In this document: positions 1 through 64,000 of the stretch, piece by piece
Numbering within the stretch: position 1 is the first letter of the stretch
Layout: each line of letters starts with the position of its first letter
From: Candidatus Buchananbacteria bacterium
GTDB taxonomy: Bacteria; Patescibacteriota; Patescibacteriia; CAIXNZ01
DNA: 64,000 nt
Assembly: GCA_014729025.1 (NCBI GenBank)
Contig: WJKP01000011.1
Location: forward strand, 6,500-70,499
Direction of reading: 5' to 3'
The notes under the pieces: generated by a model
Told to the model about the DNA's origin: nothing
What the model saw: only the letters and a program-made list of their open reading frames with translations
Databases searched by the model: none
Program-made: the position numbers and the translations under genes

Positions 1-65
1 ATATTGGATTATTATCATGTCATGCCAGACGCTTTATAATATTTTAATAATATAATAAAAAAAAC

Positions 66-1382
66 ATGAAAAAAGTTTTAGAAAAGATTTTAACTTTCTT
101 TGCAAAATTAATTTTAAAAAAGTATCAGCCGGAAATAATTGGTATTACCGGCAGTGTCGGCAAAACTTCTGTGAAAGAGACGATTTTTTCTGTTTTGTCA
201 TTTGAATATAATGTTCGCCGTAATATCAAGAGTTATAATAATGAGCTGGGCGTGCCTTTAACTATTATTGGTTCAGAAACCGGTGGGAGGAATTTATTTA
301 AATGGCTAAAAGTTTTTTATCGAGCCGTTAAATTATTGTTTTTTAATGATAAAAAATATCCGGAGATTTTGGTTTTAGAACTGGGAGCTGATAAAAAAGG
401 TGATATAGAATATTTGTTAAAAATTATTAAGCCAAAAATCGGTGTTTTAACAGCAGTCAGCGAAGCTCATTTACATACGTTTAAGGATTTAAAAGGTGTT
501 TTAAAGGAAAAAGAAAAAATCATCACTACTTTGGATAAAAATTCTATTGCTGTTTTAAATTATGATGATGAAAACGTAATGAGTTTGCAGGATAAATTAA
601 AAACAAAATTTTTAAGTTTTGGTTTTCAGGCAGGCGCTGATATTACAGCCGGTGAATTGCTTTTTTCCGGTTTGGAACAGGATTTTTGTGAAAGCCAATA
701 CCAGTGGGAATGTAAAGTTTGGGGGACCAGTTTTAAAGTTAAGTATAAAGGTTCAATCGTGCCGGTTTTTTTACCGCATTGTTTTGGTAAACAGCAGGTT
801 TATGCTGCTTTGGCGGCGTTTGCCGTGGGCATTGCTTATAAAATGAATTTGGTTGATATTTCCGAAGCTTTGCGCCAATACCGTCCGCCTAAAGGCAGGA
901 TGAATTTAATTGCCGGAATCAAATACACTTTATTGATTGATGATACTTATAATTCTTCACCTTTGGCAGTCAAAGCTGCCCTGGAAGTAATGAAAATGAT
1001 TGATTTGCCAGAAGGCAAAAGAAAAATCGCGGTTTTGGCTGATATGCTGGAATTGGGCGAGCGTTCAGCTGAAGCGCATCGGGAAATAGGTTTTAATGTT
1101 TCTGAAGCAGAAATTGATTATTTAATTACAGTTGGTCCGGAATCAAAATTAACAGCTGAAGCAGCGATTGAAGCTGGTTTGGCTAAAGACAATGTGCATA
1201 AATTTGAAGATACAGAACGGGCAGGTAAATTTTTACAAGATATAATTCAACCTGGTGATTTGATTTTAATTAAAGGCTCACAGGGTATTAGAATGGAAAA
1301 AATAGTAAAAGAAGTTATGGCTGAACCTGAAAAAGCCAATGAACTATTAGTTCGGCAGACAGGGGAATGGGCAAATAGATGA
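66..1382 (+). CDS. murF: UDP-N-acetylmuramoyl-tripeptide--D-alanyl-D-alanine ligase (Mur ligase family, MurF-like)
   Basis: 438 aa. N-terminal Mur-ligase P-loop 'IGITGSVGKTS'. Central and C-terminal Mur ligase domain architecture. Good length for MurF. Confidence 0.75.
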   Translation: MKKVLEKILTFFAKLILKKYQPEIIGITGSVGKTSVKETIFSVLSFEYNVRRNIKSYNNELGVPLTIIGSETGGRNLFKWLKVFYRAVKLLFFNDKKYPEILVLELGADKKGDIEYLLKIIKPKIGVLTAVSEAHLHTFKDLKGVLKEKEKIITTLDKNSIAVLNYDDENVMSLQDKLKTKFLSFGFQAGADITAGELLFSGLEQDFCESQYQWECKVWGTSFKVKYKGSIVPVFLPHCFGKQQVYAALAAFAVGIAYKMNLVDISEALRQYRPPKGRMNLIAGIKYTLLIDDTYNSSPLAVKAALEVMKMIDLPEGKRKIAVLADMLELGERSAEAHREIGFNVSEAEIDYLITVGPESKLTAEAAIEAGLAKDNVHKFEDTERAGKFLQDIIQPGDLILIKGSQGIRMEKIVKEVMAEPEKANELLVRQTGEWANR

Positions 1383-1523
1383 ATTGGGCAATAGTAATTA
1401 GGTATTAGTAATTAACTGTTAGTATTTGAAAATTTTATTTTTTTATGGTAAAAATTAAATTATACTTTGATTATTGTCAAAAATTTATTGGCTAAAATCA
1501 GGTATGATTTTTTATTTTATCAC

Positions 1524-1595
1524 GGCCCCTTCGTCTAGTGGTTAGGACGCCAGGTTCTCATCCTGGTAACACGGGTTCGACTCCCGTAGGGGTCA
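1524..1595 (+). tRNA. tRNA-Glu (anticodon CUC)
   Basis: 72-nt cloverleaf read by hand. Acceptor GGCCCCT/AGGGGTC (one G-U pair). D-stem GTCT/GGAC. Anticodon stem CCAGG/CCTGG with loop TTCTCAT. T-arm ACGGG-TTCGACT-CCCGT. Discriminator A. CCA not encoded. Confidence 0.8.
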
Positions 1596-1705
1596 TAAAC
1601 AAAAAAGAACGCAAAACACTTTTTTTTATTGACATAAAAATTAGTTATGATAAAATCTAGGTATGAAAAATCATATTTTTCATATTATTGTTAATTTTAA
1701 TATAT

Positions 1706-1939
1706 ATGGCTAAGCAATTTAAAATGCCGGAAATAAAGAATTATGGCATGGCAACAATCGGTGAACGAGGCCAGATTGTTATTCCCAAGGAAATTAGAGA
1801 TGAAATGAAAATTAAGCCGGGTGATAAGTTTTTGGTTTTTTCCAAGGCTAATATGGTAATTGGCTTTGTAAAACCGGAAAATTTTGATAAACTTATTAAT
1901 GAGTTTATAAGTCAATTGCAAGACCTGAAATCAAATTAA
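1706..1939 (+). CDS. AbrB/MazE (SpoVT-AbrB) family DNA-binding protein
   Basis: Swapped-hairpin motif region 'GERGQIVIPKEIRDEMKIKPGDKFLV', typical of AbrB/MazE/SpoVT. Start chosen at internal Met MAKQF. Confidence 0.55.
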   Translation: MAKQFKMPEIKNYGMATIGERGQIVIPKEIRDEMKIKPGDKFLVFSKANMVIGFVKPENFDKLINEFISQLQDLKSN

Positions 1940-1955
1940 AAAATAATTTATTTTT

Positions 1956-3692
1956 ATGAAATGGTTATTAAATAACTTAAAAAAATTAACCAAAAGCAAA
2001 TTGTTTTGGCTAATTGTGATAATAATAGCTGTTGTTATTATTATTTTAATTACTCGAAGCGAAGAAAAGGACGAGTATATTACTGAAAAAGTGCAAAAAG
2101 GTACTTTAACGCAAACTGTTTCTGAAACAGGGGAATTGCAGGCAGCTTCAGAAATAGATTTGAATTTTAAAGGTAGCGGGACAATTACAGAGATTAATAT
2201 ACAAGAAGGCGATGAGGTATCGGCTGGCGATGTTTTAGCCAGAATGGATGCCGGCCCCTTAGAAGTTCAGGTTAGGCAGGCTAGAGCTAATTTAGAGATT
2301 GCCAGAGCTAATTTGAATCGTTTTTTGGCAGGAGCCAGTGAAGAGGATATTAAAGTTAGCCGGGAATCAGTTAATAATGCCAAAATCGCCTATGAAAATG
2401 CCAAACGTGATCATACTGCTTTGGTTGATAAGTTAGAATCAGATATTGAAACTTATAAAAAAGCAGTTTCAGATGCTAAAGATAATCTGTTAATTACCTT
2501 GGAAACTGTTATGACTTATCCTGACCATTCTCTTGATATTGTTAAAAAAATATTTGAAGATGATGATTTGGAACCAAGATTTAGTGTTAGAAATTTTCAA
2601 TATAAAGATAACGCCAGCCGTTATTTTGATTTGGCTGAGCCGGTAGTTGAACGAGCCAATATTGCGCTTGATAAGGCGCAACAAAGTTTAGAAGCTGATG
2701 ATATTGAAAAAGCAGTCGATGAAGTTTCTACTGCTTTGGATCATGTTAAAAAAACACTTGATAGCATTTTTTTAGCTTTAACCGCTTCGACTACCAGTTA
2801 TTATTTTCCAGAATCAGCTTTAGATGCTTATAAATCGAGTATCAGGGCAGAACAGACAACTATTGATAACGCGATTGCTTCACTAAATACGGCTGAACAA
2901 ACCTGGAATAATGCAAAAAATAATTTAGTAGCCGCTAAAAATAATAAAGAATTACAAATCGCCAATTCACGGTCGGCTGTTGACAGTGCTTTGGGATCTT
3001 ATAATTTAGCCCAGGCTCAGTTAGACTTAAAAAAAGCTGCACCTCGTCCGGTTGACGTGGCTTATTATCAGGCGCAGGTCGATCAAGCTCAAGCAGCTTT
3101 AGATTTGGCCTTGGTTAATCTGGATGATTATATTATTAGGGCGCCAACTGAAGGTAAGATTGTTTTTGTTAATTATGATGTGGGTGAACAATTCGGAGTT
3201 GGTTTAACTACTGCTGAAACCAAACCAGTTATTACTATTTTAAGTAAAGGTGATTTTGAAATTGAAGTTGATGTTCCGGAATCAGATATTGTTAAAATTC
3301 AGATCGGTAATCCGGCAGTAATTACTTTGGATGCTTATGGCGAAGATGTGAAATTTGATGGTCAGGTTGTTTTTGTTGATTTAGCTGAAACTAATATTCA
3401 GGATGTTGTTTATTATAAAGTTACTGTTACTTTGGAACCAACAGATAAAGAGATTAAATCAGGCATGACCGCTAATGTCGATATTTTAACCAAAGAAAAA
3501 CAAGATGCATTATTTGTACCGGTTAGAGCTGTTAAAGAAGATAATAAGGATAATAAATATGTAGAGATTTTAAGTCTGGGTGAGCCGCAAAGAGTTGATG
3601 TTAAAACAGGTTTGCGCGGTGATCAGGGGTTAGAGATTATTAGTGGTTTATCGGAAAACCAAGAAGTAATTACTTATAAAAGAGAAAATTAA
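1956..3692 (+). CDS. HlyD/MacA-type periplasmic adaptor (membrane fusion protein) of a tripartite efflux system
   Basis: N-terminal TM anchor, long coiled-coil-rich middle, C-terminal beta-barrel-like region. Immediately upstream of an ABC ATPase and two FtsX-type permeases. Confidence 0.65.
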   Translation: MKWLLNNLKKLTKSKLFWLIVIIIAVVIIILITRSEEKDEYITEKVQKGTLTQTVSETGELQAASEIDLNFKGSGTITEINIQEGDEVSAGDVLARMDAGPLEVQVRQARANLEIARANLNRFLAGASEEDIKVSRESVNNAKIAYENAKRDHTALVDKLESDIETYKKAVSDAKDNLLITLETVMTYPDHSLDIVKKIFEDDDLEPRFSVRNFQYKDNASRYFDLAEPVVERANIALDKAQQSLEADDIEKAVDEVSTALDHVKKTLDSIFLALTASTTSYYFPESALDAYKSSIRAEQTTIDNAIASLNTAEQTWNNAKNNLVAAKNNKELQIANSRSAVDSALGSYNLAQAQLDLKKAAPRPVDVAYYQAQVDQAQAALDLALVNLDDYIIRAPTEGKIVFVNYDVGEQFGVGLTTAETKPVITILSKGDFEIEVDVPESDIVKIQIGNPAVITLDAYGEDVKFDGQVVFVDLAETNIQDVVYYKVTVTLEPTDKEIKSGMTANVDILTKEKQDALFVPVRAVKEDNKDNKYVEILSLGEPQRVDVKTGLRGDQGLEIISGLSENQEVITYKREN

Positions 3693-3694
3693 AT

Positions 3695-4423
3695 ATGGCT
3701 AAAGAAAAAAAATTAATCAAATTAATTGATATTTGTAAACAATACGAGAACGAGGAAGTCGTGACTAAAGTTCTTTATGATATTAATTTGGAAGTTAATA
3801 AAGGTGAGTTTGTGGCAATCATGGGGCCGTCTGGTTCCGGTAAATCAACCCTGATGCATATAATGGGTTTTTTAGATAAACCAACTTCAGGCACTTATTA
3901 TTATAAGGGTAAAAAAGTTAGTGATTTTGATGAAGATAAATTGGCTGATATTCGTAATGAAGAAGTCGGGTTTGTTTTTCAAACTTTTAATTTATTACAG
4001 CGAACAAGTGTTTACGATAATGTTAATTTACCATTGACTTATTCAGATAAAAAAATTGGCGATCAAGATGTTATTCAGGCAATCAAATCCGTCGGCTTGT
4101 ATCATCGTAAAGATAATTTATCAAATCAGTTATCAGGCGGTGAAAAACAAAGAGTGGCGATTGCCAGAGCTTTGGTTAATCGGCCTGAAATTATTTTTGC
4201 TGACGAACCGACTGGGAATCTTGATTCCCAAAGTGGCAAACAGATCATGGAAATTTTGCAGGATCTTAATGAAAAAGGTAATACCATTATTCTGGTTACT
4301 CATGAAAAATATACGGCTGAGCATGCCCGGCGTATAGTTAGTATTATCGATGGCAAGATTGTTGATGATTATCAGGTGAAAAAGCGTTTGATAGCTAAAG
4401 ATGAAAAATATTTAACTAAATAA
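3695..4423 (+). CDS. ABC transporter ATP-binding protein (MacB/LolD-like)
   Basis: Walker A 'GPSGSGKSTL', ABC signature 'LSGGEKQRVAIARAL', Walker B 'IIFADEPTGNLD'. Confidence 0.9.
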   Translation: MAKEKKLIKLIDICKQYENEEVVTKVLYDINLEVNKGEFVAIMGPSGSGKSTLMHIMGFLDKPTSGTYYYKGKKVSDFDEDKLADIRNEEVGFVFQTFNLLQRTSVYDNVNLPLTYSDKKIGDQDVIQAIKSVGLYHRKDNLSNQLSGGEKQRVAIARALVNRPEIIFADEPTGNLDSQSGKQIMEILQDLNEKGNTIILVTHEKYTAEHARRIVSIIDGKIVDDYQVKKRLIAKDEKYLTK

Positions 4424-4425
4424 TT

Positions 4426-5667
4426 ATGGATGTGGCTAATTCTATCAGAATAGCCTTGATAGGTTTAAAGTCTAAAAAGACCCGAACATTTTTAACAATG
4501 CTCGGGATTATTGTTGGTATTGCTTCGGTTATTATTATTTTATCAGTCGGTGCCGGTGCGCAGAGTTTGATTTTAAATCAAATCAGGGGATTTGGCAGTA
4601 ATTTGATTTCTATTTTTCCGGGTGCTTCAGAAGAAGAAGGTCCGCCGCCCACGGTTTTTGGTACGGTTAATACTGATTTAAAAAATGAAGATATAGAGGC
4701 TCTAATGAATTCTAAAAGAGTGCCGCATGCAGTGGCAGCCACTTATTATATTCAAGGTTCAGAAACTTTCAGATGGCGCAGTCAGCAGTTTGACGGTACT
4801 TATATTGCTACGACAGCTTCTTATTTGGAAGTACATGATGAAATACCGGCTAAAGGCAGATTTATAAATAAGCAAGAAGAAAAAAATTTAGCCAGAGTAG
4901 CTGTTTTAGGCAGTAATGTCAAAAAAGAATTATTTGATAATTTAGATGCTATTGGTGAAAAAATTAAGATTGGTCGGCACCAGTTTAAAATAATTGGTGT
5001 CATGAAACCTAGGGGGGTAGAAGGTTTTCAAAATCAGGATAATTTGGTTTTTATTCCGATTTCTACGGGACAAAAAATAATTCAAGGTATAGATTATGTG
5101 ACTTTAGCCAGGGTTAAAGTTGATTCACCTGATAATATTGAACGAACAGTGGAAGATGTTCGCCAGGTTTTAAGAGAAGAGCATAGGTTGGAAGTGGGTG
5201 AAATTGATGATTTTTCGGTTCGTTCTCAGGCGCAGGCTATTGAAATTTTTTCCGCCGTGACTGATTCATTGACTTATTTTTTAGCTGCCATTGCCGCTAT
5301 TTCTTTATTGGTTGGCGGTATTGGTATTATGAATATTATGCTTATAAGTGTGACTGAAAGAACCAGGGAAATCGGTTTGCGTAAAGCGGTCGGGGCTAAA
5401 AATAAAAATATATTAAATCAATTTTTATTGGAATCAGTCGTGGTTACTTTGGGCGGCGGTGTTGTTGGTATAATTTTGGGTATTTCGATTTCTTGGTTAG
5501 TGGCTTATATTGCTCAATATTTAGGGTTTGATTGGGATTTTGTGATTTCTTTTCTATCAATAATTTTATCAACTACTATTGCAATTATAGTCGGTATTGT
5601 TTTTGGTTTATATCCGGCCTGGAAAGCTTCTCAGCTTAATCCGATTGAAGCTTTACGTTATGAATAG
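4426..5667 (+). CDS. ABC transporter permease, FtsX/MacB family
   Basis: N-terminal TM, large periplasmic domain, C-terminal 3-4 TM bundle with 'REIGLRKAVGA' motif typical of FtsX-like permeases. Confidence 0.75.
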   Translation: MDVANSIRIALIGLKSKKTRTFLTMLGIIVGIASVIIILSVGAGAQSLILNQIRGFGSNLISIFPGASEEEGPPPTVFGTVNTDLKNEDIEALMNSKRVPHAVAATYYIQGSETFRWRSQQFDGTYIATTASYLEVHDEIPAKGRFINKQEEKNLARVAVLGSNVKKELFDNLDAIGEKIKIGRHQFKIIGVMKPRGVEGFQNQDNLVFIPISTGQKIIQGIDYVTLARVKVDSPDNIERTVEDVRQVLREEHRLEVGEIDDFSVRSQAQAIEIFSAVTDSLTYFLAAIAAISLLVGGIGIMNIMLISVTERTREIGLRKAVGAKNKNILNQFLLESVVVTLGGGVVGIILGISISWLVAYIAQYLGFDWDFVISFLSIILSTTIAIIVGIVFGLYPAWKASQLNPIEALRYE

Positions 5668-5714
5668 GTCGGTCATTGGTAATTAGGCGAGAGGTAATTA
5701 GTTAAAATTTATTT

Positions 5715-6971
5715 ATGATAAAAAAACTAAAAAATTTATGTAAGATAGCTTGTGGTTCACTTTTGCGGCATAAATTAAGAAGTGTTTTGACTATTTTGGG
5801 GATTACAGTCGGTATTACGGTAGTGATAGTAGTACTTTCAGCCGGGCAGGCCATTGAAGATTTTATAACCGGTCAGGTAAATCAATTTGGCACTGACTGG
5901 ATTCAGGTTGAAGTTAAAGTCCCTTCGGCGGGCAAAACTTCACTTGAAAATGTCGGGGGACTGGCCCAAGGCGTTACAATTACTACTTTAAAATTGTCTG
6001 ACGCAGAGGAAATAAAAGAGCATCCCAATGTCCGTGATTATTATGCTGGTAATGTCAGTCAAGAAATAATTAGTTATGAGGCACAAAATAAATTGACAAT
6101 GATTTTTGGAGTAACTGCTGGTTTTATTGATATCGATCCCAGTGAATTGATTCAAGGGCGATTTTATACCGAGGCTGAAGATAAGGGATTGGATAAAGTA
6201 GCTGTTTTGGGTTTTGGCATCAAAGATGTTTTATTTGGTCAAAGAGATGCAATTGGCGAGAATGTGAAAATAAATAAACAAAATTATGAAGTAATAGGTG
6301 TAATGGAAGAGAAAGGTAGTGCCGGCATGTTTTCCATGGATGATGTTGTTTATATCCCGGCCAGAACAATGCAAAAAAGGATTTTAGGCATTGATTATAT
6401 CACTTTTATTTTTAATCGGATTTATGATACTTCTATTGCCAGGCAAACAGCTGATGATATTACTTTAATAATGCGTGATCTGCATAATATTACTGATCCT
6501 AATCGTGATGATTTTCATGCTACCAGTGCACAGGAAGCTTTGGAAATGCTAGATACCGTGACCGGCTCAATCCAAATACTTTTATTGGCGATTGCTTTGA
6601 TTTCTTTGGTGGTTGGTGGTGTGGGAATTATGAATGTGATGTATGTTTCAGTAGCTGAAAGAACTTTTGAAATCGGTTTACGTAAAGCTTTAGGCGCTAA
6701 ATATAATAATATTTTAAACCAATTTCTAACCGAAGCAGTGATTATAACTTTTATCGGCGGGATTGTCGGTATAATTTTGGGCATTATTCTTACCTGGTTA
6801 ATTAGTTTTGTTGCCACCAATTATTTGGGTTTTGATTGGCAGTTTTATTTTTCAATCCAATATATTTTATTGGCAGCCGGCATGTCTGTTTTGGTTGGTT
6901 TGGTTTCAGGACTTTATCCGGCACGCCAGGCAGCTAGCTTGGATCCGATGGTGGCTTTGAGAAAGGAATAG
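5715..6971 (+). CDS. ABC transporter permease, FtsX/MacB family (second paralog)
   Basis: Same architecture as the previous gene. Motif 'FEIGLRKALGA'. Confidence 0.75.
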   Translation: MIKKLKNLCKIACGSLLRHKLRSVLTILGITVGITVVIVVLSAGQAIEDFITGQVNQFGTDWIQVEVKVPSAGKTSLENVGGLAQGVTITTLKLSDAEEIKEHPNVRDYYAGNVSQEIISYEAQNKLTMIFGVTAGFIDIDPSELIQGRFYTEAEDKGLDKVAVLGFGIKDVLFGQRDAIGENVKINKQNYEVIGVMEEKGSAGMFSMDDVVYIPARTMQKRILGIDYITFIFNRIYDTSIARQTADDITLIMRDLHNITDPNRDDFHATSAQEALEMLDTVTGSIQILLLAIALISLVVGGVGIMNVMYVSVAERTFEIGLRKALGAKYNNILNQFLTEAVIITFIGGIVGIILGIILTWLISFVATNYLGFDWQFYFSIQYILLAAGMSVLVGLVSGLYPARQAASLDPMVALRKE

Positions 6972-7016
6972 CTTAGGCGTTAGACATCAGGCAATTAGTC
7001 ACTCTGGACATTAGTA
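6972..7016 (+). repeat. Copy of a dispersed AATTAG/TAATTAGG-rich intergenic motif, directly after a stop codon
   Basis: 'gcttaggcgttagacatcaggcaattagtcactctggacattagtattg'. Related to motifs at 1392-1427, 5665-5705 and 45171-45217. Confidence 0.4.
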
Positions 7017-7036
7017 TTGTTAATATTTAAAATAAA

Positions 7037-7063
7037 TTAGCACTCGCTCTTGACGAGTGCTAG
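7037..7063 (+). promoter_or_regulatory. CIRCE operator (HrcA binding site) overlapping a sigma-A type promoter
   Basis: TTAGCACTC-N9-GAGTGCTAG matches the CIRCE consensus TTAGCACTC-N9-GAGTGCTAA in 17 of 18 positions. -35 TTGACG (7050-7055), 17-nt spacer, -10 TATAAT (7073-7078). hrcA ATG at 7086 implies a leaderless or near-leaderless mRNA. Confidence 0.85.
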
Positions 7064-7085
7064 TTTATTTTTTATAATGTAAACA

Positions 7086-7775
7086 ATGAAAGACAGACAA
7101 AAGAATTTACTTAATTTATTAATTTCCGAACATATAAAAACTGCAGCGCCAATTGGCAGTAAGCTTTTAAGTTCACGGGAAAACGTGTCTCCGGCGACCA
7201 TTAGAAACGAAATGTTTGATTTGGAAAAACAAGGTTATATTTATCAGCCGCATACTTCAGCCGGACGCGTGCCGACTGAAAAGGGTTATCAGTTTTATGT
7301 TGATAATTTTTTGGAAAAACGTGAGATCAAGTCAACCTGGCGCAGTTCTTTTGAAAAGGTTTTAAAAGCAAAATTAAATAAAGATTTGGTTTTGAAAAAT
7401 TTAGCCAAAAATGTGGTTGATTTGGCTGATGAAACAGTTATAGTGGCTTTTGATAAGCATAATATTTATTATACCGGTTTATCAAATTTGTTTAAAAAAC
7501 CCGAGTTTGCCGAGCAAAATTTGATTTGTAATATGTCCAAAGTGATTGATCACTTGGATGAAGTGGTTAATCAGGTTTTTGACAGGATTAATAAAGTCGA
7601 AATTTTAATCGGTTCCCAAAATCCGTTTGGTGATGATTGTTCTTCTGTTTTGGGTAAATATCATTTGAAAAACAAGGATTCGGGCTTGTTTATTATTTTG
7701 GGTCCTCAACGAATGAATTATGATAAAAATTTGGCTTTAGTTGAATATATTAAAGATTCACTCAAAGAAATTTAA
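7086..7775 (+). CDS. hrcA: Heat-inducible transcription repressor HrcA (short form)
   Basis: N-terminal wHTH 'LISEHIKTAAPIGSKLL...PATIRNEMFDLEKQGYI...TSAGRVPTEKGYQFYV' is diagnostic for HrcA. CIRCE immediately upstream. 229 aa is shorter than the usual ~340 aa. Confidence 0.8.
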   Translation: MKDRQKNLLNLLISEHIKTAAPIGSKLLSSRENVSPATIRNEMFDLEKQGYIYQPHTSAGRVPTEKGYQFYVDNFLEKREIKSTWRSSFEKVLKAKLNKDLVLKNLAKNVVDLADETVIVAFDKHNIYYTGLSNLFKKPEFAEQNLICNMSKVIDHLDEVVNQVFDRINKVEILIGSQNPFGDDCSSVLGKYHLKNKDSGLFIILGPQRMNYDKNLALVEYIKDSLKEI

Positions 7776-7817
7776 TTCAGCTCTGGGCTTTGGGTCTGGA
7801 GTTTAAGTTTATAATTT

Positions 7818-8285
7818 ATGAAAGATAAAAAATCACAAAAAGCAAAAATAGATATTGAAGAATTAAAAGCTAAAAGTGAAGAATATTTGGCTGGCTGGCA
7901 AAGAGCCAAGGCCGATTATGAAAATTTAAAAAGGGAGATGGATCAAAAAGTTTCGGAAATCGGCAGTTTTTCAAAAATTAGTTTATTAACTGATTTAATT
8001 CCGATTATTGATAATTTTTGTAAAGCGATCGAGCATGTGCCAGAAGATCAAAAAGATAAAGATTGGGTAATCGGTGTTTTTCATATCAAAAAACAATTGG
8101 AAGATTTTATGGTCCAAAACGGGTTGGAAAAAATTGAAACAGTCGGCCAGCCGTTTGATCATAATTTGCATGAAGCGGTTGGTAAAGAAGAAGGTGAAAA
8201 AGATGTTGTTTTAAAAGAAGTTAGTTCAGGTTATAAATTAAATGGGCAGGTAATTATTCCGGCCAAAGTTATTGTCGGAGAGTAA
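7818..8285 (+). CDS. grpE: Nucleotide exchange factor GrpE
   Basis: N-terminal coiled coil 'RAKADYENLKRE' and C-terminal beta-domain of GrpE. Synteny hrcA-grpE-dnaK. Confidence 0.85.
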   Translation: MKDKKSQKAKIDIEELKAKSEEYLAGWQRAKADYENLKREMDQKVSEIGSFSKISLLTDLIPIIDNFCKAIEHVPEDQKDKDWVIGVFHIKKQLEDFMVQNGLEKIETVGQPFDHNLHEAVGKEEGEKDVVLKEVSSGYKLNGQVIIPAKVIVGE

Positions 8286-8416
8286 TATTGATTATTAAGC
8301 ATTTATTGACGGTTTTATAAAAAATTATTCATTTTCCTGATAAACAAATAACTAATAAATTAATTTATAATTAATTCTGCTAAAATTTTACTTTTGGCAG
8401 ATGGGGGAAGACAGAT

Positions 8417-8875
8417 ATGGCTTTAATAAAATGGAATCCATTTTTAGATGACTGGCAGGATTTGGAAAAAGCTTTTCGTGATTTTCAGGTACCCAGTGAA
8501 AAAACTTTTATACCTGCTATGGATGTCTATAAGAAAAAAGACAAATTGGTAGTTAACGCGCCGATCGCCAATTTTGATCCAAAAAATGTTGATATTGAAA
8601 TCAAGGATAATGTTTTGACAGTCAAAGGTAAAACCGAGAAAAAATCAGAAGTTGATGATAAAAATTATTATCGCAAGGAAATCAAATCAGGCAGTTTTCA
8701 AAGATCAGTCTTATTGCCGGCTGAAGTTCAGTCAGATAAAGCTAAATCAGAATATGAAGAAGGTGTTTTAAAAATCATTATTCCGATTGCCAAAGAAAGT
8801 CAAGCAACCAAAGTCAAAACCACTGTAAAAAAAAGCAAAGCTAAAAAAGTTGCCAGTAAAAAGAAAAAGCAATAA
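8417..8875 (+). CDS. Hsp20/alpha-crystallin family small heat-shock protein with Lys-rich C-terminal tail
   Basis: Alpha-crystallin domain 'PAMDVYKKKDKLVVNAPIANFDPKNVDIEIKDNVLTVKGK...YYRKEIKSGSFQRSVLLP...EGVLKIIIP'. Confidence 0.8.
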   Translation: MALIKWNPFLDDWQDLEKAFRDFQVPSEKTFIPAMDVYKKKDKLVVNAPIANFDPKNVDIEIKDNVLTVKGKTEKKSEVDDKNYYRKEIKSGSFQRSVLLPAEVQSDKAKSEYEEGVLKIIIPIAKESQATKVKTTVKKSKAKKVASKKKKQ

Positions 8876-9014
8876 TCAAATGAAAGCCCTTTTTAAAGGC
8901 TTTCCGGATAAGTCAATTAAATAATTTAATTGCTTTATCCGGGGAGAATTTTGAAAAATCAGCCAAAAGAAAAAGCCCAGCCAGAGCCGGGCTTTGATGA
9001 GGTGAGAATTAAGC

Positions 9015-9323
9015 TTATTTTAGCTTTTTCCCGTTTAAGAATAATGAATGGTGAGGCGGGTCTTTCATGATTATGACAGGTAGGCTGATTTTTTGGCCGC
9101 CAGGGGCATGGAAATTTGCCCGGGTTTCAATACCGTCATCAGTCGGACGATCCAGATCAAAAATTGGCACGCCATTGACTATTATTTGGGCTAGTTTGCG
9201 ATCAGTTCGCTCTGACCAGCCCGGTGCCAATTTTCTGACAGCTTGGATTAACCCGTCATTGACATTGAAAAATTGTCCACCGATTCGTAGACCACCATTA
9301 TTCCGCTTGACCATTTCGCACAT
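9015..9323 (-). CDS. Hypothetical protein, GC-rich relative to neighbours, antisense to the heat-shock genes
   Basis: 102-aa ORF on the minus strand. Strong RBS (AAGGAGG 5 nt before ATG) and TATAAT box upstream on the minus strand. The segment is visibly GC-enriched (about 45%) against a background of about 30%. Confidence 0.45.
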   Translation of the reverse strand: MCEMVKRNNGGLRIGGQFFNVNDGLIQAVRKLAPGWSERTDRKLAQIIVNGVPIFDLDRPTDDGIETRANFHAPGGQKISLPVIIMKDPPHHSLFLNGKKLK

Positions 9324-9470
9324 TTTTCCCCTCCTTAAAAGATTAGCATGTAAGGATTATAACAGTTATCGGTTTATTTTGTCAACTAAATAGCAAATAT
9401 GGCATATGGCAAATGGTTTATAGGAAAATTATAAGCTATTTGCAATTTGCTATAAGCAAAAAAATAATAA

Positions 9471-11489
<2,019 letters not shown>

Positions 11490-11503
11490 TTAAATCTCTT
11501 ATT

Positions 11504-11528
11504 CTGCCCGGTAATTTTTATCGGGCAG
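11504..11528 (+). terminator. Stem-loop downstream of dnaK (possible attenuator or weak terminator)
   Basis: CTGCCCG-N11-CGGGCAG, a 7-bp GC-rich stem. No strong U tract follows. Confidence 0.35.
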
Positions 11529-11560
11529 GGGGAAGTGATTTAAATAAATAAATAATTTAT

Positions 11561-11872
11561 ATGGAAAATCAAAATCAACCAAATCAACAAGGTGGGCAAA
11601 AACAAATTAATATTAAGATCACTGATGAGGTGCTGGAAGGTCGGTATGCCAATATGATGCAGGTAGCGCATACCAAAGAAGAGTTTATCCTGGATTTTGC
11701 TAACGTGGTCCCGCCTCAAGGAATCTTAACTTCTCGGGTGATTACCAGCCCGGGACACATTAAGCGGATTGTTAAGGCTTTACAGTCTAACATTGAAAAG
11801 TATGAACAGACTTTTGGGCCGATTAATGAAGCAGAACCGCCCAAAGAATTAAAGTTTCCTGACCTAGGCTAA
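11561..11872 (+). CDS. Small conserved hypothetical protein (DUF3467-like by recollection)
   Basis: 103 aa. Gln-rich N-terminus, then 'RYANMMQVAHTKEEFILDFANV'. Family assignment is from memory only. Confidence 0.4.
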   Translation: MENQNQPNQQGGQKQINIKITDEVLEGRYANMMQVAHTKEEFILDFANVVPPQGILTSRVITSPGHIKRIVKALQSNIEKYEQTFGPINEAEPPKELKFPDLG

Positions 11873-11910
11873 AAAAGTTTTAGCTAACCGTTTTGAAGAG
11901 GAATAAATTT

Positions 11911-12960
11911 ATGCCTAAAAAAACTAAAACAATTAAAGTTGGTGATGTTTTGATTGGCGGTGGCAACCCAATAGTTATCCAGTCAATGACCAAAACTTCA
12001 ACCAAAAACGCGCCAGCAACCATTAAACAGATTAACGAATTGAAAAAAGCCGGGTGCCAGCTGGTTCGTTTGGCAATTAAAGATATTATTGATACCAAAG
12101 CTTTACGCCAAATAAAAGCCAAAACCAAAATACCTTTGGTGGCTGATATTCATTTTGATTACCAGTTGGCTTTGGCAGCCATTGAATCCGGTGTTGATAA
12201 GATCAGGCTTAATCCCGGGAATATTAATGATAAACAACAATTAAAAGAAATTATTGAAGCCTGTAAGTCTAATAATGTAGCTGTTCGCATTGGTATTAAT
12301 GCCGGTTCTTTGGAAAAAGATATTTTAAAAAAATATAAAAAAGCCACAGCCAAAGCTTTAGTTGAATCAGGTTTGCGTAATATTAAACTGATTGAAAAAT
12401 TTAGTTTCAGGGATATTGTTGTTTCTTTAAAATCAAGTAGCGTACCAATCACGATTGAAGCTTACCAATTAATAAGCCAGAAAACAGATTATCCTTTGCA
12501 TGTCGGTATTACTGAAGCCGGGATTGGTGAACCAGGTATTATTAAATCAAGTGTGGGTATTGGCAGTTTGTTAAGCCAGGAGATTGGTGATACGATTCGG
12601 GTTTCCTTAACCGACGATCCGGTTAAAGAGGTTTGGGTGGCTAAAGAAATTTTAAAATCATTGGAATTAATTAAAGAGGGTGTGACAGTGATTGCTTGTC
12701 CCATGTGCGGACGTTGCCAAATTGATGTAGCAGCAATTGCCCAAGAAGTTTATGATAAAACCAGAAACATTAAAACACCAATGAAGGTAGCGATTATGGG
12801 TTGTGAAGTTAATGGTCCGGGTGAGGCTAGGGAAGCTGATATAGCCTTAATTGGCGGAGCCAAAGAAGCCGCTTTAATTATTAACGGTAAATTTGTTAAA
12901 AATATACCGTTCAAAAATATTGTTCAAGAACTAATTCAACAAATAAAAAATTATGCCTAA
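11911..12960 (+). CDS. ispG: 4-hydroxy-3-methylbut-2-enyl diphosphate synthase IspG (GcpE)
   Basis: TIM-barrel N-domain and C-terminal Fe-S domain with 'CPMCGRC...MGCEVNGPGE'. ATG at 11911 preceded by AGAGGA; the ORF track used an upstream TTG. Confidence 0.9.
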   Translation: MPKKTKTIKVGDVLIGGGNPIVIQSMTKTSTKNAPATIKQINELKKAGCQLVRLAIKDIIDTKALRQIKAKTKIPLVADIHFDYQLALAAIESGVDKIRLNPGNINDKQQLKEIIEACKSNNVAVRIGINAGSLEKDILKKYKKATAKALVESGLRNIKLIEKFSFRDIVVSLKSSSVPITIEAYQLISQKTDYPLHVGITEAGIGEPGIIKSSVGIGSLLSQEIGDTIRVSLTDDPVKEVWVAKEILKSLELIKEGVTVIACPMCGRCQIDVAAIAQEVYDKTRNIKTPMKVAIMGCEVNGPGEAREADIALIGGAKEAALIINGKFVKNIPFKNIVQELIQQIKNYA

Positions 12961-14041
12961 TTTTGAAAATTTTGAAGCAGAACAATCACCGGAAGAAAAA
13001 GTGGTTGAATTGGAAAAACAAATAACTGATTTACAGTCTGAAAAAGAATCTGCTGTTGAGGCTATTAAAATTGAAACCAAGAAAAAGAAAAAACATAAAA
13101 AAGTTGAAGAAGACGTTCGGCTTGAATTGCCTGATAATCCCCAAACCCGCCAGGTTGAATTTGAAAAAGATGATAAAGGTAAATTTTATTTTATTTATGA
13201 AGATGAACATGGCAATGAAACAATAGCTACTCCGGGTGATTTGGTTTCTGATATTGATTATGGTATTTATTATGATTTAAACCATGAAATAAAATCGCAG
13301 GAACATCGGAGTAAATATAATAAATTCAGGCGCCAGTATTTAGCAGCGGTTTATCAGGCCGAAATAGATAAATTGGAAACCGAATTATTGTTGATTAAAC
13401 GGTTAAAGATTGACAGAGTTGATTTGGACGATTATCATATAGGGCAAGTCTATCAAGAACTTTATGATGAATTAAAATTAGATCAACCGGATATAAAAGA
13501 ACAAGCTGGGTTTTTATTTGAAAAAATGATTAATGGTTTATTAACCAAACTGGCGATTGATTTGGGTGATAAATGGAGGTTTAGCGTGGAAAAAGCCAGT
13601 GTTATTGATGATGTTGAATTAAAAACCGATTTAATAGTTAAATTTTTAGAAAGTGAACAAGCCAATCGTGGTATTGGTGCTCAGGAAAATGCCAAAATAA
13701 AAGGTTTTCAATTAACTTTAATTGATAAAAACGATAAGAAATTTCAGCGTAAAAAAGAACAGGTTGCCAAAGTAAAAGCCCAGATTGCTGAATTAAAAAG
13801 ATTAGGCCGGCAAACTGATTTTGACGATTTGGCTTTATTGGAAACAGAAGTCGGGAATCAAGCAGTGATTTCCAGATACGATAAATGGAAAGATAAAGGC
13901 AAACCAGCTGGTGGGCCGGAAAAATTTTTTTCCGAAAACCAGATTATGGAATTTTTGGCTAAAATTTTTGAAGCAACTGATTTGGATTTTGAGCAAAATG
14001 AAAATTTTAAAACAGAAGTTTGGCAATATTTTAAAAAATAA
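12953..14041 (+). CDS. Hypothetical coiled-coil protein
   Basis: 362-aa ORF with charged, coiled-coil-like composition and no recognisable motif. Translationally coupled between ispG and dnaJ. Confidence 0.45.
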   Translation: MPNFENFEAEQSPEEKVVELEKQITDLQSEKESAVEAIKIETKKKKKHKKVEEDVRLELPDNPQTRQVEFEKDDKGKFYFIYEDEHGNETIATPGDLVSDIDYGIYYDLNHEIKSQEHRSKYNKFRRQYLAAVYQAEIDKLETELLLIKRLKIDRVDLDDYHIGQVYQELYDELKLDQPDIKEQAGFLFEKMINGLLTKLAIDLGDKWRFSVEKASVIDDVELKTDLIVKFLESEQANRGIGAQENAKIKGFQLTLIDKNDKKFQRKKEQVAKVKAQIAELKRLGRQTDFDDLALLETEVGNQAVISRYDKWKDKGKPAGGPEKFFSENQIMEFLAKIFEATDLDFEQNENFKTEVWQYFKK

Positions 14042-14053
14042 AATTTAAATACA

Positions 14054-15169
14054 ATGGGAAAAGATTATTACGAAATATTAGGCGTAGCAAAAAGTGCGTC
14101 AAAAGATGAAGTGAAAAAGGCTTTTAGGGAAAAGGCCCATCTTTATCATCCTGATAAAAAAGACGGTGATGAAAAAAAGTTTAAAGAAATTAATGAAGCT
14201 TATCAGGTTTTGGGTAATGAAGAAAAAAGAAAACAATATGATCAGTTTGGTTCAACATTTGATCAACAGGGCGGTTTTGGCGGTGGAATGAATTGGGATG
14301 ATTTTATGAAATATGCCAGACAAGGCGGTGGCGGTGCAACTTATAGTAATGTTGATTTTGGTGATTTGGGCGATATTTTAAGTGAAATGTTTGGCGGCGG
14401 GTTTGGCTTTGGCGGTAGCAAAAGCCGGGCTCAAACAAGGAGCCGAGGCCGTGATATTGAAGTTGATTTGCAATTGGATTTTAAAGAAGCTGTTTTTGGT
14501 ACGGAAAAAAATATTGAATTATATAAATTGGTTATTTGCGATCATTGCAAAGGCAATGGCGCAGAACCAGGTACTAAAATAACTGAATGTAAAACCTGTC
14601 AGGGTAAAGGCCAGGTTCAGCAGGTTCAGCAGACTTTTTTGGGTAGAATCCAGACTATGTCTGTTTGTCCTGATTGTCAAGGTGAAGGTAAAACTTATGA
14701 AACTCCTTGTTCCAAATGTGGCGGGCAAGGCAGAATTAAAGAAAAAAAACAAATCAAGATTAAAGTACCGGCCGGAGTTGATAACGGCATGACCATTAAA
14801 ATGTCAGGTGAAGGCGAGGCTGGTTTGCGCGGTGCCAGTAATAGTGATTTATATGTTCATTTGCGAGTGGTTTCAGACGATTATTTTAAACGTCAAGGCG
14901 ATGATATTATTACTCAAGAAGAAATCAGTTTTTCTCAGGCAGCTTTGGGTGATAAAATACCAATTAAAACTTTGGACGATGAAGTTAAATTAAAAATCCC
15001 GGCTGGTATTCAATCAGGCAAAGTTTTAAGCTTAAAAGGCAAGGGGATTCCTCGTTTTCAGCGTTCGGGTCGTGGCGATCATTTGGTTGAGATTATTGTA
15101 AAAACTCCGCAAAAACTTAATCGTCAGCAAAAAAAAATATTAGAAGAATTAAATAAAGCAGGCCTTTAA
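14054..15169 (+). CDS. dnaJ: Chaperone DnaJ
   Basis: J-domain with HPD ('YHPDKK'). G/F-rich linker. Four CxxCxGxG zinc-finger repeats (CDHCKGNG, CKTCQGKG, CPDCQGEG, CSKCGGQG). C-terminal peptide-binding domains. Confidence 0.95.
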   Translation: MGKDYYEILGVAKSASKDEVKKAFREKAHLYHPDKKDGDEKKFKEINEAYQVLGNEEKRKQYDQFGSTFDQQGGFGGGMNWDDFMKYARQGGGGATYSNVDFGDLGDILSEMFGGGFGFGGSKSRAQTRSRGRDIEVDLQLDFKEAVFGTEKNIELYKLVICDHCKGNGAEPGTKITECKTCQGKGQVQQVQQTFLGRIQTMSVCPDCQGEGKTYETPCSKCGGQGRIKEKKQIKIKVPAGVDNGMTIKMSGEGEAGLRGASNSDLYVHLRVVSDDYFKRQGDDIITQEEISFSQAALGDKIPIKTLDDEVKLKIPAGIQSGKVLSLKGKGIPRFQRSGRGDHLVEIIVKTPQKLNRQQKKILEELNKAGL

Positions 15170-15174
15170 AAAAA

Positions 15175-15210
15175 ACAACCCCAATTTAAGGGGTTGTTTT
15201 TGTTTTGTTT
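15175..15210 (+). terminator. Rho-independent terminator after dnaJ
   Basis: AACAACCCC-AATTTAA-GGGGTTGTT followed by TTTTGTTTTGTTT. Confidence 0.7.
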
Positions 15211-15261
15211 ATATTTTTATGGTATAATAAAAACAAGTAAAATAATAAATTATCCACAATC

Positions 15262-15780
15262 ATGGATTTTTTGGCAAATATAAATTGGGCTGCTCCCAGT
15301 TGGGATTTGTTTATAATCTTGTTTTTTGTAGTGGCTGCTTTTTTATACGGCTTATCTTTAGGCCGTGATCGTGTTATAGTTATATTAGTTAGTATTTATA
15401 TGGCTTTGGCTATTGTAAATACCGCACCTTATTTAAGCAGTTTTAATGCGGAAATCAGTTATAATAATGCTTCGATTTTTAATGTGACTGTTTTTGTAGG
15501 AATTTTTATTGTTTTGTTTTTTCTTTTATCAAGAGGCGCTTTGTTAAAAACACTTGGCGGGTCAGCCAGTAATGGCAGCTGGTGGCAGTCAATGATTTTT
15601 AGTTTTTTTCATGTCGGTTTGATTTTAAGTATTTTAATGTCATATTTACCTCAGGCCACTGTTAATCATGTGTCCGCGGGCATGCGTAATTTATTTATTT
15701 CTGATCCGGCCAGATTTTTCTGGCTGGTGGCTCCGATTATTATGATGGTTTTGATCAGAAAAAAGAAAGAAGAAGTTTAA
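15262..15780 (+). CDS. Small integral membrane protein (CvpA-like?)
   Basis: 172 aa, 4-5 predicted TM helices. Size and topology resemble the CvpA family. Weak. Confidence 0.35.
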   Translation: MDFLANINWAAPSWDLFIILFFVVAAFLYGLSLGRDRVIVILVSIYMALAIVNTAPYLSSFNAEISYNNASIFNVTVFVGIFIVLFFLLSRGALLKTLGGSASNGSWWQSMIFSFFHVGLILSILMSYLPQATVNHVSAGMRNLFISDPARFFWLVAPIIMMVLIRKKKEEV

Positions 15781-15790
15781 AATTATTTAT

Positions 15791-16435
15791 ATGAAATTAA
15801 ATTGGTTAACAAAATTTTGTTTAGTAGCAGCCGGTTTATTATTAGGCGGTGTTTTTATTGTCCAAGCAGCCGGCTTTGTCAGTTATGAAGATAATAATAA
15901 AATAATAATTTGGGATCCGGTAAAAATGACAGGTAAAGGCTTGAAAATGTCTGCGGCCGGCGTTAATGATTTGGAAGACGTGCCAGACGGCGTGATTAAG
16001 ATTGAAGATAAAGATTTGTATGTTAGAAATTTTATGGGATTTGATTGCCCGAATTACCCGCAATCAACATCCTGTACAACCACACTTGGTAATATTGGCG
16101 GTAATTCTTTTTTAACTATTGATACAGTAAAAGGTGAGAATTTATATTTAAATGCTAATGGAGGGATTGATTTGAATTTACAGGGTGATGGATTGAAAAT
16201 ACAAGGTAAAATAATTATGCCTGGTGGTACAAATTCTCCTAGTTTATTTGTAGTAGATGATGATGATATGCCATCACCTAATTCTACGGTAACAAGCAGT
16301 GTTTTTGTTGATGATTTACATACCGCGTATTTGGGTGGGTTAAATAATTTAGACATACCAGGTCTTAAATTTGAAGAAGCTGCTTATTTTGATCCAAAAC
16401 GGATGATTTTTCTTGATTTAACTCCTACTAATTAA
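15791..16435 (+). CDS. Secreted hypothetical protein
   Basis: N-terminal signal/anchor 'KFCLVAAGLLLGGVFIVQAAG', Gly/Asn-rich beta-like body. Confidence 0.45.
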   Translation: MKLNWLTKFCLVAAGLLLGGVFIVQAAGFVSYEDNNKIIIWDPVKMTGKGLKMSAAGVNDLEDVPDGVIKIEDKDLYVRNFMGFDCPNYPQSTSCTTTLGNIGGNSFLTIDTVKGENLYLNANGGIDLNLQGDGLKIQGKIIMPGGTNSPSLFVVDDDDMPSPNSTVTSSVFVDDLHTAYLGGLNNLDIPGLKFEEAAYFDPKRMIFLDLTPTN

Positions 16436-16442
16436 TTTTAAT

Positions 16443-17243
16443 ATGAATAAATTTTTTAAAATAGCCCTTGCATTAAGTTTTCTCATTTTATGTTTAATTC
16501 TTGGTGATTTTGTTTTGGCTCAGGGAGATGGTTATTTTTTGGAAAAAGGTAATGAGTTTTTTATCTTTGATAATTTATATGTCAATGGTTATTTAACTGT
16601 CGGTAATGATATGCTGGGAGAAACCGCCAATTTGGGTGATGTTTTGGTTGGTGATAGGTTAATTTTGGATGCTGATTCCTCTTTTACTTTTTGTAAAAAA
16701 GAATTACAATCCGGTACTAATGCGATTTTAAACAGAGATTGTGAAGATAAAATAATGGTTTGGCATTCAGTTGCTGATAAAGGTTTGGAAGTTCTTGATA
16801 CTAATTTTTATGAATTAAATACCAATAATATAGAAACTTGGCCTCATTCAATAATAATGCAGCCCAATAACCGCATTTATACTGAGGTGCCCGTAAAATT
16901 AATTGGTATGCAGGGTTGTTTTTCTAACCGGGATTCTGATTGTAATGATGATGAATTAGAAACTACAACAGTTAAATTAAACAGCATCGCTTTATTTGGC
17001 GATAATACAAATATTAAAATAAATTCTGCTAATATTAATTTGGGTAACATAGATCTAGGAAGTTTCGATGACTTTAAGCGGCATGATTTATGCTGGCTGG
17101 CTAGCAGTATAAATTCCTGCCCAAAGGGTTTTACTCATCCGGCATTTAAAGAGACACCGGAAGAAGGGAGTGTTACCGTTACCAGGAGTTTGGATAGAGT
17201 GGAGGGTAATGTGTTATGTTGTTATTTGAATATAGCTTTTTAG
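16443..17243 (+). CDS. Secreted Cys-containing hypothetical protein (paralog family with the next gene)
   Basis: Signal peptide 'ALALSFLILCLILGDFVLAQG'. C-terminal CC motif '...NVLCCYLNIAF'. Confidence 0.45.
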   Translation: MNKFFKIALALSFLILCLILGDFVLAQGDGYFLEKGNEFFIFDNLYVNGYLTVGNDMLGETANLGDVLVGDRLILDADSSFTFCKKELQSGTNAILNRDCEDKIMVWHSVADKGLEVLDTNFYELNTNNIETWPHSIIMQPNNRIYTEVPVKLIGMQGCFSNRDSDCNDDELETTTVKLNSIALFGDNTNIKINSANINLGNIDLGSFDDFKRHDLCWLASSINSCPKGFTHPAFKETPEEGSVTVTRSLDRVEGNVLCCYLNIAF

Positions 17244-17255
17244 TAATAAAATTAT

Positions 17256-18128
17256 ATGTCAAGAATTTTTAAAATTTGTTTTATTATAGCTTTATTTATT
17301 TTTTCCGGTTCAGTGGCCTGGGCTGCTTTTAATTATGATTCTGCTAATAATTATTTTTTAATTGATTCAATTCTAAAAACTGGTGGCGATTATGTTTTAA
17401 TTGGTGAAGGGTTGTCAGGTTATTGTGAGAATGATAATTATATTAGTCAGGCGCAATGTGAGGCCAATAATAGTACTTGGTATGAAGTTTTGAGCAAAAT
17501 AGCTGCCGATGGTACTGAAACCGAAAGTACTTCGTTTTTTGCAGTTTCCAATAATTTGATTTTTCCTGCTAACGCTAGATTTATAAGTGGTGTCAGATCA
17601 ATGAATATAGATGAATTTTCAACTAATGCTATTTCAGTAAATAGCAGCAATAATTTTACCATAAGGACACCGGGCAGTTCTGGCACTTTATCATTTTTTG
17701 CGGGAGTAATTGAAATGCAACAAAAGTTTAGAATAAAAAATGGTTTAAGTTTTCGTAGTGGAATTACTGCAAATAATTTTGAAATACATGTTCCCAAGGT
17801 TTTAACTGAAAAAATAGAGCTTTTGGATTCTGCTGAAGATAAATTAACCATTACTTCTGACGGGTTGTATTTGACTGCCGGCGGTACAGCTACGGCTGCT
17901 GACATTTATTTTGGAACAGCTGATTCTAATTTATGTAAGGTGAAAAGTATAAATACTGCAGGGACTGGTCATTATACTGAAAACGATCAAATCGGAGATT
18001 TTAATTTAACTCAGACTGATTGTGATTCTGGCTATTATATTTATGATATTTCAGCCGATACCAGTAATTATAAAATGGTTTGTTGCCGTATTGACAATTG
18101 TCCGGGGGGAGGCGGAAATTGTTTTTAG
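17256..18128 (+). CDS. Secreted Cys-containing hypothetical protein
   Basis: Signal peptide 'FIIALFIFSGSVAWA'. C-terminal '...MVCCRIDNCPGGGGNCF' similar to the previous gene. Confidence 0.45.
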   Translation: MSRIFKICFIIALFIFSGSVAWAAFNYDSANNYFLIDSILKTGGDYVLIGEGLSGYCENDNYISQAQCEANNSTWYEVLSKIAADGTETESTSFFAVSNNLIFPANARFISGVRSMNIDEFSTNAISVNSSNNFTIRTPGSSGTLSFFAGVIEMQQKFRIKNGLSFRSGITANNFEIHVPKVLTEKIELLDSAEDKLTITSDGLYLTAGGTATAADIYFGTADSNLCKVKSINTAGTGHYTENDQIGDFNLTQTDCDSGYYIYDISADTSNYKMVCCRIDNCPGGGGNCF

Positions 18129-18169
18129 TATTATATAAAGAAAATTCTAATAGTAATTTAAAATTTATA

Positions 18170-18646
18170 ATGAATAAAATAAATAATAATTTCAAGTTTG
18201 AATTTGATAAAAAAATACAGCAAATAGAATTTAAAATTAATTCTAAGATTTATCCATTAACAACAATTTATCAGGCAACTTATTTATTTTTGGATAAGGT
18301 TTATGTTTTTTTAGATGGTCAGCCTGAGAAGGAAATTAAGGCGTTTTTCAAGCTTAAAGAGCATGTTAATAAAGAACAATTAGAAAATTTAGTCGGCCAA
18401 TTTTATAATGAACTTTTAAATCAGGTGTTAAGAGAAAAAATTAGCCAAGCTAATGATAAAATTAGAGAATACATTGTTTCCCAAGCGCTTTATAGCGCTG
18501 TACCTAGTGAGGTTGACGAGCTTTTAAAAGAAGTAGAAGATGATTGGCAAAAAGACCCTTTGGGAATTGCTCAGCCTTGGCAGGAAAAAAAACAAGCAGC
18601 AAAAAAATCAAAGAAAAGTTCAAAAAAAGTAAAGTCTAAAAAATAA
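18170..18646 (+). CDS. Hypothetical protein with Lys-rich C-terminal tail
   Basis: Start set at internal ATG (MNKINNN) to avoid overlapping the upstream gene. No recognisable motif. Confidence 0.4.
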   Translation: MNKINNNFKFEFDKKIQQIEFKINSKIYPLTTIYQATYLFLDKVYVFLDGQPEKEIKAFFKLKEHVNKEQLENLVGQFYNELLNQVLREKISQANDKIREYIVSQALYSAVPSEVDELLKEVEDDWQKDPLGIAQPWQEKKQAAKKSKKSSKKVKSKK

Positions 18647-18650
18647 AATC

Positions 18651-18851
18651 ATGAGGATTATTAAGTTTAATAAAAAGATATACAGACCTGAAGCAATCAA
18701 ACAAGCGATTAATGATTTTAAAAATTTGGCCAATTTTAAATTAAAAGAAAACAGTGATTATATTGAAATAAAGATAAATAAAATAGATCAGGATTATAAA
18801 GATATTTTAAAAGATGAATTTGCCAATTATGCGCTTGGTTTAATGTCTTAA
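18651..18851 (+). CDS. Small protein, possible HxsD-like component of the His-Xaa-Ser system
   Basis: 66 aa, directly upstream of the SPASM rSAM. C-terminal 'ILKDEFANYALGL' loosely resembles the LLNDYxLRE signature I recall for the TIGRFAMs HxsD family. Weak. Confidence 0.35.
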   Translation: MRIIKFNKKIYRPEAIKQAINDFKNLANFKLKENSDYIEIKINKIDQDYKDILKDEFANYALGLMS

Positions 18852-18887
18852 CTTAAGTAATAAAGGGGTGAAGCAAATATTTAAGCT

Positions 18888-20372
18888 ATGTTGGATTTAC
18901 AAACGATTAAAAAATTAAATGATAAACAGGCCGGATTCTTCCGTTTTAAAAAATTTGAAAATGACAATTATTTATTGACCAATGACATCGGCCATTACAT
19001 TTTTTTGCCAGAAACAGATTTTAAAAAATATATTCATGGCCGACTGGATAAAAAAAGCAAGCTTTATCAAAAATTAAAACAAAAATTATTTATTAAAGAT
19101 GAGGATTACCTTAAAAATTTCATTTGGCAGTATCGTCAGCGCAATTCTTTTTTGAAATACGGGCCGTCTTTGCATATTGTGGTTGTAACTTTAAGATGCA
19201 ATCATCGCTGTATTTATTGTCATGCCAGCGCTGCAACATGTAAAGATAAGAAATACGATATGGATCTAAAAACAGCCAAACTGGTAGTTGATACTATTTT
19301 TAAATCCAATAATAATGCGATTTGCATAGAATTTCAGGGTGGTGAACCGCTTTTAAACTGGCCAGTAGTAGAATTTATTATCAATTATGCTCAGGAAAAA
19401 AACAAATTAGAGAAAAAAAATTTAATTTTTCGGTTAGTTTCCAATTTTACTTTATTAGACCAAAAGAAAATGAATTTTTTAATGACTAATGAAGTTAATT
19501 TTTGTACATCCTTGGACGGTGACGAATCGACTCATAATTATAATCGTATTTTTACTGACGGTAATAGTTATAAAGAAACAGTAAAATGGATTAAAAAAAT
19601 CAATCAGGCTTATAAAGATAAATATAAAGGCAAAAAGAAAAATTATTATCGGGTAGGCGCTTTGATTACAGTAACTCGTAAAACTTTGGCTAATTATAAA
19701 CAGGTTATTGATACTTATATAAAGTTGGGTTTTCGGAACATTTATTTGCGTTATTTAAATCCTTTTGGCTTTGCTTTGCAAGCCAAAGAAAAAATATGGT
19801 ACAATCCTAAAGAATATATTGATTTTTATAAAAAAGCTTTTGATTATATTTTGGAAAAAAATTATCAAGGCAGGCATTTTTATGAAAGCATGGCAGCGAC
19901 TTATTTAAGAAAGATACTAAATCAGGAAGAACCGAATAATTTGGATTTCCGTTCGCCTTGCGGGGCAGTGATCGGTCAATTGGCTTATAATTACAATGGC
20001 GATGTTTATACTTGTGATGAGGGGCGGATGATTGCCAGGATGGGCGGTGATGAGATGTTTAAATTGGGTAATATAAAAAAAAATTCATTGGAAGAATTAA
20101 TTAATAATGATTTGTGTAAATCCGTTTGTTTTGCTTCGTGTGTTGATGGTTTACCGGGGTTTAGTGAAAACGTTTATAAACCTTATTTGGGTATTTGTCC
20201 GGTTTATAATTATTCCGTGCACGGTAATATTTTTCCAGCAATGAAAAATAATTTCCGCTGGCAAATAGATGAAGCAATTGTAGAATATTTATTTACTAAG
20301 CTTCAAAATAGAAAAAATCAGGATATTTTCCAAGAATGGGTCAAAAAATCAAAACCCCCGATTCCCAAATAA
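18888..20372 (+). CDS. Radical SAM/SPASM-domain peptide-modifying enzyme (anSME-like; candidate HxsB-type maturase)
   Basis: 'TLRCNHRCIYCHA' (CxxxCxxC). 'FQGGEPLL'. C-terminal SPASM-like Cys cluster 'SPCGAVIGQLAYNYNGDVYTCDEG...CKSVCFASC...GICPV'. Directly upstream of the repeat peptide. Confidence 0.8.
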   Translation: MLDLQTIKKLNDKQAGFFRFKKFENDNYLLTNDIGHYIFLPETDFKKYIHGRLDKKSKLYQKLKQKLFIKDEDYLKNFIWQYRQRNSFLKYGPSLHIVVVTLRCNHRCIYCHASAATCKDKKYDMDLKTAKLVVDTIFKSNNNAICIEFQGGEPLLNWPVVEFIINYAQEKNKLEKKNLIFRLVSNFTLLDQKKMNFLMTNEVNFCTSLDGDESTHNYNRIFTDGNSYKETVKWIKKINQAYKDKYKGKKKNYYRVGALITVTRKTLANYKQVIDTYIKLGFRNIYLRYLNPFGFALQAKEKIWYNPKEYIDFYKKAFDYILEKNYQGRHFYESMAATYLRKILNQEEPNNLDFRSPCGAVIGQLAYNYNGDVYTCDEGRMIARMGGDEMFKLGNIKKNSLEELINNDLCKSVCFASCVDGLPGFSENVYKPYLGICPVYNYSVHGNIFPAMKNNFRWQIDEAIVEYLFTKLQNRKNQDIFQEWVKKSKPPIPK

Positions 20373-20386
20373 TAAAATATAAATAT

Positions 20387-20839
20387 ATGAAAAATAAACT
20401 TCCCAAATTAAAGAAAAAATTTCAAGAATTTTTAAATGATGAAGAAGGGCGCATTACTAAAAAAGATATTATTATGCTAGGTATTGGCGTGACTGCTTTG
20501 GGTATTTTAGCCGAAGAAGCCGAAGCTTATAATTGCGGGCAATTGCCAGGCGGTTTAAGTAATAAAACCCCCAATCCGTGCGGTTCTCAACCTATGAGGC
20601 CAAATTCGCATACGACTTGCTGTAATATTAAACATTGTGGTAACAATGGTTACGAAAATGACAACTATAATGAGTTAATCGGCGATGTTAATCATAGTTG
20701 GGATCATAATAATTATATTCATAATAATGCCGAGGTTGGTACTCATTGTTCACATGGTTCGCACGGTTCGCATGGCTCGCATGGTTCGCACGGTTCACAT
20801 GGCTCGCATGGTTCGCACGGTTCGCATGGCTCATATTAA
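20387..20839 (+). CDS. His-Xaa-Ser-type repeat peptide/protein (candidate RiPP-like precursor, HxsA-like)
   Basis: Start at MKNKLP (20387). Basic N-terminus, one TM helix '[15 protein letters not shown]', a Cys/Asn-rich middle (6 Cys) and a C-terminal '[28 protein letters not shown]' (nine SHG units). Encoded by a 9-bp tandem repeat with synonymous codon variation. Confidence 0.7.
20749..20835 (+). repeat. 9-bp tandem repeat (about 9.5 copies) encoding the (Ser-His-Gly)n tail
   Basis: tcRcaYggY units: cat/cac, ggt/ggc, tcg/tca alternate. Synonymous variation argues for maintained coding repeats, not an artefact. Confidence 0.9.
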
Positions 20840-20842
20840 TCT

Positions 20843-21808
20843 ATGTCTGAAAAATTTAAATTTTTAGAAATAGTTATTATTTTAACCCGTTCTTGTAATA
20901 AAAAAGAATGTAGTTATTGCCAGGTTAAAAAAGATTATAAAGTTAATAAACTGGAAAATAATTTATACCAATTAATTGAATTTTTGAAAAATAGTCCTGT
21001 AAAATCAGTTAGATTTTTAGGTGGTGAACCATTATTAAAATATAAGAAAATCAAGCAAATAATAAAAAATTTGCCCGATAAAAATTTTATAATCAATACG
21101 AATGGGTTGTTGTTAACTAAAGCCAAATCGGATTTTTTTAAAAAATACAATATCAAAATAATTTTAAGCCATGATGGTCAAGAACCCGATTTAAAAATTA
21201 ACAGATATTATACTGACAAGCAGATTGCGGTTATTAATGAAAATTTAATAAATTTAGAAAATTATCAAAAACAAACACAAATCAATTTAACCGTTTCACC
21301 GCAGACAATTGATAATTTATATAATAACCTGGCTTATATTTATAAGTTGGGTTTTAAAAAAATAAATATTTTGCCGGTTTTTTATCAGAACTGGCCACAG
21401 TCACAATTAAGACTATTAAAATTAGAGTTAAGTAAAATATTGGTTAATTTAAATAAATTCAAACAATTAGAATTGATTAATTTAAAATCATTCAGTTATT
21501 TGCCACTATTTAAAAATAGCTTATTAATAGATTGTGATGGTAATATTTTTTTCAGTACAGCCGTAATTGAAAAATTTTTCCACCAATACCGTAAGGAATT
21601 TATTAAGGCTAATATGATGATTTTATCAGAAAAAAAGAAAAATTATTCTGAGCTAAATTTTAAAGAAATTGAGGATTATAATAAGAAGATAGATAAATTG
21701 ATAATTAATGAGTTTTCTCACACAGTGATAACTTCTACGGAAAAAGTAAACAGGATTTTTGAAAATTTTATTAATAAATATTTAAAGATTAATAAAGCAA
21801 ATCTATGA
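20843..21808 (+). CDS. Radical SAM protein with non-canonical Cx4Cx2C cluster motif (candidate HxsC-type partner maturase)
   Basis: 'LTRSCNKKECSYC' (C-x4-C-x2-C). 'RFLGGEPLL'. 'INTNGLLL'. 4 nt downstream of the repeat peptide. Confidence 0.65.
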   Translation: MSEKFKFLEIVIILTRSCNKKECSYCQVKKDYKVNKLENNLYQLIEFLKNSPVKSVRFLGGEPLLKYKKIKQIIKNLPDKNFIINTNGLLLTKAKSDFFKKYNIKIILSHDGQEPDLKINRYYTDKQIAVINENLINLENYQKQTQINLTVSPQTIDNLYNNLAYIYKLGFKKINILPVFYQNWPQSQLRLLKLELSKILVNLNKFKQLELINLKSFSYLPLFKNSLLIDCDGNIFFSTAVIEKFFHQYRKEFIKANMMILSEKKKNYSELNFKEIEDYNKKIDKLIINEFSHTVITSTEKVNRIFENFINKYLKINKANL

Positions 21809-23304
21809 CACAAAAAATAAAAATTATTACATTGATCATAGTAATGATCATTTTAATTGTTGGCGGTTTATTATTATATTATTTTAAACCTGCTCCAAGT
21901 ATTAATCTGCCACCGCCAGTGGAAGAAGAAGAAAATTTGCAAACTAGATTGGAAAATGTCGTGGATTTTGGTTTTGTTAGTTCACCTTATACTTTGGATT
22001 CTATTTTAGAGTCAAGTGAATATCAGCAAATAAAACAAGAAGTTCATGATATTTGTTATGATGATAAAGGTAATTTGGGCTTGTATTTTTCTTGTTTAAG
22101 AGCTTTTGATACTTTTGCCGCCAATAAAATTAATAATCAATTACTTAATTTAAATCAGACGGATCAGCAGGATTTATTAACTAATTTGTATGAAATAGAT
22201 GAACGTTATGGGGTTCCAAGTCTGGATATTAGAACGCCTGAAATGATTTTTAGGACGCGAGAAGGTCAGGAATTAGTTAATTATTTTGAAGAAAACGCTA
22301 GTTTGGAGGATTTTAATTTTACCAATAATATTAATGAAATTTTTCAGCGCCAGTCTTTTAAAGAATGGTTAGATGATTTTCATGCTAAAAAACGTGAACT
22401 TTGTTATTTTCCTCCAGAAACTGATATTGCCAGAGATTGTGATTCTTTTACCACTCCTTATGCTAGTACTATTGTAATAAATTTTCTTTATCCGGAGAGA
22501 CAAGAAGAAGAAGTATTAAGTCTAGTTGGTGTTTTAGAACGAGGTATTTATAAAAGTGATGAAGATTTATTAGAAATATATAATAATTTATTGAGCCGTT
22601 ATTATAATGATTTTTTAGATAATTATGTTCAGGAAATGAAAAATAAATATCCGATTTTGGCTAGCGGACAAGTTACTGACTTGAATACTATTAATGATTT
22701 TCTCTTAGATCCTAACGATAGTTTAATTTATCAAGTCGGTAAATTATATTATTATGTGAATTATTTACATGTTGGTTCTAAAGGCAAGGTTAGGGATAAG
22801 CTCAACCAAAATTTAAATGATAAATTTGCAGAAGTAGCGGCTGATTTGGGTATTGACAATGACGATTTAAAGCAATATTTAATAGCAATTATTGGAGATG
22901 AAGAAGAAGTTATTGATCAATTAGTTAGTCAGTATAGAAACCTAAAAGTTAATTATCCAGCTAATGTTAATAAACTGGAAATCAATCCTACATTTATTTT
23001 TTGGGAAAGTATGGTCGAAGATCAGTATTATAATTATTTTACTGATGATTTTAATAATATTGATGCTTATTATGATGATTTGCGAACTTATAGATTGTAT
23101 ACTTATCTCTTGCTTTATTATAGCGATGACTATAAAAGTACTACTAATAGACAAGATGCTTTCGCTGAACGAGGTGAAGATGGCGGTCAAATGCAAAATG
23201 TATTTAAATTTAGCCGTTATATTGAAAGAGATGAATTGGATGAATTAATGAATTATTATAATAAAGAAAGAGGAACCATAATTGATTTGAGTGAAGGTCA
23301 TTAA
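21805..23304 (+). CDS. Membrane-anchored hypothetical protein
   Basis: N-terminal TM 'IITLIIVMIILIVGGLLLYYF', then a 470-aa soluble domain without recognisable motifs. Start overlaps the upstream stop (ATGA). Confidence 0.45.
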   Translation: MTQKIKIITLIIVMIILIVGGLLLYYFKPAPSINLPPPVEEEENLQTRLENVVDFGFVSSPYTLDSILESSEYQQIKQEVHDICYDDKGNLGLYFSCLRAFDTFAANKINNQLLNLNQTDQQDLLTNLYEIDERYGVPSLDIRTPEMIFRTREGQELVNYFEENASLEDFNFTNNINEIFQRQSFKEWLDDFHAKKRELCYFPPETDIARDCDSFTTPYASTIVINFLYPERQEEEVLSLVGVLERGIYKSDEDLLEIYNNLLSRYYNDFLDNYVQEMKNKYPILASGQVTDLNTINDFLLDPNDSLIYQVGKLYYYVNYLHVGSKGKVRDKLNQNLNDKFAEVAADLGIDNDDLKQYLIAIIGDEEEVIDQLVSQYRNLKVNYPANVNKLEINPTFIFWESMVEDQYYNYFTDDFNNIDAYYDDLRTYRLYTYLLLYYSDDYKSTTNRQDAFAERGEDGGQMQNVFKFSRYIERDELDELMNYYNKERGTIIDLSEGH

Positions 23305-23401
23305 AATTGATTAATTTCTAATATAAAAAACAGCCATAGATTATGGTTGTTTTTTATATTCAGATTGGGTATTATTATATATAGATTTGATTATTTTATT
23401 T

Positions 23402-24769
23402 ATGCCCCAAAATGAGAAAAAAATATTTAAGCAAAAATTTAAATTTTTAGATAAATATTTAGATTTATATAAAAAAGATTATTTGTCAGAATTTAAACTG
23501 GCCAAGGATTTTGTTTTTGAAAGGCTTAATCGCCGTAAAGAATGTACTTTTGATTATCCCCCTTATGTTTATTATAAAGAGGCAATAGATAAAGATCGTA
23601 ATCCTGATAACTTGTTTGACTTATGGCCGGATAAAACACCTTTTGTTATGTGTTTTTATTTTCCTTTCTGCACAAATAAATGCAGTTATTGTACTTTTAC
23701 AAATTTAAAGAAAAATATTGTCTCAGAATTTTCTGATTATTTGAAATATTATAAAAAAGAACTTTTGATGTATAAAGATTTGATTAAAAGAAATAAAATA
23801 AGCCATATTTATATTGGGGGTGGAACCCCGACTTTAATGACCGAGGAGCAATTAGAAGATTTATTAAAATTTATAAAAAAACATTTTTTACCTTATTTGC
23901 TTAAGCCTTTAGACGAGATAGAGTTTACCTGTGAAGCTTCTCCCCCGACTTTAACCGATAAAAAAATTAAAATATTAAAAAAATACGGTGTTAATACCAT
24001 TACTTTAGGTGTTCAGACACTAGATCCTAAGGTTTTAAAAACAATCGGCCGTTATCAGACAAAAGAACAGGTTATAAATGTTTTGCCTAAAATAATCAAG
24101 CTTTTTAAAGTCAATGTTGATATAATTGCCGGTTTACCAGCTAGTAATTTGCAGATTTTCGCTCAGGATTTAAATACGATAGTAAAATTAAAACCGCAGC
24201 ATTTAGGAGTTTATTTATTGACTTTATATGATCATTCTAAATTAGGTCAGTCTGATTATTATGTGCCACGTAAAGATTATCTGCAATATTATGATTTAGC
24301 TTATAAAACTTTATCAAAACAAGGTTATATTCATAGTACTTTTGAAGAATATTCATTGGATCATAAATATCGTTTAATGTATTTAGAAGATTTTCTGGAA
24401 AATAATCTGCATTTAACTACTGGTTTGGGTGACTCTGGTTTTACCGGAACTCATTGGTATAATAATACTGATGATATGGGTAAATATAAAAATTATATTA
24501 AAAATGGATTATTACCAATAGACAAGAAATATAAAATGACGATTGCGGATTTGCAAGTTAAATTTATTATTTATGGTCTTAGAAAATTAAATTTAAATAA
24601 AAAAGAATACCTTAAAATGTTTAATGAACCGATTGAAAAAAGATATTCTTTAGAAATAAACGCTTTAACTGATTTGGGTTTTTTGAAGCACGAGGGTAAT
24701 AAAATAGATTTAACCTATGAAGGCAAAAGAGATTTTGAGTTGATTATGCAGTTTTTTATGAGACTTTAG
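23402..24769 (+). CDS. HemN/HemW-like radical SAM protein
   Basis: 'FPFCTNKCSYCTF' CxxxCxxC. HemN-family 'IYIGGGTPTLM' (GGGTP) motif. C-terminal HemN_C-like region. Confidence 0.75.
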   Translation: MPQNEKKIFKQKFKFLDKYLDLYKKDYLSEFKLAKDFVFERLNRRKECTFDYPPYVYYKEAIDKDRNPDNLFDLWPDKTPFVMCFYFPFCTNKCSYCTFTNLKKNIVSEFSDYLKYYKKELLMYKDLIKRNKISHIYIGGGTPTLMTEEQLEDLLKFIKKHFLPYLLKPLDEIEFTCEASPPTLTDKKIKILKKYGVNTITLGVQTLDPKVLKTIGRYQTKEQVINVLPKIIKLFKVNVDIIAGLPASNLQIFAQDLNTIVKLKPQHLGVYLLTLYDHSKLGQSDYYVPRKDYLQYYDLAYKTLSKQGYIHSTFEEYSLDHKYRLMYLEDFLENNLHLTTGLGDSGFTGTHWYNNTDDMGKYKNYIKNGLLPIDKKYKMTIADLQVKFIIYGLRKLNLNKKEYLKMFNEPIEKRYSLEINALTDLGFLKHEGNKIDLTYEGKRDFELIMQFFMRL

Positions 24770-25553
24770 GCTCTAGTAAAAGCGAGTTATTAATAATTTT
24801 ATTGAAACGATTTTTTTCTATTTGTCGCGTTGATTTATAGGTTTGAAAATTCCCCTTATAAAATGAAGTATAATATTTATTTGTGAATTGCAATGGCTGA
24901 TTTTGTGGGTTTAGGCAATAATTGGGGCAATTTTTAATTATTTTTAAATAATTATTAGCTTGTTTGATTAAAGCTAGTGGACAAGTTCTACTTAAAGAAA
25001 AAATAATATAAGGTGTGTAAAGATTAATTTTAAGATTTTTAAGATTATCTAAAGCGATTCCTTGGCCCAGATTTTCAAGTTCAATTGTATCAATTTCATT
25101 TTTCAGTAACCAATCAGCAAATAAAGGATTATTAATTACATTATAAGTGCAAATTTTATCAAATTTAGTTTTAAAATGAGCATAATATGGATCTTTTTTT
25201 TGATTAGCAATAAAGATGCCGGCAATTAGTTTAATATTTTTATTTTTCAAATAATCCCACCCCCCCCAATCATTAAAAACTAATTCAAAAATATTTTCAG
25301 CTTGATTATTTTTTATGATTTTAATTATTTTATCTAAGTATTCAAAATAATTATTAGGTAATAAAGGCGTAAGTAAGGTTAGTCTTTTTTTATTTTTTTG
25401 GGATTTTTTTAAATATGATTGAAAAATTTCAGGTTGAGGTAATAAAAATGGGCAAGTATTTGAACCAATATAAAAATTATCATATTTCGGTAAATAAGTA
25501 TCAAATTGTTGAGGTGTTAAAATTTGAATAGCTTGGTTAGTCTTTTGGAGCAT
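24756..25553 (-). CDS. U32-family-like protein (possible UbiV/partner-type subunit)
   Basis: 265 aa. Overlaps the next U32 gene by 17 nt. N-terminal 'FYIGSNTCPF' resembles the start of the second U32 module in UbiU/UbiV-type pairs. Weak. Confidence 0.4.
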   Translation of the reverse strand: MLQKTNQAIQILTPQQFDTYLPKYDNFYIGSNTCPFLLPQPEIFQSYLKKSQKNKKRLTLLTPLLPNNYFEYLDKIIKIIKNNQAENIFELVFNDWGGWDYLKNKNIKLIAGIFIANQKKDPYYAHFKTKFDKICTYNVINNPLFADWLLKNEIDTIELENLGQGIALDNLKNLKINLYTPYIIFSLSRTCPLALIKQANNYLKIIKNCPNYCLNPQNQPLQFTNKYYTSFYKGNFQTYKSTRQIEKNRFNKIINNSLLLEPKVS

Positions 25554-26466
25554 AAGGGCAAATATGACAATAGTTTTTTTTAAAAATTATTTGATGTAAT
25601 AATTTAGCTTTTTTTTGAAATTGTAAATGATTAGGATAATTTTGAGCAATATTTTGAGCTTGCTTGATAAATAAAACCATCAGTCCTTTATCCCTGGCTG
25701 ATCTGTCACGGCCAACTATTTTTCCGCTAACAATATTTTTTTGTTCTTTAAAAAGTGATAAAAAACAGGCTCGGCATAGTGTTTTCTGACGAATAATTGT
25801 TTGGAAATTTTTTTCTAATTTTTTATCAATTGAAGTATAAAGCGGTTCTCTTTCACAAACAAATTCAATTCCGTCTGGTTTCATGAAATGGATTGATGAA
25901 CACAACCCATCAATATTAGAACAATTATCATCATAAATAAAAACTTCGAATTCAATTTGAGGCAGATTTTTAGCTAAATTACTAATCTCATTAATTGTCA
26001 GGTTGCGGGGAAGTATAATTCGGTTAATTTTAAAATTCTTACACCAAAATTGCGCTGATTTAGTATTTATAACTTGATCAAGCGAACTTAAATGAATGGG
26101 TAGACTTTTAGTTAATTTTCTTATAAGTTTAATAATAATAGGATCTTTGGCTATAATCGCGTCAGGCTTAATTTCTATGATTTTTTTTAGCTCATTATTT
26201 ATTTGATGTGTACCAGAAAAAATAGTATCAGTATTAAAAACAACATTAACTTTTTTATTATTTTTGCGAGCGGAATTAATGACTTGTTTGGCTTCTAAAA
26301 AAGAAGTAGTATTAGCCAAAATATTGTCCCGACGATTTAAATGGTTGTAAAATTGATTTTTTTTATGCCAATCTTGAGAAAAAATTCCCATATAAAATTC
26401 ATCTGCTCCGTTTTTTATTAAAGCAGGTAATTCAGTATAGCGTGAAATTGGGGCTAAGATTTTCAT
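25537..26466 (-). CDS. Peptidase U32 family protein (Fe-S RlhA/TrhP/UbiU-like)
   Basis: N-terminal 'MKILAPISRYTELPALIKNGADEFYMGIF' matches the U32 signature (M-x-LLAPAG-x-E-x-L-x-A-x-GADAVY-GG). Several downstream Cys could ligate a 4Fe-4S cluster. Confidence 0.65.
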   Translation of the reverse strand: MKILAPISRYTELPALIKNGADEFYMGIFSQDWHKKNQFYNHLNRRDNILANTTSFLEAKQVINSARKNNKKVNVVFNTDTIFSGTHQINNELKKIIEIKPDAIIAKDPIIIKLIRKLTKSLPIHLSSLDQVINTKSAQFWCKNFKINRIILPRNLTINEISNLAKNLPQIEFEVFIYDDNCSNIDGLCSSIHFMKPDGIEFVCEREPLYTSIDKKLEKNFQTIIRQKTLCRACFLSLFKEQKNIVSGKIVGRDRSARDKGLMVLFIKQAQNIAQNYPNHLQFQKKAKLLHQIIFKKNYCHICPYAPKD

Positions 26467-26524
26467 AAAATTTATAAGTTTATTATAATTAAATTACTTT
26501 ACTAAGGCAAATAAATTAATCATA

Positions 26525-27862
26525 ATGGTTAAAAATAATTTATTAATTAAGGAAAAAATAGCTAGTAAACCGAAGTATTGGCTTAGGTTGAGTTATGCTT
26601 GTAATAATAATTGTTTGTTTTGTTTAGATAAAGAGGCACAAAGTAATAATGAGCAATTTGTTTCAGAAAAAGATTTGCAATCAGAAATAAAGCAAGCTTT
26701 AAAAGAAGGATATCGGAAAATTATTTTAAGTGGAGGTGAACCAACAATTCATCCTCGTTTTTTGCATCTTGTGAAATTTTGTCAAAATTTAGGTTTTGAA
26801 AGAATTCAAATTATTACTAATGGCAGAATGTTAGCTTATCGTAAATTTGCCAGACAAACCTTGATAAGCGGGGTCAATGAAGTGACTTTTTCTTTGCATG
26901 GACTTGATGCACAAACCCACGATTATTTAGTCGGAGTTGAAGGAGCTTATGATCAATTAATTCAGGGGTTACATAATATTCGAGCGTCTAATTGCATTAT
27001 AAATATTGATATTGTACTTAATAAAAAAAATATTAAGCAGGTTCATGAGATTATTGATTTTTTTTCTAAAAATTATAGTATTTATGAATATGATCTTTTA
27101 CATTTAATACCTTTTGGTAATGCTTTTAAAAATTTATCAAATTTGGTTTTATCATATAAAGATTATCAGCAAAAAAGCTGGCAGAAAGTTTTGACTTTGG
27201 CAAAGAATGATAAGAGATATTTTATTTGGACTAACCGCTTGCCAGCCCAATATTTAGAAGACCATGAAGCTTTAATCCAAGACCCCCATAAATTATCGGA
27301 TGAATTAAAGGGGCGAAGGCATATGTTTGAAAATTATTTGCAAAATAACAAAGAGCTTGCTTGTAAAGATGGTCAACGTTGTGCTTTTTGTTTTTTGCAT
27401 GATTTTTGTTTGAAGTTATCTCAGTTTAAGGAGAATATTAATTATAAACCTAAATATAATATTAAATTTTTAACTCAAAAAAATTTAAATGAATTAAATT
27501 CTAATAATTTAATTGTAGCAATTAAAAATTTTGAGTTTTTGGAAAAGTTAAAAGACCAAACAGTTAATCTGGATGAGTTCAAGAATAAGACTAAAAACGG
27601 AAATTTAAAATTTATTAATTTACCTTATTGTCTAGCTGGCCAGAATAATCAAGTTGTTTATGATTTTTTGATTTATTTGCCAAAAGTTTTGAATAACAAA
27701 AAACAGATTGATTTGCATAAATTTGCCAAAATGTATATTAGCAATTTATATTATTTGAAATCAGTGAGGTGTGATGATTGTAAATACAATAATCAATGCG
27801 CTGGTTGGCATATTAATTATTTAAGATATTATGGTTTTAAAATTTTAAAACCAGTTAAATAG
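26525..27862 (+). CDS. Radical SAM protein, tandem paralog 1, with C-terminal Cx2Cx5C twitch-like motif and extra Cys-rich insert
   Basis: 'LRLSYACNNNCLFCLD'. 'LSGGEPTIHP'. 'ITNGRML'. C-terminal 'LPYCLAG...CDDCKYNNQCAGWHINYLRYYGF'. Confidence 0.8.
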   Translation: MVKNNLLIKEKIASKPKYWLRLSYACNNNCLFCLDKEAQSNNEQFVSEKDLQSEIKQALKEGYRKIILSGGEPTIHPRFLHLVKFCQNLGFERIQIITNGRMLAYRKFARQTLISGVNEVTFSLHGLDAQTHDYLVGVEGAYDQLIQGLHNIRASNCIINIDIVLNKKNIKQVHEIIDFFSKNYSIYEYDLLHLIPFGNAFKNLSNLVLSYKDYQQKSWQKVLTLAKNDKRYFIWTNRLPAQYLEDHEALIQDPHKLSDELKGRRHMFENYLQNNKELACKDGQRCAFCFLHDFCLKLSQFKENINYKPKYNIKFLTQKNLNELNSNNLIVAIKNFEFLEKLKDQTVNLDEFKNKTKNGNLKFINLPYCLAGQNNQVVYDFLIYLPKVLNNKKQIDLHKFAKMYISNLYYLKSVRCDDCKYNNQCAGWHINYLRYYGFKILKPVK

Positions 27863-27863
27863 T

Positions 27864-28751
27864 ATGAAAGAAAAAAGACTGGAAATTTTCATAACTTTTA
27901 AGTGTAATAACGATTGTCTTTTTTGCGTGGAAAAAACAAATAAGGATAAATATAAGGGTAAACAAATTTTTAGGGATAAACAGCATATTGAAGAAGAATT
28001 GAATAAATATCGCAAGCAAGGTTACACTTATTTGAATTTATTAGGCGGGGAACCTTTTTTAGCGAAAGATTTTTCGACTATTTTGCAGACCTCCAAATCC
28101 TTGGGTTTTGTTGTGGCCTTAGCGACAAATGCCAGTGTCTTATCTTCAGAAAAAATAGCCGAACAATATTTGCCATATATTGATGAATTAATTGTTTCAA
28201 TTCATGGCCATAATAAATTATTAATTAATCAGATTAGTCAAAATCCTAATTTGTATGATAAGTTAATTAAAGGTTTGAATAATATTAAAAAATATTTTAA
28301 AGGCCGGTTATTAAAAGCAAATTGCGTGATTAATAATTTAAATCATAAATATTTACTTGATATTTTAAAATTTATAAATAAATTCAATATAAAAGAAGTT
28401 AATTTAACTTATATGGATATTGATAAATATTGCCAAAATTATGTTGTTAAGATGGAAGATTTGCGTCCTTTGATTAAACCTTTGGTTGATTATAGTGAAC
28501 AACAAAATATGGTTTTGCGTTTTTCTGAATTACCATATTGTGTTTTAGGCGATTATTATTATCTGGCTAATGATTTGTATTTTCAAAATCGGGATAAGTA
28601 TTTTGTTGATGGCAAAAAAGACAAGGTTTATTTTTGGAAAAAATATAAAGGCAAAGTTTGTCAGGATTGCAATGTTACGGATATTTGTAAGGGGCTAAAC
28701 AAGGATTATTATAAACTTTATGGTGATAAAGAATTAATTGCTTTTCAATAA
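27864..28751 (+). CDS. Radical SAM protein, tandem paralog 2
   Basis: 'ITFKCNNDCLFCVEK'. 'LLGGEPFL'. C-terminal 'LPYCVLG...CQDCNVTDICKGLNKDYYKLYG'. Confidence 0.8.
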   Translation: MKEKRLEIFITFKCNNDCLFCVEKTNKDKYKGKQIFRDKQHIEEELNKYRKQGYTYLNLLGGEPFLAKDFSTILQTSKSLGFVVALATNASVLSSEKIAEQYLPYIDELIVSIHGHNKLLINQISQNPNLYDKLIKGLNNIKKYFKGRLLKANCVINNLNHKYLLDILKFINKFNIKEVNLTYMDIDKYCQNYVVKMEDLRPLIKPLVDYSEQQNMVLRFSELPYCVLGDYYYLANDLYFQNRDKYFVDGKKDKVYFWKKYKGKVCQDCNVTDICKGLNKDYYKLYGDKELIAFQ

Positions 28752-29700
28752 TATGAAAAATTTGGAAATAAATATTGGCAAGGCTTGTAATAATAAATGT
28801 AAATTTTGCATGAGTATAAATTCTATTCCTGAATTTTTGCGTTTTGCTGATTTTGCAGATTTAAAAAATGATTTAATTAAATACAAAAAACAAGGTTATG
28901 ATTCTTTGGGTTTTTTGGGCGGGGAAGTCACTTTGTACCCCAAATTAGTTGATTTGGTTAATTTAGCTAAAGAATTAGGATTTAAAGAAATTCATTTGAT
29001 TACTAATGGTCGGAATTTAAAAGACATGGCTTATACGCAGTCCTTGGTTGAAAATGGTATAACTCGTTTTTCTTTATCAATTCATAGTCATTGCGCCCAT
29101 GTAGAAGATGACTTGACTCAAGTTCCTGGTGGTTTTAAGGAAAAAATTCAAGGCCTTAAAAATTTATTAGAATTATCTAATCAAGGAATAATAAAAAAAG
29201 AGATTTGTTTGAATTTGGTTGTTAATAAAAAAAATTATCAAGATTTGGTAAAAACATTCAGTTTTTTTAGCAAATTAGGTGTTAAAAATTTTCGTTTTAA
29301 TTTTATGTGGCCCAGAGGTAATGCAAGTCAATATTTCAAAGAACTTTTGCTTTCTTATAAAGATTTTTTGCCTTATTTAAAGAAATTAATAAATTTAGCC
29401 AAAGTTTTAAGAGTACATTTAGTTTTTGAGGGATTGCCATTTTGTATTTTAAAAGATTTTGATCAAAAAGAAATTAAAAATTATATCGGTGAATTATTGG
29501 ATTTTAAAACTGATGTTTCTGATTTTAATTTTGATAAAAAAGAACGTTATGCTTTTAATTGGCAAGAACGCAAGAAAAACGAATTAAAAGAAAAAAGAGC
29601 AGAATGTGAGAAATGTTTTTATAATTCCATTTGTGAAGGTGTTTGGAAAGAATATATAAAATTTTATGGTTGGGAAGAATTTCAGCCAGTTATTAAATAA
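28738..29700 (+). CDS. Radical SAM protein, tandem paralog 3
   Basis: 'NIGKACNNKCKFCMS'. 'FLGGEVTLYP'. 'ITNGRNL'. C-terminal 'LPFCILKDF...CEKCFYNSICEGVWKEYIKFYGW'. Alternative start at 28753 (MKNLEI). Confidence 0.8.
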   Translation: MLFNNMKNLEINIGKACNNKCKFCMSINSIPEFLRFADFADLKNDLIKYKKQGYDSLGFLGGEVTLYPKLVDLVNLAKELGFKEIHLITNGRNLKDMAYTQSLVENGITRFSLSIHSHCAHVEDDLTQVPGGFKEKIQGLKNLLELSNQGIIKKEICLNLVVNKKNYQDLVKTFSFFSKLGVKNFRFNFMWPRGNASQYFKELLLSYKDFLPYLKKLINLAKVLRVHLVFEGLPFCILKDFDQKEIKNYIGELLDFKTDVSDFNFDKKERYAFNWQERKKNELKEKRAECEKCFYNSICEGVWKEYIKFYGWEEFQPVIK

Positions 29701-29702
29701 TT

Positions 29703-30632
29703 ATGGCAAATTTAGGTTATATTCAATTAAATAGAGTTTGTAATCAAGCCTGTCTTTTTTGTTCCAATCCTGATACTGGGGCAAGCTTAAATTTTATTGA
29801 ATTTAAGGATAAGGTTGCAGATTTGATTAAAAGAAATTATGATGGAGTTATTTTAACCGGCGGCGAGCCGACCTTGATAGATTATTTGCCAGAAGCAATT
29901 AAATTTTGCACTGAGAAGAAAATTAATTCTCGTTTAATTACTAATGGGCAAAATACAGCTAATTTTGAATATTTGAAAAAGTTAAAAGATTCTGGTTTGA
30001 ATCTGATGCATGTTTCTTTATATTCTTATAAAACTAAAATTCAAAATTATTTAAGTCAAAATAATGATTCTTATAATAATATTATTAAGACTTTAAAAAA
30101 TGCAACTAAATTAAATATCGTAATTAATATTAATACTGTAATTAATAAGTATAATGCTGATCATTTGGATAAAACCGTTTTTTTTATAATAAGAAATTTT
30201 CCGCAAATAAAGCATTTTGTTTTTAATAATCTTGACCCATATATGAATCGAGCTTCGCAGAATAAACATACCATACCAGGTTTATTTGATTTTGAAATAT
30301 CATTAAATAAAGCAATGCAAATATTATTTAAAAATAATAAAACTTTTCGGGTAGAACGAGTACCTTTATGTTATATGGGCGATTTTCCGCAGTTTAGCAC
30401 TGAAACAAGAAAAATTATTAAACAAGAAGAAAGAGTTGTTCATTTTTTGGATGAAAAGGGTCTGATTAGGCAGGATACCGATTCATTTAAATATAAAAAA
30501 GGTAAAGTTTGTAAAAGATGTAATTTAAATGATATTTGTGCCGGCTTATATTCTTTAGGTGAATATTTTGCGGAAAAAGAATTAAAGCCTGTCAAGAATG
30601 TTACTAAAGAACAAGTTAAAGCAAAATTATGA
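29703..30632 (+). CDS. Radical SAM protein, tandem paralog 4
   Basis: 'QLNRVCNQACLFCSN'. 'LTGGEPTL'. 'ITNGQN'. C-terminal 'VPLCYMGDF...CKRCNLNDICAGLYSLGEYF'. Confidence 0.8.
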   Translation: MANLGYIQLNRVCNQACLFCSNPDTGASLNFIEFKDKVADLIKRNYDGVILTGGEPTLIDYLPEAIKFCTEKKINSRLITNGQNTANFEYLKKLKDSGLNLMHVSLYSYKTKIQNYLSQNNDSYNNIIKTLKNATKLNIVININTVINKYNADHLDKTVFFIIRNFPQIKHFVFNNLDPYMNRASQNKHTIPGLFDFEISLNKAMQILFKNNKTFRVERVPLCYMGDFPQFSTETRKIIKQEERVVHFLDEKGLIRQDTDSFKYKKGKVCKRCNLNDICAGLYSLGEYFAEKELKPVKNVTKEQVKAKL

Positions 30633-31309
30633 ATATTGATTTATTAACAAAATGCGAATGTAATTGTGTTTTTTGTGATAAGCAGACTGTTAAGGGTGTT
30701 GAATCTATTAATGAACTAAAAGATATTTTGGAGGATTTTAATGAGTCAATAATTTTTTTAGGTGGACAAGAACCATTTAATTTTAAGGATTTAGATTTAT
30801 TAATTGCTTTTTTAAAAAATAAAGCGCCTGATAGCAAAATAATAATAAAATCTTCAGGTTGTTTTGATTATAAAAAATTGCCCCGGGTTTTATTTGAAAA
30901 AATCGAGATAATAGAATTGCCATTATATTCTTGCTCAAGTGAAATACACAATAAAATAATGGGGAATAATCAGGCTTGGGAACTGCTTTTTGCTTTTGTT
31001 GATTTTTTAAAAGAAAATAATTTACAGAATAAAATTTTGTTTCATACAATGGTTTTAAAGGATAATTTTAAAGAATTATTTGCTATTTATGATTTTGTTT
31101 TAGACAATTTACCTGATCAGCAGTATTTTAAGATTATTTACCCCTTGAAAAATATAAGTAAAATAGAATATGAAAAAATTATTGTACCGCAAGATTTAGT
31201 TATTAAGCAGCTATTTGCTGATTTCCCAGAAGATATATTGCAAAATAAAATTGAATTAATAAATTTCCAACCTTCTAAAGAACAAATTAAATTTAGAAAT
31301 GTTTTATAA
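30629..31309 (+). CDS. Small radical SAM-like protein (mini-rSAM, 226 aa)
   Basis: 'LTKCECNCVFCDK' contains CxxxCxxC. 'FLGGQEPF'. No C-terminal auxiliary Cys motif. Confidence 0.6.
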   Translation: MNIDLLTKCECNCVFCDKQTVKGVESINELKDILEDFNESIIFLGGQEPFNFKDLDLLIAFLKNKAPDSKIIIKSSGCFDYKKLPRVLFEKIEIIELPLYSCSSEIHNKIMGNNQAWELLFAFVDFLKENNLQNKILFHTMVLKDNFKELFAIYDFVLDNLPDQQYFKIIYPLKNISKIEYEKIIVPQDLVIKQLFADFPEDILQNKIELINFQPSKEQIKFRNVL

Positions 31310-31314
31310 ATTTT

Positions 31315-33105
31315 ATGAGTCGTGTTGATATAAAAATAGGTTTTGCTTGCAATAATATGTGCCAATTTTGTGTGCAAGGAGATAAAAGGTTTAAATTTAA
31401 AAACCGTACGCTTAATGAAATAAAAAAAGCGTTAAAAACAGCTAACGCGCAAGGCAGTCAGGGGGTTGTTTTTACTGGTGGTGAACCAACATTACATGAC
31501 AATATTTTAGAGGCAGTTAAGTATGCTAATGATTTAGGTTTTCAATCAATTCAGTTGCAAACTAATGGTCGGATGCTGGCTTATTTTGGTTTTTGTCAAA
31601 AATTAATAAAAGCCGGTATAAATGAATTTTCACCAGCCTTGCATGCTTCAATACCCCAAATTCATGATGAATTAACCAGTAGTCCTGGCGCTTGGGAACA
31701 AGTTGTACAGGGTATTAAAAATTTAAAATTATTAAATCAGTTTGTTTTAACAAATACTGTGATAACCAGCAAGAATTATAAAGATTTACCTGCTTTAGCC
31801 AAGTTATTTATTGATTTGGGCGTGGATCAATTCCAGTTTGCTTTTGTTCATATTTTGGGCAGCGCAGCTCAGCATAAAGACTGGCTGGTGCCTCAAAAAT
31901 CAGAGATTATGCCTTACGTAAAAAAGGGGTTAGATGTTGGCATTAAAGCAAACAAGAGGGTTATGACAGAAGCAATTCCGTATTGCTTAATGACTGGTTA
32001 TGAGGATTACATTGCAGAAAAGATAATGCCTGAAACACAAGTTGTTGATGCTGAAGGCGTGATCGCCAGTTATGCTAAATATCGGCATACAGAAGGTAAG
32101 GTTAAGAGCAAAGAATGTGAGACATGCAAATATTTTAAAATTTGCGAAGGTCCGTGGAAAGAATATCCGGAAATTTACGGTTGGAATGAATTTATACCAA
32201 TAAAGAAATTATCAATAAATAAAAAAAAACAAATAAATAATAATTTTAAAAAAAATAAAAATGATATAGCCTTTTTTAATTTTGTTGGTAAATTTAATTT
32301 AATTGATTTTAAGGAGTATTTGCCAAATTTAATCTCATTTAAAATAATAAAAAATGAAAAAAATAGTTATTGCGTATTATTAAAAAATGGCGATGATGAT
32401 GTTTTTTTAAAAACTTATCGATGGCAAGGGAATAAATTTTATAATTTTGTTAAAATTTATAATTCTTTATCAAAAGAAATCAATTTGCCACAGATAATCT
32501 CTATATCTGATTTTGTCGTGCCAGAAACAAATGAAAAAATTTTCCTTGTATTAACTGACTACCTGAAAGATTTGGTTAATAATAAAGATAAATTTAAAGA
32601 AGCAAATCTTAAATTAATAATTGATCAGGTCGTAAGATTGCATCAAATTGATAATGTTATTATTAAAAATAATATGTTTAATAATAAATTTTTTTTAGAT
32701 CAAATGATTATAAAAAATAATCCCATTGATATTAATAAAATCATTTATTATTTAAAAGATAAGCTTGATAAAATTTCAGCCCAGGGTTTGTGTCATTTTG
32801 TTTTAAAACCTGAACATTTTATTTTTAATAAAAATAAAGTATACATGATTGATCTTGATAATATAAGTTATGATTATTTGATATTCGATTTAGCTGCTTT
32901 AATTGAAAGATTTTTATATAAAGATAAATATTCTTATACAAGAAAATATCTAAAAGATTTTGTAACATTATATTTTAAAAAAAATAAAAAAGTTAAATTT
33001 AATAAGAATGTATTGTATCAAGCCTGTAAGTTGATGGCTTATTATCAAAATGGTAGAGCTTTTCAGGATTTTGGACCGCTTGATGAATTTTTCAATGAAT
33101 TATAA
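31315..33105 (+). CDS. Radical SAM (paralog 5) fused to a C-terminal kinase-like (APH/WaaP-like phosphotransferase fold) domain
   Basis: N-terminal domain: 'IGFACNNMCQFCVQG', 'FTGGEPTLH', 'QTNGRML', 'IPYCLM...CETCKYFKICEGPWKEYPEIYGW'. C-terminal 300 aa: 'GLCHFVLKPEHFIF...VYMIDLDNISYDYLIFDLA', paralogous to 34627-35901. The catalytic-loop Asp is replaced (HFV instead of HFD). Confidence 0.75.
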   Translation: MSRVDIKIGFACNNMCQFCVQGDKRFKFKNRTLNEIKKALKTANAQGSQGVVFTGGEPTLHDNILEAVKYANDLGFQSIQLQTNGRMLAYFGFCQKLIKAGINEFSPALHASIPQIHDELTSSPGAWEQVVQGIKNLKLLNQFVLTNTVITSKNYKDLPALAKLFIDLGVDQFQFAFVHILGSAAQHKDWLVPQKSEIMPYVKKGLDVGIKANKRVMTEAIPYCLMTGYEDYIAEKIMPETQVVDAEGVIASYAKYRHTEGKVKSKECETCKYFKICEGPWKEYPEIYGWNEFIPIKKLSINKKKQINNNFKKNKNDIAFFNFVGKFNLIDFKEYLPNLISFKIIKNEKNSYCVLLKNGDDDVFLKTYRWQGNKFYNFVKIYNSLSKEINLPQIISISDFVVPETNEKIFLVLTDYLKDLVNNKDKFKEANLKLIIDQVVRLHQIDNVIIKNNMFNNKFFLDQMIIKNNPIDINKIIYYLKDKLDKISAQGLCHFVLKPEHFIFNKNKVYMIDLDNISYDYLIFDLAALIERFLYKDKYSYTRKYLKDFVTLYFKKNKKVKFNKNVLYQACKLMAYYQNGRAFQDFGPLDEFFNEL

Positions 33106-33111
33106 TTATAT

Positions 33112-34623
33112 ATGATTGATATATATTATAAAAAAGAACTTCAGAGTATTATTGCACCCATGCAGATAGGGCGCCAATATTTTAATTGGGATTTTAAGAA
33201 AATCATTTTAAATCGTATCGGCCCCTATTTTTTACAGGAAATAATTTTTTATTTTTTAAAAGATAATAATAATGCGTTAATGATATATTTGAGAAAAAAT
33301 AATGAATATTATCAATTGGATTACCAAGTTTTAAATGATGAATTATCAGCAAAAAAAATTTTTATTTTATTTGATAATTTATTAATAAAAAAACAAATTA
33401 TTCTTGAAAGAAGTTTAGTTTTTGCAGCCTTGCAAAACAATGAAAAAAATTTTTTAAATCGATTATCTCAAATTGATGAGAAAGAATTAATCAAATTATT
33501 ATCATTACCAGAGATTAAATTTATAAATAATAATGTAGAAGATAGTGATATTAAAATTTTATTTGATTTTAATTTAAATAGTTTTGGCCTTGGCGATTAT
33601 TTGATGAGCGATAGGAGTTTAATTAAAAATGGTTCAAATAATTTTATAATAACTGATTTGTATTCAGTTTTTGAGGGTAATAAAAATTTCAATGCTATTT
33701 ATTCGGATTTGAATTTATGTTTTTCTGAAAATGGGTTATTAGATAAGACCGTTGAACTTATTGATTATAACACCAAGCTTGATTATTTGGATGAAAATTT
33801 AAAAAATACTTATCATTTATTTTTATATAATCAATTTTATAAATTAATAAAAAATTCTTTAAAATTATTTAATTTTAAAGAATACCAGATGAATCCTCAA
33901 AAAGGGATTGATTTGTTATTATCAGAAATTAATAAAATAAAGAAAATAAATATACATTCCTTAGATTCCATGAATGATGAGAAAAATGAATTATATTTAA
34001 ATAATAAAGAATTTATAAAAATTATTGGTAAGCAAATTAAAAAAAATAAAAAAATCATTGGGATTAGCGCAAATTATGCCGAAGGTTTTCCTGATAATGC
34101 GCCTAAAGGCTGGGCCTTGGCTAATTGGTTGGAATTAATTAATTTATTAAGTCAAAAATTTAATGATTTGCATTTTTTTTTATTGCCAGTTAATAATGAA
34201 GATATTTTAAATATAGAAATATCTGAAAATAATTATCATTTTAAAATATTTAATAATTTAAAAGATAAAGTTGATTTGGTTTTTATTGATGAATTGATTA
34301 AAAAATATATTTTTAAAAAAAGCATATTTGATAATATTTTATTAAAAAATACAAGTTTAGAATTTTTAAAAACAGCAATAAGTTTTTGTGATTTGGTAAT
34401 AGCTTTGGATAGTGCTCCGGCTCATATGGCTGCTTCGCTAGAAGTGCCTGTTGTTTCTTTGTTTAGTGAAAAAGGCGATATTAGAAAATTCAAGCCATTG
34501 GGTGATAAATCTTTTACCTTGCATAAAGAAAAAGAAGGGGAATATTTAAATATTAATAATATTTCAGCTCAAGAAGTTTTTGATCTATTAATTAAAGAAA
34601 ATTTAATTATCAAACGAAAATAA
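33112..34623 (+). CDS. Glycosyltransferase family 9-like protein (heptosyltransferase / BAHT-type GT-B fold)
   Basis: C-terminal domain 'KIIGISANYAEGFPDNAPKGWALANWLELINLL...LVIALDSAPAHMAASLEVPVVSLFS' matches the GT9 donor-binding motif (D-S/T-G-P-M-H-L-A-A-A...P-V-V-A-L-F-G). The N-terminal 300 aa are divergent. Confidence 0.55.
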   Translation: MIDIYYKKELQSIIAPMQIGRQYFNWDFKKIILNRIGPYFLQEIIFYFLKDNNNALMIYLRKNNEYYQLDYQVLNDELSAKKIFILFDNLLIKKQIILERSLVFAALQNNEKNFLNRLSQIDEKELIKLLSLPEIKFINNNVEDSDIKILFDFNLNSFGLGDYLMSDRSLIKNGSNNFIITDLYSVFEGNKNFNAIYSDLNLCFSENGLLDKTVELIDYNTKLDYLDENLKNTYHLFLYNQFYKLIKNSLKLFNFKEYQMNPQKGIDLLLSEINKIKKINIHSLDSMNDEKNELYLNNKEFIKIIGKQIKKNKKIIGISANYAEGFPDNAPKGWALANWLELINLLSQKFNDLHFFLLPVNNEDILNIEISENNYHFKIFNNLKDKVDLVFIDELIKKYIFKKSIFDNILLKNTSLEFLKTAISFCDLVIALDSAPAHMAASLEVPVVSLFSEKGDIRKFKPLGDKSFTLHKEKEGEYLNINNISAQEVFDLLIKENLIIKRK

Positions 34624-34626
34624 TTT

Positions 34627-35901
34627 ATGGAAATTGGGATTAGAGATAAAAATGAAAACGATTTAGTCAAAAAAATTATTAATTATAATAAAATTAATAA
34701 TTTAGTAAAACCGATAAAAAGATATGAAATTACGGCGATTGATTTGGTTAATAAAAATTTATATTTAAAAATAAAAAATAACGAGACAGGTGATGTTTTG
34801 CGAATAGTTTTAACTACCAATAAGAGGAAAGATTTATTAAGTATAGATAATAAATTGTTTTTTTACTATTACTCAGATTATTTGAATAAATTTGATAATT
34901 TGCTTTGTAAAAATATAATGAAAATCATGTATAGTAATATTAATAATAATCGAGAATTATTTAATACTGCCATTGATTTAATAAAAAATGAAAATATTTT
35001 TGATAGAGATTTTGAATATTTTGAGGATGAAGATACCGGGCGTAAATTACAAGTAAATAAAAAAAATATAGCGAAATTAGAAAAAAATATTAATTTAAAT
35101 TTAATAAAAAACAAATGGCCCAATATGAATGTTGCTAATGAAATATTTAGTTATGATGAAACAAGACTTCGTTATAAATTAATTGATAAAAATAATCAAG
35201 CTTATTTTTTGAAAATTTTTACCGGTGCCAATAATGATATTGATAATTTAATAAAAATAAATAAATTATTAGCTGATAAAATAAATGTGCCGAAGGTTAT
35301 TGATTTTCAAAAAGATGATAAGTTTTATTGGGTATTATATGAATTTTTAGATCCCGCCAAGATTCTTGATAAACAAAAAATAAATTTAGCAGTTAAAGAA
35401 ATAGTAAAATTTCATAATGTTAAGTTTGATATGGGAAATCAACCAGAAGGTAGTAAATTTAATAAAGTTAAAAATAATTATTATTTATATAAAGAAGAAA
35501 TTATTGATAAGGATATTTTAGAAAAAGCATTAAATTATTTGCAGAATAATCTTGGCCCAAAAGGTTGGTGCCATTTTGATTTAGAAATGAGGCATTTTAT
35601 TTATTCTAATGATAAAATGTATTTAACTGATATTGATTCTATTAAATATGATTATATAGTTTTAGATCTCGGTTTATTTATTCGCTATTTACTTAAAAAA
35701 AATCAGTCGCATTTCATAGCGCCATTAATTGAATTATATTTAAAAAATAATAAGTCTTATAAATTTGATAAAAAAATATTATTTTATGCCACTATTATTA
35801 TGGTATATTATAAAGAGGATGAAAATTTAATTAGTAATCATAATTTACATAAAAATTTGAATCAAGAAATTAATTTAATTAGAAATTATTTTAATATTTA
35901 A
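34627..35901 (+). CDS. Kinase-like protein (APH/WaaP/Kdo-kinase-like phosphotransferase fold)
   Basis: 'GWCHFDLEMRHFIYSNDKMYLTDIDSIKYDYIVLDLG' gives H-x-D catalytic loop plus a DID metal-binding motif. Paralogous to the C-terminal domain of the rSAM fusion. Confidence 0.5.
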   Translation: MEIGIRDKNENDLVKKIINYNKINNLVKPIKRYEITAIDLVNKNLYLKIKNNETGDVLRIVLTTNKRKDLLSIDNKLFFYYYSDYLNKFDNLLCKNIMKIMYSNINNNRELFNTAIDLIKNENIFDRDFEYFEDEDTGRKLQVNKKNIAKLEKNINLNLIKNKWPNMNVANEIFSYDETRLRYKLIDKNNQAYFLKIFTGANNDIDNLIKINKLLADKINVPKVIDFQKDDKFYWVLYEFLDPAKILDKQKINLAVKEIVKFHNVKFDMGNQPEGSKFNKVKNNYYLYKEEIIDKDILEKALNYLQNNLGPKGWCHFDLEMRHFIYSNDKMYLTDIDSIKYDYIVLDLGLFIRYLLKKNQSHFIAPLIELYLKNNKSYKFDKKILFYATIIMVYYKEDENLISNHNLHKNLNQEINLIRNYFNI

Positions 35902-35903
35902 AT

Positions 35904-37412
35904 ATGATACAATTAATTATAAATTATTCTATTGTTTCGCTTATTATTATAATAGGTTTGATAGTTACCCTTACTGATTTTCGAGAAAGCAGAATAAAGA
36001 ATAAATATATTAAATTAGGGATTTATATAGGGTTAATTTATTATATTATATTATTTTTCATTACTGTTTTGTCGCGTTTTTATGCTTTATCTTATTATTT
36101 CCCCCCTCAATATTATTTATTTATTTTAATTAATACTTTAATTGGTTTTATTTTGGCTTTTATTTTGTGGAATCTTAAATTATGGGCCGGAGGCGATGCC
36201 AAGCTTTTTACCCTTTATGTTTTTTTAATACCTTTATTTTTTTATTCAGAAGCATATTTGCCATTTTTCCCAGCTATTAATTTATTAATAAATATAATAA
36301 TTCCTATTTTTATTTATTTATTAATTAAGATGTTAATTTATCCAATCAGCTTATTTATTAGTCATTTGAAAAATCCCAAATTGGTCAAGGAATATTTTAA
36401 AAAACATAGAGAACAAAATAAGTTTGATAAATCAAAAATAAAAGAATATCTAAATAGTGGTCTTAGTTTTTTATTAATTTTAATTTTTTTCCAATTATTA
36501 AGAAATAAAGTTAATGAATTTTTAGATCCTTATTTGGGTAATATGGTTTATGCCACTTATTTTTTTATGGGTTTTGTTATTTTTAAACCATTGAGAGTTT
36601 TTTTAAAAGAAAAAGTTTTGCTTGTTTTAATTGGTGTATCGGCTTATTTTATTATTAGTTACTTTTATTTTCATGAACAGGTTTTTGCAGAATTGCATAA
36701 AGTTTTTGCCTTGCAAATGATTTTTATGATGTCTTATTTTTATATTTTTAAATATGGCCGAGCTTTGGGACAATTTTTATATAATTCAGCAGAAGTTAAA
36801 ATGGTTCCGGTTGAAGAATTAAGTTCTGGCAATTATATTAATAAAGGTTACATAAGAAAAATAATGGGGAATAGGAATAATTTAGATAATTTCAAACAAG
36901 ATATTGAAAATGTTTTGTCAGAAGAAGAACATAATAACTTAGCCCAATTGATTGAGGAAAAGGTGGGGCAAACTGGTAATGAAAAAAAACAATATAAGAT
37001 AATTTCTGTTTTCAGGAATTTACGTCCAGAGAGTGCTTTTAAAATTGCAAAACAGATATTTGAATATAAAAAACAAAAAAAACAAAGAAAAGAATTACTG
37101 GAAACAGTAAAAATAAAATTAAATGATAAGCAGAATAAGACCTTAGATAATATTTTAAATAACAATGATGATATTGATAATTTTTTAAAAAAAATTAAGG
37201 GGAAATTAAGCGAAGAACAAGCTCTAAGATTAAAAAGCATGATTGAAGAAAGGAATAAAGAGGTTGAGGATCAGGGCTTAGAGCCGATTAAACATATTAT
37301 ACTTCATAAAACATTTTCTTTTGCGCCTTTTATGTTATTGGGCGTTATAATTACTTTATTAACCAAAAGTTCAATTATTCATTTGATTTATGAATATATT
37401 TTGCACCGTTAG
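35904..37412 (+). CDS. A24-family (prepilin peptidase/TadV-like) aspartic peptidase homolog with long C-terminal Lys/Glu-rich coiled-coil domain
   Basis: First catalytic-Asp motif 'LTDFRESRIKN' (cf. D-L-R-x-R-R-I-P-N). Second 'LWAGGDAKLFTLYVFLIPL' (cf. GGGDVKLL). About 8 TM helices in the first 290 aa, then a 200-aa charged cytoplasmic tail and a final TM helix. Confidence 0.6.
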   Translation: MIQLIINYSIVSLIIIIGLIVTLTDFRESRIKNKYIKLGIYIGLIYYIILFFITVLSRFYALSYYFPPQYYLFILINTLIGFILAFILWNLKLWAGGDAKLFTLYVFLIPLFFYSEAYLPFFPAINLLINIIIPIFIYLLIKMLIYPISLFISHLKNPKLVKEYFKKHREQNKFDKSKIKEYLNSGLSFLLILIFFQLLRNKVNEFLDPYLGNMVYATYFFMGFVIFKPLRVFLKEKVLLVLIGVSAYFIISYFYFHEQVFAELHKVFALQMIFMMSYFYIFKYGRALGQFLYNSAEVKMVPVEELSSGNYINKGYIRKIMGNRNNLDNFKQDIENVLSEEEHNNLAQLIEEKVGQTGNEKKQYKIISVFRNLRPESAFKIAKQIFEYKKQKKQRKELLETVKIKLNDKQNKTLDNILNNNDDIDNFLKKIKGKLSEEQALRLKSMIEERNKEVEDQGLEPIKHIILHKTFSFAPFMLLGVIITLLTKSSIIHLIYEYILHR

Positions 37413-37434
37413 ATATTTTTGTTAAAATATAGTT

Positions 37435-38844
37435 ATGATAAAAATTTATAATACTTTAACTAAAAAGAAAGAGGAATTTGAGCCACTTAAAGATAAAGTG
37501 GTTAAATTTTATCATTGTGGCCCTACAGTTTACTGGACACAGCATATTGGTAATTTGCGTGGTATGGTAATGGCTGATTTAATTAATCGTTCATTACGTT
37601 ATTTGGGTTATAAAGTAAAACTGGCGCGTAATTATACTGATGTCGGTCATTTGACTTCTGATCAGGACGAAGGTGAAGATAAAATAGCTAAAGGGGCCCA
37701 ACGTGAAGGTTTAAGTCCGCAGCAGATCGCCCAAAAATATATTAAAATTTTTGAACAAGATGTTAAGAAATTAAATATTCTAGAACCAGAAGTAAAACCC
37801 TTGGCAACCAAGCATGTTAAAGAAATGATTGATATGGTTAAGAATTTATTGGCGAAAGGTTATGCATATACGACTGATTTGGCTGTTTATTTTGATGTTA
37901 GCAAAACGCCTAATTACAATCAGTTATCCGGTAAAAAATTGGAAGAACAAATTAAAGGCGCTGGTAAGGGGGATGTTGAAGATCCCGGTAAAAAACATGC
38001 AGCTGATTTTGCTTTATGGTTTTTTAAGGCAGGTAAACATAAAAACGCTTTGCAAACTTGGTTTTCACCTTTTGAATCTTCTTTGGTTAAAGATGGTGAG
38101 GGGTTTCCTGGCTGGCATATTGAATGTTCAGCCATGAGTAAAAAATATTTAGGCAAGACTATTGATATTCATCTGGGCGGAGTAGAACATATTCCGGTTC
38201 ATCATACTAATGAGATTGCTCAGAGTGAAGCAGCCAATGAGGTTAAATTCGTCAATTATTGGCTGCATAACGAACATTTAACAGTTGATAATGGTAAAAT
38301 GGCCAAATCAGAAGGTACTGGTTATTCTTTACAAGAAATAGAAGATAAAGGGTTCGAAGCCTTGGCTTTACGTTATTTTTTTCTGCAGGCTCATTATCGT
38401 TCCAAACAAAATTTCACCTGGCAAGCGTTAGAAGCTGCTCAAAATGGTTATGATCATTTAAAAAATCAAATATTGGGTTTGGGTAAGAAAAAAGGCAGAA
38501 TTAATGCTGAATTTAAGACAGACTTTATTCAAGCGATCAGTGATGATTTTAATATCCCGCAGGCTTTAGCCGTGGCACATGATGTTTTAAAATCAGATTT
38601 AAGTGAAGCCGATAAATTAGCCACTATTTTGGATTTTGACCAAGTACTAGGTTTGAATCTGGCAAAAGTGAAAAAAGAAAAAATTAAAATTCCAGCCAAA
38701 GTAATCAAATTGGTTGAACAGCGTGAAGCAGCTAGAGCAATCAAAGATTGGGATCAATCGGATAAATTAAGAGATAAGATAAATCAATTAGGTTATCAAG
38801 TTGAAGATACTAATCAAGGCCAAGTAATTAAAAAGATTAGGTAA
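37435..38844 (+). CDS. cysS: Cysteine--tRNA ligase
   Basis: Class I HIGH 'YHCGPTVYWTQHIGN'. Zn-binding Cys/His. KMSKS variant 'GKMAKSEG'. C-terminal DALR-like anticodon-binding domain. Confidence 0.92.
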   Translation: MIKIYNTLTKKKEEFEPLKDKVVKFYHCGPTVYWTQHIGNLRGMVMADLINRSLRYLGYKVKLARNYTDVGHLTSDQDEGEDKIAKGAQREGLSPQQIAQKYIKIFEQDVKKLNILEPEVKPLATKHVKEMIDMVKNLLAKGYAYTTDLAVYFDVSKTPNYNQLSGKKLEEQIKGAGKGDVEDPGKKHAADFALWFFKAGKHKNALQTWFSPFESSLVKDGEGFPGWHIECSAMSKKYLGKTIDIHLGGVEHIPVHHTNEIAQSEAANEVKFVNYWLHNEHLTVDNGKMAKSEGTGYSLQEIEDKGFEALALRYFFLQAHYRSKQNFTWQALEAAQNGYDHLKNQILGLGKKKGRINAEFKTDFIQAISDDFNIPQALAVAHDVLKSDLSEADKLATILDFDQVLGLNLAKVKKEKIKIPAKVIKLVEQREAARAIKDWDQSDKLRDKINQLGYQVEDTNQGQVIKKIR

Positions 38845-38848
38845 GCTT

Positions 38849-39391
38849 ATGACATTTTTATATTTGTTTTTAACACTTGCCTTACTTATTTTTTTGTATT
38901 TATTAATTTTTCGTTATAAAGTACCCTGGGTACCGATTTGGCAAAAAGATTTGGATCGTCTAAATGAATTAATTGAATTGTCAGATAATAAAGTTTTTTA
39001 TGATCTAGGTTGCGGGAATGGTCGGGTGCTTTTTTATTTTGCACAAAAATATCCACAGGTTAATTTTATTGGCATTGAACTATCATTGATTTTGTATTTT
39101 ATCTGTCAGTTTAGGAAATATTTAGGCAGATATGAAAATGTAAAAATAAAATTAGGTGATTATATGAAAACCGACTTGAATCAGGCTGATTATGTTTTTG
39201 TGTTTGCCAATCAGGAACCGATGCAGCAAATCGGCGCTAAGATAGAAAAAAAAGTGCATAAAAATTTAATTTTAATTTCTTATTGTTTTGAGATTAATAA
39301 TTGGCAGGATTTTTTAATCAAAAAAGATAAACCTTCGCCTGCTGATAATATTATTTATATTTATCAATATCAAAAGAAAAAAAAGTATTAA
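38849..39391 (+). CDS. Small class I SAM-dependent methyltransferase
   Basis: N-terminal TM-like stretch, then motif I 'FYDLGCGNGRVL' and motif II 'DYVFVF'. Confidence 0.55.
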   Translation: MTFLYLFLTLALLIFLYLLIFRYKVPWVPIWQKDLDRLNELIELSDNKVFYDLGCGNGRVLFYFAQKYPQVNFIGIELSLILYFICQFRKYLGRYENVKIKLGDYMKTDLNQADYVFVFANQEPMQQIGAKIEKKVHKNLILISYCFEINNWQDFLIKKDKPSPADNIIYIYQYQKKKKY

Positions 39392-39535
39392 TTTACTTAT
39401 TTTTTGTCTAAAATAATAATAAATTTTTAGTATATTATTTTTTTAAAATAATATAATTAGGTTTAGTAAATTTAGTTTAAATTTTTGATTAAATATGGTA
39501 TAATTTGAACTATAATAGAGTTAAATTTAAATCAA

Positions 39536-40066
39536 ATGCCGGATGTTAATAAAAAACAAGAACAACCTGATAATCAGGAAACTTTAAATCAGCCGGAGAA
39601 AAAAGAAGAAGCCCCGGCTCGTATTGAAGTTGAGAAAAAAGTTGAAGCCGAAAAACCAGGTGAAACTGTTGAAGTCAAGGAAATCGAAGAAGAAAAAGAA
39701 GTGCCGAGCATGACTGTACCGACTACAGCTGAACCGATTAAGCCACAAGCTCCCAGTCCTGCTTTGGAAAAAATTGAAGATATTTTGGAAGAAGATTTAG
39801 AAGAAATTTATTTTAAAATGACGCCAGAAAAACAAGCCAGGTTTAAACAAACCGGCGAGGTAACAGCTTCCAAAATCGTCACACTTTTAGGAGAAACAAA
39901 AATTAAAGTAAAAAAAATATTAGAATTGATTAAAGAATGGTTAAAAATAATACCAGGCATTAATAAATTTTTTTTAGAACAAGAAGCTAAAATTAAAACT
40001 GATAAAATTTTAGATATAAAAGAAGAGCGCAAATCAGTTTTGCCTGAAGACGAAAATAAAATTTAA
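39536..40066 (+). CDS. Hypothetical acidic/Lys-rich protein
   Basis: ORF only. Upstream extended -10 'tggtataat'. Confidence 0.4.
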   Translation: MPDVNKKQEQPDNQETLNQPEKKEEAPARIEVEKKVEAEKPGETVEVKEIEEEKEVPSMTVPTTAEPIKPQAPSPALEKIEDILEEDLEEIYFKMTPEKQARFKQTGEVTASKIVTLLGETKIKVKKILELIKEWLKIIPGINKFFLEQEAKIKTDKILDIKEERKSVLPEDENKI

Positions 40067-40068
40067 AA

Positions 40069-42669
40069 ATGGGGAATTTTTCTATTCAATTAGGTGAGTC
40101 TATTGTTTTAGGTCCCGAAGCTTTAATTATCGGCGGCTTGGTTTTATTTTTTATTATTTTAGCCTTAGTTGTTTTATATTGGTTATCACAAAAAATAACC
40201 CGACGTATTTATAAAAATCTAACAAGTTTTAAACAAACCGTTTTATTGGTAATGGTGCCCAAATACGAAGTTAGTGAGAGCGGGGAGAAAACCGGTCAGC
40301 CCAAGAGTCAGCAGGAGTTAGCTGAACGGGTTGCGATTATGGAGACTTTTTTTGCCAATTTGGCTGGGCTAAAAGCGCAAAAAGGTTTTAAATCCTCATT
40401 TTTGGGCCGAACCGATCATATCTCATTTGAAATAGTTTTGCGAGACGGTTTGATTTATTTTTACGTGGTTGTGCCGGAAACTTTAAGGGATTTTATTGAA
40501 GAACAGATTACTGCCCAGTTTCCCAAAGCAGTAGTTGAAGAAGTGGAAGATTATAATATTTTTAATCCCAAAGGCACTGTTTTGGGGTCTATGCTTAAAT
40601 TTAAAAAAGAATATATTTATCCTATTAAAACATATAAGAAATTAGAAGCTGATTCCTTGAATTCTTTGACCAATACATTAAGTAAATTAGATGAAAATTC
40701 AGGCGCGGCTATTCAGGTGATTGTTCGTTCAGCTACCCCGGCCTGGCATAAATGGGGCCAGCAAGCAGCTTCAGCCGCTTATCAGGGGAAAAAGATTAGT
40801 CAAGCTGTCAGTGAATCAAGTCAAGGGTTTTCTCTTAAAAAAATATCTAATTTTTTTCAGGATTGGGTAGGTACCGGTGAGAAAAAAAATGAAAAGCAAG
40901 AACCGGAAAAACCATATCAATTATCAGAGATGGAAAGGGAAATCGTCAAAGGTATAGAGGAAAAAGCAGCCAAAGGCGGTTTGGATGTTAATATCAGAAT
41001 AGTTGTTTCTGCTGATAATGAGTCAAAGGCTAAATCGTATTTGGAAAATATTTTAAATAGTTTTAGTCAGTTTAATATTTATGAATATGGTAATGCGTTT
41101 GCTCGTTATTCTTTAAAAAAAGAAAAATTGATCAGTGATTTTATTTTCAGGGAATTTAATGAAAAAGCTAAAATGATTATGAATACCGAAGAAATTACTT
41201 CGGTTTATCATTTTCCTTTAGGGCATACTGAAACCCCTAATATTGTCTGGTTGCAGGCTCAAAATGCGGCTGCTCCGACCAATGTTCCCGTGGAAGGTTT
41301 ATATTTGGGTGATAATTTTTATCGGGGCCAAAAAACACCGATTAGAATTAAAAAAGAGGATAGACGTCGACATATGTATATTATTGGTATGACCGGTACT
41401 GGTAAATCTAAATGGATGGATATGCTGGCGATTCAGGATATTCATAACGGTGAAGGTATGTGTTATATTGATCCGCATGGTGATGATGTTGATTTTATTT
41501 TATCTTGCGTGCCAAAAGAAAGAGCTGAAGATGTGGTAGTTTTTGATCCCTCTGACTTTGAAAGACCTTTGGCTTTGAACATGTTGGAATATAATCCGGC
41601 ACATCCTGAACAAAAGATTTTTGCGGTCAATGAAATGCTGGCTATTTTTGATAAATTATATGATTTAAAAGCAACCGGCGGTCCAATGTTTGAGCAATAT
41701 ATGAGAAATGCTTTACTTTTGATTATGGATGACCCTGAATCAGGCTCGACTTTATTGGAAATTTCCAAAGTTTTGGCCGATGAAGAATTTAGAAATTATA
41801 AATTATCAAAATGTAAAACTCCTGTAGTCAAAGATTTTTGGGAAAAAGAAGCGCAAAAAGCTGGTGGTGAAGCGGCTTTGGCCAATATAGTGCCTTATAT
41901 TACTTCTAAATTAACTCCGTTTATTGCCAATGATTTGATGCGTCCGATAGTTTCTCAGCAAAAAAGTTCCTTGAATTTCCGGGAAGCTATGGATCAGCAG
42001 AAAATAATTTTGGTTAAATTAGCCAAAGGTAAAATCGGTGATATTAACGCCAACTTGCTAGGCATGATAATTATCGGTAAGATATTAATGGCAGCCTTGG
42101 GCCGGTCTGATACGCCGGAAAGTCAAAGAAAAGATTTTTATTTATATATTGATGAGTTTCAAAACTTTTTGACTGAAAGCATTAATGTTATTTTGGCTGA
42201 AGCTCGTAAATATCGTTTGTGTTTGACAATTGCACATCAATTTTTAGGCCAGCTGGTTTTGACTGGGGGTGATGAGAAAACCAAAAAAGCTATTTTTGGT
42301 AATGTTGGGACAAAAGCTTGTTTTCGTATCGGTGTAGAAGATGCCGAAGAAATGGCTAAAGAATTTGCACCGGTTTTTAATAGTTATGATTTAGTTAATA
42401 ATCCGGCGTTTAATGCTTTTATGAAATTAATGATTGATAATGCCAATCCGCCGGCTTTTAATATAAAAATTCCTTGGGTTGGTGATTTGTATCAATCAAA
42501 TGAAGAATTAAAAAAGGCGATTATTGAATTATCGCGTTTGAAGTATGGGCGTGACCGCAATGTAGTTGAAGCAGAAGTAATGGAAAGATCACAAATGGGT
42601 ACCAGTCGTAATATTATTAAAGAAGCCAAACAAACTGAAGATGAATCAGACGAAGATATGTTTTTTTAA
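40069..42669 (+). CDS. VirD4/TraD/TrwB-like type IV coupling-protein-type ATPase (membrane-anchored P-loop NTPase)
   Basis: N-terminal TM. Walker A 'IIGMTGTGKSKWM'. 'YIDPHGD' motif typical of the TrwB/TraD AAD-binding domain. Walker B 'LYIDEFQNF'. 866 aa. Confidence 0.7.
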   Translation: MGNFSIQLGESIVLGPEALIIGGLVLFFIILALVVLYWLSQKITRRIYKNLTSFKQTVLLVMVPKYEVSESGEKTGQPKSQQELAERVAIMETFFANLAGLKAQKGFKSSFLGRTDHISFEIVLRDGLIYFYVVVPETLRDFIEEQITAQFPKAVVEEVEDYNIFNPKGTVLGSMLKFKKEYIYPIKTYKKLEADSLNSLTNTLSKLDENSGAAIQVIVRSATPAWHKWGQQAASAAYQGKKISQAVSESSQGFSLKKISNFFQDWVGTGEKKNEKQEPEKPYQLSEMEREIVKGIEEKAAKGGLDVNIRIVVSADNESKAKSYLENILNSFSQFNIYEYGNAFARYSLKKEKLISDFIFREFNEKAKMIMNTEEITSVYHFPLGHTETPNIVWLQAQNAAAPTNVPVEGLYLGDNFYRGQKTPIRIKKEDRRRHMYIIGMTGTGKSKWMDMLAIQDIHNGEGMCYIDPHGDDVDFILSCVPKERAEDVVVFDPSDFERPLALNMLEYNPAHPEQKIFAVNEMLAIFDKLYDLKATGGPMFEQYMRNALLLIMDDPESGSTLLEISKVLADEEFRNYKLSKCKTPVVKDFWEKEAQKAGGEAALANIVPYITSKLTPFIANDLMRPIVSQQKSSLNFREAMDQQKIILVKLAKGKIGDINANLLGMIIIGKILMAALGRSDTPESQRKDFYLYIDEFQNFLTESINVILAEARKYRLCLTIAHQFLGQLVLTGGDEKTKKAIFGNVGTKACFRIGVEDAEEMAKEFAPVFNSYDLVNNPAFNAFMKLMIDNANPPAFNIKIPWVGDLYQSNEELKKAIIELSRLKYGRDRNVVEAEVMERSQMGTSRNIIKEAKQTEDESDEDMFF

Positions 42670-42700
42670 ATTTTTATAAAAATTAAAATAAACAAAAAAT

Positions 42701-43282
42701 ATGGAAAACAAAAATAAAAATGACAATATTAGTTTGTCACAAAGTAAATATTTATTGATTCAAAAGATTTTGAAAAATATCCATGATAATTTAGGTAAAG
42801 TGATTGATGTTTTGGAGCAAGGGCCGGAAGAAGTTGATGATTTTGAGCAAACATTAACCGGTATGTCTCAGCAATTGAAAAATGTTGAAGATGAATTGGC
42901 GCTGGCCGGTGAGGAGAGGGTTATTGAAGGTGTTTTTGACGGTGAAAAAATGATTGCCCAGGACGGGCAGGAATATACTGTGCCCGCCAATTATGCTTCA
43001 AAGTCAAAATTGGTTGAAGGTGATATTTTAAAGTTAACAATAACTAAACAGGGTGATTTTTTGTACAAACAAATCGGTCCTGTGCAGCGTAAAAAAGTTG
43101 TCGGCCAATTGATTTTAGCTGATGATGACAATTATTACGTTGTAGCTGATAAAAAGAAATGGAAACTATTACCGGCCAGCGTGACTTATTTTAAAGGTGA
43201 TATCGGTGATGAAGTGGTTATTTTGGTGCCAAAAGATGCACAAAGTAAATGGGCGGCAGTTGAGAATATTGTGAAGAAATAA
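42701..43282 (+). CDS. Hypothetical protein
   Basis: 193-aa ORF. No motif recognised. Confidence 0.4.
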   Translation: MENKNKNDNISLSQSKYLLIQKILKNIHDNLGKVIDVLEQGPEEVDDFEQTLTGMSQQLKNVEDELALAGEERVIEGVFDGEKMIAQDGQEYTVPANYASKSKLVEGDILKLTITKQGDFLYKQIGPVQRKKVVGQLILADDDNYYVVADKKKWKLLPASVTYFKGDIGDEVVILVPKDAQSKWAAVENIVKK

Positions 43283-43399
43283 ATATAGAATGTTTAAATA
43301 CAGGCGGCTTGGCCTTTTTAGGCCGAGCCGCCCTTTAATTTGAACCTTAAATTTTTTAATAACTTGATTTTCTGAATCATTTCAATTAAAATAGACTAT

Positions 43400-45169
43400 A
43401 TGTCACTAACACTTTATCGTAAATATCGTCCGCAAACATGGGCTGACCTGACAGGGCAGAATCATATTAAAGTTACTTTGCAGCATGAAATTGAAAACAA
43501 CAAGGTTGCTCACGCTTATCTTTTTACTGGACCACGTGGAGTTGGTAAAACAACCACTGCCCGGCTTTTAGCCAAATCTTTAAATTGTCAGGATCGTAAA
43601 GACGGACAAAGCGAGCCTTGTAATAAATGCGAGTCTTGTTTGGAATTGGCTGGCGGTAATGATTTGGATATTTTGGAAGTTGACGCTGCTTCACATACCG
43701 GAGTTGATAATGTTAGGGAAAATATTATTGCTAATGCCAGGTTTACACCGGTTAAACGTAAATATAAAGTTTTTATTATCGATGAAGTTCATATGTTGTC
43801 AATTTCAGCTTTTAATGCGTTACTGAAAATATTGGAGGAACCGCCTGCTCATGCCATTTTTATTTTAGCCACAACCGAAGTTCATAAAGTGCCGGCAACT
43901 ATTATTTCCCGCTGTCAGCGGTTTGATTTTAAAAAAGTTAATGCTGATGATTTGATTAAACGTTTAACCTGGATTTGTCAGCAAGAAGACCTTAAAATCA
44001 GTAAAAAAGTTTTAAATAATATTGCCAGAGTCAGTGAAGGTTGTTTGCGTGATGCCGAAAGTTTATTGGGCCAGATTTTATCTTTAGGTGAAAAAGAAAT
44101 CAGTGAAGAAGAAGCCAGTTTAATTATCCCGGCGTCTAATTTTAATTTAATAGTTGAATTGATTGATAATTTGGTGTATAAAAATGCTGAAAAATCTATT
44201 AGTTTAATTAATAACCTGGTGACCGAAGGTTCTGATTTGGTGCAGTTTACTGATGAATTGATTGAATTTTTACGTAAAATGATTTTAAGTAAAATTACAT
44301 CAGGATTACAGGAATTTGCCACTGATTTAGATGATGAACAATCAAAAAAAATAATTGATTTAGCACAAAAATTTACGACCGAAGAATTAATTAAGTTGAT
44401 CAATCTTTTTACTGCTAAAAAATTTGAATTAAAAACAGCGGTTATTAGCCAGCTGCCTTTGGAAATTGCAATAATTGAATATTGCCAAGAAAAAAAATCA
44501 AATAATCAGTCTGATGATTCAGCCAACAGTGATAAGGGAACGGTTGGTCAAACTAAACCAGATATTGATAATAAACAATCTTTTGATGAGCCGCAACCAG
44601 TAAAATCTGAAATTTCGCTTGATTCGGGCCAAAATAATAATAATCAAGTCAATGATCCGCCCGATCAAGTTTTGGCGGATAAGTCGCAGGGGAATTTAAA
44701 AAATGGTGATAAAAGCACCATTTTAAAAAATGAAAATTTAGGTAAAACATCTAAAAAAGCGACTAAAGTAAAAATTAAGTTGTCAGAAATTAGACAAAAA
44801 TGGCATAGTTTTATTGTGGAAATGCAAAAACATAATGCTTCCTTAGTTTTTATTTTAAAAGTTGCAGAACCATTAGAACTAAACAATAATATTTTAAAAA
44901 TAGGTTTTCAGTATGAGTTTCATCAGCAACGGATTAACCAGCCCAAAGTTAGGGAATGTTTGGAAAATATTTTAGCTGATTTTTTTAAAGATAATTTAGT
45001 TGTTGAGACTTGTTTATTAGCTAAAGATTATCAAAGTGATTTTATTAAAGCTCAGACAGCTCAGGATGACGTTGAATTGGTTGATGAATTACCAACTGAA
45101 GAAGATCAGCAGCAAAAAGAATTAATTGACAACTTGGTTAAAACTTTTAATGGTAAAATAGTTGAATAA
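43400..45169 (+). CDS. dnaX: DNA polymerase III subunit gamma/tau
   Basis: 'QTWADLTGQNHIK...AHAYLFTGPRGVGKTTTARLLAKSLNC'. Zn module 'CNKCESC'. 'IIDEVHMLS' sensor motifs. Confidence 0.9.
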   Translation: MSLTLYRKYRPQTWADLTGQNHIKVTLQHEIENNKVAHAYLFTGPRGVGKTTTARLLAKSLNCQDRKDGQSEPCNKCESCLELAGGNDLDILEVDAASHTGVDNVRENIIANARFTPVKRKYKVFIIDEVHMLSISAFNALLKILEEPPAHAIFILATTEVHKVPATIISRCQRFDFKKVNADDLIKRLTWICQQEDLKISKKVLNNIARVSEGCLRDAESLLGQILSLGEKEISEEEASLIIPASNFNLIVELIDNLVYKNAEKSISLINNLVTEGSDLVQFTDELIEFLRKMILSKITSGLQEFATDLDDEQSKKIIDLAQKFTTEELIKLINLFTAKKFELKTAVISQLPLEIAIIEYCQEKKSNNQSDDSANSDKGTVGQTKPDIDNKQSFDEPQPVKSEISLDSGQNNNNQVNDPPDQVLADKSQGNLKNGDKSTILKNENLGKTSKKATKVKIKLSEIRQKWHSFIVEMQKHNASLVFILKVAEPLELNNNILKIGFQYEFHQQRINQPKVRECLENILADFFKDNLVVETCLLAKDYQSDFIKAQTAQDDVELVDELPTEEDQQQKELIDNLVKTFNGKIVE

Positions 45170-45178
45170 TATTAGTAA

Positions 45179-45325
45179 TTAGGTATTAGTCACTAGGCAT
45201 TGGTAATTAGTAATTAGAAAATTTAAAATCCCGCCTCTGGCCTCGTATTTGGCAGCGGCGCGTTTCGCGGTTTTGGCTGCGTTCTCTTTTTTTCTCAGTC
45301 CTTTTGCGTTGCGATGCTTGGCCAT
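45179..45325 (-). CDS. Small basic protein (hypothetical; ribosomal-protein-like composition)
   Basis: Minus-strand ATG at 45325 preceded by GGAGGAA. 'MAKHRNAKGLRKKENAAKTAKRAAAKYEARGG...'. No confident family. Confidence 0.3.
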   Translation of the reverse strand: MAKHRNAKGLRKKENAAKTAKRAAAKYEARGGILNFLITNYQCLVTNT

Positions 45326-45412
45326 GGCTAGTTCCTCCTTTTTTCTCGCTCTTGATTTTTTGAACACAATACGGTAATATATCAGATATTCGATTTTCGT
45401 AAAACTTAGAAC

Positions 45413-45487
45413 TATGGCGGGCAGGCAAGTGGTATTTAAAATTTTTATATTCTTGGGGAGTAGCCAAGTGGTAAGGCACCAGGTTCT
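45413..45487 (+). repeat. Direct repeat copy 1: duplicated tRNA-Gln promoter plus 5' half (to anticodon loop)
   Basis: 75 bp nearly identical (1 mismatch) to 45820-45894. Contains 'TGGGGAGTAGCCAAGTGGTAAGGCACCAGGTTCT', then diverges into tandem hairpins 'tcagccaaaggctga'/'tcagcctccggctga' flanked by a 'ttct' direct repeat. Confidence 0.85.
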
Positions 45488-45546
45488 TCAGCCAAAGGCT
45501 GATCAGCCTCCGGCTGAGGTTCTGGCTTAAAATAAAAATTAGAATT

Positions 45547-45787
45547 ATGTTTAAAACGTACGTAATTAAGAGTTTAACTCATAATACTAGATATATTGGT
45601 TCTTGTGAGTATTTAAATAAGCGAATTAAAGAACATAATGATGGGAAGTGTAGATACAAAAAGTAGACGTCCATGGGAATTGATATATTTTGAAGAGTTT
45701 AAAACTAGAACTGAAGCAATGAAAAGAGAGGATTTTTTGAAATCTGGTCAAGGCAGAAAATGGTTGGATGAGAAATTCAAAAAATAA
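45547..45787 (+). pseudogene. Small GIY-YIG nuclease family gene (UPF0213/YhbQ-like), frameshifted in an A5 run
   Basis: Frame 1: 'MFKTYVIKSLTHNTRYIGSCEYLNKRIKEHNDGKCRYKK*'. Frame +1 from 45656: 'TKSRRPWELIYFEEFKTRTEAMKREDFLKSGQGRKWLDEKFKK*'. Together these give a complete 80-aa GIY-YIG domain. The shift lies in aaaaa at 45658-45662. Confidence 0.75.
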
Positions 45788-45819
45788 ATAATGGGGAGTC
45801 GCCTCGCCTCCGCTAAAGT

Positions 45820-45894
45820 TATGGCGGGCAGGCAAGTGGTATTTAAAATTTTTATATTCTTGGGGAGTCGCCAAGTGGTAAGGCACCAGGTTCT
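45820..45894 (+). repeat. Direct repeat copy 2 (native tRNA-Gln promoter plus 5' half)
   Basis: See copy 1. An additional 12-nt fragment 'TGGGGAGTCGCC' (tRNA 5' end) occurs again at 45792-45803. Confidence 0.85.
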
Positions 45895-45935
45895 GGTCCT
45901 GGCATTCGCGGGTTCGAATCCTGCCTCCCCAGCCA
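45861..45935 (+). tRNA. tRNA-Gln (anticodon CUG), CCA encoded
   Basis: 75 nt. Acceptor TGGGGAG/CTCCCCA (U1-A72, as in bacterial tRNA-Gln). D-arm GCC-AAGTGGTAA-GGC. Anticodon stem CCAGG/CCTGG with loop TTCTGGT. T-arm GCGGG-TTCGAAT-CCTGC. Discriminator G, then CCA. Confidence 0.9.
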
Positions 45936-45954
45936 CAAGAACTTTTTATCGAGG

Positions 45955-45978
45955 AAGACCCGAGTGGGTCTTTTTTGA
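45955..45978 (+). terminator. Rho-independent terminator after tRNA-Gln
   Basis: AAGACCC-GAGT-GGGTCTT followed by TTTTTT. Confidence 0.75.
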
Positions 45979-46073
45979 TTTTTATTCAAATTGACTCTAA
46001 GCTATAATAAGGGTAAAATATAAGTAATTTAAGTAGCCCCAAAGGGGCCCCTTCGGGGCTAAAATTAAAATTT

Positions 46074-46652
46074 ATGAAAAAATTAACTCTTTTATTCTGT
46101 GCTTTATTAATTACTGTAATTTTTAGTGGTTGTACTAAAAAAGTGGAGCAAACCGAAGAAGGGACAAAAATAACAGAAGATAAAATCGTTACTGATGATG
46201 TAAGTTATGTAACCGACGATACAGAGGTCACCATACGAAGAAATAAGGTTACGAAACAAGCTTCTATTGAAATGGTATATAAAATAGCTGATGAGGATGA
46301 GTATGATGATTTTATGGGTGAACAAATGACTATGGTTCCGTTTTTAGTTAATACATCTTGTTCATTATTCACTACAGCGATTTTTGACCCAGATGCTTTT
46401 GCTGAATGGGAAGAAGATGAACAAGCTCAAAAGGATGATCAAATGGATAGTTATTTGGAAGGCTATAATACAAATAAAATTACAATAAAATTTGTTGACG
46501 CTGAAACGAATGATAAAATTGCTAATTGTGAATCAACTAAAGCTGGATTAGAAAATATTAAATTTGATATATTCAAGGACTATAGCGATGTTTCATCTCT
46601 TTTTGGGATTAAAATCGGTGAATACGATGATGAAGAATCCTCTCAAGAATAA
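46074..46652 (+). CDS. Lipoprotein (hypothetical)
   Basis: Signal peptide with lipobox 'IFSGC'. Acidic mature domain. Confidence 0.5.
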   Translation: MKKLTLLFCALLITVIFSGCTKKVEQTEEGTKITEDKIVTDDVSYVTDDTEVTIRRNKVTKQASIEMVYKIADEDEYDDFMGEQMTMVPFLVNTSCSLFTTAIFDPDAFAEWEEDEQAQKDDQMDSYLEGYNTNKITIKFVDAETNDKIANCESTKAGLENIKFDIFKDYSDVSSLFGIKIGEYDDEESSQE

Positions 46653-46671
46653 TTAGTTTAAATAATTTTTT

Positions 46672-49539
46672 ATGGATAAAAAGAAAATTATCTTAAATAC
46701 TCCTCAAGTTGAATTAGAACAAACTAAATTAAAAAAGAAACTTCAAGAATTAGTTAATAAATTCAAAGCCGAGGATGGTTGGTCAAAGTCTGAAGAGCAT
46801 ATTCAGACTAGTTTTACAGTTGAATTATTAAAAATACTGGGCTGGGATAGTTCTAACTGGATAATTAATACTGGGCAGGAAGTTAAAACAGGCAAAAAGC
46901 CAGATGTTATTATAAAATCAGATACAGGTGCAAAACTTTTAGTAATTGAATCAAAAGAAGCTTCTAATAAAGATAAATTGGATGGTTCTTATGGTAATAA
47001 AAAATTTACAGACCAACTGTTTAACTATTGCCATGGAGAAGGTTTGTCTTGGGGTGTCTTAACTAATTTTATTGAATGGCGTTTATACAGTGTTCACCAT
47101 GGTAGATTATACAAAGAACGAAAATACGCTTTCCATGAATTATTATGGAATAATGCTGAACAAAAATATTATATTGATTTATTATCAGAAGACGGAGTAA
47201 ATTTTTTAATGCAATTATCAAAATCAGAATTAACTAGAAAAAACGGAATTATTGATTCTGATCCTATTTATTATCCTGAGCAATTAGATCTTGAACAAGA
47301 TAAGATTAAAAAGGACTTTTTTAATAAAATCAAGGATTGGCGAGCTAGTTTGAAAAAATTTATTGCTAAAAATTATGCTAATTATGAAGTTGATAAAATA
47401 GATTTAATGGCTCAAAAGATAATCGACCGTATGATTTTTATTGACCTTTGCCATGACAAAAAAATATTAAGTTCAAATTATCTGGGTTCTGTTTTAGAAT
47501 CAAAACAATTAAAATATGAGGAGCTTAAGAATGTATTCAGTTCAATGGATGAAAAATTCAATACAGAACTTTTTGCTCATAATGATGCTGATGAACTAAA
47601 AATCAGTGATGACATTATTGTTAAAATTATCAAAGAGTTGGATGAGATTGATTTTAGTAAATTGAGTGTCCATATTATCGGTGAAGTTTATGAAAATTAC
47701 TTAGGTGAACTTTTACGTTCTAATGCCAGAAAAGAAGATACAATTAAACAAAAACAAAAATCCAAAAGGAAATCTCAAGGTATTTATTATACTCCAGCAT
47801 ATATTGTTGATTACATTGTTAAAAACACTGTTGGTGAATTATTAAAAAAATGCAAAACAGTTGAAGATATTGAAAAAGTAAAAGTATTAGACCCAGCATG
47901 CGGTTCAGGCTCATTTTTAATACGTGCCTTTGATGAATTTCATAACGCTTATTTGGAAAAACAAAAAGAAGGTGGCTTGTTTGGGTTTAATATTAGAAAA
48001 AAGATTTTACAAAAAAATCTTTTTGGTGTTGACCTTGATCCTAAGGCAATTGAAATTACAAAACTTAATTTAATGATTAAAGCCTTGGAAGGTGTTAACC
48101 CAAATGAATTAAAAGGAAAACATCTTTTACCGAATTTGAATTTAAACATTCGTTGTGGTAATTCATTGGTTGGTGGCGAGAAGCTTAAAGAAAAAGAGCA
48201 GAATCTTAATCTGTTTGATGATTATGAGACAGAAATCTCTAAATTAACGGAATTTAAAGAGAAATTTTATAAAGCCGAATTTAATGATGATAAGAAGCAA
48301 TTATTGGATGAAATTAATAAATTTGAAGCATTGATTAATGGAAAATTAAATGAGGGTCTGAAACAATATTTTAAAAATTTAGATAAAATAAAACCTTTTA
48401 ATTATTCAGTGGCTTTTTGTGAAATATTTAAAACTAGTGGTTTTGATGCTGTAATTGGTAATCCGCCGTATGGAGCAGAATTAAACCAAGATGAAAAGAA
48501 TTTTTATACTGAAAATTATAATATTGGCTCAACTGATACAGCTATTTTATTCATTAAAAATTCATATGACCTTATTAAGGATAATAGTAGATTTAGCTTT
48601 ATAGTTCCTAAAGCCTTTAGCTTCGCTTCTAACTATAAAAAAATCAGAAATTTTGTTTGGGATAATATTATTCAAATTATAGATTGCCGTAAAGTATGGA
48701 AAGAAGTTAAGTTAGAACAACTGGTCTTTGTTATCGATAAAAATAAAAAATCAACAAAATATTTATCCGCTAATTTTAAAAATCGACAATTAAATATTTT
48801 GGGAGAAATAAATAAAAAAGATGCAAAAGAATTTGGATTCTTTTTAAATAGTGTTACACCCGAAGAAGTTGAAATAGCTAAGAACATAAAAGATAATTCA
48901 ATAATGCTGAATGATATCGCAATTAATAGACGAGGCGCGATTTTACAAAAACATGTAACAGATAAAGGCGATTTGAAAGTTTTAGGCGGTGCCCAAATTC
49001 AAAAGTTTGGGGTAAGTGGGATTAAGGGGCAAATTGATAAGAATAAAATTAACTCAGATCAAGCTTATATCAAACCGAATTCCGTTCTAGCTCAAAATAT
49101 AGTTGCTCATATTGAAAATCCGAGTGATCATATAAAAATAATTGCTTGCGTTCCGGATAAAAATGACTTTATAATACTGGATACTATAAATCAAATAACC
49201 CTACAAAAAGAATATTTCCCTTATTTTGTTTGGGCAATATTAAATTCCAATTTATTAAACTGGTATGCTTATAGATTTATTTTTGGTAAGGCAATAAGGA
49301 CTATGCATTTTGATAACGCTGTTACGGCAAGATTGCCTATTCCTAAAGCAACTAAAGAACGACAAGAGGGTATTATTAAGAAAGCGAAAGAATTAATTAA
49401 ATTAAATAAGACTTCTGAATCACATGATAAAAATGCTGATAAGATAAGGGCAATTGATTATGAGATTGAAAAGGATTTGTGTAAGCTTTATGGTTTGAGA
49501 CTTGAAGATATTAATATTATAGAGAAAGTGAAAATATGA
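46672..49539 (+). CDS. Type IIG/IIL restriction-modification enzyme (MmeI/Eco57I-like fused endonuclease-methyltransferase-TRD)
   Basis: N-terminal PD-(D/E)xK-like 'KPDVIIKSDTGAKLLVIESKEASNK'. MTase motif I 'VLDPACGSGSFL'. Motif IV 'VIGNPPYGAE' (gamma-class N6-adenine MTase). 955 aa with C-terminal target-recognition region. Confidence 0.8.
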   Translation: MDKKKIILNTPQVELEQTKLKKKLQELVNKFKAEDGWSKSEEHIQTSFTVELLKILGWDSSNWIINTGQEVKTGKKPDVIIKSDTGAKLLVIESKEASNKDKLDGSYGNKKFTDQLFNYCHGEGLSWGVLTNFIEWRLYSVHHGRLYKERKYAFHELLWNNAEQKYYIDLLSEDGVNFLMQLSKSELTRKNGIIDSDPIYYPEQLDLEQDKIKKDFFNKIKDWRASLKKFIAKNYANYEVDKIDLMAQKIIDRMIFIDLCHDKKILSSNYLGSVLESKQLKYEELKNVFSSMDEKFNTELFAHNDADELKISDDIIVKIIKELDEIDFSKLSVHIIGEVYENYLGELLRSNARKEDTIKQKQKSKRKSQGIYYTPAYIVDYIVKNTVGELLKKCKTVEDIEKVKVLDPACGSGSFLIRAFDEFHNAYLEKQKEGGLFGFNIRKKILQKNLFGVDLDPKAIEITKLNLMIKALEGVNPNELKGKHLLPNLNLNIRCGNSLVGGEKLKEKEQNLNLFDDYETEISKLTEFKEKFYKAEFNDDKKQLLDEINKFEALINGKLNEGLKQYFKNLDKIKPFNYSVAFCEIFKTSGFDAVIGNPPYGAELNQDEKNFYTENYNIGSTDTAILFIKNSYDLIKDNSRFSFIVPKAFSFASNYKKIRNFVWDNIIQIIDCRKVWKEVKLEQLVFVIDKNKKSTKYLSANFKNRQLNILGEINKKDAKEFGFFLNSVTPEEVEIAKNIKDNSIMLNDIAINRRGAILQKHVTDKGDLKVLGGAQIQKFGVSGIKGQIDKNKINSDQAYIKPNSVLAQNIVAHIENPSDHIKIIACVPDKNDFIILDTINQITLQKEYFPYFVWAILNSNLLNWYAYRFIFGKAIRTMHFDNAVTARLPIPKATKERQEGIIKKAKELIKLNKTSESHDKNADKIRAIDYEIEKDLCKLYGLRLEDINIIEKVKI

Positions 49540-50294
49540 GCGTGATCACAAATTTTTTCATACAACAGAAAGAATGGATATTGCCATTAGTGGGTGCATT
49601 TGGAGGTGCTTTTTTCGCTTTTTGTTTTTTTATTTTAGGTGAACGTTGGAGATTGAAGAAAGAATGGCGCAAGAAGGTAATAAATGAGCATGCTTACTTA
49701 GATAGATATCTACAATTCATTAGGATCACCTTAGATAAAAATATTAAAAAATTTAATCTAATAAAAAATCATTATAAGGAGAAACAATTATCTCTAGTTA
49801 GACTTGTTAATTTCCCTATACGGGAAGATGCCTCCATGAGATTGAAGGATATGGATTACCTAAATAATGTGGAGAATTTTATTAATAGGTTAAAAGAGTT
49901 AAACTTAGATATTATAACATTTAATACTTTTATTAATGATATAAATGATGATATAAAAAATTTCATTATAGATAAGCAAAGAAAAGATTTGCAATCAATA
50001 ATAAGTACAAGTATAAATTTATTCTTGGAAGATAGTGACACAATAATAAATTTCCAAAAAATGTTAAAGGATGACTTGGACTTATTGTATGCTCAAAATA
50101 TGGTTTTATATGATTATTATAAATCGAATATTTTTAAAAAAATGCTATGGAATATAAATAAAAAAATAAACAAAGATTTTATGGAAAGTAAAGTTAATTT
50201 AAGAATGGATGAATTTGTTCAGGAAATCGAAAAATCAGTTACAAAAAATAAAGAAAAATTAGAAAAATATAATATTATTAAAAAGGAGCTTTAA
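49536..50294 (+). CDS. Hypothetical protein (N-terminal TM), translationally coupled to the Type IIG gene
   Basis: ATGA overlap with the upstream stop. 252 aa, Lys/Asn-rich. Confidence 0.4.
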   Translation: MSVITNFFIQQKEWILPLVGAFGGAFFAFCFFILGERWRLKKEWRKKVINEHAYLDRYLQFIRITLDKNIKKFNLIKNHYKEKQLSLVRLVNFPIREDASMRLKDMDYLNNVENFINRLKELNLDIITFNTFINDINDDIKNFIIDKQRKDLQSIISTSINLFLEDSDTIINFQKMLKDDLDLLYAQNMVLYDYYKSNIFKKMLWNINKKINKDFMESKVNLRMDEFVQEIEKSVTKNKEKLEKYNIIKKEL

Positions 50295-50298
50295 TAAT

Positions 50299-50991
50299 AT
50301 GCCTCCAAAAAAGATAAAACAAGAAGAAGTTGATAGAGCACTTCTAATACTTACAGATACTATTAGGAAATTAAATGATTATTTAAATACCTATGCCGAT
50401 GATTCAGCTAGTGATTTGTTTAATAAAATGTCTGAAGCAAGAAAGCAAGTTGATATAATTGCAAATGAAGCTCGGTTACTTTTTCAGGATTGTTTAAAGA
50501 GGTATGTTGAAAGCGAAGATGTACCTGAACCGACTGTAAAATGGGACAAAGATGAATACGGGAACTTACTTAAGATTAATGGTTATAAAAATCGACCACC
50601 ATGTGAAATTTGCAGAGAATCCAGGAAGGTCGAGTATTGTCATATAATCCCTAGACAAATAGGTGGATCTAATAGAGAAACAAATATTATTTATTTATGT
50701 TCAACCCATCATAGCTGTTTTGATAAGGGTGTTTTATCAAAACAAGAATGGGGTTCAATTGACTGGAAAGGAAGAAGTGAGCTGGTAAAATCTTTCGTGA
50801 ATGAGGTTTTGTTATCTAGACAGCAAGCATATTGGGATGGTGATAAAGTTGTTGCAGATATTGTTTATCATTCTTATAAGCCACTTACCGAGTGGGTCAA
50901 GAAACATCTTGGATGTAATTCAACAGATGAATGGAATAAGAAACGCAAGAGTGTTAAAATGATTAGAAGTGGAAACGCGTATTTAGGATAA
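50299..50991 (+). CDS. HNH endonuclease domain protein
   Basis: 'CEICRESRKVEYCHIIPRQIGGSNRETNIIYLCSTHHSCFDKG' gives the HNH CxxC...H...N...CxxHH signature. Confidence 0.7.
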   Translation: MPPKKIKQEEVDRALLILTDTIRKLNDYLNTYADDSASDLFNKMSEARKQVDIIANEARLLFQDCLKRYVESEDVPEPTVKWDKDEYGNLLKINGYKNRPPCEICRESRKVEYCHIIPRQIGGSNRETNIIYLCSTHHSCFDKGVLSKQEWGSIDWKGRSELVKSFVNEVLLSRQQAYWDGDKVVADIVYHSYKPLTEWVKKHLGCNSTDEWNKKRKSVKMIRSGNAYLG

Positions 50992-52299
50992 TTTTATCAG
51001 TTTATTAGCTAAAGCTACTTTGCTCCTCATACAACTCAATAATTCTCTTTTCTCAATAACCGTACCCTCGGTTAATATATACTTGGCATAATTTTTTACA
51101 TTTAGATTCTTGAGCTTTTTATCGTCCAGCTTCACGCCAAGTATTTTTTGTTGAAAATTACTAAACCTTTTCATCTCTTGTTCATATTTATGGGTTATTC
51201 CTAACTTATCTATGCTGATTTTATCAATTATATCCAGTAGCTGACTTACTAAGCTATCCTCATTAATATAGCCACATTTACAATTTATATCCTTAGCTCT
51301 TGTACATCCATAGTAAATGTATTTTTTTGTTGTCCCATCACTAAGTTTCTTATGCTTTTCCTCGGCAGATATACCAGAGCCACATAATCCGCAAGTCATT
51401 AAACGAGTGAATGCGAATTCTTTTAGGGCACCTCTTTTAATATGGTCTCTAGTTAATTGTTGTTGTACCTGATCAAATAGTTCTTGAGTGATTAAAGGCT
51501 GATGCTTACCAGCATACCAATTACCACTTTCTTTTGGGTATTCAAAGGTTCCCGTGTAAAATGGTGTTTTTAATATTCTTAACACATTACTTAACGCTAA
51601 AGGTTTACCACTAATAGTTTTGAAATCAATTTCGCGAAGCCACATGTATACTTTTCTACCACTCCATTTCTCTGTGGCAACTTTTTCAAACATTTGCTTA
51701 ACAATTGGTCCTCGTTTAGGATCTACAATAACTTCACATTTACGGTCAATTCTTTTTTCATTAAGATAGCCTGTTGGGGCTGTGGCTGGCCACAGCCCCA
51801 TTTCAACTCTGGTTCTCAGTCCGCGTTTTACATTAATCCCTCTGTTATCATTTTCCAGTTTAGCCTGACTACCTAAAATCATCAGTAGAAATTTTTCATT
51901 TGGTGAATTTGTGAAGCATTGGCTATATGTCTTTATTTCTACTAACAGCTTTTTATCCATAAGATCTACTATTTCTCCAAGATCTCCTGCATTACGGCTT
52001 AATCGATCAGGAGCCCATGTCAGAATACCATTGTATTTACCAGCGTTAACGTCTTTTAAGATTTCTCTAAACACGGGACGCTCCCCAGATTTTTTCGCCG
52101 AATGGCTTTCGCGTTTGATATTAACGACATTTAATTTTTCCTTATCAGCTACTCTTAGCATTTCCTTAATCTGAGAATCTATTGATAAAGCTTGTCGTTC
52201 CTCAGACTCCGTTGATTTTCTGGCATACAAACAATAATTGATTGTTTGTGTTTGTACTGCTTGGTTTGCTGATTCTAGTGTTTGCGTGTTTTGTTGCAT
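50983..52299 (-). CDS. Large serine recombinase (resolvase/integrase family)
   Basis: N-terminal catalytic domain 'YCLYARKSTESEERQALSIDSQ' (Ser nucleophile context) ...'DRLSRN'. Central recombinase domain. Zinc-ribbon 'CGLCGSG...YYGCTRAKDINCKCG'. 438 aa. Confidence 0.85.
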   Translation of the reverse strand: MQQNTQTLESANQAVQTQTINYCLYARKSTESEERQALSIDSQIKEMLRVADKEKLNVVNIKRESHSAKKSGERPVFREILKDVNAGKYNGILTWAPDRLSRNAGDLGEIVDLMDKKLLVEIKTYSQCFTNSPNEKFLLMILGSQAKLENDNRGINVKRGLRTRVEMGLWPATAPTGYLNEKRIDRKCEVIVDPKRGPIVKQMFEKVATEKWSGRKVYMWLREIDFKTISGKPLALSNVLRILKTPFYTGTFEYPKESGNWYAGKHQPLITQELFDQVQQQLTRDHIKRGALKEFAFTRLMTCGLCGSGISAEEKHKKLSDGTTKKYIYYGCTRAKDINCKCGYINEDSLVSQLLDIIDKISIDKLGITHKYEQEMKRFSNFQQKILGVKLDDKKLKNLNVKNYAKYILTEGTVIEKRELLSCMRSKVALANKLIKLS

Positions 52300-52303
52300 A
52301 TAA

Positions 52304-52341
52304 TTCCTTATTAATAGTTAATTACTCTCTACTATAAGGAA
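52304..52341 (+). repeat. Imperfect inverted repeat immediately upstream of the serine recombinase gene (candidate att core or operator)
   Basis: TTCCTTATTAATAG-N11-CTACTATAAGGAA. The arms are near reverse complements. Confidence 0.4.
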
Positions 52342-52395
52342 TGACGCAACCTTGCTAGGGAGTCCAGGCTGGTTAGTAGGCAAACTGTAGATAAC

Positions 52396-53940
52396 TTAAA
52401 AAAGGAATAAACCCTCGTCATTCATTTTTTGAAGTCGCCTATAAAATTCCAATTTTTCAGACCTATTCATGTTTCCCATCATATCTTCATGATTAGTATA
52501 ATAAGATAAGCATTTCACACCTATTGTTCGTTTTTTATGATCCATTTGCATCAAACCCAAAAGCATTACTACAAACGCATCTGCCAAATCATCATATTTA
52601 GTAATTTCCATATTAATGAGTTGTTCAATTAATTTTTCAGCCCCTTTGCGTGGAAATAATATTACACCTCGTTCTATAAGATGACTGACTGTATTAAGCC
52701 TTTCAATCTTAGTCCCACTGTTAACATTTACTGGCTCTGCTTTTAAGTTACTTCTTTGCAGTTCATCAACTAAGGTTTTCTGGAAAGCCACATTTTCAAT
52801 AAAAAACTTAACAGGTGCATTTTGATCAAGAACTTTATTCAAGTCTCCAGCAGTATTAATTATTTCATTAAAGGATAGTCGACGATTAATCGGATTAGCT
52901 AAAATATAGACTTTAAAATCATTATCATACCTAAATAACCTACCAGAAACCATACCTGTAAAATCAGCTGTTTCTTTTTTTGAACAAGCTGGATCTATAC
53001 CAGTCATAGTTAACCTGTATTCTTCTGCTTTATTAAGCGGTGGGATCTCATCGTAATATTTAATCGATTCATGAGTAATAATTTGACTATCTTCAGGTAC
53101 TATCTGTAATAAATATTCTCTTTGCCAAGCATTACCTTTGGCTCTACTTTTTACTATCTCAATATCTTTAATTGTTTTAAATTTGGCAGGCCAGGCAATT
53201 TGATCATCCTCATTCATTAATGGTACTTCCAATAAATGTCCGCTGATTTCTTTATTGGTAATTAAATCTTTTAACCGCATCAAAACAGAATCCTCATGCA
53301 GTTTGTTGCCAATAAAAACAAGTTTAGTATTTATATCACCGGCAGGTATAACGTCACCCATAATTGTATCCCATAATTTATCTCTATTTTCTTTTAGTCT
53401 AAGTGATCCGTAATCTTCTATGTCATCACAGATAATCAAATCGGGACGATAATTTAAATTTCTATTACCTCTGATTTGTTGTCCAACTGAAACCGCAGTT
53501 ATTCTAGCACCGTATTCTTTTAAGACTAGACTATAAGTACCCCAATCATCATCTACTGATTCAAAAGGTCCAAGGTCTGCTTTTAAAACTTGATTTACTT
53601 CCAGTTCTTTTTTTATATTACTCATGTGCAGTCTTGCTTGTTTTTCTGTGTTACTGACAATAATAATATTTTTCTTTTGGGGTTCACCAATTATTGACCA
53701 GATTGAATAACTGGTATTCATAATGGTTGATTTGCCTGAATTCCTAAAAGCCATGATTAATAATAAATCATCTGCGGTTTCCTGACTCAACCGAAACATT
53801 TCTTTTTGGAAATCAGCAGTACCAAATTGCACATAGTGGGAAAAATAAATATTGAAGAACCACTCGTGGCTTTTTTGAGCTAAGCTTCTTCTGACAATAT
53901 TGTCATTTATTAGTTCATTTAAAACTTTATTCGTTGACAT
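52396..53940 (-). CDS. Phage terminase large subunit-like protein
   Basis: N-terminal ATPase with P-loop-like 'AFRNSGKST' and Walker B-like 'LIICDDIEDYGS'. C-terminal RNase-H-like nuclease region with acidic residues. 514 aa, adjacent to an HTH small protein. Confidence 0.55.
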   Translation of the reverse strand: MSTNKVLNELINDNIVRRSLAQKSHEWFFNIYFSHYVQFGTADFQKEMFRLSQETADDLLLIMAFRNSGKSTIMNTSYSIWSIIGEPQKKNIIIVSNTEKQARLHMSNIKKELEVNQVLKADLGPFESVDDDWGTYSLVLKEYGARITAVSVGQQIRGNRNLNYRPDLIICDDIEDYGSLRLKENRDKLWDTIMGDVIPAGDINTKLVFIGNKLHEDSVLMRLKDLITNKEISGHLLEVPLMNEDDQIAWPAKFKTIKDIEIVKSRAKGNAWQREYLLQIVPEDSQIITHESIKYYDEIPPLNKAEEYRLTMTGIDPACSKKETADFTGMVSGRLFRYDNDFKVYILANPINRRLSFNEIINTAGDLNKVLDQNAPVKFFIENVAFQKTLVDELQRSNLKAEPVNVNSGTKIERLNTVSHLIERGVILFPRKGAEKLIEQLINMEITKYDDLADAFVVMLLGLMQMDHKKRTIGVKCLSYYTNHEDMMGNMNRSEKLEFYRRLQKMNDEGLFLF

Positions 53941-53951
53941 ATTTTTTAAAG

Positions 53952-54347
53952 TTATTTTTTAAGCTCTTCATCTTTGATTAAAGATGAAAGTTCTAAAGCT
54001 TTTTTAATGGTTTCTTTTTGATCTTCACTTAACTCAAAATTAGTTTTTAAACTACCCTGTATTTCGAGCTTATTACCATAAGCCTGTCTGTGGTTCTTTA
54101 ACCAAAAAATTATTGCTGTTAGATTTCTATCCTTAATAGCAGAAATCAATTGTGATTCTGCCATTTCAGATACTAGTTCTGTTCCTTCGTTTAAAGCTTT
54201 ATTTACTCTTTTAGCAAACTTTTTATCCGATTTACGCCAACGGTAAAATGTCGCCCGTGAAATCCCAGTTCTTTCACAGGCGATTTGGATAATCGGAGTT
54301 TTTTCTAACTGGGCAATTATTTTATCTTTTTTAATTTTACCTTTCAT
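53952..54347 (-). CDS. HTH protein, possible terminase small subunit
   Basis: 'ACERTGISRATFYRWRKSDKKF' HTH. 131 aa, directly upstream of the TerL-like gene. Confidence 0.45.
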   Translation of the reverse strand: MKGKIKKDKIIAQLEKTPIIQIACERTGISRATFYRWRKSDKKFAKRVNKALNEGTELVSEMAESQLISAIKDRNLTAIIFWLKNHRQAYGNKLEIQGSLKTNFELSEDQKETIKKALELSSLIKDEELKK

Positions 54348-54353
54348 ATAATT

Positions 54354-55679
54354 CTAATTAAGTTTCTTTCTTTTTTGACCAGTCAAATTTTCCCAGCGCT
54401 TCATAATAACTTCAGAATAAACTGGAGATTTTTCTACCAAGTAATAACGTCTTTTCATTTTTTCCGCAGCTATTAGTGTGCTCCCTGAACCTCCGAAAGG
54501 TTCAATAATTAGATCGTCGCGTTTTGTTAACACCTTGATGTATGGAATTAAGATCTCAATTGGTTTAGTGCCAAAGATAATGCCTTGTCCTGAACTTTTT
54601 TCATCTGAAGCAATAAACTCAATAAAGTCTGTTGGACAATACTTTTTATTCTTCCCATAAGATTCCCATTGCGGTTTACCTGATGTCGCATATAACGCGT
54701 TTTCGTATTCGTTTTGAAATAGTTCTTCTTCATCGTCCATGTTTAGTTCTACATTGCCTTTAGTTCCAACAAGGGCTATATCATGTTTGTTAAAGAATTT
54801 GTATTTAGAAGAGAATCCTTGAACTCTGTTTGGTAAATGCCAAGTAATGGTGTTGCGATATCTCCAATGTTTCTCAAGTTCATCCCAGATAGTCCTCAGG
54901 TTTTTAGGATTTTCAAAAATGATAATGGAAAAATCAGGTTTTTGAATCTTAGCTATATTAGCCATCCACTTTTCAGTGAAATCTGGAGGTAATACATCGG
55001 TTTCAAGATATTTGCGATCACGTTTAAGTCCAAAGCCCTCAGTCGGCTTACCATTTCTTTTTTTACCCATTAAGTAATTTAATATGTATGGGGGATCTGT
55101 GAAACACATGTCTGCATTTTCACCACCCATGAGTTTTAGCACATCTGCTTCAATAGTTGAGTCTCCGCAAATCATTTTACTGGCACCTAATTGATAGACA
55201 TCACCCTTTTTAACATTAACCTTGTCAATTTTTAATTTTTTAAGTTCCTTGTTGAGATCAAAAGCTTCAGGGTTCTCATCTATTCCAAAAACATTATCCA
55301 GTTCTTCGCTGGAAAACCCGACTTCGTTTAATAAATTTTCGCTGAATTCTGAAAGCAAGTTCCAGTCAAATTCACCGACGTTTTTATTTAGTCTTAAATT
55401 AAGCTCTACTTCACGTTCCTTATTTAGACAAACAAAAACCACGGGAACCTCTTTAAATCCAAGTTCCTTGGCTATAATCAATCTTTGGTGGCCCCCTATA
55501 ACGATGTTTTTACGACCTTTATAATTGTTGACAATAAACGGGTCAACAAGACCAAATTGCTGAATACTTTTTGTAAGTTCAGCTTTTTGTGAATCGCTCA
55601 TCCTGCGAGGATTGTATTTTGCGGGGATGAGCTGTTTGACAGGTACGTATTGCACCTGAAGATTACGAGGTTTAGTCAT
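54354..55679 (-). CDS. ParB-like nuclease domain fused to DNA methyltransferase (N6-adenine/N4-cytosine, beta class)
   Basis: N-terminal ParB/Srx motif 'IVIGGHQRLIIAKELG'. MTase motif IV 'CFTDPPY'. C-terminal motif I 'EPFGGSGSTLIAAEKMKRRYYLVE'. Confidence 0.8.
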   Translation of the reverse strand: MTKPRNLQVQYVPVKQLIPAKYNPRRMSDSQKAELTKSIQQFGLVDPFIVNNYKGRKNIVIGGHQRLIIAKELGFKEVPVVFVCLNKEREVELNLRLNKNVGEFDWNLLSEFSENLLNEVGFSSEELDNVFGIDENPEAFDLNKELKKLKIDKVNVKKGDVYQLGASKMICGDSTIEADVLKLMGGENADMCFTDPPYILNYLMGKKRNGKPTEGFGLKRDRKYLETDVLPPDFTEKWMANIAKIQKPDFSIIIFENPKNLRTIWDELEKHWRYRNTITWHLPNRVQGFSSKYKFFNKHDIALVGTKGNVELNMDDEEELFQNEYENALYATSGKPQWESYGKNKKYCPTDFIEFIASDEKSSGQGIIFGTKPIEILIPYIKVLTKRDDLIIEPFGGSGSTLIAAEKMKRRYYLVEKSPVYSEVIMKRWENLTGQKRKKLN

Positions 55680-55780
55680 AGCATTTAAAAATTAATTTTT
55701 AAAAATCTGGTTTCTAAGCTTTACGCTTACTTATGTACTAAACCTCAAACAAAAAAGAGTCCAAGGTTTAACACAATCAC

Positions 55781-55800
55781 TTAAGCCATGTATGGCTTAA
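55781..55800 (+). promoter_or_regulatory. Perfect palindrome in the divergent intergenic region (candidate operator)
   Basis: TTAAGCCAT-GT-ATGGCTTAA: 9-bp perfect arms with a 2-nt centre. Confidence 0.4.
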
Positions 55801-56057
55801 ACTGTTTCTTTCCCTTACGGGAAACTGTATTAAACTTTGTACTCTTTTATAAAGACTGTTTGCTATGGTTCTTGTAGAACCTAGTAATAGTATACCAAAT
55901 AGCCCTTTTTTATGTCAAGTTTTTCATTATAATAAGTAGATAAATTGTAGATTAAAACGCTTTACTTAAGCTTAAAAATATATTATAGTATTAACAAATT
56001 GAATATATGTATATAGACCTAAACCATTTGTATTTTACAGTTGGCATGGTCTCAAAA

Positions 56058-56165
56058 ACCTAACACATAAAGACGGCTTCATTGTCGGTCCTATGTGTTA
56101 GGTCCATACTCGAAAGGGTGTGGTGATACTCGCAAGAGTATCTCCGACGTGGAGCCTTTTTTGTT
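56058..56165 (+). ncRNA. Structured GC-enriched intergenic element (candidate small RNA or 5' leader) upstream of the GmrSD-like gene
   Basis: Perfect 12-bp inverted repeat ACCTAACACATA-N22-TATGTGTTAGGT. GNRA-tetraloop hairpin GATACTC-GCAA-GAGTATC. Short hairpin plus TTTTTTG at 56142-56163. Local GC is well above background. Confidence 0.3.
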
Positions 56166-56188
56166 TAAATAAAATTATAATATAAAAT

Positions 56189-58369
56189 ATGAAATTAAAA
56201 ACGCTTGTATCAAAAGAAATTAAAAGTTTAATGGGTGATCAAAATAGTTTTTATTATATCCCTGATTATCAGCGCCCTTATTCTTGGGAAACAGATAATA
56301 TTACAGATTTCTGGGAAGATATCAGCAAGGCGTATGACAATAAAGACGAGAATTATTTTCTCGGTTCTTTTATTTTAATAGAAAATGATGATCATAAAGG
56401 CTTTGAAGTAGTTGACGGTCAACAGCGTTTAACAACCATTACTTTGTTTTTAGCGGTTTTACGTGATATGTTTGCTGATAATAATAGAATGGATTTAGCT
56501 GAAAAGATCCAAAATGAATTCATTAAAAAAGAAAATCGTTTTCGCCTTTACGCCCGTTCAGAAGACAAATTAGCATTTGAAAATAATATATTAAATGATA
56601 TCAATAGTTTAGCTAATTATAATGGCAGTAAAATTAGAAAACAGTTTAAAAATACTATTGCTGTTTTTCATAATCTAATAGCCATGAGAAGTTCAGAAAT
56701 GAATGTCAGTACTGAAAAATTTATGGATTATCTGGCATCTATTTATGAATATTTGATGTCCAATGTTTTTGTGATTATTGTGGTTACTGAAGATATTGCT
56801 TCAGCTTATACGATTTTTGAAACAATTAATCAAAGAGGTAAAGAATTACGAACAGAAGATCTTTTAAAAAATTTCTTATTAAAAAAATTATTGGATGAAA
56901 TTAACAAGCATAACAATGAAAGTCCTAATTCACAGAAAAATTTTGATAAAGAAAAATTATCACTACTTTCTGTTTGGCAAAGGATTGAAGATACCAATAT
57001 CGGCATGGAGTCTTTGTTGAATTATCATCGTACGGCTATTTTAGGAACTAACCCCAAAAAAGATTTATTTAAAGAAATTACAAACTATATCAGAGATAAA
57101 AATATTACACCTTATGAATTTATGTCTGATTGGGATAAAACAGTGGATGCTTATTTATCTTTATATCAGGGAGATTTTTATAATCAGCTTAATGATAAAA
57201 CCAAAAAGATTCTTAGTTTATTATGGGAAATAAATCATAATCACTGGATACCTGTTTTAATAAGTGCTCGTAGAGCCAATTTACCAAAGGAGGATTTTCA
57301 AGAATTGGTTTTTGTTTTAGAAAGAATGTATGCCTTATTTTGGATAGCCGGCTATAATGCCGTTAAAATTAAATATCCAAGCTGGTATATTATCAGAGAA
57401 TTGATTAGTAAAAATAAAAGTTTGGATGATATTAAAGATTATATTGAAAAAATACTAGTTCAAAATCGTGTATACAACAGGTTCTATGAATCTTTAGAAC
57501 ATGATTGTTATGGCAATTCATGGTGTAAATATATTTTGGCTAAATATGAATATTCACTGGTTGATGATTCGGTAATTAAAAAAGTAAAATTTGATTCAAC
57601 TGTTCAAATTGAACATATCTTACCTCAAACAATGTCAGCCAAATATTGGAAGGAAAATTTTACCGAGGATGAACATGATAAGCTTGTAAGTACTTTGGGG
57701 AATTTAACATTACTAATTGGCGGGATTAAAGAAAAGAAAAAATCTAAGAATCAATCAGCTGCTAATAAACCGTTTGATGAGAAAATTAAAGTTTATATGG
57801 GCGAAGCCTTAAAAGACGGATTTAGTGCTTTTCAAATGACTCAGGATTTATCTAAATATGATGATTGGACTCCGAGTGTAATTAGAAAAAGAGGTAAAGC
57901 CATAATTAATAAATTGGAACAGTTGTGGGAAGTTTCCAGAGATAATGTTTCTAATCAATCAGAGGAAGATGAAGACGAGGATGAAGTTCAATCTGAAGGT
58001 GGTAGAAATAGTTTTTCATTAGAACCTGGTCAGTATAATAACATTGTTTTAAAAAAGAAATTAATTGATACTTTAAATATTGAAAGTGCGGTTATTCCTC
58101 GTTTAAAGGTTTTTTTGCAAATACTGGCAAGTGAAAATAAAGTTTTTAATAGAGAAGAAATCAAAGAGAAATTGCATCAGCACGGTATTGGTGATAATAT
58201 AGGAAAAACAGGACGATACTTAAGTAATATCTCTCAATTTTTAACCAAACGTAATAATTCCCATCTTCGGCAAGTGGTGAATTTTCAAACAGGTGGTGAA
58301 ATGGGAGAATTAAAAAATAATTATTCTCTTAATGAGAAGTATCGTGAATTAGTTAAAGAAGTATTATAG
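56189..58369 (+). CDS. GmrSD-like Type IV restriction/defence enzyme (DUF262 ParB-like NTPase domain plus DUF1524 HNH-like nuclease domain) with extra C-terminal domain
   Basis: DUF262 motifs 'YYIPDYQRPYSWE' and 'VVDGQQRLTTITLFL'. DUF1524 'QIEHILPQTMS'. Acidic linker 'EEDEDEDEVQSEGG', then a 140-aa extra domain. Confidence 0.8.
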   Translation: MKLKTLVSKEIKSLMGDQNSFYYIPDYQRPYSWETDNITDFWEDISKAYDNKDENYFLGSFILIENDDHKGFEVVDGQQRLTTITLFLAVLRDMFADNNRMDLAEKIQNEFIKKENRFRLYARSEDKLAFENNILNDINSLANYNGSKIRKQFKNTIAVFHNLIAMRSSEMNVSTEKFMDYLASIYEYLMSNVFVIIVVTEDIASAYTIFETINQRGKELRTEDLLKNFLLKKLLDEINKHNNESPNSQKNFDKEKLSLLSVWQRIEDTNIGMESLLNYHRTAILGTNPKKDLFKEITNYIRDKNITPYEFMSDWDKTVDAYLSLYQGDFYNQLNDKTKKILSLLWEINHNHWIPVLISARRANLPKEDFQELVFVLERMYALFWIAGYNAVKIKYPSWYIIRELISKNKSLDDIKDYIEKILVQNRVYNRFYESLEHDCYGNSWCKYILAKYEYSLVDDSVIKKVKFDSTVQIEHILPQTMSAKYWKENFTEDEHDKLVSTLGNLTLLIGGIKEKKKSKNQSAANKPFDEKIKVYMGEALKDGFSAFQMTQDLSKYDDWTPSVIRKRGKAIINKLEQLWEVSRDNVSNQSEEDEDEDEVQSEGGRNSFSLEPGQYNNIVLKKKLIDTLNIESAVIPRLKVFLQILASENKVFNREEIKEKLHQHGIGDNIGKTGRYLSNISQFLTKRNNSHLRQVVNFQTGGEMGELKNNYSLNEKYRELVKEVL

Positions 58370-58418
58370 AAAAATATTTTATAACCTCATTTTTTAAATA
58401 TTCAATAATATTAAATTT

Positions 58419-58856
58419 ATGGCATATCGAGACACGGCTTCATTCGGTAAAAGACAGGAATACGTTGTAATAGCAGAATTATTAAAAAGAGGATTTGATG
58501 TATATATGACATTGGTTGATGATCAGGGTATAGATTGTATTATTAGGATTAATGATAAAAAGTATATTGATATACAAATCAAAGCTCGCTCTAAAACCGC
58601 AAAACAAGGTAGCGTTTTTGCTGCAATGACAGTTAATCCTAGAAATAATTTTTATTGGATTTTCTACACTGAAATTGATAATAATTATTGGATAATTCCA
58701 TCAAAAGATTTAGTAAAGCTTTGCCAGATTAATAAATTAGGTAAAAATGTCGGCAAAATGCATTTATCATTACCCAAATCAGGTCTAGGGTCTAAAGCTT
58801 TGAAATATGAAAAATATAAAAATGATAATGGATTTAAATTGTTAAATAGTAAATAA
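58419..58856 (+). CDS. Hypothetical protein (possible PD-(D/E)xK nuclease fold)
   Basis: 'YVVIAELLKRGFDVYMTLVDDQGIDCIIR...YIDIQIKARSK' resembles a D...(D/E/Q)-x-K motif. Weak. Confidence 0.3.
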   Translation: MAYRDTASFGKRQEYVVIAELLKRGFDVYMTLVDDQGIDCIIRINDKKYIDIQIKARSKTAKQGSVFAAMTVNPRNNFYWIFYTEIDNNYWIIPSKDLVKLCQINKLGKNVGKMHLSLPKSGLGSKALKYEKYKNDNGFKLLNSK

Positions 58857-58860
58857 AAGC

Positions 58861-60327
58861 ATGATTTCAAAATCTCAATTTTTAAAATACATTCAATGTT
58901 ATAAATATCTTTGGTTATATAAATTCAGACGTGAATTATTACCTGAAGAAGTTGACGCCTCATTGCAGCGTATTTTTGATGAAGGTTATGAAATTGAAGA
59001 TTATGCTAAAAAGTTATTTCCTAAGGGAGTTGAAGTCGAAGGCTTATATGATAAAGCAGAAAAACACACTAAAAAATTAATCAAAGAAGGTAATAAATTA
59101 TTATTCCAAGCTACTGCCATGGCTAATAAATTATATTGTATGGCAGATATTTTTTCTTATAATCCCAAAACAAAAAAATGGGATATTTACGAAGTTAAAA
59201 GTTCAACTAAATTAAAAGATATTCATATTATTGATTTGGCTTTTCAGAAAACATGTTTTGAAGGAGCCGGTTATGAAATTGGTAAACTGCATTTAGTCCA
59301 TGTTAATAATCAATATGTACGTAAAGGTAAGATTGACCCTAAGAAATTGTTAAAAATAGAAGATTTAACTAGTGAAGTAAAAAATGTTATTAGTGGTGTC
59401 CATCTTGATATTGAAAATGCTTTAGAATTGATTACTAAAAAAGATGAACCTCAAGTTAAAATTTTAAAACAATGCAAAAACCCTTTTGGATGTAATTTTA
59501 TTGGTTATTGTTGGAAAGATATCCCTGAACATTCAATTTATAATATCGCCGGTAGCTTAACTGAGAAAAAATTAAATGAATTATTAGATCAAGGGATTAT
59601 CATGATAAAAGATATTCCTGATGATTATTTAACCAAACATAAATCAATTTTGCATCATAATGTTATAAAGCAGAATAAGATTCATATAGAAAAAGAAAAC
59701 ATTAAGTCTGAATTGAGTAAATTAAAATACCCATTATATTTTCTTGATTATGAAACATTCAGTCCAGCTATTCCTATGTTTGACGGTTATAAACCTTATC
59801 AAAGAATTGTTTTTCAGTTTTCTTTACATGTTCAAGAATCTAAAGGAGCTAAATTAAAACATTATGAGTTTTTAGCTAAAGACAAAAAAGACCCGACTAA
59901 TGATTTGTTGAAAGCCTTAAAAAGCTTTGTTAAAGGTATCGGTACATTTATTGCTTGGAATGATGTTTTTGAAAAAGGTTGTAATAGAGAAATGGCCAGA
60001 CGTGCACCCAAATATTCCGATTTTTTACAGGAAATTAATAATTCAATGTATGACCTGATGATGATATTTCGTAATGGTTATTATGTACACAAAAATTTTC
60101 ATGGCAGTGCTTCAATTAAAAAAGTTTTACCGGTAATAGTACCTAAATTATCTTATAAAGATTTAGAAATACAAGAAGGCGGTACTGCTTCTCAAAGCTG
60201 GTTAACTTTGATTGATGAATCAGTTAAAAAATCTGAACGTAATAAGTTAGCCACGGATATGCTTAAGTACTGTGAGCTGGATACTTTTGCTATGGTTGAG
60301 ATATTGAGGAAGTTGAAAGAAATATGA
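58861..60327 (+). CDS. DUF2779-like protein (RecB/Cas4-like PD-(D/E)xK nuclease N-domain plus RNase-H-like C-domain)
   Basis: N-terminal 'ISKSQFLKYIQCYKYLWL'. Cys cluster 'CKNPFGCNFIGYCW'. C-terminal 'YFLDYETFSPAIPMFDGYKPYQRIVFQFSLHV'. Family recall from memory. Confidence 0.45.
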   Translation: MISKSQFLKYIQCYKYLWLYKFRRELLPEEVDASLQRIFDEGYEIEDYAKKLFPKGVEVEGLYDKAEKHTKKLIKEGNKLLFQATAMANKLYCMADIFSYNPKTKKWDIYEVKSSTKLKDIHIIDLAFQKTCFEGAGYEIGKLHLVHVNNQYVRKGKIDPKKLLKIEDLTSEVKNVISGVHLDIENALELITKKDEPQVKILKQCKNPFGCNFIGYCWKDIPEHSIYNIAGSLTEKKLNELLDQGIIMIKDIPDDYLTKHKSILHHNVIKQNKIHIEKENIKSELSKLKYPLYFLDYETFSPAIPMFDGYKPYQRIVFQFSLHVQESKGAKLKHYEFLAKDKKDPTNDLLKALKSFVKGIGTFIAWNDVFEKGCNREMARRAPKYSDFLQEINNSMYDLMMIFRNGYYVHKNFHGSASIKKVLPVIVPKLSYKDLEIQEGGTASQSWLTLIDESVKKSERNKLATDMLKYCELDTFAMVEILRKLKEI

Positions 60328-60436
60328 AATATTATTCATAGCTCATAAAATTACTGGCTGGATGCCAGTTTTTTTATCTTGATTAAACAGCCTGAAAGTG
60401 GTAAGTTTTAACTATAAATATCTAAATTAGACACTT

Positions 60437-62536
60437 ATGTGGGTTAAAGAAAAACTAGAGAATCTAAATTATTTATTAAAGAATAGATTTGTTATTTTTA
60501 TTCTCTTTTTTATGTTGTTTATTTTAACTTCATTTTTATCATCAGGATCATTTCTGCCAAGTACGGAAACAAAAGATCTTTGGTTTTATTCTGGATTGTT
60601 TATGCTTTGTTTTTCAATTCTTTTTATTGAGCCATACTATACTTCACCTAAGAATGTAATTACTAATGTAGTTCCTCTAATATTAGTTTTTTTATCGATA
60701 AAAGATGTTTTTGTAAATATTATTTTTTGGTGGTTTGCTGTAATTATTTTTTTATTTCTCTTAATGATTTCTATTATAGCCATTGCTATAGAGGATAAGA
60801 ACAAAAGCCCTGAACACATTACAAATAAAATAGCTGATTTTTTGAAAAACATAGCGATTTTGATTGGTACAGGAAAGGTTCTTTATTCAGCAGTATTTAT
60901 TTATTTCCTTTTAACTTATTATTCAATCCAAAATTTTTATACTATATTATTATTCATCTTTTGGTTTTTTATAATAATAATAGACACTAAAAAAATACAT
61001 AACAAATTTTTAATAAGAGAAATAAAGGTTAATAACAACCAAATCGGGGAAATTTTTGGAGTTCAATCAAAAAAAATTTTTTTAGTTAAATTATTTGAAG
61101 ATAAAAAGAATGTAACCAAATTTGATATTGTTAAATTTAAATATTCGATGCAAGATACTAAAGACTTAGTAATTACTGGTATAATTTTTGACACCTATTT
61201 ATTAAATCAGGAAAAGTGGGCAAAAATATTACAGCTAAAAAATCCTCGAAAAGAGGATTTGAAGTTTAAAATGGATGAGAACTTCGTATATAAAGTATCC
61301 GATGAAGAAGAAATACAAAAAATTAGTTCTGAGATACGTGTTAAGGATTTTATTGGGGTAGTTATCGAAGGATCTAATATTGGCAAAATTAAATTCGAGT
61401 ATTCCAAAATGAAAGAAGATTTACAAATGGATGATTTAATTGAATTGGAGATTGGCAGTAAAAAATTGTATTATCAGGTGATTACTGGCACCACGCAAAA
61501 AGAAAAACTTGAAGCAAGGAATGAAATGGGATATATAGAAGGTGAGGCAATTCAATTGGGTGAATGGAGTGAAGAATTGTTATCTTTCCAAAAATTTGGA
61601 TGGGTTCCTTCTATTAACACCCCCATTTTTAAAGCAAACACAAATGAATTAACTACTAATGATTTTGCATATCCTCTTTATAAATTAGGTGTTATCCCAG
61701 GGACTTCGTTACCTTCAGTTATAAATTTAAGTGAAGCCGTTAGTCACCATATGGCATTACTTGGAGTTACAGGTGCTGGCAAATCATTTATTGCAAGAGA
61801 AATTATAAAACAACTAAAAAATGATACAAAAATTATCTGCATAGATTTAACGGGAGAATGGAAAGTTGAATTATCGGAACTTTCCCCAAAACAACTTATA
61901 GATTCTTCTGGGTTAGGTGAGGTAGAAGAAATAATTGCCAAAAAAGAAACAGCCACAAAAAATAAAAATTCAGAAGAAGTATTAAAATATAAAAAACAAA
62001 TTCAGGAAAAACTCAATATATATATTAAGGCTTTTGCTGATTCTGAGGACAATTTATCTATATTTGAATTGCCTGATTTATCAAATACTTCTTTTATTTT
62101 AGAATTTACTCAAATGTTTTTAGATAGTTTATTTCTTTATGCTAAATCAAATCAAGGAAATAAATTTTGTATTGTTTTAGAAGAAGCTCATACAATTATA
62201 CCTGAAACATCATTTCTTGGCGATTTAGGAGATTATTCAGCTAATAAAGGATTAGTAAGTAAAATGGGACAAATTGCATTGCAGGGTCGTAAATATGGCG
62301 TTGGATTTTTAGTTATAGCTCAAAGAACCGCCAATGTTTCAAAAACAGTATTAACACAATGTAATACCGTTGTGTGCTTTCAAGCATTTGATGAGACCAG
62401 TTTTTCTTTTTTGCAAAATTATGTGGGTAAAGATATGGTTCATGCTTTGCCAAATTTAAAGCAATACCATGCAATAGTTGCTGGAAAATCAATAAAATCT
62501 AATATGCCCATGATAGTTGACTTATCAAGAAATTAA
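60437..62536 (+). CDS. Membrane-anchored HerA/FtsK-like (DUF87-type) P-loop ATPase
   Basis: About 6 TM helices in the first 190 aa. Walker A 'LLGVTGAGKSFIAREI'. Walker B 'CIVLEEAHTIIPE'. Arginine-finger region 'ALQGRKYGVGFLVIAQR'. Confidence 0.65.
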   Translation: MWVKEKLENLNYLLKNRFVIFILFFMLFILTSFLSSGSFLPSTETKDLWFYSGLFMLCFSILFIEPYYTSPKNVITNVVPLILVFLSIKDVFVNIIFWWFAVIIFLFLLMISIIAIAIEDKNKSPEHITNKIADFLKNIAILIGTGKVLYSAVFIYFLLTYYSIQNFYTILLFIFWFFIIIIDTKKIHNKFLIREIKVNNNQIGEIFGVQSKKIFLVKLFEDKKNVTKFDIVKFKYSMQDTKDLVITGIIFDTYLLNQEKWAKILQLKNPRKEDLKFKMDENFVYKVSDEEEIQKISSEIRVKDFIGVVIEGSNIGKIKFEYSKMKEDLQMDDLIELEIGSKKLYYQVITGTTQKEKLEARNEMGYIEGEAIQLGEWSEELLSFQKFGWVPSINTPIFKANTNELTTNDFAYPLYKLGVIPGTSLPSVINLSEAVSHHMALLGVTGAGKSFIAREIIKQLKNDTKIICIDLTGEWKVELSELSPKQLIDSSGLGEVEEIIAKKETATKNKNSEEVLKYKKQIQEKLNIYIKAFADSEDNLSIFELPDLSNTSFILEFTQMFLDSLFLYAKSNQGNKFCIVLEEAHTIIPETSFLGDLGDYSANKGLVSKMGQIALQGRKYGVGFLVIAQRTANVSKTVLTQCNTVVCFQAFDETSFSFLQNYVGKDMVHALPNLKQYHAIVAGKSIKSNMPMIVDLSRN

Positions 62537-62553
62537 AAATATTAAAATTATTT

Positions 62554-63939
62554 ATGAAGCAAAGGGACGCCTTAAATATTTTAAAATTAGGATACAACGT
62601 TTTTTTAACAGGTGCCGCAGGTAGCGGTAAAACTTTTTTATTAAACAAATATATTAAATATTTAAGAAAAAATGATATAGCTGTTGCTATAACAGCGTCA
62701 ACTGGTATTGCTGCAACTCACATGAATGGGAGGACTATTCATTCATGGTGTGGAATGGGTATAAATTTAAAAATGAATAAATCCCAAATTAATGAGATTG
62801 TAAATAAAGATTATATTTATGATAATATCCTGAATACAAAAGTATTGATTATCGATGAAGTATCTATGCTTCATTCTTCTCAATTGGATTTAGTAGATAA
62901 AATTTGCAAAACAATTAAAAATAATGACGAACCTTTTGGTGGAATACAAGTTATATTATGCGGTGATTTTTTTCAATTACCTCCAGTTTCGAAAGAAAGT
63001 GATACAAGTGAATATGCATTTGAATCGGATATTTGGAATAATATGGATTTAAAAGTTTGTTATCTAACAGAACAATATCGTCAAAATGATAAAGATTTCT
63101 TAGGAATTTTAAAAAAAATAAGAGAAAACTCTGTGGATCAGGATGTGAAAAATAAGTTAATAAAAAGAATTAACGCCAAGGCAAAAAGTAAATTACATAT
63201 TACAAAATTATATTCTCATAATATCGACGTTGATAGGATAAATCACAACGAACTTAAAAAGATAAAAGGTAAAGAAATTGTTTATGAGATGCACTCCGAA
63301 GGGATTAGGACAATGGTTGATTCTTTAAAAAAATCCTGTCTAGCACCTGAAAGATTAACTATCAAAAAAGGAGCTATTATAATGTTTGTTAAAAATAATT
63401 TTAGAGAAGGATATGTTAATGGCACTCTTGGAGAAATTATTGATTTTGATGAGGATACTAATTACCCAATAGTAAAAACTATTTCAGATGATATTATTCA
63501 TGTTGTACCTGCAACTTGGTGCGTAGAGGAAAATAATAAAATTCTAGCTGAGATAACGCAACTACCTATACGTCTTGCTTGGGCGATTACAATACATAAA
63601 AGCCAAGGTATTAGTCTCGATTTTGCTGAAATTGATTTAAGTAAATCATTTTTATGTGGAATGGGATATGTCGCTTTATCAAGAGTTAAATCATTATCAG
63701 GTTTATTATTAAAAGGAATTAATGATATGGCTTTGAAAGTTGATGATGATTTATTACAAGTAGATAAGGATTTAATAAAAAGATCAATTTTAGATCTTAA
63801 AGCTTTCAAAGCATTATCTAAAAAAACATTAAAACAAAAACAAAATAAATTCATCGAAGATAATGCTGAACCAGAAGAAGAAATTGAAGTCGATGACGAT
63901 GATAATTATGAGGTTAGATTAGAAGATATACCATTTTAA
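62554..63939 (+). CDS. PIF1/RecD-like superfamily 1 DNA helicase
   Basis: 'NVFLTGAAGSGKTFLL'. 'ITASTGIAATHMNGRTIHSW'. 'LIIDEVSMLHS'. 'ILCGDFFQLPPV'. C-terminal 'LAWAITIHKSQGIS'. Acidic C-terminal tail. Confidence 0.8.
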   Translation: MKQRDALNILKLGYNVFLTGAAGSGKTFLLNKYIKYLRKNDIAVAITASTGIAATHMNGRTIHSWCGMGINLKMNKSQINEIVNKDYIYDNILNTKVLIIDEVSMLHSSQLDLVDKICKTIKNNDEPFGGIQVILCGDFFQLPPVSKESDTSEYAFESDIWNNMDLKVCYLTEQYRQNDKDFLGILKKIRENSVDQDVKNKLIKRINAKAKSKLHITKLYSHNIDVDRINHNELKKIKGKEIVYEMHSEGIRTMVDSLKKSCLAPERLTIKKGAIIMFVKNNFREGYVNGTLGEIIDFDEDTNYPIVKTISDDIIHVVPATWCVEENNKILAEITQLPIRLAWAITIHKSQGISLDFAEIDLSKSFLCGMGYVALSRVKSLSGLLLKGINDMALKVDDDLLQVDKDLIKRSILDLKAFKALSKKTLKQKQNKFIEDNAEPEEEIEVDDDDNYEVRLEDIPF

Positions 63940-64000
63940 ATCGTATGTTCACACATCTCCAACCTAAACAATATTACATTGACCGCTATGACCGTCTTAC

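Follow-up and report, generated by a model that had tools for sequence, protein, structure and literature searches.

The locus studied here raised the question of why about 20 kb of a tiny Patescibacteria genome should be given to nine radical-SAM (rSAM) enzymes, a membrane protease and helper genes, and on what substrate they act. The window, the whole stretch of 64,000 nucleotides that was analysed, came from a Candidatus Buchananbacteria MAG of the Patescibacteria group, in agreement with the CPR-type organism proposed in a preliminary description of this DNA. Between 18.1 and 37.4 kb it contained genes for HxsD, an HxsD-like protein, HxsB, a (Ser-His-Gly)x9 repeat protein, nine rSAM enzymes, a U32 protein and its partner, a GT9-like protein, two kinase-like domains and an A24 GxGD protease. 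All 18 ORFs of this interval were intact, and neighbouring ORFs were start-stop coupled or overlapped by a few bases. Two antisense genes interrupted the plus-strand array; therefore, it is not a single operon. The GC content dropped to 0.21 across 32-36 kb. The count of nine rSAM genes was confirmed, all of them (39.6-87.6 bits) exceeding the Pfam Radical_SAM cut-off of 29.5 bits, and every rSAM of the array kept the cluster-binding cysteines and the GGEP motif.

The first four genes were as follows.

18170-18646, plus strand: HxsD (TIGR03976, 58.8 bits, cut-off 50).
18651-18851, plus strand: HxsD_rel, a 66-aa HxsD-like protein (NF038315, 81.4 bits, cut-off 41).
18888-20372, plus strand: HxsB, a radical SAM/SPASM maturase (TIGR03978, 514.9 bits, cut-off 370).
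20387-20839, plus strand: HxsA-like precursor, with an N-terminus resembling HxsA3 and a tail resembling HxsA4.

HxsB, HxsD and HxsD_rel all exceeded their NCBIfam cut-offs, and the core was thus established as a His-Xaa-Ser system, as first proposed. The SPASM domain of HxsB scored 25.3 bits (cut-off 21.5), an identical protein carries the name HxsB at NCBI, and the identity with the HxsB of an Aeromonas plasmid was 36%. The HxsD ORF opened at a TTG at 18098, and the Met at 18170 is its likely start; orthologues in related loci were 56-67% identical. The preliminary description had begun its interval at 18651 with an HxsD-like ORF: the 66-aa ORF is present but belongs to the separate HxsD_rel family, which 37 of the 77 distant HxsB loci contain, and the true HxsD lies just upstream.

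The repeat protein ending in (Ser-His-Gly)x9 was present as described. It probably starts at 20387 rather than 20336, because the N-terminus that this start gives is conserved in orthologues. The N-terminus matched HxsA3 at 45.3 bits (below the cut-off of 65) and the tail matched HxsA4 at 48.9 bits (below the cut-off of 55). From N- to C-terminus the protein ran from a conserved K-rich leader through a short hydrophobic segment, with AEA after it, and a variable, Cys-rich central part to an HNNYIHNN motif and an (SHG)x9-SY tail. TRF analysis placed the DNA repeat coding for the tail at 20744-20832 (plus strand), with 9.6 copies of period 9 and 3.0 copies of period 27 at 96% matches, and its units varied by synonymous changes. 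Leader-plus-(SHG)n proteins occurred beside HxsB in CPR, Elusimicrobia, Omnitrophota, Myxococcota and other groups, in 47 distinct versions from which the leader consensus K(L/I)PxIKKxIKxFLxSEEGKIxKK was built. Loss of the repeat ORF beside a retained rSAM array was not seen: the leader and 7-10 SHG repeats were kept in every related locus covering this position. The description of the peptide as membrane-tethered became uncertain, since the hydrophobic stretch is short and an A-x-A follows, a pattern that would suit a cleavable signal peptide just as well.

The preliminary statement that no product of the Hxs system had been characterised is outdated. In 2026 the canonical four-gene HxsDBCA was shown to be an antiphage system, blocking phage DNA entry in E. 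coli (PMC13128918). There, genetics show that HxsA processing depends on HxsB and HxsC, HxsC binds HxsD, matured HxsA carries an rSAM-dependent +8 Da modification on SHRSS, and the peptidoglycan-binding domain of HxsA is needed for defence (PMC13128918). The Buchananbacteria locus is an enlarged relative of this system, differing in its nine rSAMs, in having no gene at the HxsC cut-off and in a repeat protein without a peptidoglycan-binding domain. The last two differences, together with the precursor scores below the HxsA3 and HxsA4 cut-offs, count against reading the locus as an extended Hxs pathway.

These features bear on whether the locus might be a conventional RiPP cluster that releases a diffusible (SHG)n-tail peptide (an antimicrobial, a signal or a metallophore) instead of an envelope-resident protein. 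The combination of leader peptide, rSAM/SPASM maturases and protease is standard RiPP logic, the A-x-A suggests release from the membrane, the mature part of short homologues is little beyond Cys-(SHG)n-Trp/Tyr, and binding of Ni, Zn or Cu by a His-rich tail is established chemistry. However, profile matching with Pfam and NCBIfam found no ABC exporter, C39 peptidase or immunity gene in the locus, the single precursor gene encodes about 150 aa, the locus is vertically inherited and fixed in the chromosome of tiny genomes, and HxsA, the only characterised relative, acts as a wall-anchored protein (PMC13128918). The released-peptide explanation is accordingly judged improbable.

Six tandem rSAM genes formed the main part of the array, and a protease gene stood at its end.

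26525-27862, plus strand: T1, HxsC-like radical SAM of 445 aa (HxsC 127.9 bits, the highest of the six paralogues).
27864-28751, plus strand: T2, HxsC-like radical SAM of 295 aa, largely clade-specific.
28738-29700, plus strand: T3, HxsC4-like radical SAM of 320 aa (HxsC4 179 bits over the full model length).
29703-30632, plus strand: T4, HxsC-like radical SAM of 309 aa, the most conserved tandem paralogue.
30629-31309, plus strand: T5, radical SAM of 226 aa without the C-terminal cysteine motif (Radical_SAM 39.6 bits; HxsC 46.2 bits).
31315-33105, plus strand: T6, HxsC4-like radical SAM (aa 1-295) with a C-terminal kinase-like domain (HxsC4 159.9 bits).
35904-37412, plus strand: A24-family GxGD intramembrane aspartyl protease with a long C-terminal extension (Peptidase_A24 28.2 bits, cut-off 26.5).

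The best NCBIfam matches of all six were HxsC or HxsC4, and no gene of the locus attained the cut-off of either model (267.9 and 500 bits, respectively). Housekeeping identities, which would have spoken against the original proposal, were rejected, the MoaA, QueE, anSME and viperin models all remaining far below cut-off (viperin 75.5 bits, cut-off 180). T1 shared 27% identity with canonical HxsC. The twitch-like CxxCx5C motif noted earlier was borne out: four extra Cys (PxC ... CxxCx5C) were invariant in 21 T2 homologues and were also read in T1, T3, T4 and T6. The invariant residues of T2 were C14, C18, C21, C226, C266, C269 and C275; besides the protein of the window itself, only 20 homologues at E < 1e-20 were found among 5.8 billion clusters. 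T5 had weak similarity elsewhere (21-26%).

Related loci contained a separate orthologue for each of T1, T2, T3, T4 and T6 (36-74% identity), which makes them old paralogues, not products of recent amplification. T3 orthologues were 46-51% identical in the close clade. T4, with the signature motifs MANLGYIQxTRxCNQxCxFCSNP, ERVPLCYM, STETRK and CxxCx5CAG, was 55-58% identical within the close clade and 44-50% across phyla, and had at least 329 relatives in metagenomes. The rSAM part of T6 was 62-74% identical in the clade and scored 315-391 bits across phyla, while T1 orthologues in distant phyla scored 240-320 bits. The A24 protein was 50-57% identical in the clade, both Asp motifs (TDFRESRIKN and WAGGDAKL) were kept in 16 of 16 aligned Hxs-linked homologues, and in other phyla many loci had an A24-like gene immediately after T4; the protease is a conserved end-piece of the array.

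The same locus was found between dnaJ and cysS in twelve related Patescibacteria loci (CysRS 48-72% identical), with 7 to 13 or more rSAMs. A further 77, more distant HxsB loci came from several phyla; 30 of them had at least five rSAM genes nearby, and multi-rSAM arrays beside HxsB were common outside Pseudomonadota. The claim that no described system has this architecture held for the literature searched, but the arrangement is not a one-off, and uniqueness was not upheld: orthologues of T6, T1 and T4 (240-391 bits) recurred beside HxsB in many phyla, usually in that order and often with an A24-like gene next. Judged by this distribution, T6, T1, T4 and the A24 protease are an ancient, separable module.

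Separability raises the possibility that two unrelated neighbours were joined here, a small Hxs core (18.1-21.8 kb) and an independent rSAM/A24 cluster (26.5-37.4 kb) acting on a different substrate such as a nucleotide, sugar, lipid or other membrane protein, with the GT9-like protein and the kinases serving glycan or envelope chemistry. In four to five of the 12 metagenome loci with at least 8 kb on both sides of the module, HxsB, HxsD and HxsA were missing within 10 kb (L102, L107, L108 and L128 had the module alone), so the module may act on another substrate, or on an additional one. The splitting of the array by antisense genes and weak matches to the PADLOC pVip models (47-71 bits) point the same way. 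The AF2 model of T2 (pLDDT 89.3) had viperin-like enzymes, SuiB, BlsE, MoaA and anSME as nearest solved folds at a TM of about 0.6, with DesII also among the closest; it was as close to nucleotide- or sugar-modifying rSAMs (viperin, BlsE, MoaA) as to the peptide-modifying SuiB, which counts against a peptide pathway. However, dozens of loci, spread over several phyla, had the module beside HxsB, HxsD and an HxS-repeat gene, the clade array always lay between the Hxs core and cysS, the best profile matches were to HxsC and HxsC4 and not to viperin or MoaA, and T1 and canonical HxsC were read to share a C-terminal CDDCx5C (CDDCKYNNQC and CDDCASKAVC). Two unrelated neighbours are thus unlikely, and these comparisons make it probable that the repeat protein is the substrate of one extended Hxs maturation pathway.

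The remaining genes within the locus were the following.

20843-21808, plus strand: 321-aa radical SAM with a Cx4Cx2C motif, CNKKECSYC (Radical_SAM 49.8 bits).
21805-23304, plus strand: 499-aa orphan protein (TM499) with an N-terminal TM helix, of no family.
23387-24769, plus strand: HemN-like radical SAM (Radical_SAM 87.6 bits).
24756-25553, minus strand: 265-aa partner of the U32 protein, adjoining the U32 gene.
25537-26466, minus strand: U32-family protein resembling TrhP or UbiU (Peptidase_U32 101.4 bits, cut-off 22.4).
33112-34623, plus strand: GT9-like protein (Glyco_transf_9 41.2 bits, cut-off 22, model positions 165-227 of 247).
34627-35901, plus strand: APH-like/CotS-like kinase-fold protein (APH424) with HFDLEMRH and LTDID (APH 37.4 bits, cut-off 23.2).

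The 321-aa rSAM, beside the repeat gene, is not HxsC (29.9 bits, cut-off 267.9); its top NCBIfam match was PapB (89.7 bits, cut-off 340), it has no auxiliary-cluster cysteines, and weak counterparts (26-28% identity) occurred in L001 and L009. TM499 had no Pfam or NCBIfam match, and none of the loci L001-L089 contained a homologue at E <= 1; relatives have a TM protein of 277-305 aa at this position, with an N-terminal TM helix in the L001 copy. The HemN-like rSAM matched STM4012 best (166 bits, cut-off 380), followed by HemZ, HemW and ChuW, all below cut-off, and such genes recurred in many other Hxs arrays (e.g., L003, L008, L012, L023, L065 and L082). Of the two antisense U32 proteins proposed, the one at 25537-26466 was upheld, with a CX6CX14C...CX2C cysteine pattern and scores below the cut-offs of TrhP (90.8 vs 534) and UbiU (80 vs 440). 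The 265-aa protein matched nothing in Pfam, NCBIfam or the PDB and aligned weakly with its U32 neighbour (hhalign E 0.014); its AF2 model (pLDDT 44) was unusable, and homologues lay directly beside a U32 gene within the Hxs arrays of L022, L061, L063 and L120.

Profile matches above cut-off supported the reported GT9-like, second kinase-like and A24 components. The GT9 match was confined to the C-terminal ~100 aa, with heptosyltransferase models far below cut-off, and the protein had no homologue but itself in the 5.8-billion-cluster search and none in loci L001-L089 or L091. The APH-like protein had only 8 relatives among 1.84 billion representative proteins, the best of which occupies the same T6-A24 junction in L091. 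The rSAM-kinase fusion stood in part: the C-terminal domain of T6 scored 19.6 bits, below the APH cut-off, but this domain and the APH-like protein are paralogues with 32% identity. The T6 domain had no match in loci L001-L089, aligned in L091 only with the separate APH-like gene, and reads Val at the catalytic-loop Asp position (HFVLKPEH). With homologues absent or rare, the GT9 protein, both kinase-like domains and TM499 are by these searches accessories peculiar to the lineage, not defining parts.

Some of these features would suit an array that is partly decaying or non-functional, a duplication relic in a low-GC, fast-evolving region, with some of the rSAM ORFs and the orphan GT9, kinase and TM499 genes inactive: the low GC across 32-36 kb, the lack of homologues for the GT9-like protein and TM499 and the eight for APH424, the Val in T6, and rSAM fragments of 74-84 aa in the relative L002/L008. 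Such decay is nevertheless very improbable, given the intact, coupled ORFs, the cysteines and GGEP motif retained by every rSAM, and the conserved orthologues of T1-T4, T6 and A24.

Four further genes preceded HxsD, downstream of a terminator-like hairpin at 15171-15201.

15262-15780, plus strand: 172-aa polytopic membrane protein, the first gene past the dnaJ terminator.
15791-16435, 16443-17243 and 17256-18128, plus strand: three fast-evolving secreted proteins, each with a Sec-type signal.

Family searches gave no match for any of the four. The 172-aa protein was 75-78% identical to orthologues in L001, L002, L004 and L006 and stayed beside the locus in L002, where the upstream neighbour is rpsI instead of dnaJ; its synteny suggests a clade-specific companion that may belong to the system. 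The secreted proteins had orthologues of 31-44% identity in L001, L002, L004, L006, L011 and L012. The C-termini of the last two contain Cys (..VLCCYLNIAF and ..MVCCRIDNCPGGGGNCF), and in L002 and L011 Laminin_G_3 proteins of 723-756 aa take the place of the third. Their membership of the Hxs system is uncertain.

For the extended Hxs pathway the steps, their order and the biological role are inferred as follows. One module would comprise HxsD, HxsD_rel, HxsB and the HxsA-like precursor, and a second T6, T1 and T4, with one auxiliary-cluster motif each, and the A24-type GxGD membrane protease; the lineage-specific accessory set would include T2, T3, T5, the 321-aa rSAM and the HemN-like enzyme, together with the U32 protein and its partner, the GT9-like protein and the two kinase-fold domains. 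The HxsD-type proteins and HxsB would bind the precursor leader in the cytoplasm. HxsB and the HxsC-like enzymes would then put radical-mediated modifications on the His-Gly-Ser units and the HNNxxHNxG motif, analogous to the +8 Da change on SHRSS of E. coli HxsA (PMC13128918). The accessory enzymes could tailor the product by C-methylation, O2-independent hydroxylation, and Ser phosphorylation or glycosylation. Finally, the product would be exported, and the A24-like protease and/or signal peptidase would remove the N-terminal region; the A24 substrate is a guess, because the precursor has no prepilin-type cleavage motif. The chromosomal synteny, fixed over deep divergence unlike that of typical mobile defence islands, weakens the analogy with defence. 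By analogy with E. coli HXS, we tentatively suggest that the matured protein may form a His-rich layer in the envelope, either a barrier or a binding layer, and may act against incoming phage DNA.

The ORFs between 15.2 and 37.4 kb of the window were all intact, closely packed and nearly throughout on the + strand. HMM searches with the membership families of the His-Xaa-Ser (Hxs) system placed both HxsB (TIGR03978 equivalog) and HxsD (TIGR03976) above their cut-offs. The 18 genes of the locus were as follows (coordinates, strand, gene product, family evidence with cut-off in parentheses).

18098/18170-18646, +, HxsD: TIGR03976 58.8 bits (cut-off 50)
18651-18851, +, HxsD_rel, additional to HxsD: NF038315 81.4 bits (cut-off 41)
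18888-20372, +, HxsB with SPASM domain: TIGR03978 514.9 bits (cut-off 370)
20387-20839, +, repeat protein (the precursor) with (SHG)x9-SY end: N-terminus HxsA3-like, tail HxsA4-like, both below cut-off
20843-21808, +, 321-aa radical-SAM (rSAM) protein with Cx4Cx2C: top match PapB 89.7; HxsC 29.9
21805-23304, +, orphan protein of 499 aa (TM499) with a single N-terminal TM helix: no family match
23387-24769, +, HemN-like rSAM: below every equivalog cut-off
24756-25553, -, U32 partner: no family match
25537-26466, -, U32 protein: Pfam Peptidase_U32 101.4 bits (22.4)
26525-33105, +, six tandem rSAMs (T1-T6): top families HxsC or HxsC4
33112-34623, +, GT9-like protein: Glyco_transf_9 match at the C-terminus only
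34627-35901, +, APH-like protein: APH 37.4 bits (23.2)
35904-37412, +, A24 peptidase-like membrane protein (A24): Peptidase_A24 28.2 bits (26.5)

The preliminary description of this DNA had claimed an Hxs core with nine rSAM genes. The HMM searches confirmed all nine, and the core was upheld by HxsB, HxsD and HxsD_rel, each above its cut-off. HxsC or HxsC4 was the top family for the six paralogues T1-T6, of which T6 carried a kinase-like domain at its C-terminus. No protein reached the HxsC cut-offs: the best TIGR03977 score was 127.9 (T1) against 267.9, and the best HxsC4 (NF038332) score was 179 against 500 (T3, aligned over the full length of the model). The gene order began D-Drel-B-A-rSAM-TM-HemN-like, and the locus did not have the four-gene D-B-C-A composition.

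Several other assignments of the rSAMs were considered and rejected. They were not housekeeping enzymes, as MoaA, QueE and anSME models scored far below cut-off. The HemN/HemW/HemZ/ChuW identity was rejected for the rSAM at 23387-24769 (STM4012 166 against 380, HemW 146 against 205, HemN 138 against 325, HemN_C 17.2 against 24), which is, judged by these scores, HemN-like at the superfamily level only. Triceptide or cyclophane maturases were rejected as well (GrrM/OscB 40.2 against 310, YhhB 51.4 against 445, AmcB 25.8 against 425), and so was prokaryotic viperin (pVip), for which the best score was 75.5 with NF038283 (T2, cut-off 180) and PADLOC pVip matches did not exceed 71 bits. PADLOC 2023 gave weak pVip-model matches to generic rSAM cores, and no match to an Hxs model. 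Homologues of T2 shared seven invariant cysteines (CxxxCxxC and PxC...CxxCx5C), which fits one auxiliary cluster. The predicted structure of T2 (pLDDT 89.3) had viperin-like enzymes, SuiB, BlsE, MoaA and anSME as Foldseek neighbours at TM ~0.6, a generic rSAM likeness only, and such neighbours do not tell a peptide from a small-molecule substrate.

Compared with RiPP maturases (PapB of ranthipeptides, the SCIFF maturase, SuiB and the cyclophane-forming GrrM/YhhB), the locus likewise combined a leader peptide with rSAMs having auxiliary Fe-S clusters; HxsB had a SPASM domain, and SuiB was among the closest solved folds to T2. In contrast, the models of these maturases scored far below cut-off (PapB 123.9 against 340), and the presumptive substrate in the window was a protein of ~150 aa with an export signal. 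To our knowledge, the rSAMs per single precursor are far more numerous here than in described RiPP clusters.

The precursor contained nine perfect His-Gly-Ser units, encoded by a 27-bp DNA unit present three times in copies that differed synonymously. Its N-terminal 43 residues matched HxsA3 (NF038309) at 45.3 bits (cut-off 65), and its tail matched HxsA4 (NF038313) at 48.9 bits (cut-off 55). Pfam analysis showed no peptidoglycan-binding domain; the repeat itself forms the C-terminus. The precursor was found in every related clade locus spanning its position and was thus not lost where the array was kept. Among the clade precursors the leader was nearly identical and the Cys-rich middle varied, and all kept the motif HNNF(I/V)HN(E/D)G..GSHC and 7-10 SHG units. 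Beside HxsB in several phyla, 47 distinct small proteins were built alike and formed a leader-plus-(SHG)n class, to which the window precursor belongs. Their leader consensus was K(L/I)PxIKKxIKxFLxSEEGKIxKK, followed by a short hydrophobic stretch and usually by A-x-A; the tails had 2 to 50 SH[G/S/A] units (4-23 in most), and the C-terminal ends were mostly GQW, GSW, GWC or GSY. The sole invariant Gly of the precursor, in SEEG|K, lay 8-10 residues N-terminal of the hydrophobic helix.

The statement that no product of the Hxs system had been characterised is outdated, since matured HxsA of the canonical hxsDBCA has been described (PMC13128918). Canonical hxsDBCA is an antiphage system by which phage DNA entry is blocked; its periplasmic effector HxsA binds peptidoglycan and has a signal peptide and a peptidoglycan-binding domain, the latter being required for defence (PMC13128918). 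[quoted passage not shown]

Canonical HXS (E. coli, Klebsiella, Aeromonas) was represented in our comparison by hxsDBCA on an Aeromonas plasmid, whose HxsB was 36% identical to that of the window. In both systems, tandem His-Xaa-Ser units occur in a small exported protein, the presumptive substrate. T1 was the best match of HxsC (27% identity), and by reading its CDDCKYNNQC (CDDCx5C) corresponded to CDDCASKAVCC of canonical HxsC. Canonical HxsC (401 aa) has an N-terminal extension of ~110 aa, whereas T1-T6 had none. The window differed further in having six HxsC-like paralogues, three further rSAMs, the extra HxsD_rel and a dedicated A24 protease. In canonical HxsA, a plain signal peptide is combined with five HRS/HSS repeats and a C-terminus that binds peptidoglycan; the window precursor instead combined a conserved leader with (SHG)9 at its C-terminal end. 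Canonical HXS is often plasmid-borne, while the window locus was chromosomally fixed in a CPR lineage.

A24 carried its catalytic Asp residues in TDFRESRIKN and WAGGDAKL, which were conserved in 16/16 Hxs-linked homologues. The match was to Pfam PF01478; A24 had a C-terminal extension of ~370 aa, and Pfam detected no methyltransferase domain. As in prepilin/Flp/Tad processing by A24 enzymes, both catalytic Asp motifs were present, and the precursor had a short basic N-terminus followed by one hydrophobic helix. In contrast to those systems, the precursor had no G|F(T/M)LxE-type site and the locus had no pilus genes. A24 is a candidate for the N-terminal processing step left unassigned in the E. 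coli study, although the precursor lacks a prepilin-type site. The A-x-A of the precursor suggests that signal peptidase may act as well, and, with this motif present and a prepilin-type site absent, the earlier term "membrane-tethered" may or may not hold.

UbiU-UbiV and TrhP/TrhP1-TrhP2 are U32-family O2-independent hydroxylases. The antisense pair of the window resembled UbiU-UbiV and TrhP1-TrhP2 in its two-gene arrangement with one clear U32 member, whose cysteine spacing (CX6CX14C...C) was UbiU-like and whose equivalog scores were low (TrhP 90.8 against 534; UbiU 80 against 440). It differed in that its partner had no detectable U32 signature; the hhalign match of the partner to U32 was marginal (E 0.014), and its single-sequence AF2 model had a pLDDT of 44. 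PDB sequence searches were empty for both antisense proteins. In five loci the pair lay within an array of rSAM genes, and it may therefore act on a peptide, although it may also be a housekeeping RNA hydroxylase.

The GT9-like protein matched Pfam PF01075 (41.2 against 22) over model positions 165-227 of 247 only, and scored 22-28 bits with heptosyltransferase equivalogs against cut-offs of 135-467. Among 5.8 billion clusters it had no homologue except itself, and its origin was not traceable. The APH-like protein contained HFDLEMRH and LTDID, matched Pfam PF01636 and had eight relatives among 1.84 billion representatives. It was a paralogue of the T6 kinase-like domain (32% identity), which scored 19.6 with the APH model (cut-off 23.2) and had HFVLKPEH without the Asp, so that T6 may carry a pseudokinase. 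The C-terminal extensions of T6 orthologues of 563-604 aa had an hhalign probability of 0.1% against this domain and no Pfam match; a few of their motifs looked kinase-like by eye, and homology is not claimed.

HxsB homologues with 62-86% identity were found in Uhrbacteria, Falkowbacteria, Parcubacteria and unclassified Patescibacteria. The neighbourhoods in this close clade (loci L001-L012 and L091) formed a single syntenic locus, in the order dnaJ (rpsI once), a 172-177-aa membrane protein, three secreted proteins, HxsD, HxsD_rel, sometimes a 23S-IVP gene, HxsB, the repeat protein, a TM protein, the rSAM array, the A24-like protein, cysS, dus and corA. In tblastn against related loci, T1, T2, T3, T4 and T6 each had an orthologue of its own (36-74% identity), which indicates that the paralogues are old; A24 orthologues in the clade had 50-57% identity. 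The rSAM number differed by locus, from 7 in L004 and L006 to at least 13 in L003, where B12-binding and MiaB-like types were included.

TM499 and the GT9-like protein had no homologue in any of the loci recovered; the APH-like protein and the kinase-like domain of T6 had a relative in L091 alone. The best APH-like relative lay at the same T6/A24 junction in L091, beside a duplicated A24 fragment and ThiF-like and decarboxylase-like genes, so this junction appears to collect accessory genes. A weak GT1-like gene was found at the T6/A24 junction of L001. The GC content was 0.21-0.29 across window positions 18000-38000 compared with 0.32-0.39 in the flanks, and reached its lowest value in the window, 0.21, at 32-36 kb, where the orphan kinase/GT9/kinase segment lies.

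Upstream of HxsD, the segment 15262-18128 encoded the membrane protein, here of 172 aa and 75-78% conserved, and three secreted proteins that evolve fast and have ordinary Sec signals, the last two with Cys-containing C-termini. This set was present in the seven related loci reaching that far and was kept when dnaJ was replaced by rpsI. The four products had no family match; they may be parts of the system or its surface partners. Rfam gave no match within the Hxs locus. In DNA this rich in AT, the scan for promoters gave 141 sites against 132 expected and was not informative. The sole convincing regulatory signal of the locus scan was a terminator 3' of dnaJ.

Further features were observed in the clade loci and the window. 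In L091 (361-3508 and 8525-10452), Orn/Arg-decarboxylase-like and ThiF-like genes lay within the array, and the duplicated fragment, from the N-terminal part of A24, was fused beside the APH-like gene, a trace of recombination at the T6/A24 junction. An IS200-like Y1 transposase gene lay between the T1 and T4 orthologues in L006 (8299-8865) and L010 (2695-3234). A 23S_rRNA_IVP (four-helix-bundle) gene lay between HxsD_rel and HxsB in L001 (9624-9977), L002 (9554-9901), L004 (4357-4704) and L009 (2484-2831), and was absent from the window locus. PDDEXK_3 genes occurred at scattered sites in L001 and L002. On a 566-kb contig (L002, 13604-17230 / L008, 2070-5696), the interval from the repeat gene to T1 contained unannotated gaps and pieces of rSAM genes coding for 74-84 aa, as if genes had decayed locally in an array that was otherwise intact. 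L012 (CAZHFK010000007.1), L014-L018, L022 and others came from MAGs labelled 'uncultured Gammaproteobacteria' or 'Candidatus Saccharibacteria' and had loci typical of the Parcubacteria-type clade, which suggests that the public records were wrongly binned or labelled. After cysS in the window, a 180-aa class I methyltransferase-like ORF (38849-39391) had its best match, at 45.5 bits, in an archaeal protein-lysine N-methyltransferase model (cut-off 200); L003 had a 180-aa gene at the same position, and the window ORF is probably unrelated housekeeping. A LOOT RNA (Rfam RF03000) was found at 56016-56142 (+) with 79.6 bits (gathering score 46.4), just upstream of a 726-aa ORF (56189-58369).

Scanning the GTDB species representatives with the HxsB alignment gave at least 588 that encode an HxsB relative, and the best 79 of these loci were surveyed. 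Two belonged to the close clade; the other 77, at 39-53% identity, came from other CPR groups, Elusimicrobia, Omnitrophota, Myxococcota/Polyangia, Spirochaetes and unclassified bacteria. ORFs within +/-10 kb of HxsB in these 77 distant loci were profiled with the window's proteins, with the following counts.

At least 3 rSAM-like ORFs: 44/77
At least 5 rSAM-like ORFs (maximum 12): 30/77
HxsD_rel: 37/77
A24-like gene: 10/77
U32 gene and partner: 3/77

In two Gracilibacteria loci (L045, L048), HxsB and its neighbours appeared fragmented under translation table 11, probably because UGA is read as Gly (code 25), and their ORF counts are underestimates. In the published survey, which used canonical HxsA as query, 99.7% of systems were in Pseudomonadota and 99.6-99.8% had four genes in the order D-B-C-A (PMC13128918). 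HxsB-based systems are widespread well beyond Pseudomonadota, and most of the best 79 loci were unlike the published four-gene form; the figure of 99.7% therefore reflects the HxsA query used.

Unambiguous orthologues of T6 (315-391 bits), T1 (240-320) and T4 (273-329) occurred in distant phyla, usually in the order T6, T1, T4 and often followed by an A24-like gene. A T4-centred metagenome scan gave at least 329 relatives, in whose loci T6, T1 and T4 were usually together with A24 often directly downstream. Of the 12 metagenome loci flanked by at least 8 kb on each side, about 7 had Hxs core genes within 10 kb. On four high-GC metagenome contigs (L102, L107, L108, L128), T6-T6-T1-T4-A24 stood alone, and the 10 kb around it contained neither HxsB nor HxsD nor a repeat gene; T6-T1-T4 and the protease therefore form a separable module. 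Neither the T6, T1 and T4 families nor the linked A24 protease are covered by a model above cut-off.

NCBIfam models for HxsA3, HxsA4, HxsC4 and HxsD_rel show that non-canonical Hxs variants had already been seen by curators, and our literature searches found no publication on multi-rSAM, CPR or NCBIfam-variant Hxs systems. The preliminary description had stated that no system with this architecture was described. This stood for the literature searched, but uniqueness to this genome did not, given the clade and distant loci. What the preliminary description observed was thus confirmed, and its interpretation was supported in part.

The reading with the best support, which we consider probable, is that of a single, extended maturation pathway of the Hxs type, made up of two conserved modules and variable tailoring genes. 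The first module would consist of HxsD, HxsD_rel, HxsB and the leader-(SHG)n precursor, and the second of T6, T1, T4 and A24. In the proposed pathway, leader-guided radical modification of the repeat tail would take place in the cytoplasm, and export and then N-terminal trimming of the modified precursor would follow. A defence role of the extended locus may be proposed by analogy with canonical HXS. Synteny was fixed across deep divergence (CysRS 48-72% identical), which speaks for a stable function shared by the whole lineage and against a mobile island. An arms race would suit the variable tailoring set, the fast-evolving middle of the precursor and the neighbouring secreted proteins.

A more far-reaching joint reading is offered tentatively, as one we think rather unlikely. 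Up to nine rSAMs, and elsewhere at least 13, would act serially on one poly(His-Gly-Ser) tail, giving a densely cross-linked or derivatised His-rich polymer that a dedicated GxGD intramembrane protease would then free. T6-T1-T4-A24 would be the ancestral core, and the four-gene proteobacterial HXS defence a reduced offshoot. The product would be a standing cell-envelope component in ultra-small Patescibacteria with the locus fixed between dnaJ and cysS, and could serve as a barrier to phage DNA or as a layer for host contact or for the handling of metals, not as a mobile defence island. If true, this would be an undescribed kind of protein maturation.

For the HxsB/HxsC chemistry, the extended variant offers a perfectly repetitive, simpler substrate (SHG)n whose leader is sharply conserved. 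It also offers loci that form a natural gradation, from 3 to 13 rSAMs, and a candidate processing protease. Spending some 20 kb on one modified protein, in a genome that is very small (566 kb in a related, nearly complete contig), would imply an important envelope function in Patescibacteria.

Follow-up and report, generated by a model that had tools for sequence, protein, structure and literature searches.

The locus analyzed here raises the question of what a short open reading frame (ORF) ending in nine consecutive Ser-His-Gly triplets does in a Candidatus Buchananbacteria (Parcubacteria, CPR) genome, within a cluster that holds nine Radical_SAM genes according to Pfam. We consider the ORF to be an HxsA-type substrate of an extended His-Xaa-Ser (Hxs) maturation system, in which radical SAM (rSAM) modification, leader removal, and export are proposed, and we place the probability of this reading at approximately 0.7. 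An earlier note on the same DNA had regarded the ORF as a substrate-type protein for the adjacent rSAM enzymes, which agrees with the identification of the upstream SPASM protein as HxsB and with the HxsD and HxsD-like genes that precede it; the note had missed that the system is the named His-Xaa-Ser system. Throughout, “the window” denotes the whole 64,000-nt stretch of DNA that was analyzed, and the coordinates of the features within it are collected in Table 1.

Table 1. Features of the Hxs-type cluster, with positions counted from the first letter of the window
Feature	Position	Strand	Basis and remarks
HxsD	18098..18646	+	Drawn from TTG 18098; likely start ATG 18167
HxsD-like small protein, 66 aa	18651..18851	+	NF038315 HxsD_rel, 81.4 bits (cutoff 41)
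HxsB radical SAM/SPASM maturase	18888..20372	+	TIGR03978, 514.9 bits (cutoff 370), full length
HxsA4/HxsA3-like His-Xaa-Ser repeat precursor	20387..20839	+	150 aa; NF038313 and NF038309 matches, homologues
Conserved leader, hydrophobic stretch, and E-E-A-E-A	20387..20527	+	Position statistics, 147 relatives
Variable Cys-rich insert	20528..20704	+	aa 48–106; C50, C65, C78, C79, C84
Pre-repeat motif H-N-N-[YF]-[IV]-H-N-x-x-x-x-G-[ST]-H-C	20705..20749	+	aa 107–121; 4-sequence clade alignment
(Ser-His-Gly)x9	20750..20830	+	9-bp unit nested in 27-bp unit x3; Tandem Repeats Finder, codon listing
Radical SAM protein, “r4” type	20843..21808	+	Atypical Cx4Cx2C; Pfam Radical_SAM, 49.8 bits
499-aa protein with N-terminal TM segment	21805..23304	+	No Pfam/NCBIfam match
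HemN-like (class C-type) radical SAM protein	23387..24769	+	Pfam Radical_SAM, 87.6 bits
Peptidase_U32-family protein (25537–26466) and 265-aa partner (24756–25553)	24756..26466	-	PF01136, 101.4 bits
Six consecutive radical SAM genes	26525–27862, 27864–28751, 28738–29700, 29703–30632, 30629–31309, 31315–33105	+	NCBIfam top match HxsC or HxsC4
GT9-like protein (33112–34623) and APH-family kinase (34627–35901)	33112..35901	+	PF01075, 41.2 bits; PF01636, 37.4 bits
FlaK/A24-type GxGD membrane aspartyl protease, 502 aa, terminal cluster gene	35904..37412	+	FlaK model match, invariant Asp

The repeat-bearing ORF and its relatives

Translation of the ORF reproduced exactly the layout that had been read from the letters alone: a K-rich N-terminus, a hydrophobic stretch from I28 to A42, six Cys residues, of which the last is C121, nine S-H-G units (aa 122–148), and then S-Y-stop. 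The aligned N-termini of homologues favored ATG 20387 over 20336 as the start. The leader (aa 1–27) begins K-K-K-F and is followed by the 15 hydrophobic residues (aa 28–42), with G32, G34, and G39 among them, and by E-E-A-E-A (aa 43–47). In 147 relatives, F15 and E19 were conserved in 100% and G21 in 88%, and a small residue (G, A, or S) occupied the G32 position in 99% and the G39 position in 93%. In all, 285 homologues of the precursor were found; the 147 relatives gathered belong to Patescibacteria, Omnitrophota, Elusimicrobiota, and Myxococcota, and of 83 loci about 50 have an H-x-S repeat ORF beside HxsB. Common to these relatives is an invariant leader of the form F-L-x-x-E-E-G-K-I-x-K-K, with a brief hydrophobic stretch and (H-x-S)3-51 after it; the final residue is usually aromatic. 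The precursor carries all the family features as delineated here: the leader F-L-x-[SDE]-E-[ES]-G-K-I-x-K-K, a short hydrophobic segment that has a small residue at +11, and a C-terminal (S-H-x)n.

When compared with the curated models, the precursor stayed below the cutoffs for both HxsA4 (NF038313; 49.2 bits, cutoff 55) and HxsA3 (NF038309; 45.9 bits, cutoff 65), with the aligned parts confined to aa 112–149 and aa 5–47, respectively, and the canonical HxsA model gave no match to it. Both scores fall slightly short because the leader module and the repeat module are held apart by a 73-aa insert; relatives that lack it, from Omnitrophota, Saccharibacteria, Elusimicrobiota, and Myxococcota, clear the HxsA4 threshold with 63.5–109 bits. 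For annotation, this means that insert-bearing HxsA4-like precursors drop under the curated cutoffs; the precursor would be left as “hypothetical.” Measured in the same way, the middle region is 73 aa long in the precursor against a family median of 21, and its five Cys residues are the family maximum. The insert did not align with L004 or L005, and the insert of L086 is also Cys-rich but different. The Cys-rich middle is a lineage-specific insert rather than a core feature. In the stretch just before the repeat, H107, N108, N109, H112, N113, G118, H120, and C121 were invariant in the 4-sequence clade alignment, and an H-x-N-x-h-H-N-S-G-G-like motif occurs family-wide. No Pfam domain was found in the precursor except a sub-threshold Collagen match (21.8, cutoff 27.2), and a collagen-like triple helix, which has Gly at every third residue, was set aside because, in approximately 39% of the family's repeat units, Gly is replaced by Ser, Ala, or some other residue. 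The exact precursor sequence (150 or 167 aa) was not found in the protein collection, in which neighboring proteins were present. The ORF is a genuine though divergent member of the family of His-Xaa-Ser repeat proteins modified by rSAM enzymes, a kind of peptide that already has a name, here in a many-enzyme version of Hxs from the tiny, uncultured CPR bacteria.

At the DNA level, the repeat codons alternate between TCA and TCG, CAT and CAC, and GGT and GGC, and Tandem Repeats Finder reported both a 9-bp period (9.6 copies, 81% match, score 116) and a 27-bp period (3.0 copies, 96% match, score 153). Most of the codon diversification falls within one 27-bp (three-unit) block that has been triplicated near-perfectly, which leaves room for a recent expansion by 27-bp slippage or recombination. 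In relatives, the S-H-G units are written with other codons and in other copy numbers (7 in L004, 7 in L086, and 8 in L005), and the copy number ranges from 3 to 51 across 146 relatives, the nine of the precursor being the family median. The view that the repeats are kept at the protein level is therefore borne out by the relatives, whereas the accompanying claim that no recent slippage had occurred does not follow, given the triplicated block. A cloning His-tag, which had already been discounted, and an assembly artefact were both rejected because homologues from many independent assemblies encode the same architecture.

Genes of the surrounding cluster

All the neighboring genes that had been named from the sequence are present: one rSAM gene, of the SPASM type, lies upstream and a second lies downstream, while position 33112 holds the GT9-like gene and position 35904 the A24-like gene. 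HxsD matches TIGR03976 (LLNDYxLRE family) over aa 47–134 with 58.8 bits (cutoff 50), and clustering placed its homologues in 53 loci; the HxsD-like protein was present in 30 loci by tblastn. HxsB also matches the Pfam Radical_SAM and SPASM domains, and GenBank/NCBI already names HxsB in this Candidatus Buchananbacteria MAG (MBD3359212.1). Immediately downstream of the precursor, the r4-type rSAM protein has a homologue cluster in 21 loci, of which 23 of the 27 members carry the canonical Cx3Cx2C. The 499-aa protein has its TM-like segment at aa 7–25, and no homologue of it was found in any compared locus. It lies near the slot that is held in relatives by a Cys-rich membrane-anchored protein beside the precursor; among these precursor-flanking Cys-rich membrane proteins, no homology was found by phmmer, and the best hhalign probability was 71%. 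For the HemN-like rSAM protein, which clustered in 12 loci, all NCBIfam matches to the HemN/HemW/ChuW families were below cutoff. The U32-family protein showed weak matches to TrhP and UbiU, the U32 pair also occurs in L003, L009, and L017, and a BLASTP comparison of the U32 protein with its 265-aa neighbor was not significant; that the two form a UbiU/UbiV-like heterodimer is a guess.

The array of six rSAM genes forms the largest block of the cluster. Five are HxsC/HxsC4-like, the short sixth (30629–31309) weakly resembles HxsC, and the last in order (31315–33105) has a C-terminal APH-like domain. No gene of the cluster reached the cutoff for HxsC (TIGR03977; best 127.9 bits against 267.9, for 26525–27862) or for HxsC4 (best 179 against 500). 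Each of the five HxsC-like genes has its own ortholog in the clade relatives, with 36–74% identity, against 23–35% between paralogs within the window, and HxsC-like arrays were found in 44 loci. Viperins, considered as an identity for the HxsC-like enzymes, were rejected (75.5 bits, cutoff 180). A scan of metagenome contigs with the mid-cluster rSAM gene (29703–30629) returned a single 1-kb fragment, the exact sequences of HxsB and the GT9-like protein had no match in an index of contigs, and a promoter/terminator scan gave results at chance level.

The GT9-like and APH genes behaved differently from the rest of the cluster. The PF01075 match of the GT9-like protein covers aa 407–470 only, a search of 5.8 billion sequences returned no relative but the protein itself, and the gene is absent from six related clusters. 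Clear GT9-like or APH counterparts were not found in L085–L089, where a weak APH-like match in L089 was the only trace. Both genes are window-specific accessories rather than conserved parts of the system, and the suggestion that the GT9-like protein heptosylates the Ser residues of the repeat is not supported.

Maturation, processing, and possible function

In E. coli, HxsA undergoes N-terminal processing, export, and HxsB/C/D-dependent modification, each of HxsB, HxsC, and HxsD being needed for maturation, and the only Hxs modification measured is a change of +8 Da mapped to an S-H-R-S-S motif (PMC13128918). In the cluster, the 27-aa invariant leader would act as a handle in the cytoplasm for HxsD, the HxsD-like protein, and HxsB. 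By homology with the E. coli system, HxsB, the HxsC-like paralogs, which we propose to be ancient and non-redundant, the HemN-like rSAM protein, and the U32-family enzyme would then covalently modify His and/or Ser of (S-H-G)9 and of the conserved pre-repeat motif H-N-N-x-I-H-N...H-C.

Alternatively, the ORF may encode the precursor of a released RiPP, a small bioactive peptide such as an antibiotic or a signal, which would be secreted after loss of its leader and would bear HxsB-type His-to-Ser three-residue cyclophanes on each H-G-S and thioethers on Cys. The H-x-S units fit the aromatic-X-X motif, and three-residue cyclophanes joining His-C2 to C-beta are established for H-A-A, H-N-R, and H-T-K, on which HaaB, YhhB, and HtkB act (PMC11499958); His-Ser cyclophanes on the H-G-S units are plausible by this analogy. 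As a SPASM peptide maturase, HxsB is, moreover, akin to PapB and to enzymes of the SCIFF type, and a conserved leader together with a dedicated protease is typical of RiPPs. However, a cyclophane corresponds to -2 Da rather than the +8 Da measured for Hxs, HxsB scored 51.4 bits against the YhhB model (cutoff 445) and 40.2 against the GrrM/OscB model (cutoff 310), and the rSAM protein at 20843, compared with the YhhB, GrrM/OscB, and AmcB models, scored 25.8 bits where the cyclophane-synthase cutoff is 425. The six Cys residues, previously put forward as thioether sites, are not conserved: five lie in the lineage-variable insert, where 131 of 146 relatives have no Cys or one, the only clade-conserved Cys residues are C121 and the one just after the signal-like region, and the precursor does not show the conserved core Cys pattern of thioether (sacti-/ranthipeptide, SCIFF-type) precursors. 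Furthermore, a product of 50–200 residues with up to 51 repeats is closer to a modified protein than to a small RiPP, and the signal-like segment after the leader makes a RiPP transporter unneeded for export, no cluster-linked transporter having been found. We therefore regard a released RiPP as unlikely and retain the HxsA-type reading.

In the HxsA-type reading, the short hydrophobic segment would target the precursor to the membrane, and the leader would be removed at a predicted site by the FlaK-like GxGD protease of the cluster and/or by signal peptidase I, which would cut behind A-E-A. The A24-like protease belongs to the cluster, as the earlier note had assumed: of the 84 regions compared, 10 (the window and nine loci) have a homologue of it within an Hxs-type cluster, all five neighborhoods examined for its closer relatives contain Hxs-type clusters, and both catalytic Asp residues are invariant. 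Within Parcubacteria, much of this association reflects shared synteny. An hhalign comparison with bona fide PilD gave no match. The cleavage site previously proposed, between TALG and ILAEE, survives as one candidate in that G39 is small in most relatives, but its EE is not conserved; the alternative candidate is G32, at the leader/hydrophobic junction. The idea of a stable TM anchor for the tail of the precursor is doubtful. The hydrophobic region is 15 aa long and is followed by A-x-A (A45-E46-A47), and in a 19-residue Kyte-Doolittle scan it stayed below the TM threshold.

The protease also bears on a different possibility, in which the precursor is a pilin-like class III signal-peptide protein, cleaved by the A24-type enzyme at the leader/hydrophobic junction and then built into, or displayed together with, type IV pilus-like structures on the surface of CPR cells. 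A class III signal peptide consists of a short basic leader ending in G, A, or S, followed by approximately 20 hydrophobic residues, with Glu+5 in bacterial pilins and an N_methyl motif. The conserved FlaK-fold GxGD protease and the K-hydrophobic-[G/A/S] junction, with its 99% conservation, fit this possibility. A type IV pilus operon (pilins, PilC, PilT, and PilD) immediately precedes the Hxs cluster in Saccharibacteria and at one further Patescibacteria locus, and four N_methyl proteins are encoded upstream in L003. In contrast, only approximately 10 hydrophobic residues follow the junction in the precursor, too few for a classical class III substrate, and the precursor shows no N_methyl/pilin Pfam match and no conserved Glu+5; the pilus linkage is mostly from one clade and may be inherited synteny, and the window has no pilus genes beside the cluster. 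Pilus-like display is, in our estimation, the most improbable of the explanations weighed here.

If the precursor is matured as an HxsA-type substrate, the product would be a cross-linked peptide, rich in His and roughly 100 residues long, located outside the cytoplasm. By analogy with HXS, it might counter the entry of phage DNA at the envelope; this last is the least secure step. A His-rich product could instead be a secreted or surface metal-binding peptide, serving as a Ni/Zn/Cu chaperone, metallophore, or store, with the rSAM enzymes tuning or rigidifying its sites and with no role in phage defense. Such a role would suit the His at every third residue over 27–150 residues, the extra His in the pre-repeat motif, the conserved Cys residues flanking the array, and the position of the cluster among housekeeping genes rather than in a defense island. 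Nevertheless, neither the window nor the loci examined show a cluster-linked metal transporter, regulator, or metalloenzyme, the homologous canonical system is anti-phage, and simple metal binding leaves an array of 5–9 rSAM enzymes unexplained, so that we consider this role quite improbable. It can be argued that the product matters to its host, an episymbiont that devotes about 19 kb of a small genome to a single peptide.

A bolder proposal, which we hold tentatively and at well under even odds, is that the extended Hxs clusters found in CPR, Omnitrophota, and Elusimicrobiota constitute a distinct pathway, in which a FlaK-type GxGD intramembrane protease would be the dedicated leader peptidase of an rSAM-modified repeat protein. 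A single (S-H-G)n array would there receive several different modifications from 5–9 non-redundant rSAM enzymes and become a heavily cross-linked, His-rich envelope polymer. If true, RiPP-like maturation would for the first time be connected with processing of the class III-signal-peptidase type, and Hxs-type systems would be widespread beyond Pseudomonadota, with another effector architecture.

Comparison with known systems

The cluster does not resemble the pairing of the heptosyltransferases Aah/TibC with AIDA-I/TibA: it has no autotransporter domain, and its GT9-like gene is not conserved with the repeat substrate. Triceptide systems share with the cluster a repeated aromatic-X-X with His at position 1 and a SPASM-type rSAM enzyme acting on a leader-bearing peptide, but by NCBIfam scores HxsB falls outside the characterized cyclophane-synthase families, and the precursor is protein-sized with a signal-like segment. 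Compared with the class III signal peptidases FlaK, PibD, and PilD (MEROPS A24), the protease of the cluster has its catalytic Asp residues in conserved contexts and matches the FlaK fold; on the other hand, at 502 aa it has about 340 extra residues, its Pfam score is marginal, and its presumed precursor substrate is without the long hydrophobic helix with which pilins and archaellins begin.

In our reading, the ORF belongs to the extended Hxs variants modeled in NCBIfam as HxsA4 (NF038313), HxsA3 (NF038309), HxsC4 (NF038332), and the HxsD-like protein (NF038315). The leader and C-terminal S-H-x modules are the same, as is the association with an HxsD-like protein and HxsC4-like rSAM enzymes; the differences are the Cys-rich insert between the modules and the low HxsC4 scores of the rSAM enzymes. 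A literature search found no paper describing these HxsA3/HxsA4/HxsC4/HxsD-like variants. The Hxs family itself was defined in silico and is credited to Haft and Basu (PMC9062424). PADLOC 2023 gave no matching Hxs model for the cluster, only weak generic viperin-like rSAM matches.

The four-gene HXS system of E. coli and Klebsiella (HxsD-HxsB-HxsC-HxsA) is a proven anti-phage system that blocks DNA entry, and 99.7% of HXS systems are reported to be in Pseudomonadota (Li et al., Nat Commun 2026, PMC13128918). The anti-phage role of His-Xaa-Ser systems has thus been shown only recently and only for this proteobacterial form. The cluster shares with it orthologues of HxsB and HxsD, both scoring higher than their curated cutoffs, a tandem His-Xaa-Ser substrate with an N-terminal export-type hydrophobic segment, and HxsC-related rSAM enzymes, and N-terminal processing of the substrate is expected. 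In contrast to E. coli HxsA, the precursor has no peptidoglycan-binding domain, its repeats form a contiguous C-terminal (S-H-G)9 rather than five spaced units near the N-terminus, and its invariant leader precedes the hydrophobic segment. The gene order is D, D-like, B, A, and then the rSAM array, instead of D-B-C-A; five HxsC-like paralogs and three other rSAM enzymes stand in place of one HxsC; a FlaK-like protease is encoded in the cluster; and the host is a CPR bacterium. Because gene order and effector architecture differ from those of the sole characterized system, its function is not simply transferable. Since Gly is the Xaa and the substrate is simple and repetitive, the modification could be easier to resolve by MS/NMR than that of E. 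coli HxsA. Together with roughly 150 relatives, the locus represents a much larger form of Hxs outside Pseudomonadota, of which our literature search found no description. Relative to the canonical system, what is new is a substrate cut down to a leader and a repeat array, an HxsC-type enzyme that has radiated into conserved paralogs, and a FlaK-like protease within the operon.

The precursor and its family

Our translation of the precursor ORF reproduced that of the earlier note exactly: the protein has a Lys-rich N-terminus, a hydrophobic stretch (I28–A42), six Cys residues (C50, C65, C78, C79, C84, and C121), and nine S-H-G units at aa 122–148, followed by a C-terminal S-Y. Upstream of it are genes for HxsD, an HxsD-like protein, and HxsB, the last already so named in the GenBank record of the Candidatus Buchananbacteria MAG (MBD3359212.1). 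The N-terminal module of the precursor matched HxsA3 (45.9 bits, below the cutoff of 65) and its C-terminal module matched HxsA4 (49.2 bits, below the cutoff of 55); relatives without the long middle region exceeded the HxsA4 cutoff (63.5–109 bits). Together, these upstream genes and module matches identify the precursor, by homology, as the substrate protein of a His-Xaa-Ser (Hxs) system, in a variant form that is curated by NCBIfam; it is too divergent for automatic naming. The exact protein (150 or 167 aa) was missing from a 15-billion-protein collection in which all tested neighbours were present. Because a single place remains for it in the series of accessions and locus tags (MBD3359213.1/GF365_00685), the deposited gene call probably uses a different start.

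A protein search returned 285 precursor homologues, and scanning genomes with an HxsB alignment identified 369 relatives; 80 loci were retrieved. An H-x-S repeat ORF adjoins the gene for HxsB, a radical SAM (rSAM) protein, in approximately 50 of 83 loci. The taxa represented are Patescibacteria (with Saccharibacteria among them), Omnitrophota, Elusimicrobiota, Myxococcota, and others. The architecture was constant in all 147 unique sequences (146 relatives and the window protein). A basic N-terminus leads into the motif h-K-K-x-h-x-x-F-L-x-[SDE]-E-[ES]-G-K-I-x-K-K, in which F15 and E19 are invariant (100%), and then a hydrophobic stretch of 12–15 residues; here G, A, or S occupies the first small position (G32 in the window) in 99% of sequences and the second (G39) in 93%. 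A variable middle region follows, then often an H-x-N-x-h-H-N-S-G-G-like motif, the (S-H-x)n array, in which Xaa is Gly in about 61% of units, and, in most cases, an aromatic C-terminal residue (GQW, GSW, or GSY). In the clade of the window, the leader is almost invariant.

The window precursor is typical of this family except in its middle region, which, measured in the same way for all, spans 73 aa (family median, 21) and contains five Cys, the family maximum (0–1 in 131 of the 146 relatives). The six Cys, once proposed as thioether sites, are not a conserved feature, since the clade keeps only the first Cys after A-x-A and C121 before the repeat; one clade locus (L086) has a different Cys-rich insert, and two others (L004 and L005) are nearly without any.

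The repeat codons are synonymous (TCA/TCG, CAT/CAC, and GGT/GGC), from which the earlier note had concluded that the array is maintained at the protein level. Tandem Repeats Finder detected a 9-bp period (81% match) and also a 27-bp period in three copies (96% match), so that most of the synonymous variation sits inside one three-unit block; because this block is itself triplicated, the window's own codons leave room for a recent expansion. The conclusion nevertheless stands on the closest relatives, in which the same S-H-G units, in 7, 7, and 8 copies, are encoded by other codons (TCT, TCC, and GGG), showing their maintenance independently of the window codons; among the 146 relatives, the array has between 3 and 51 copies (median, 9). 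The alternative that the precursor is a metal-binding His-rich peptide has a low probability.

Several loci carried variant precursor genes. In L023 (3311–4822) and L082 (12703–14265), the leader and H-x-S repeats are followed in the same protein by an additional C-terminal domain of ~335 aa (42% identity between the two), with no counterpart in the window or other loci. L013 (11594–12220) has one HxsB followed by two precursor genes in tandem, encoding 20 and 6 H-x-S units. In L004 (11470–11600), part of the leader is duplicated at the 5′ end of the precursor, in a different frame and with a stop; this could be a genuine partial duplication or an artefact of assembly.

Radical SAM enzymes and neighbouring genes

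Features of the window and of homologous loci
Feature	Position	Strand	Remarks
HxsD	upstream of precursor		TIGR03976, 58.8 bits (cutoff 50)
HxsD-like protein	upstream of precursor		NF038315, 81.4 bits (cutoff 41)
HxsB	upstream of precursor		TIGR03978, 514.9 bits (cutoff 370); Radical_SAM
Precursor	20387-20839	+	
rSAM gene	20843-21808	+	Radical_SAM
HemN-like gene	23387	+	Radical_SAM
Peptidase_U32-family protein and 265-aa partner	24756-26466	-	embedded in cluster, opposite strand; weak TrhP/UbiU-like matches
Six consecutive rSAM genes	26525-33105	+	Radical_SAM
Protease	35904-37412		
tRNA	45861-45932		
Eco57I/MmeI-type restriction-modification fusion	46672-49539		
Serine recombinase	50983-52299	-	
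ParB-methylase	54354-55679	-	
LOOT RNA	56016-56142		79.6 bits; directly upstream of GmrSD-type nuclease
GmrSD-type nuclease	56189-58369		
Precursor-flanking proteins, other loci	L001:10308-11195; L002:9027-10001; L004:11976-12890; L005:11933-12850; L006:11816-12739; L086:3047-3955		among others

Nine cluster genes in the window carry a Radical_SAM domain. The one directly after the precursor has an odd Cx4Cx2C motif (C18-x4-C23-x2-C26), the canonical Cx3Cx2C being found in 23 of 27 homologues. For the six consecutive genes, the best NCBIfam family was HxsC or HxsC4, every one below cutoff; five are clearly HxsC-like, and the short gene at 30629–31309 matches weakly. Because the five share 23–35% mutual identity, while each has its own ortholog in clade relatives (36–74% identity), these paralogs are ancient and presumably non-redundant. 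HxsC-like arrays were found in 44 loci. The last HxsC-like rSAM (31315–33105) carries a fused APH-like kinase domain, which shares 31.5% identity over 222 aa with the stand-alone APH two genes downstream (34627–35901); in place of APH, the clade relatives L085, L088, and L089 have a PEP-utilizers (PF00391) protein.

A triceptide-like RiPP released from the precursor would make chemical sense, given that His-C2 to C-beta cyclophanes are established (PMC11499958); however, HxsB falls outside the cyclophane enzyme families, and the known Hxs mass shift differs. The U32 protein and its partner recur as a pair in three loci (L003, L009, and L017). Members of the U32 family resembling UbiU, UbiV, and TrhP catalyse hydroxylation independently of O2, and by analogy, peptide hydroxylation by the cluster's U32-family protein is conceivable. 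The Pfam match of the GT9-like gene is confined to aa 407–470, a protein database search found no relative besides the protein itself, and neither this gene nor the stand-alone APH kinase has a clear counterpart in the related clusters examined. Both are local additions, which leaves the suggested heptosylation of Ser by GT9 without basis.

Of 21 non-rSAM genes directly flanking the precursor, 20 encode a protein with a TM or signal segment at its N-terminus, mostly 255–351 aa long with 10–17 Cys; the gene position is conserved, and the sequences are unalignable between clades (best hhalign probability, 71%). The window counterpart (21805–23304) is longer, with 4 Cys and without homologues. 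Ahead of HxsD, three consecutive secreted proteins (15791–18128), each with an N-terminal signal-like segment and none with a Pfam match, keep their synteny in L004 and L005; two of them end in Cys-rich tails (e.g., ...CCRIDNCPGGGGNCF). Housekeeping genes flank the cluster (DnaK, DnaJ, and GcpE upstream; CysRS downstream), and the region at 45861–58369 looks like a mobile or defence patch.

Protease and candidate cleavage sites

Homologues of the FlaK-like GxGD protease, the last gene of the cluster, whose fold is established, occur within Hxs-type clusters in 10 of 84 regions compared (nine loci and the window), from Omnitrophota, a Spirochaetes-labelled MAG, Elusimicrobiota, and Patescibacteria. 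All five neighbourhoods of its closer relatives have the order rSAM array, protease gene, CysRS. This recurrence and constant order support the membership of the A24 peptidase in the system, as first proposed. Three candidate sites lie in the precursor: G32, at a K-hydrophobic-small junction resembling a class III signal with only ~10 hydrophobic residues after it; G39, the site originally suggested, which is itself conserved although the following E-E is not; and A45-E46-A47, which is signal peptidase I-like.

A pilin-like surface protein is a further reading of the precursor, of low probability, to which the Saccharibacteria lend some support, their cluster coming after a type IV pilus operon. 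Such an operon (PilM, pilins with G-F-T-L-I-E, PilT, PilC, and PilD) lies immediately upstream of the Hxs cluster in Saccharibacteria and one other Patescibacteria locus (upstream of HxsD in L006, L007, L008, L009, L011, L017, L019, and L049); in L003, four N_methyl proteins are upstream. Inherited synteny or a functional connection could each account for this arrangement.

Proposed pathway and comparison with known Hxs systems

The analysis establishes family membership, conservation, and the protease fold; for the Hxs substrate, we infer the chemistry, cleavage site, and biological role by homology. The invariant leader would recruit HxsD, the HxsD-like protein, and HxsB; the rSAM set would then modify His and/or Ser of the array and the conserved pre-repeat motif; and the short hydrophobic segment would direct export, with the GxGD protease and/or signal peptidase cutting off the leader.

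The His-Xaa-Ser kind is already known: it was delineated in silico, has curated models, and was demonstrated experimentally in 2026. In the literature searched, we found no description of the extended architecture, in which a substrate of leader plus repeats is combined with several conserved HxsC paralogs and a FlaK-like protease encoded in the cluster. Li et al. (PMC13128918) studied a four-gene E. coli HXS system, in which HxsC binds HxsD, and N-terminal processing and periplasmic accumulation of HxsA need HxsB, HxsC, and HxsD. A +8 Da change was located at an S-H-R-S-S motif, all H-x-S units were required, and mature HxsA blocked phage DNA entry; 99.7% of HXS systems were in Pseudomonadota, in the order D-B-C-A (PMC13128918). 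An envelope anti-phage role is the best available analogy for the window system, albeit a weak one, because, unlike in E. coli, the window effector has no peptidoglycan-binding domain and its host is a CPR bacterium, and because the cluster has housekeeping neighbours.

Follow-up and report, generated by a model that had tools for sequence, protein, structure and literature searches.

This locus raises the question of whether two overlapping antisense genes, located among the radical SAM (rSAM) genes of a region resembling the HXS system, take part in the pathway encoded around them or merely interrupt it, and which reaction they could contribute. The stretch of DNA analysed (64,000 nucleotides, here called the window) was found to be identical to a Candidatus Buchananbacteria MAG, in which the two genes carry the tags GF365_00705 and GF365_00710. 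The pair, referred to here as U32-A and its partner (U32-B), is proposed with moderate confidence to be a UbiU/UbiV-type heterodimer with two [4Fe-4S] clusters, acting as an O2-independent oxidase or hydroxylase within an HxsC-like module.

Both ORFs are present exactly as given in Table 1. The preliminary description had named them as the only minus-strand genes of the locus, and this was borne out between positions 66 and 50,991 for ORFs of at least 120 aa, leaving aside those inside a longer opposite-strand ORF. The possibility that they are spurious antisense ORFs (suggested by an inverted GC skew) was rejected owing to the Pfam match of U32-A (E=6e-29) and to conserved homologues of both, which also lie next to each other in other genomes; the ORFs are thus more than chance. 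The ATG of the partner is located 17 nt inside the end of the U32-A gene, an overlap which suggests translational coupling of the two; U32 and partner genes also overlap or abut in four other loci (L001, L002, L003, and L005). At its 3' end, the partner gene shares 14 nt including its stop (24756-24769) with the convergent HemN-like rSAM gene. A divergent promoter region had also been proposed upstream of U32-A. The intergenic gap is present and has sigma-70-like hexamers on both strands (the best being TTGCCT-17-TATAAT at 26510-26482 on the minus strand). However, a promoter and terminator scan of 24400-26800 gave nothing above shuffled sequences (22 hexamers found versus 16.0 +/- 3.4, in AT-rich DNA).

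Table 1. Features of the U32 pair and of the neighbouring genes (positions within the window; bit scores are given against model cut-offs).
Feature	Position	Strand	Remarks
HxsD and HxsD-like proteins	18098-18646, 18651-18851	+	TIGR03976, 58.8 bits vs 50; NF038315, 81.4 bits vs 41
HxsB radical SAM/SPASM maturase	18888-20372	+	TIGR03978, 514.9 bits vs 370
HxsA-like precursor/effector	20336-20839	+	NF038313 and NF038309 matches below cut-off
Radical SAM enzyme, 321 aa	20843-21808	+	CX4CX2C motif
499-aa protein with N-terminal membrane anchor, without known family	21805-23304	+	Orthologue fragment in L001
HemN-like (class C type) radical SAM enzyme	23387-24769	+	Orthologue L001_455 (46%), with the same overlap with the partner
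Partner (U32-B)	24756-25553	-	265 aa; cryptic U32-fold protein (probable), UbiV-like
Overlap of U32-A stop region and partner start	25537-25553	-	17 nt
U32-A	25537-26466	-	309-aa Peptidase_U32 protein, UbiU-like, TIM barrel
Divergent intergenic region	26467-26524		58 bp, separating U32-A from the best HxsC-like rSAM gene
HxsC-like radical SAM enzyme, 445 aa	26525-27862	+	Pfam Radical_SAM; TIGR03977 (HxsC), 127.9 bits vs 267.9; divergent from the pair; orthologues L001_585 (52%), L002_615 N-terminal half (48%)
Small radical SAM enzyme, 295 aa	27864-28751	+	Orthologues L001_294 (47%), L002_615 C-terminal half (36%)
HxsC4-like radical SAM enzyme, 320 aa	28738-29700	+	NF038332, 179 bits vs 500; orthologues L001_315 (61%), L002_303 (46%)
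HxsC-like radical SAM enzyme, 309 aa	29703-30632	+	Orthologues L001_312 (73%), L002_197p (60%)
Short radical SAM protein, 226 aa	30629-31309	+	Best L001 match ~26% identity, no clear orthologue
Radical SAM enzyme fused to APH-like kinase region, 596 aa	31315-33105	+	N-terminal half 79% identical to L001_297
GT9-like (heptosyltransferase family) glycosyltransferase	33112-34623	+	PF01075, E=1.5e-10; fragment orthologue L001_137p
APH/CotS-like kinase	34627-35901	+	PF01636, E=3e-9
Polytopic membrane protein, prepilin-peptidase (A24)-like N-terminal region	35904-37412	+	PF01478, 28.2 bits vs 26.5

U32-A begins with MKILAPISRYTELPALIKNGADEFYMGIF, the signature on which it had been assigned to the U32 family. 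This assignment holds, as the signature can be aligned to the N-terminal end of E. coli UbiU and residues 88-278 match Peptidase_U32 (Pfam PF01136) at 101.4 bits against a gathering threshold of 22.4. Profile comparison with E. coli UbiU (hhalign) gave a probability of 99.4% (E=1.5e-21) at ~22% identity, and the NCBIfam UbiU model (NF047963) scored 80 bits, below its cut-off of 440. Several downstream Cys residues had been noted; there are eight (142, 182, 189, 204, 231, 234, 300, and 303), of which C182, C189, C204, and C231 are putative [4Fe-4S] ligands (CX6CX14CX26C) in agreement with the four-Cys family motif (CX6CX15CX3/4C, or the UbiU/UbiV variants). BLASTP places C182, C189, and C231 opposite UbiU C169, C176, and C232; C204 is matched only approximately, being located in a variable loop a few residues from UbiU C193. 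An AF2 model of the protein (pLDDT 81) has PDB 5D88 among its top Foldseek matches, third in the list. The U32 C-terminal domain (PF16325) was absent from U32-A in the Pfam scan, a search of PDB chain sequences returned nothing meaningful, and the PADLOC-DB v2 antiphage models had no matches to U32-A, the partner, or their gut-cassette homologues. By its sequence, U32-A is a Peptidase_U32 protein with a predicted Fe-S cysteine motif.

The partner had been proposed as a possible second U32-like subunit, and HMM searches for both U32 domains had been advised. These found Peptidase_U32 in U32-A and not in the partner, where PF01136 gave no match to it or to seven homologues even at E<=10, and the C-terminal domain in neither protein. 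Pfam, NCBIfam, and PADLOC scans of the same eight proteins gave nothing, and PDB chain sequences gave no meaningful match to the partner as a single sequence or as a profile. However, the top Foldseek PDB match of its AF2 model, which is reliable for residues 1-180 only, is 5D88 (E=3.2e-5, TM 0.51/0.54). This protein, Mk0906, is to our knowledge the only U32 structure solved, and the resemblance of the pair to it is in fold, with 10-12% identity and a TM of ~0.5. The Cys-rich C-terminal third of the partner is poorly modelled, and the Cys-rich loops of both models have a pLDDT of <50.

By hhalign, the partner matched UbiU at E=2.4e-4, the U32-A family at 6.4e-4, and UbiV at about 0.002-0.003 (3.3e-3), compared with 0.26 for a control rSAM family; probabilities against U32 proteins were 10-44%. 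The UbiV match (10-13%) covers the N-terminal 92-98 columns only and sets YIGSNTC opposite YLGEAVC at C39. These alignments to U32 proteins keep register across beta2-beta4 and the ND.G/D.G motif. Of the five Cys residues of the partner, four (C34, C191, C209, and C213; CXnCX17CX3C) are invariant across sets of 8 and 12 homologues and fit the UbiV variant of the family motif; in an HMM alignment with UbiV, C34 falls on C39 and the CX3C on C193/C197. Conserved residues other than Cys are N94, D95, G97, and E158. On the basis of (i) the top structural match, (ii) the weak in-register profile matches, and (iii) the UbiV-type Cys pattern, the partner is probably a strongly diverged U32-fold protein which is missed by current HMM libraries.

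The UbiU motif is CX6CX16CX38C and the UbiV motif CXnCX12CX3C, and each protein has been shown experimentally to bind one [4Fe-4S] cluster (PMC6747719). The pair resembles UbiU-UbiV (E. coli YhbU/YhbV) in being encoded by two adjacent genes without a U32 C-terminal domain in either product and in size (309/265 aa, compared with 331/292 aa). It also combines a clear U32 protein with CX6CX14-16CXnC and a shorter partner in which a first Cys far upstream is followed by CX12-17CX3C. The likeness to UbiU/UbiV drawn in the preliminary description is upheld by this arrangement. The pair differs in its low identity to UbiU, in a partner beyond PF01136 detection, and in being surrounded by genes for radical SAM enzymes, a glycosyltransferase, and kinases; no SCP2/UbiT or other ubi genes were found among the annotated ORFs of the window. 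The host belongs to the Candidate Phyla Radiation (CPR) and is not expected to synthesise ubiquinone.

Loci for comparison were retrieved with the U32-A alignment. Homologues are very rare, with 11 matches at E<=1e-5 among 5.8 billion proteins. The partner family comprises 1,684 clusters at 50% identity; a word-indexed protein search recovered only two partner homologues, the family being visible only by profile and exhaustive search. Among the sampled U32 clusters, which are biased in being chosen by similarity to window proteins, the partner adjoins the U32 gene in 28 of 37, in many phyla and in both gene orders. An rSAM gene lies within 5 kb in 13 of 21 partner-bearing clusters compared with 0 of 9 partnerless ones (Fisher p=0.003; counting only loci flanked by 6 kb or more); among adequately flanked partner-bearing clusters, about a third lack a nearby rSAM. 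Further genes in clusters where the pair accompanies rSAM arrays encode glycosyltransferases, kinases, or carrier-protein ligases, and these clusters range from the CPR to gut Firmicutes and Nanoarchaeota. A methyltransferase::partner fusion occurs in one locus (L022), which is consistent with hydroxylase chemistry elsewhere in the family, and a related cluster (L034) has an Nramp metal transporter inside it. The more distant matches P0010 and P0013 carry the U32_C domain (PF16325), and no relatives were found in the viral contig scan.

The two closest homologues, at 55% identity (L001) and 46% identity (L002), keep the antisense pair beside orthologues of four HxsC-like rSAM genes, contrary to the suggestion that the pair merely interrupts the cluster. 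In L001 the antisense layout is identical, including a 57-bp gap and the 14-nt overlap. In L002 the pair is divergent from a fusion of the first two rSAM enzymes (L002_615, the two halves of which match the products of 26525-27862 and 27864-28751), with orthologues of the next two also present and that of the HemN-like rSAM absent. Housekeeping genes replace HxsA/B/D in L002 on the side where the window has them; a tRNA-guanine transglycosylase gene is located among these, ~2.5 kb beyond the pair on the opposite strand. Since L002 has the pair and the rSAM genes without HxsA/B/D on that side, the pair belongs to the multi-rSAM module rather than to a canonical four-gene HXS system.

According to a 2026 survey, >99.8% of HXS systems contain HxsA-D and nothing else, Pseudomonadota account for 99.7% of the systems, and U32 proteins are not mentioned (PMC13128918). 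The window resembles this antiphage system in having HxsD, HxsD-like, and HxsB proteins above cut-offs and an HxS-repeat protein, with the HxsA models below cut-off. It differs in its nine rSAM enzymes, none of which reaches the HxsC cut-off, and in the U32 pair, the GT9-like enzyme, and the kinases. The preliminary description had asked whether U32 pairs co-occur with Hxs-like loci; co-occurrence was found with HxsC-like rSAM arrays, which the pair tracks, but not with Hxs systems as such. No HxS-repeat ORFs beyond that of the window were detected in any of the fetched loci, and specificity of the pair for Hxs precursors was dropped as an explanation. No earlier description of a U32 protein together with radical SAM enzymes, RiPPs, or gene clusters was found in the literature.

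On this model, the translationally coupled U32-A and partner would form a heterodimer with one [4Fe-4S] cluster each, and this 'U32 oxidase' would work inside the adjacent HxsC-like rSAM module (26525-33105). An oxygen function would be added to an electron-rich sp2 carbon of the substrate of the module or of an intermediate, a position which the downstream GT9-like glycosyltransferase and APH-like kinases could decorate. That the pair hydroxylates at all is drawn from what is known of the U32 family. The only visible candidate substrate in the window is the HxsA-like protein, which could be modified at the His imidazole or the Tyr ring; it starts with a hydrophobic segment, is rich in Cys in its middle part, and ends in HCS(HGS)9Y. 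A peptide substrate is doubtful, as L002 has the pair and the rSAM genes without a nearby HxS-repeat protein. The single reported modification of canonical HxsA is +8 Da, not +16 (PMC13128918). It is only tentatively proposed, as a reading that is on the whole unlikely, that the maturation of a ribosomal protein or peptide, or of an rSAM natural product, here has a U32 Fe-S hydroxylase of its own, which would be the first of its kind. The pair would then hydroxylate the His or Tyr ring of the (HGS)9 HxsA-like protein, or an rSAM intermediate, as a handle for the GT9-like enzyme and kinases.

Bacteria of the CPR usually lack the shikimate pathway and prephenate may thus be unavailable to the pair as a donor; no aro genes were seen within the 64-kb window. 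In the UbiU/V-dependent hydroxylation of ubiquinone, the oxygen has been found to come from prephenate, which RlhA and TrhP also need for their function (PMC10990095). A bona fide DAHP synthase heads the U32-pair cassette of another locus (L014), which fits this finding and is consistent with hydroxylase chemistry elsewhere in the family.

An alternative is that the pair is an Fe-S redox module which serves the rSAM enzymes by delivering or removing electrons, or by dehydrogenation or dehydroxylation, and inserts no oxygen. What the clusters do in U32 enzymes is not settled, with electron transfer as one possibility (PMC10990095, PMC11574389), the nine rSAM enzymes of the locus need a reductant, and both the possible lack of prephenate and the Nramp transporter of L034 would suit such a module. 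However, every characterised U32 Fe-S protein has been linked to hydroxylation, the TIM-barrel body together with the conserved Asn, Asp, Gly, and Glu of the partner suggests a substrate pocket and not a simple ferredoxin, and the methyltransferase fusion fits an OH-then-OMe sequence. This alternative is considered unlikely.

The pair could also be a housekeeping RNA hydroxylase which is found in the cluster by chance, similar to TrhP (tRNA ho5U34) or RlhA (23S rRNA ho5C2501), or to the two-gene U32 tRNA ho5U system of B. subtilis. TrhP and RlhA share with U32-A a U32 domain with an Fe-S cysteine motif, TrhP is its best NCBIfam match (NF011996, E=8.5e-26), and the pair is on the strand opposite to every neighbour. 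In addition, the characterised U32 functions outside ubiquinone synthesis are all RNA hydroxylations (PMC10990095, PMC11574389). However, the TrhP match covers residues 58-190 only and scores 90.8 bits against a cut-off of 534, PF16325 is missing, and the gene context is not one of RNA modification. The preliminary description had looked to a setting beside RNA-modification genes, independent of the rSAM locus, as evidence against its pathway reading; no RNA-modification context independent of rSAM or tailoring genes was found in the closest relatives (L001, L002, and L003, 33-55% identity). The antisense position by the same orthologous rSAMs is kept at both 55% and 46% identity, rSAM adjacency is enriched among partner-bearing U32 proteins, and the rarity of homologues is unlike that of a housekeeping gene, all of which make this origin quite improbable. 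As the pair travels with the neighbouring rSAM enzymes in related genomes, it probably adds an O2-independent oxidation or hydroxylation step to the rSAM pathway and is not a stray RNA-modification gene.

It is very improbable that U32-A is the sole enzyme and that the 265-aa ORF is an unrelated accessory protein (a chaperone, scaffold, or substrate-binding protein) instead of a U32 paralogue and second Fe-S subunit. Such a role would account for the lack of any HMM match, the low hhalign probabilities, and the poorly modelled Cys-rich third. However, 5D88 is the top structural match for the partner and only the third for the bona fide U32-A, the U32 alignments are in register, and the four invariant Cys have UbiV spacing. 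Least credible is a true U32 peptidase ('collagenase-like PrtC') cutting the HxsA-like leader or the Gly-X-Y-like (HGS)9 repeat. In its favour, the definition of U32 was that of a peptidase family, one homologue is called collagenase-like PrtC protease by a JGI source, the HGS repeat weakly matches Pfam Collagen (E=2e-4, below cut-off), and N-terminal processing is part of HxsA maturation (PMC13128918). However, the four-Cys motifs fit Fe-S ligands rather than the catalytic residues of a protease, the pair occurs in related loci that have no HxS or collagen-like ORF, and the cluster encodes a distinct A24-like membrane peptidase.

Among known hydroxylases, only the U32 Fe-S enzymes are believed to obtain their oxygen atom from an organic donor (prephenate), and to date just two substrate classes have been linked to them, namely ubiquinone precursors and RNA bases. 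A UbiU/UbiV-like pair kept beside rSAM arrays points to O2-independent oxidative tailoring in biosynthetic or protein-maturation clusters. Should the tentative role in peptide or natural-product maturation prove true, it would add a third substrate class after quinones and RNA, would imply another oxygen donor in a CPR bacterium that may lack prephenate, and would make the partner family of ~1,700 clusters a marker of widespread, unrecognised heterodimeric anaerobic hydroxylases in rSAM-rich clusters. For the HXS field, whose system has only recently been found to act against phages, the window represents an expanded CPR variant in which numerous maturation enzymes have been added. The analysis also exposes the partner family as large and unannotated, and its annotation would flag heterodimeric U32 enzymes genome-wide.

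The gene designated U32-A, which lies antisense among the radical SAM (rSAM) genes of the window, was found to encode a U32 protein, as the preliminary description had claimed (Pfam Peptidase_U32, E=6e-29, 101 bits, gathering score 22.4). It scored below the NCBIfam cut-offs for TrhP (90.8 bits, cut-off 534) and UbiU (80 bits, cut-off 440) and is therefore outside both curated families, and no U32 C-terminal domain was detected in it. Profile comparison with E. coli UbiU gave a probability of 99.4% (E=1.5e-21). In the alignment with UbiU that had been proposed for locating the cluster-ligating cysteines, U32-A C182, C189 and C231 aligned with UbiU C169, C176 and C232 by BLASTP, and C204 was located in a variable loop near the position of UbiU C193. 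These four cysteines of UbiU have been shown by mutagenesis to bind a [4Fe-4S] cluster (PMC6747719). The AF2 model of U32-A is a TIM barrel (pLDDT 81), for which 5D88, the only solved U32 structure, ranks third among the Foldseek matches.

Genes of the rSAM locus of the window
Feature	Position	Strand	Details
HxsD	18098		
HxsD-like protein	18651		
HxsB	18888		515 bits, cut-off 370
HxsA-like protein	20336-20839		C-terminus HCS(HGS)9Y
Radical SAM enzyme	20843-21808		
Membrane-anchored protein, no known family	21805		
HemN-like radical SAM enzyme	23387		
Antisense U32 pair	24756-26466	-	
Partner of U32-A	24756-25553	-	265 aa
U32-A	25537-26466	-	309 aa, N-terminus MKILAPISRYTELPALIKNGADEFYMGIF
Six HxsC/HxsC4-like radical SAM genes	26525-33105		each under the curated cut-off
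GT9-like glycosyltransferase	33112		
APH/CotS-like kinase	34627		
A24-like membrane protein	35904		

The window derives from a metagenome-assembled genome (MAG) of Candidatus Buchananbacteria (Candidate Phyla Radiation, CPR), in which the two proteins of the pair have their 100% matches, GF365_00710 and GF365_00705. The ATG of the partner sits 17 nt within the U32-A gene, and its stop lies in a 14-nt overlap with the convergent HemN-like gene. As described earlier, the pair provides the only minus-strand genes of the locus, a statement which holds between 66 and 50,991 for ORFs of 120 aa or more when short ORFs nested in longer plus-strand ORFs are excluded. The 58-bp gap between U32-A and the divergent rSAM gene, previously read as a divergent promoter region, does contain sigma-70-like hexamers on both strands, but the number of matches is not above that of shuffles in this 27% GC DNA.

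The suggestion that the partner is a second U32-like subunit drew no match in Pfam, NCBIfam, PADLOC or PDB sequence searches, either singly or as a profile, but gained ground from its fold and cysteines. C34, C191, C209 and C213 are invariant in alignments of 8 and 12 homologues, as are Y28, G30, N94, D95, G97, G112, E158 and P181. The cysteine spacing, CXnCX17CX3C, with the first residue far upstream and directly after the second strand (YIGSNTC), mirrors the CXnCX12CX3C of UbiV (YLGEAVC39, followed by C180, C193 and C197). The AF2 model (pLDDT 69 overall, confident in the barrel at residues 1-180 and poor in the Cys-rich tail) had 5D88 as its top Foldseek match in the PDB (E=3.2e-5, TM 0.51/0.54). 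By hhalign, a 149-sequence partner alignment matched UbiU (E=2.4e-4), the U32-A family (6.4e-4) and UbiV (3.3e-3), weakly yet in register, compared with E=0.26 for a control radical SAM family. The invariant cysteines, their spacing, Foldseek and hhalign thus suggest that the partner is a diverged, UbiV-type subunit with the U32 fold. Exhaustive profile searching recovered 1,684 clusters of this family (50% identity) at E<=1e-3 and 1,086 at E<=1e-10.

In all loci fetched via closer relatives of either protein the partner abuts or overlaps a U32-A-like gene (L001-L007, L009-L015, L018, L020-L025, L028, L030, L032-L034, plus others), with the two genes in either order. The host taxa include Bacillota, Eubacteriales, Omnitrophota, Thermodesulfobacteriota, Elusimicrobiales and one Nanoarchaeota SAG. 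When U32 proteins were clustered at 70% identity, an adjacent partner was present in 28 of the 37 clusters. From gene linkage, gene overlap and the precedent of UbiU/UbiV, we infer that U32-A and the partner form a heterodimer. In one further locus (L031, 2180-5361), which carries three tandem U32 paralogues (351, 351 and 386 aa), the partner gene was not detected.

The closest homologue of the pair, in another Buchananbacteria MAG (L001, 55% identity), shows a layout identical to that of the window: the 26525 orthologue is divergent across a gap of 57 bp, the HemN-like orthologue overlaps by 14 nt, and orthologues of 27864, 28738, 29703, 31315 and the GT9 gene come next. In the next homologue (L002, 46%) the pair is divergent from a 615-aa protein (3479-5326) with two radical SAM domains, corresponding to fused orthologues of 26525-27862 and 27864-28751, which suggests joint action of the two enzymes. 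Past the fusion come orthologues of 28738 and 29703, and the partner side of L002 carries PRPP synthetase, sigma factor and TGT genes with neither a HemN-like gene nor HxsA/B/D. No HxS-repeat ORF was found in any fetched locus other than the window. Given these two absences, the conserved unit is the U32 pair with four HxsC-like radical SAM enzymes, separable from HxsD-B-A; the proposed co-occurrence of U32 pairs with Hxs-like loci accordingly extends to HxsC-like enzymes in L001 and L002 but not to an HxS-repeat protein. A radical SAM gene was present within 5 kb in 13 of 21 partner-bearing U32 clusters as opposed to 0 of 9 partner-less ones (Fisher p=0.003; counted over clusters flanked by at least 6 kb, in a sample biased by the route of locus discovery). 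A 42-member gut clade whose U32 proteins (325 aa) stand alone belongs to the partner-less group.

Several other features of the window locus were recorded. The Gly-X-Y repeat of the HxsA-like protein has a weak Pfam Collagen match under the cut-off (E=2e-4), and the protein is below cut-off for the NCBIfam HxsA3 and HxsA4 models. The radical SAM enzyme next to it has a CX4CX2C motif (SCNKKECSYC) in place of the canonical CX3CX2C. The last of the six HxsC-like genes (31315-33105, 596 aa) fuses a radical SAM domain to an APH-like kinase region; its L001 orthologue (297 aa, 79% identity) is without the kinase part. Housekeeping genes flank the locus (DnaK, IspG and DnaJ on one side, CysS on the other), and downstream, interspersed with such genes, are those for a TraG/VirD4/HerA-like ATPase (40069-42669) and an Eco57I-like type IIG restriction-modification enzyme (46672-49539). 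A LOOT RNA (Rfam RF03000, 56016-56142, plus strand, 79.6 bits, gathering 46.4) lies upstream of the 56189 ORF.

Elsewhere the pair occurs in different company. A gut-metagenome cassette (L004 5835-11635; L009 6648-12491; L012/L013 6602-12465) comprises rSAM-SPASM, a GNAT-like 180-aa protein, AMP-dependent ligase, carrier protein, partner, U32 and a ~145-aa protein; it has no PADLOC match, and its neighbours are mobile or defence genes, often relaxase, recombinase, UDG or RNA-repair genes. Another cassette (L014 4291-11814, also L015) opens with a bona fide DAHP synthase (TIGR00034, 213.6 bits, cut-off 173.2), followed by a FemAB-like acetyltransferase, a 249-aa protein, rSAM-SPASM, rSAM, partner and U32, and adjoins TIR-domain and type I restriction-modification genes; it could be linked to shikimate/prephenate supply and a defence island. 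One Eubacteriales locus has the pair flanked by an rSAM-SPASM gene on one side and a B12-rSAM gene on the other. Low-GC clusters combine two U32 pairs and at least six rSAM genes with glycosyltransferases and nucleoside-type enzymes. One of these (L005 903-20927, also L006 and L007) has QueC-like, nucleoside phosphorylase, phosphoribosyltransferase, HD, PLP-decarboxylase, SHMT, TsaD and Sua5-like genes and two glycosyltransferase genes, and resembles a pathway for a nucleoside-type natural product or for base hypermodification. In L034, also a low-GC cluster, the gene for an Nramp-family divalent metal transporter (11803-13032) separates the U32 pair from two radical SAM genes. In the Nanoarchaeota SAG (L022 10955-12424) the gene that immediately follows a U32 gene encodes a fusion of a SAM-dependent methyltransferase domain with the partner domain.

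Where the pair is antisense (window 24756-26466; L001 5892-7611; L002 5351-7025), both U32 genes have negative coding-strand GC skew (whole-gene values of -0.22 and -0.08 in the window) and all neighbours are positive. Third-position skew in these three loci is -0.12 to -0.38 for the U32 genes and +0.10 to +0.43 for neighbours. In L034 and L005, with the pair co-directional with its neighbours, skew over the whole gene is positive, and at third positions, for which only L034 was computed, it is ~0. As the sign depends on pair orientation, and coding skew stays positive in the minus-strand genes found elsewhere in the window (50983-55679), this bias seems to track the enclosing operon. Dominant antisense read-through transcription may be the cause.

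The UbiU-UbiV heterodimer, whose subunits each carry one [4Fe-4S] cluster, is needed for the three O2-independent ring hydroxylations of ubiquinone synthesis with prephenate as oxygen donor, and RlhA and TrhP are needed for ho5C and ho5U, respectively; no U32 hydroxylation has been assayed in vitro to date (PMC6747719, PMC10990095, PMC11574389). Everything functional beyond family assignment and synteny is what we infer by analogy with these enzymes: the pair, taken to work like UbiU/UbiV, would be a two-cluster heterodimeric oxidase/hydroxylase within the HxsC-like module, and the new hydroxyl group could be used by the GT9-like enzyme and the two kinase domains of the window. The L022 fusion fits hydroxylation followed by O-methylation and, together with the DAHP synthase linkage of L014, is consistent with hydroxylation, then derivatisation, and a shikimate-derived donor. 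However, CPR bacteria usually lack the shikimate pathway, which presents a donor problem for a prephenate-type reaction. The (HGS)9Y protein is the sole candidate substrate in view in the window, and its His/Tyr rings are similar to the sp2 ring carbons that U32 enzymes are known to target, but L002 is without such a protein. For canonical HxsA the reported modification is +8 Da, on a SHRSS motif (PMC13128918).

Falling short of the curated thresholds, the pair lies outside the UbiU, UbiV, TrhP and RlhA families. Nor is it among the components of the canonical HXS antiphage system, where >99.8% of systems consist of HxsA-D alone and 99.7% occur in Pseudomonadota (PMC13128918). The published literature searched gave no account of radical SAM or RiPP clusters containing U32 proteins, nor of the partner family. 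The U32 pair in an rSAM cluster represents a solid, testable lead.
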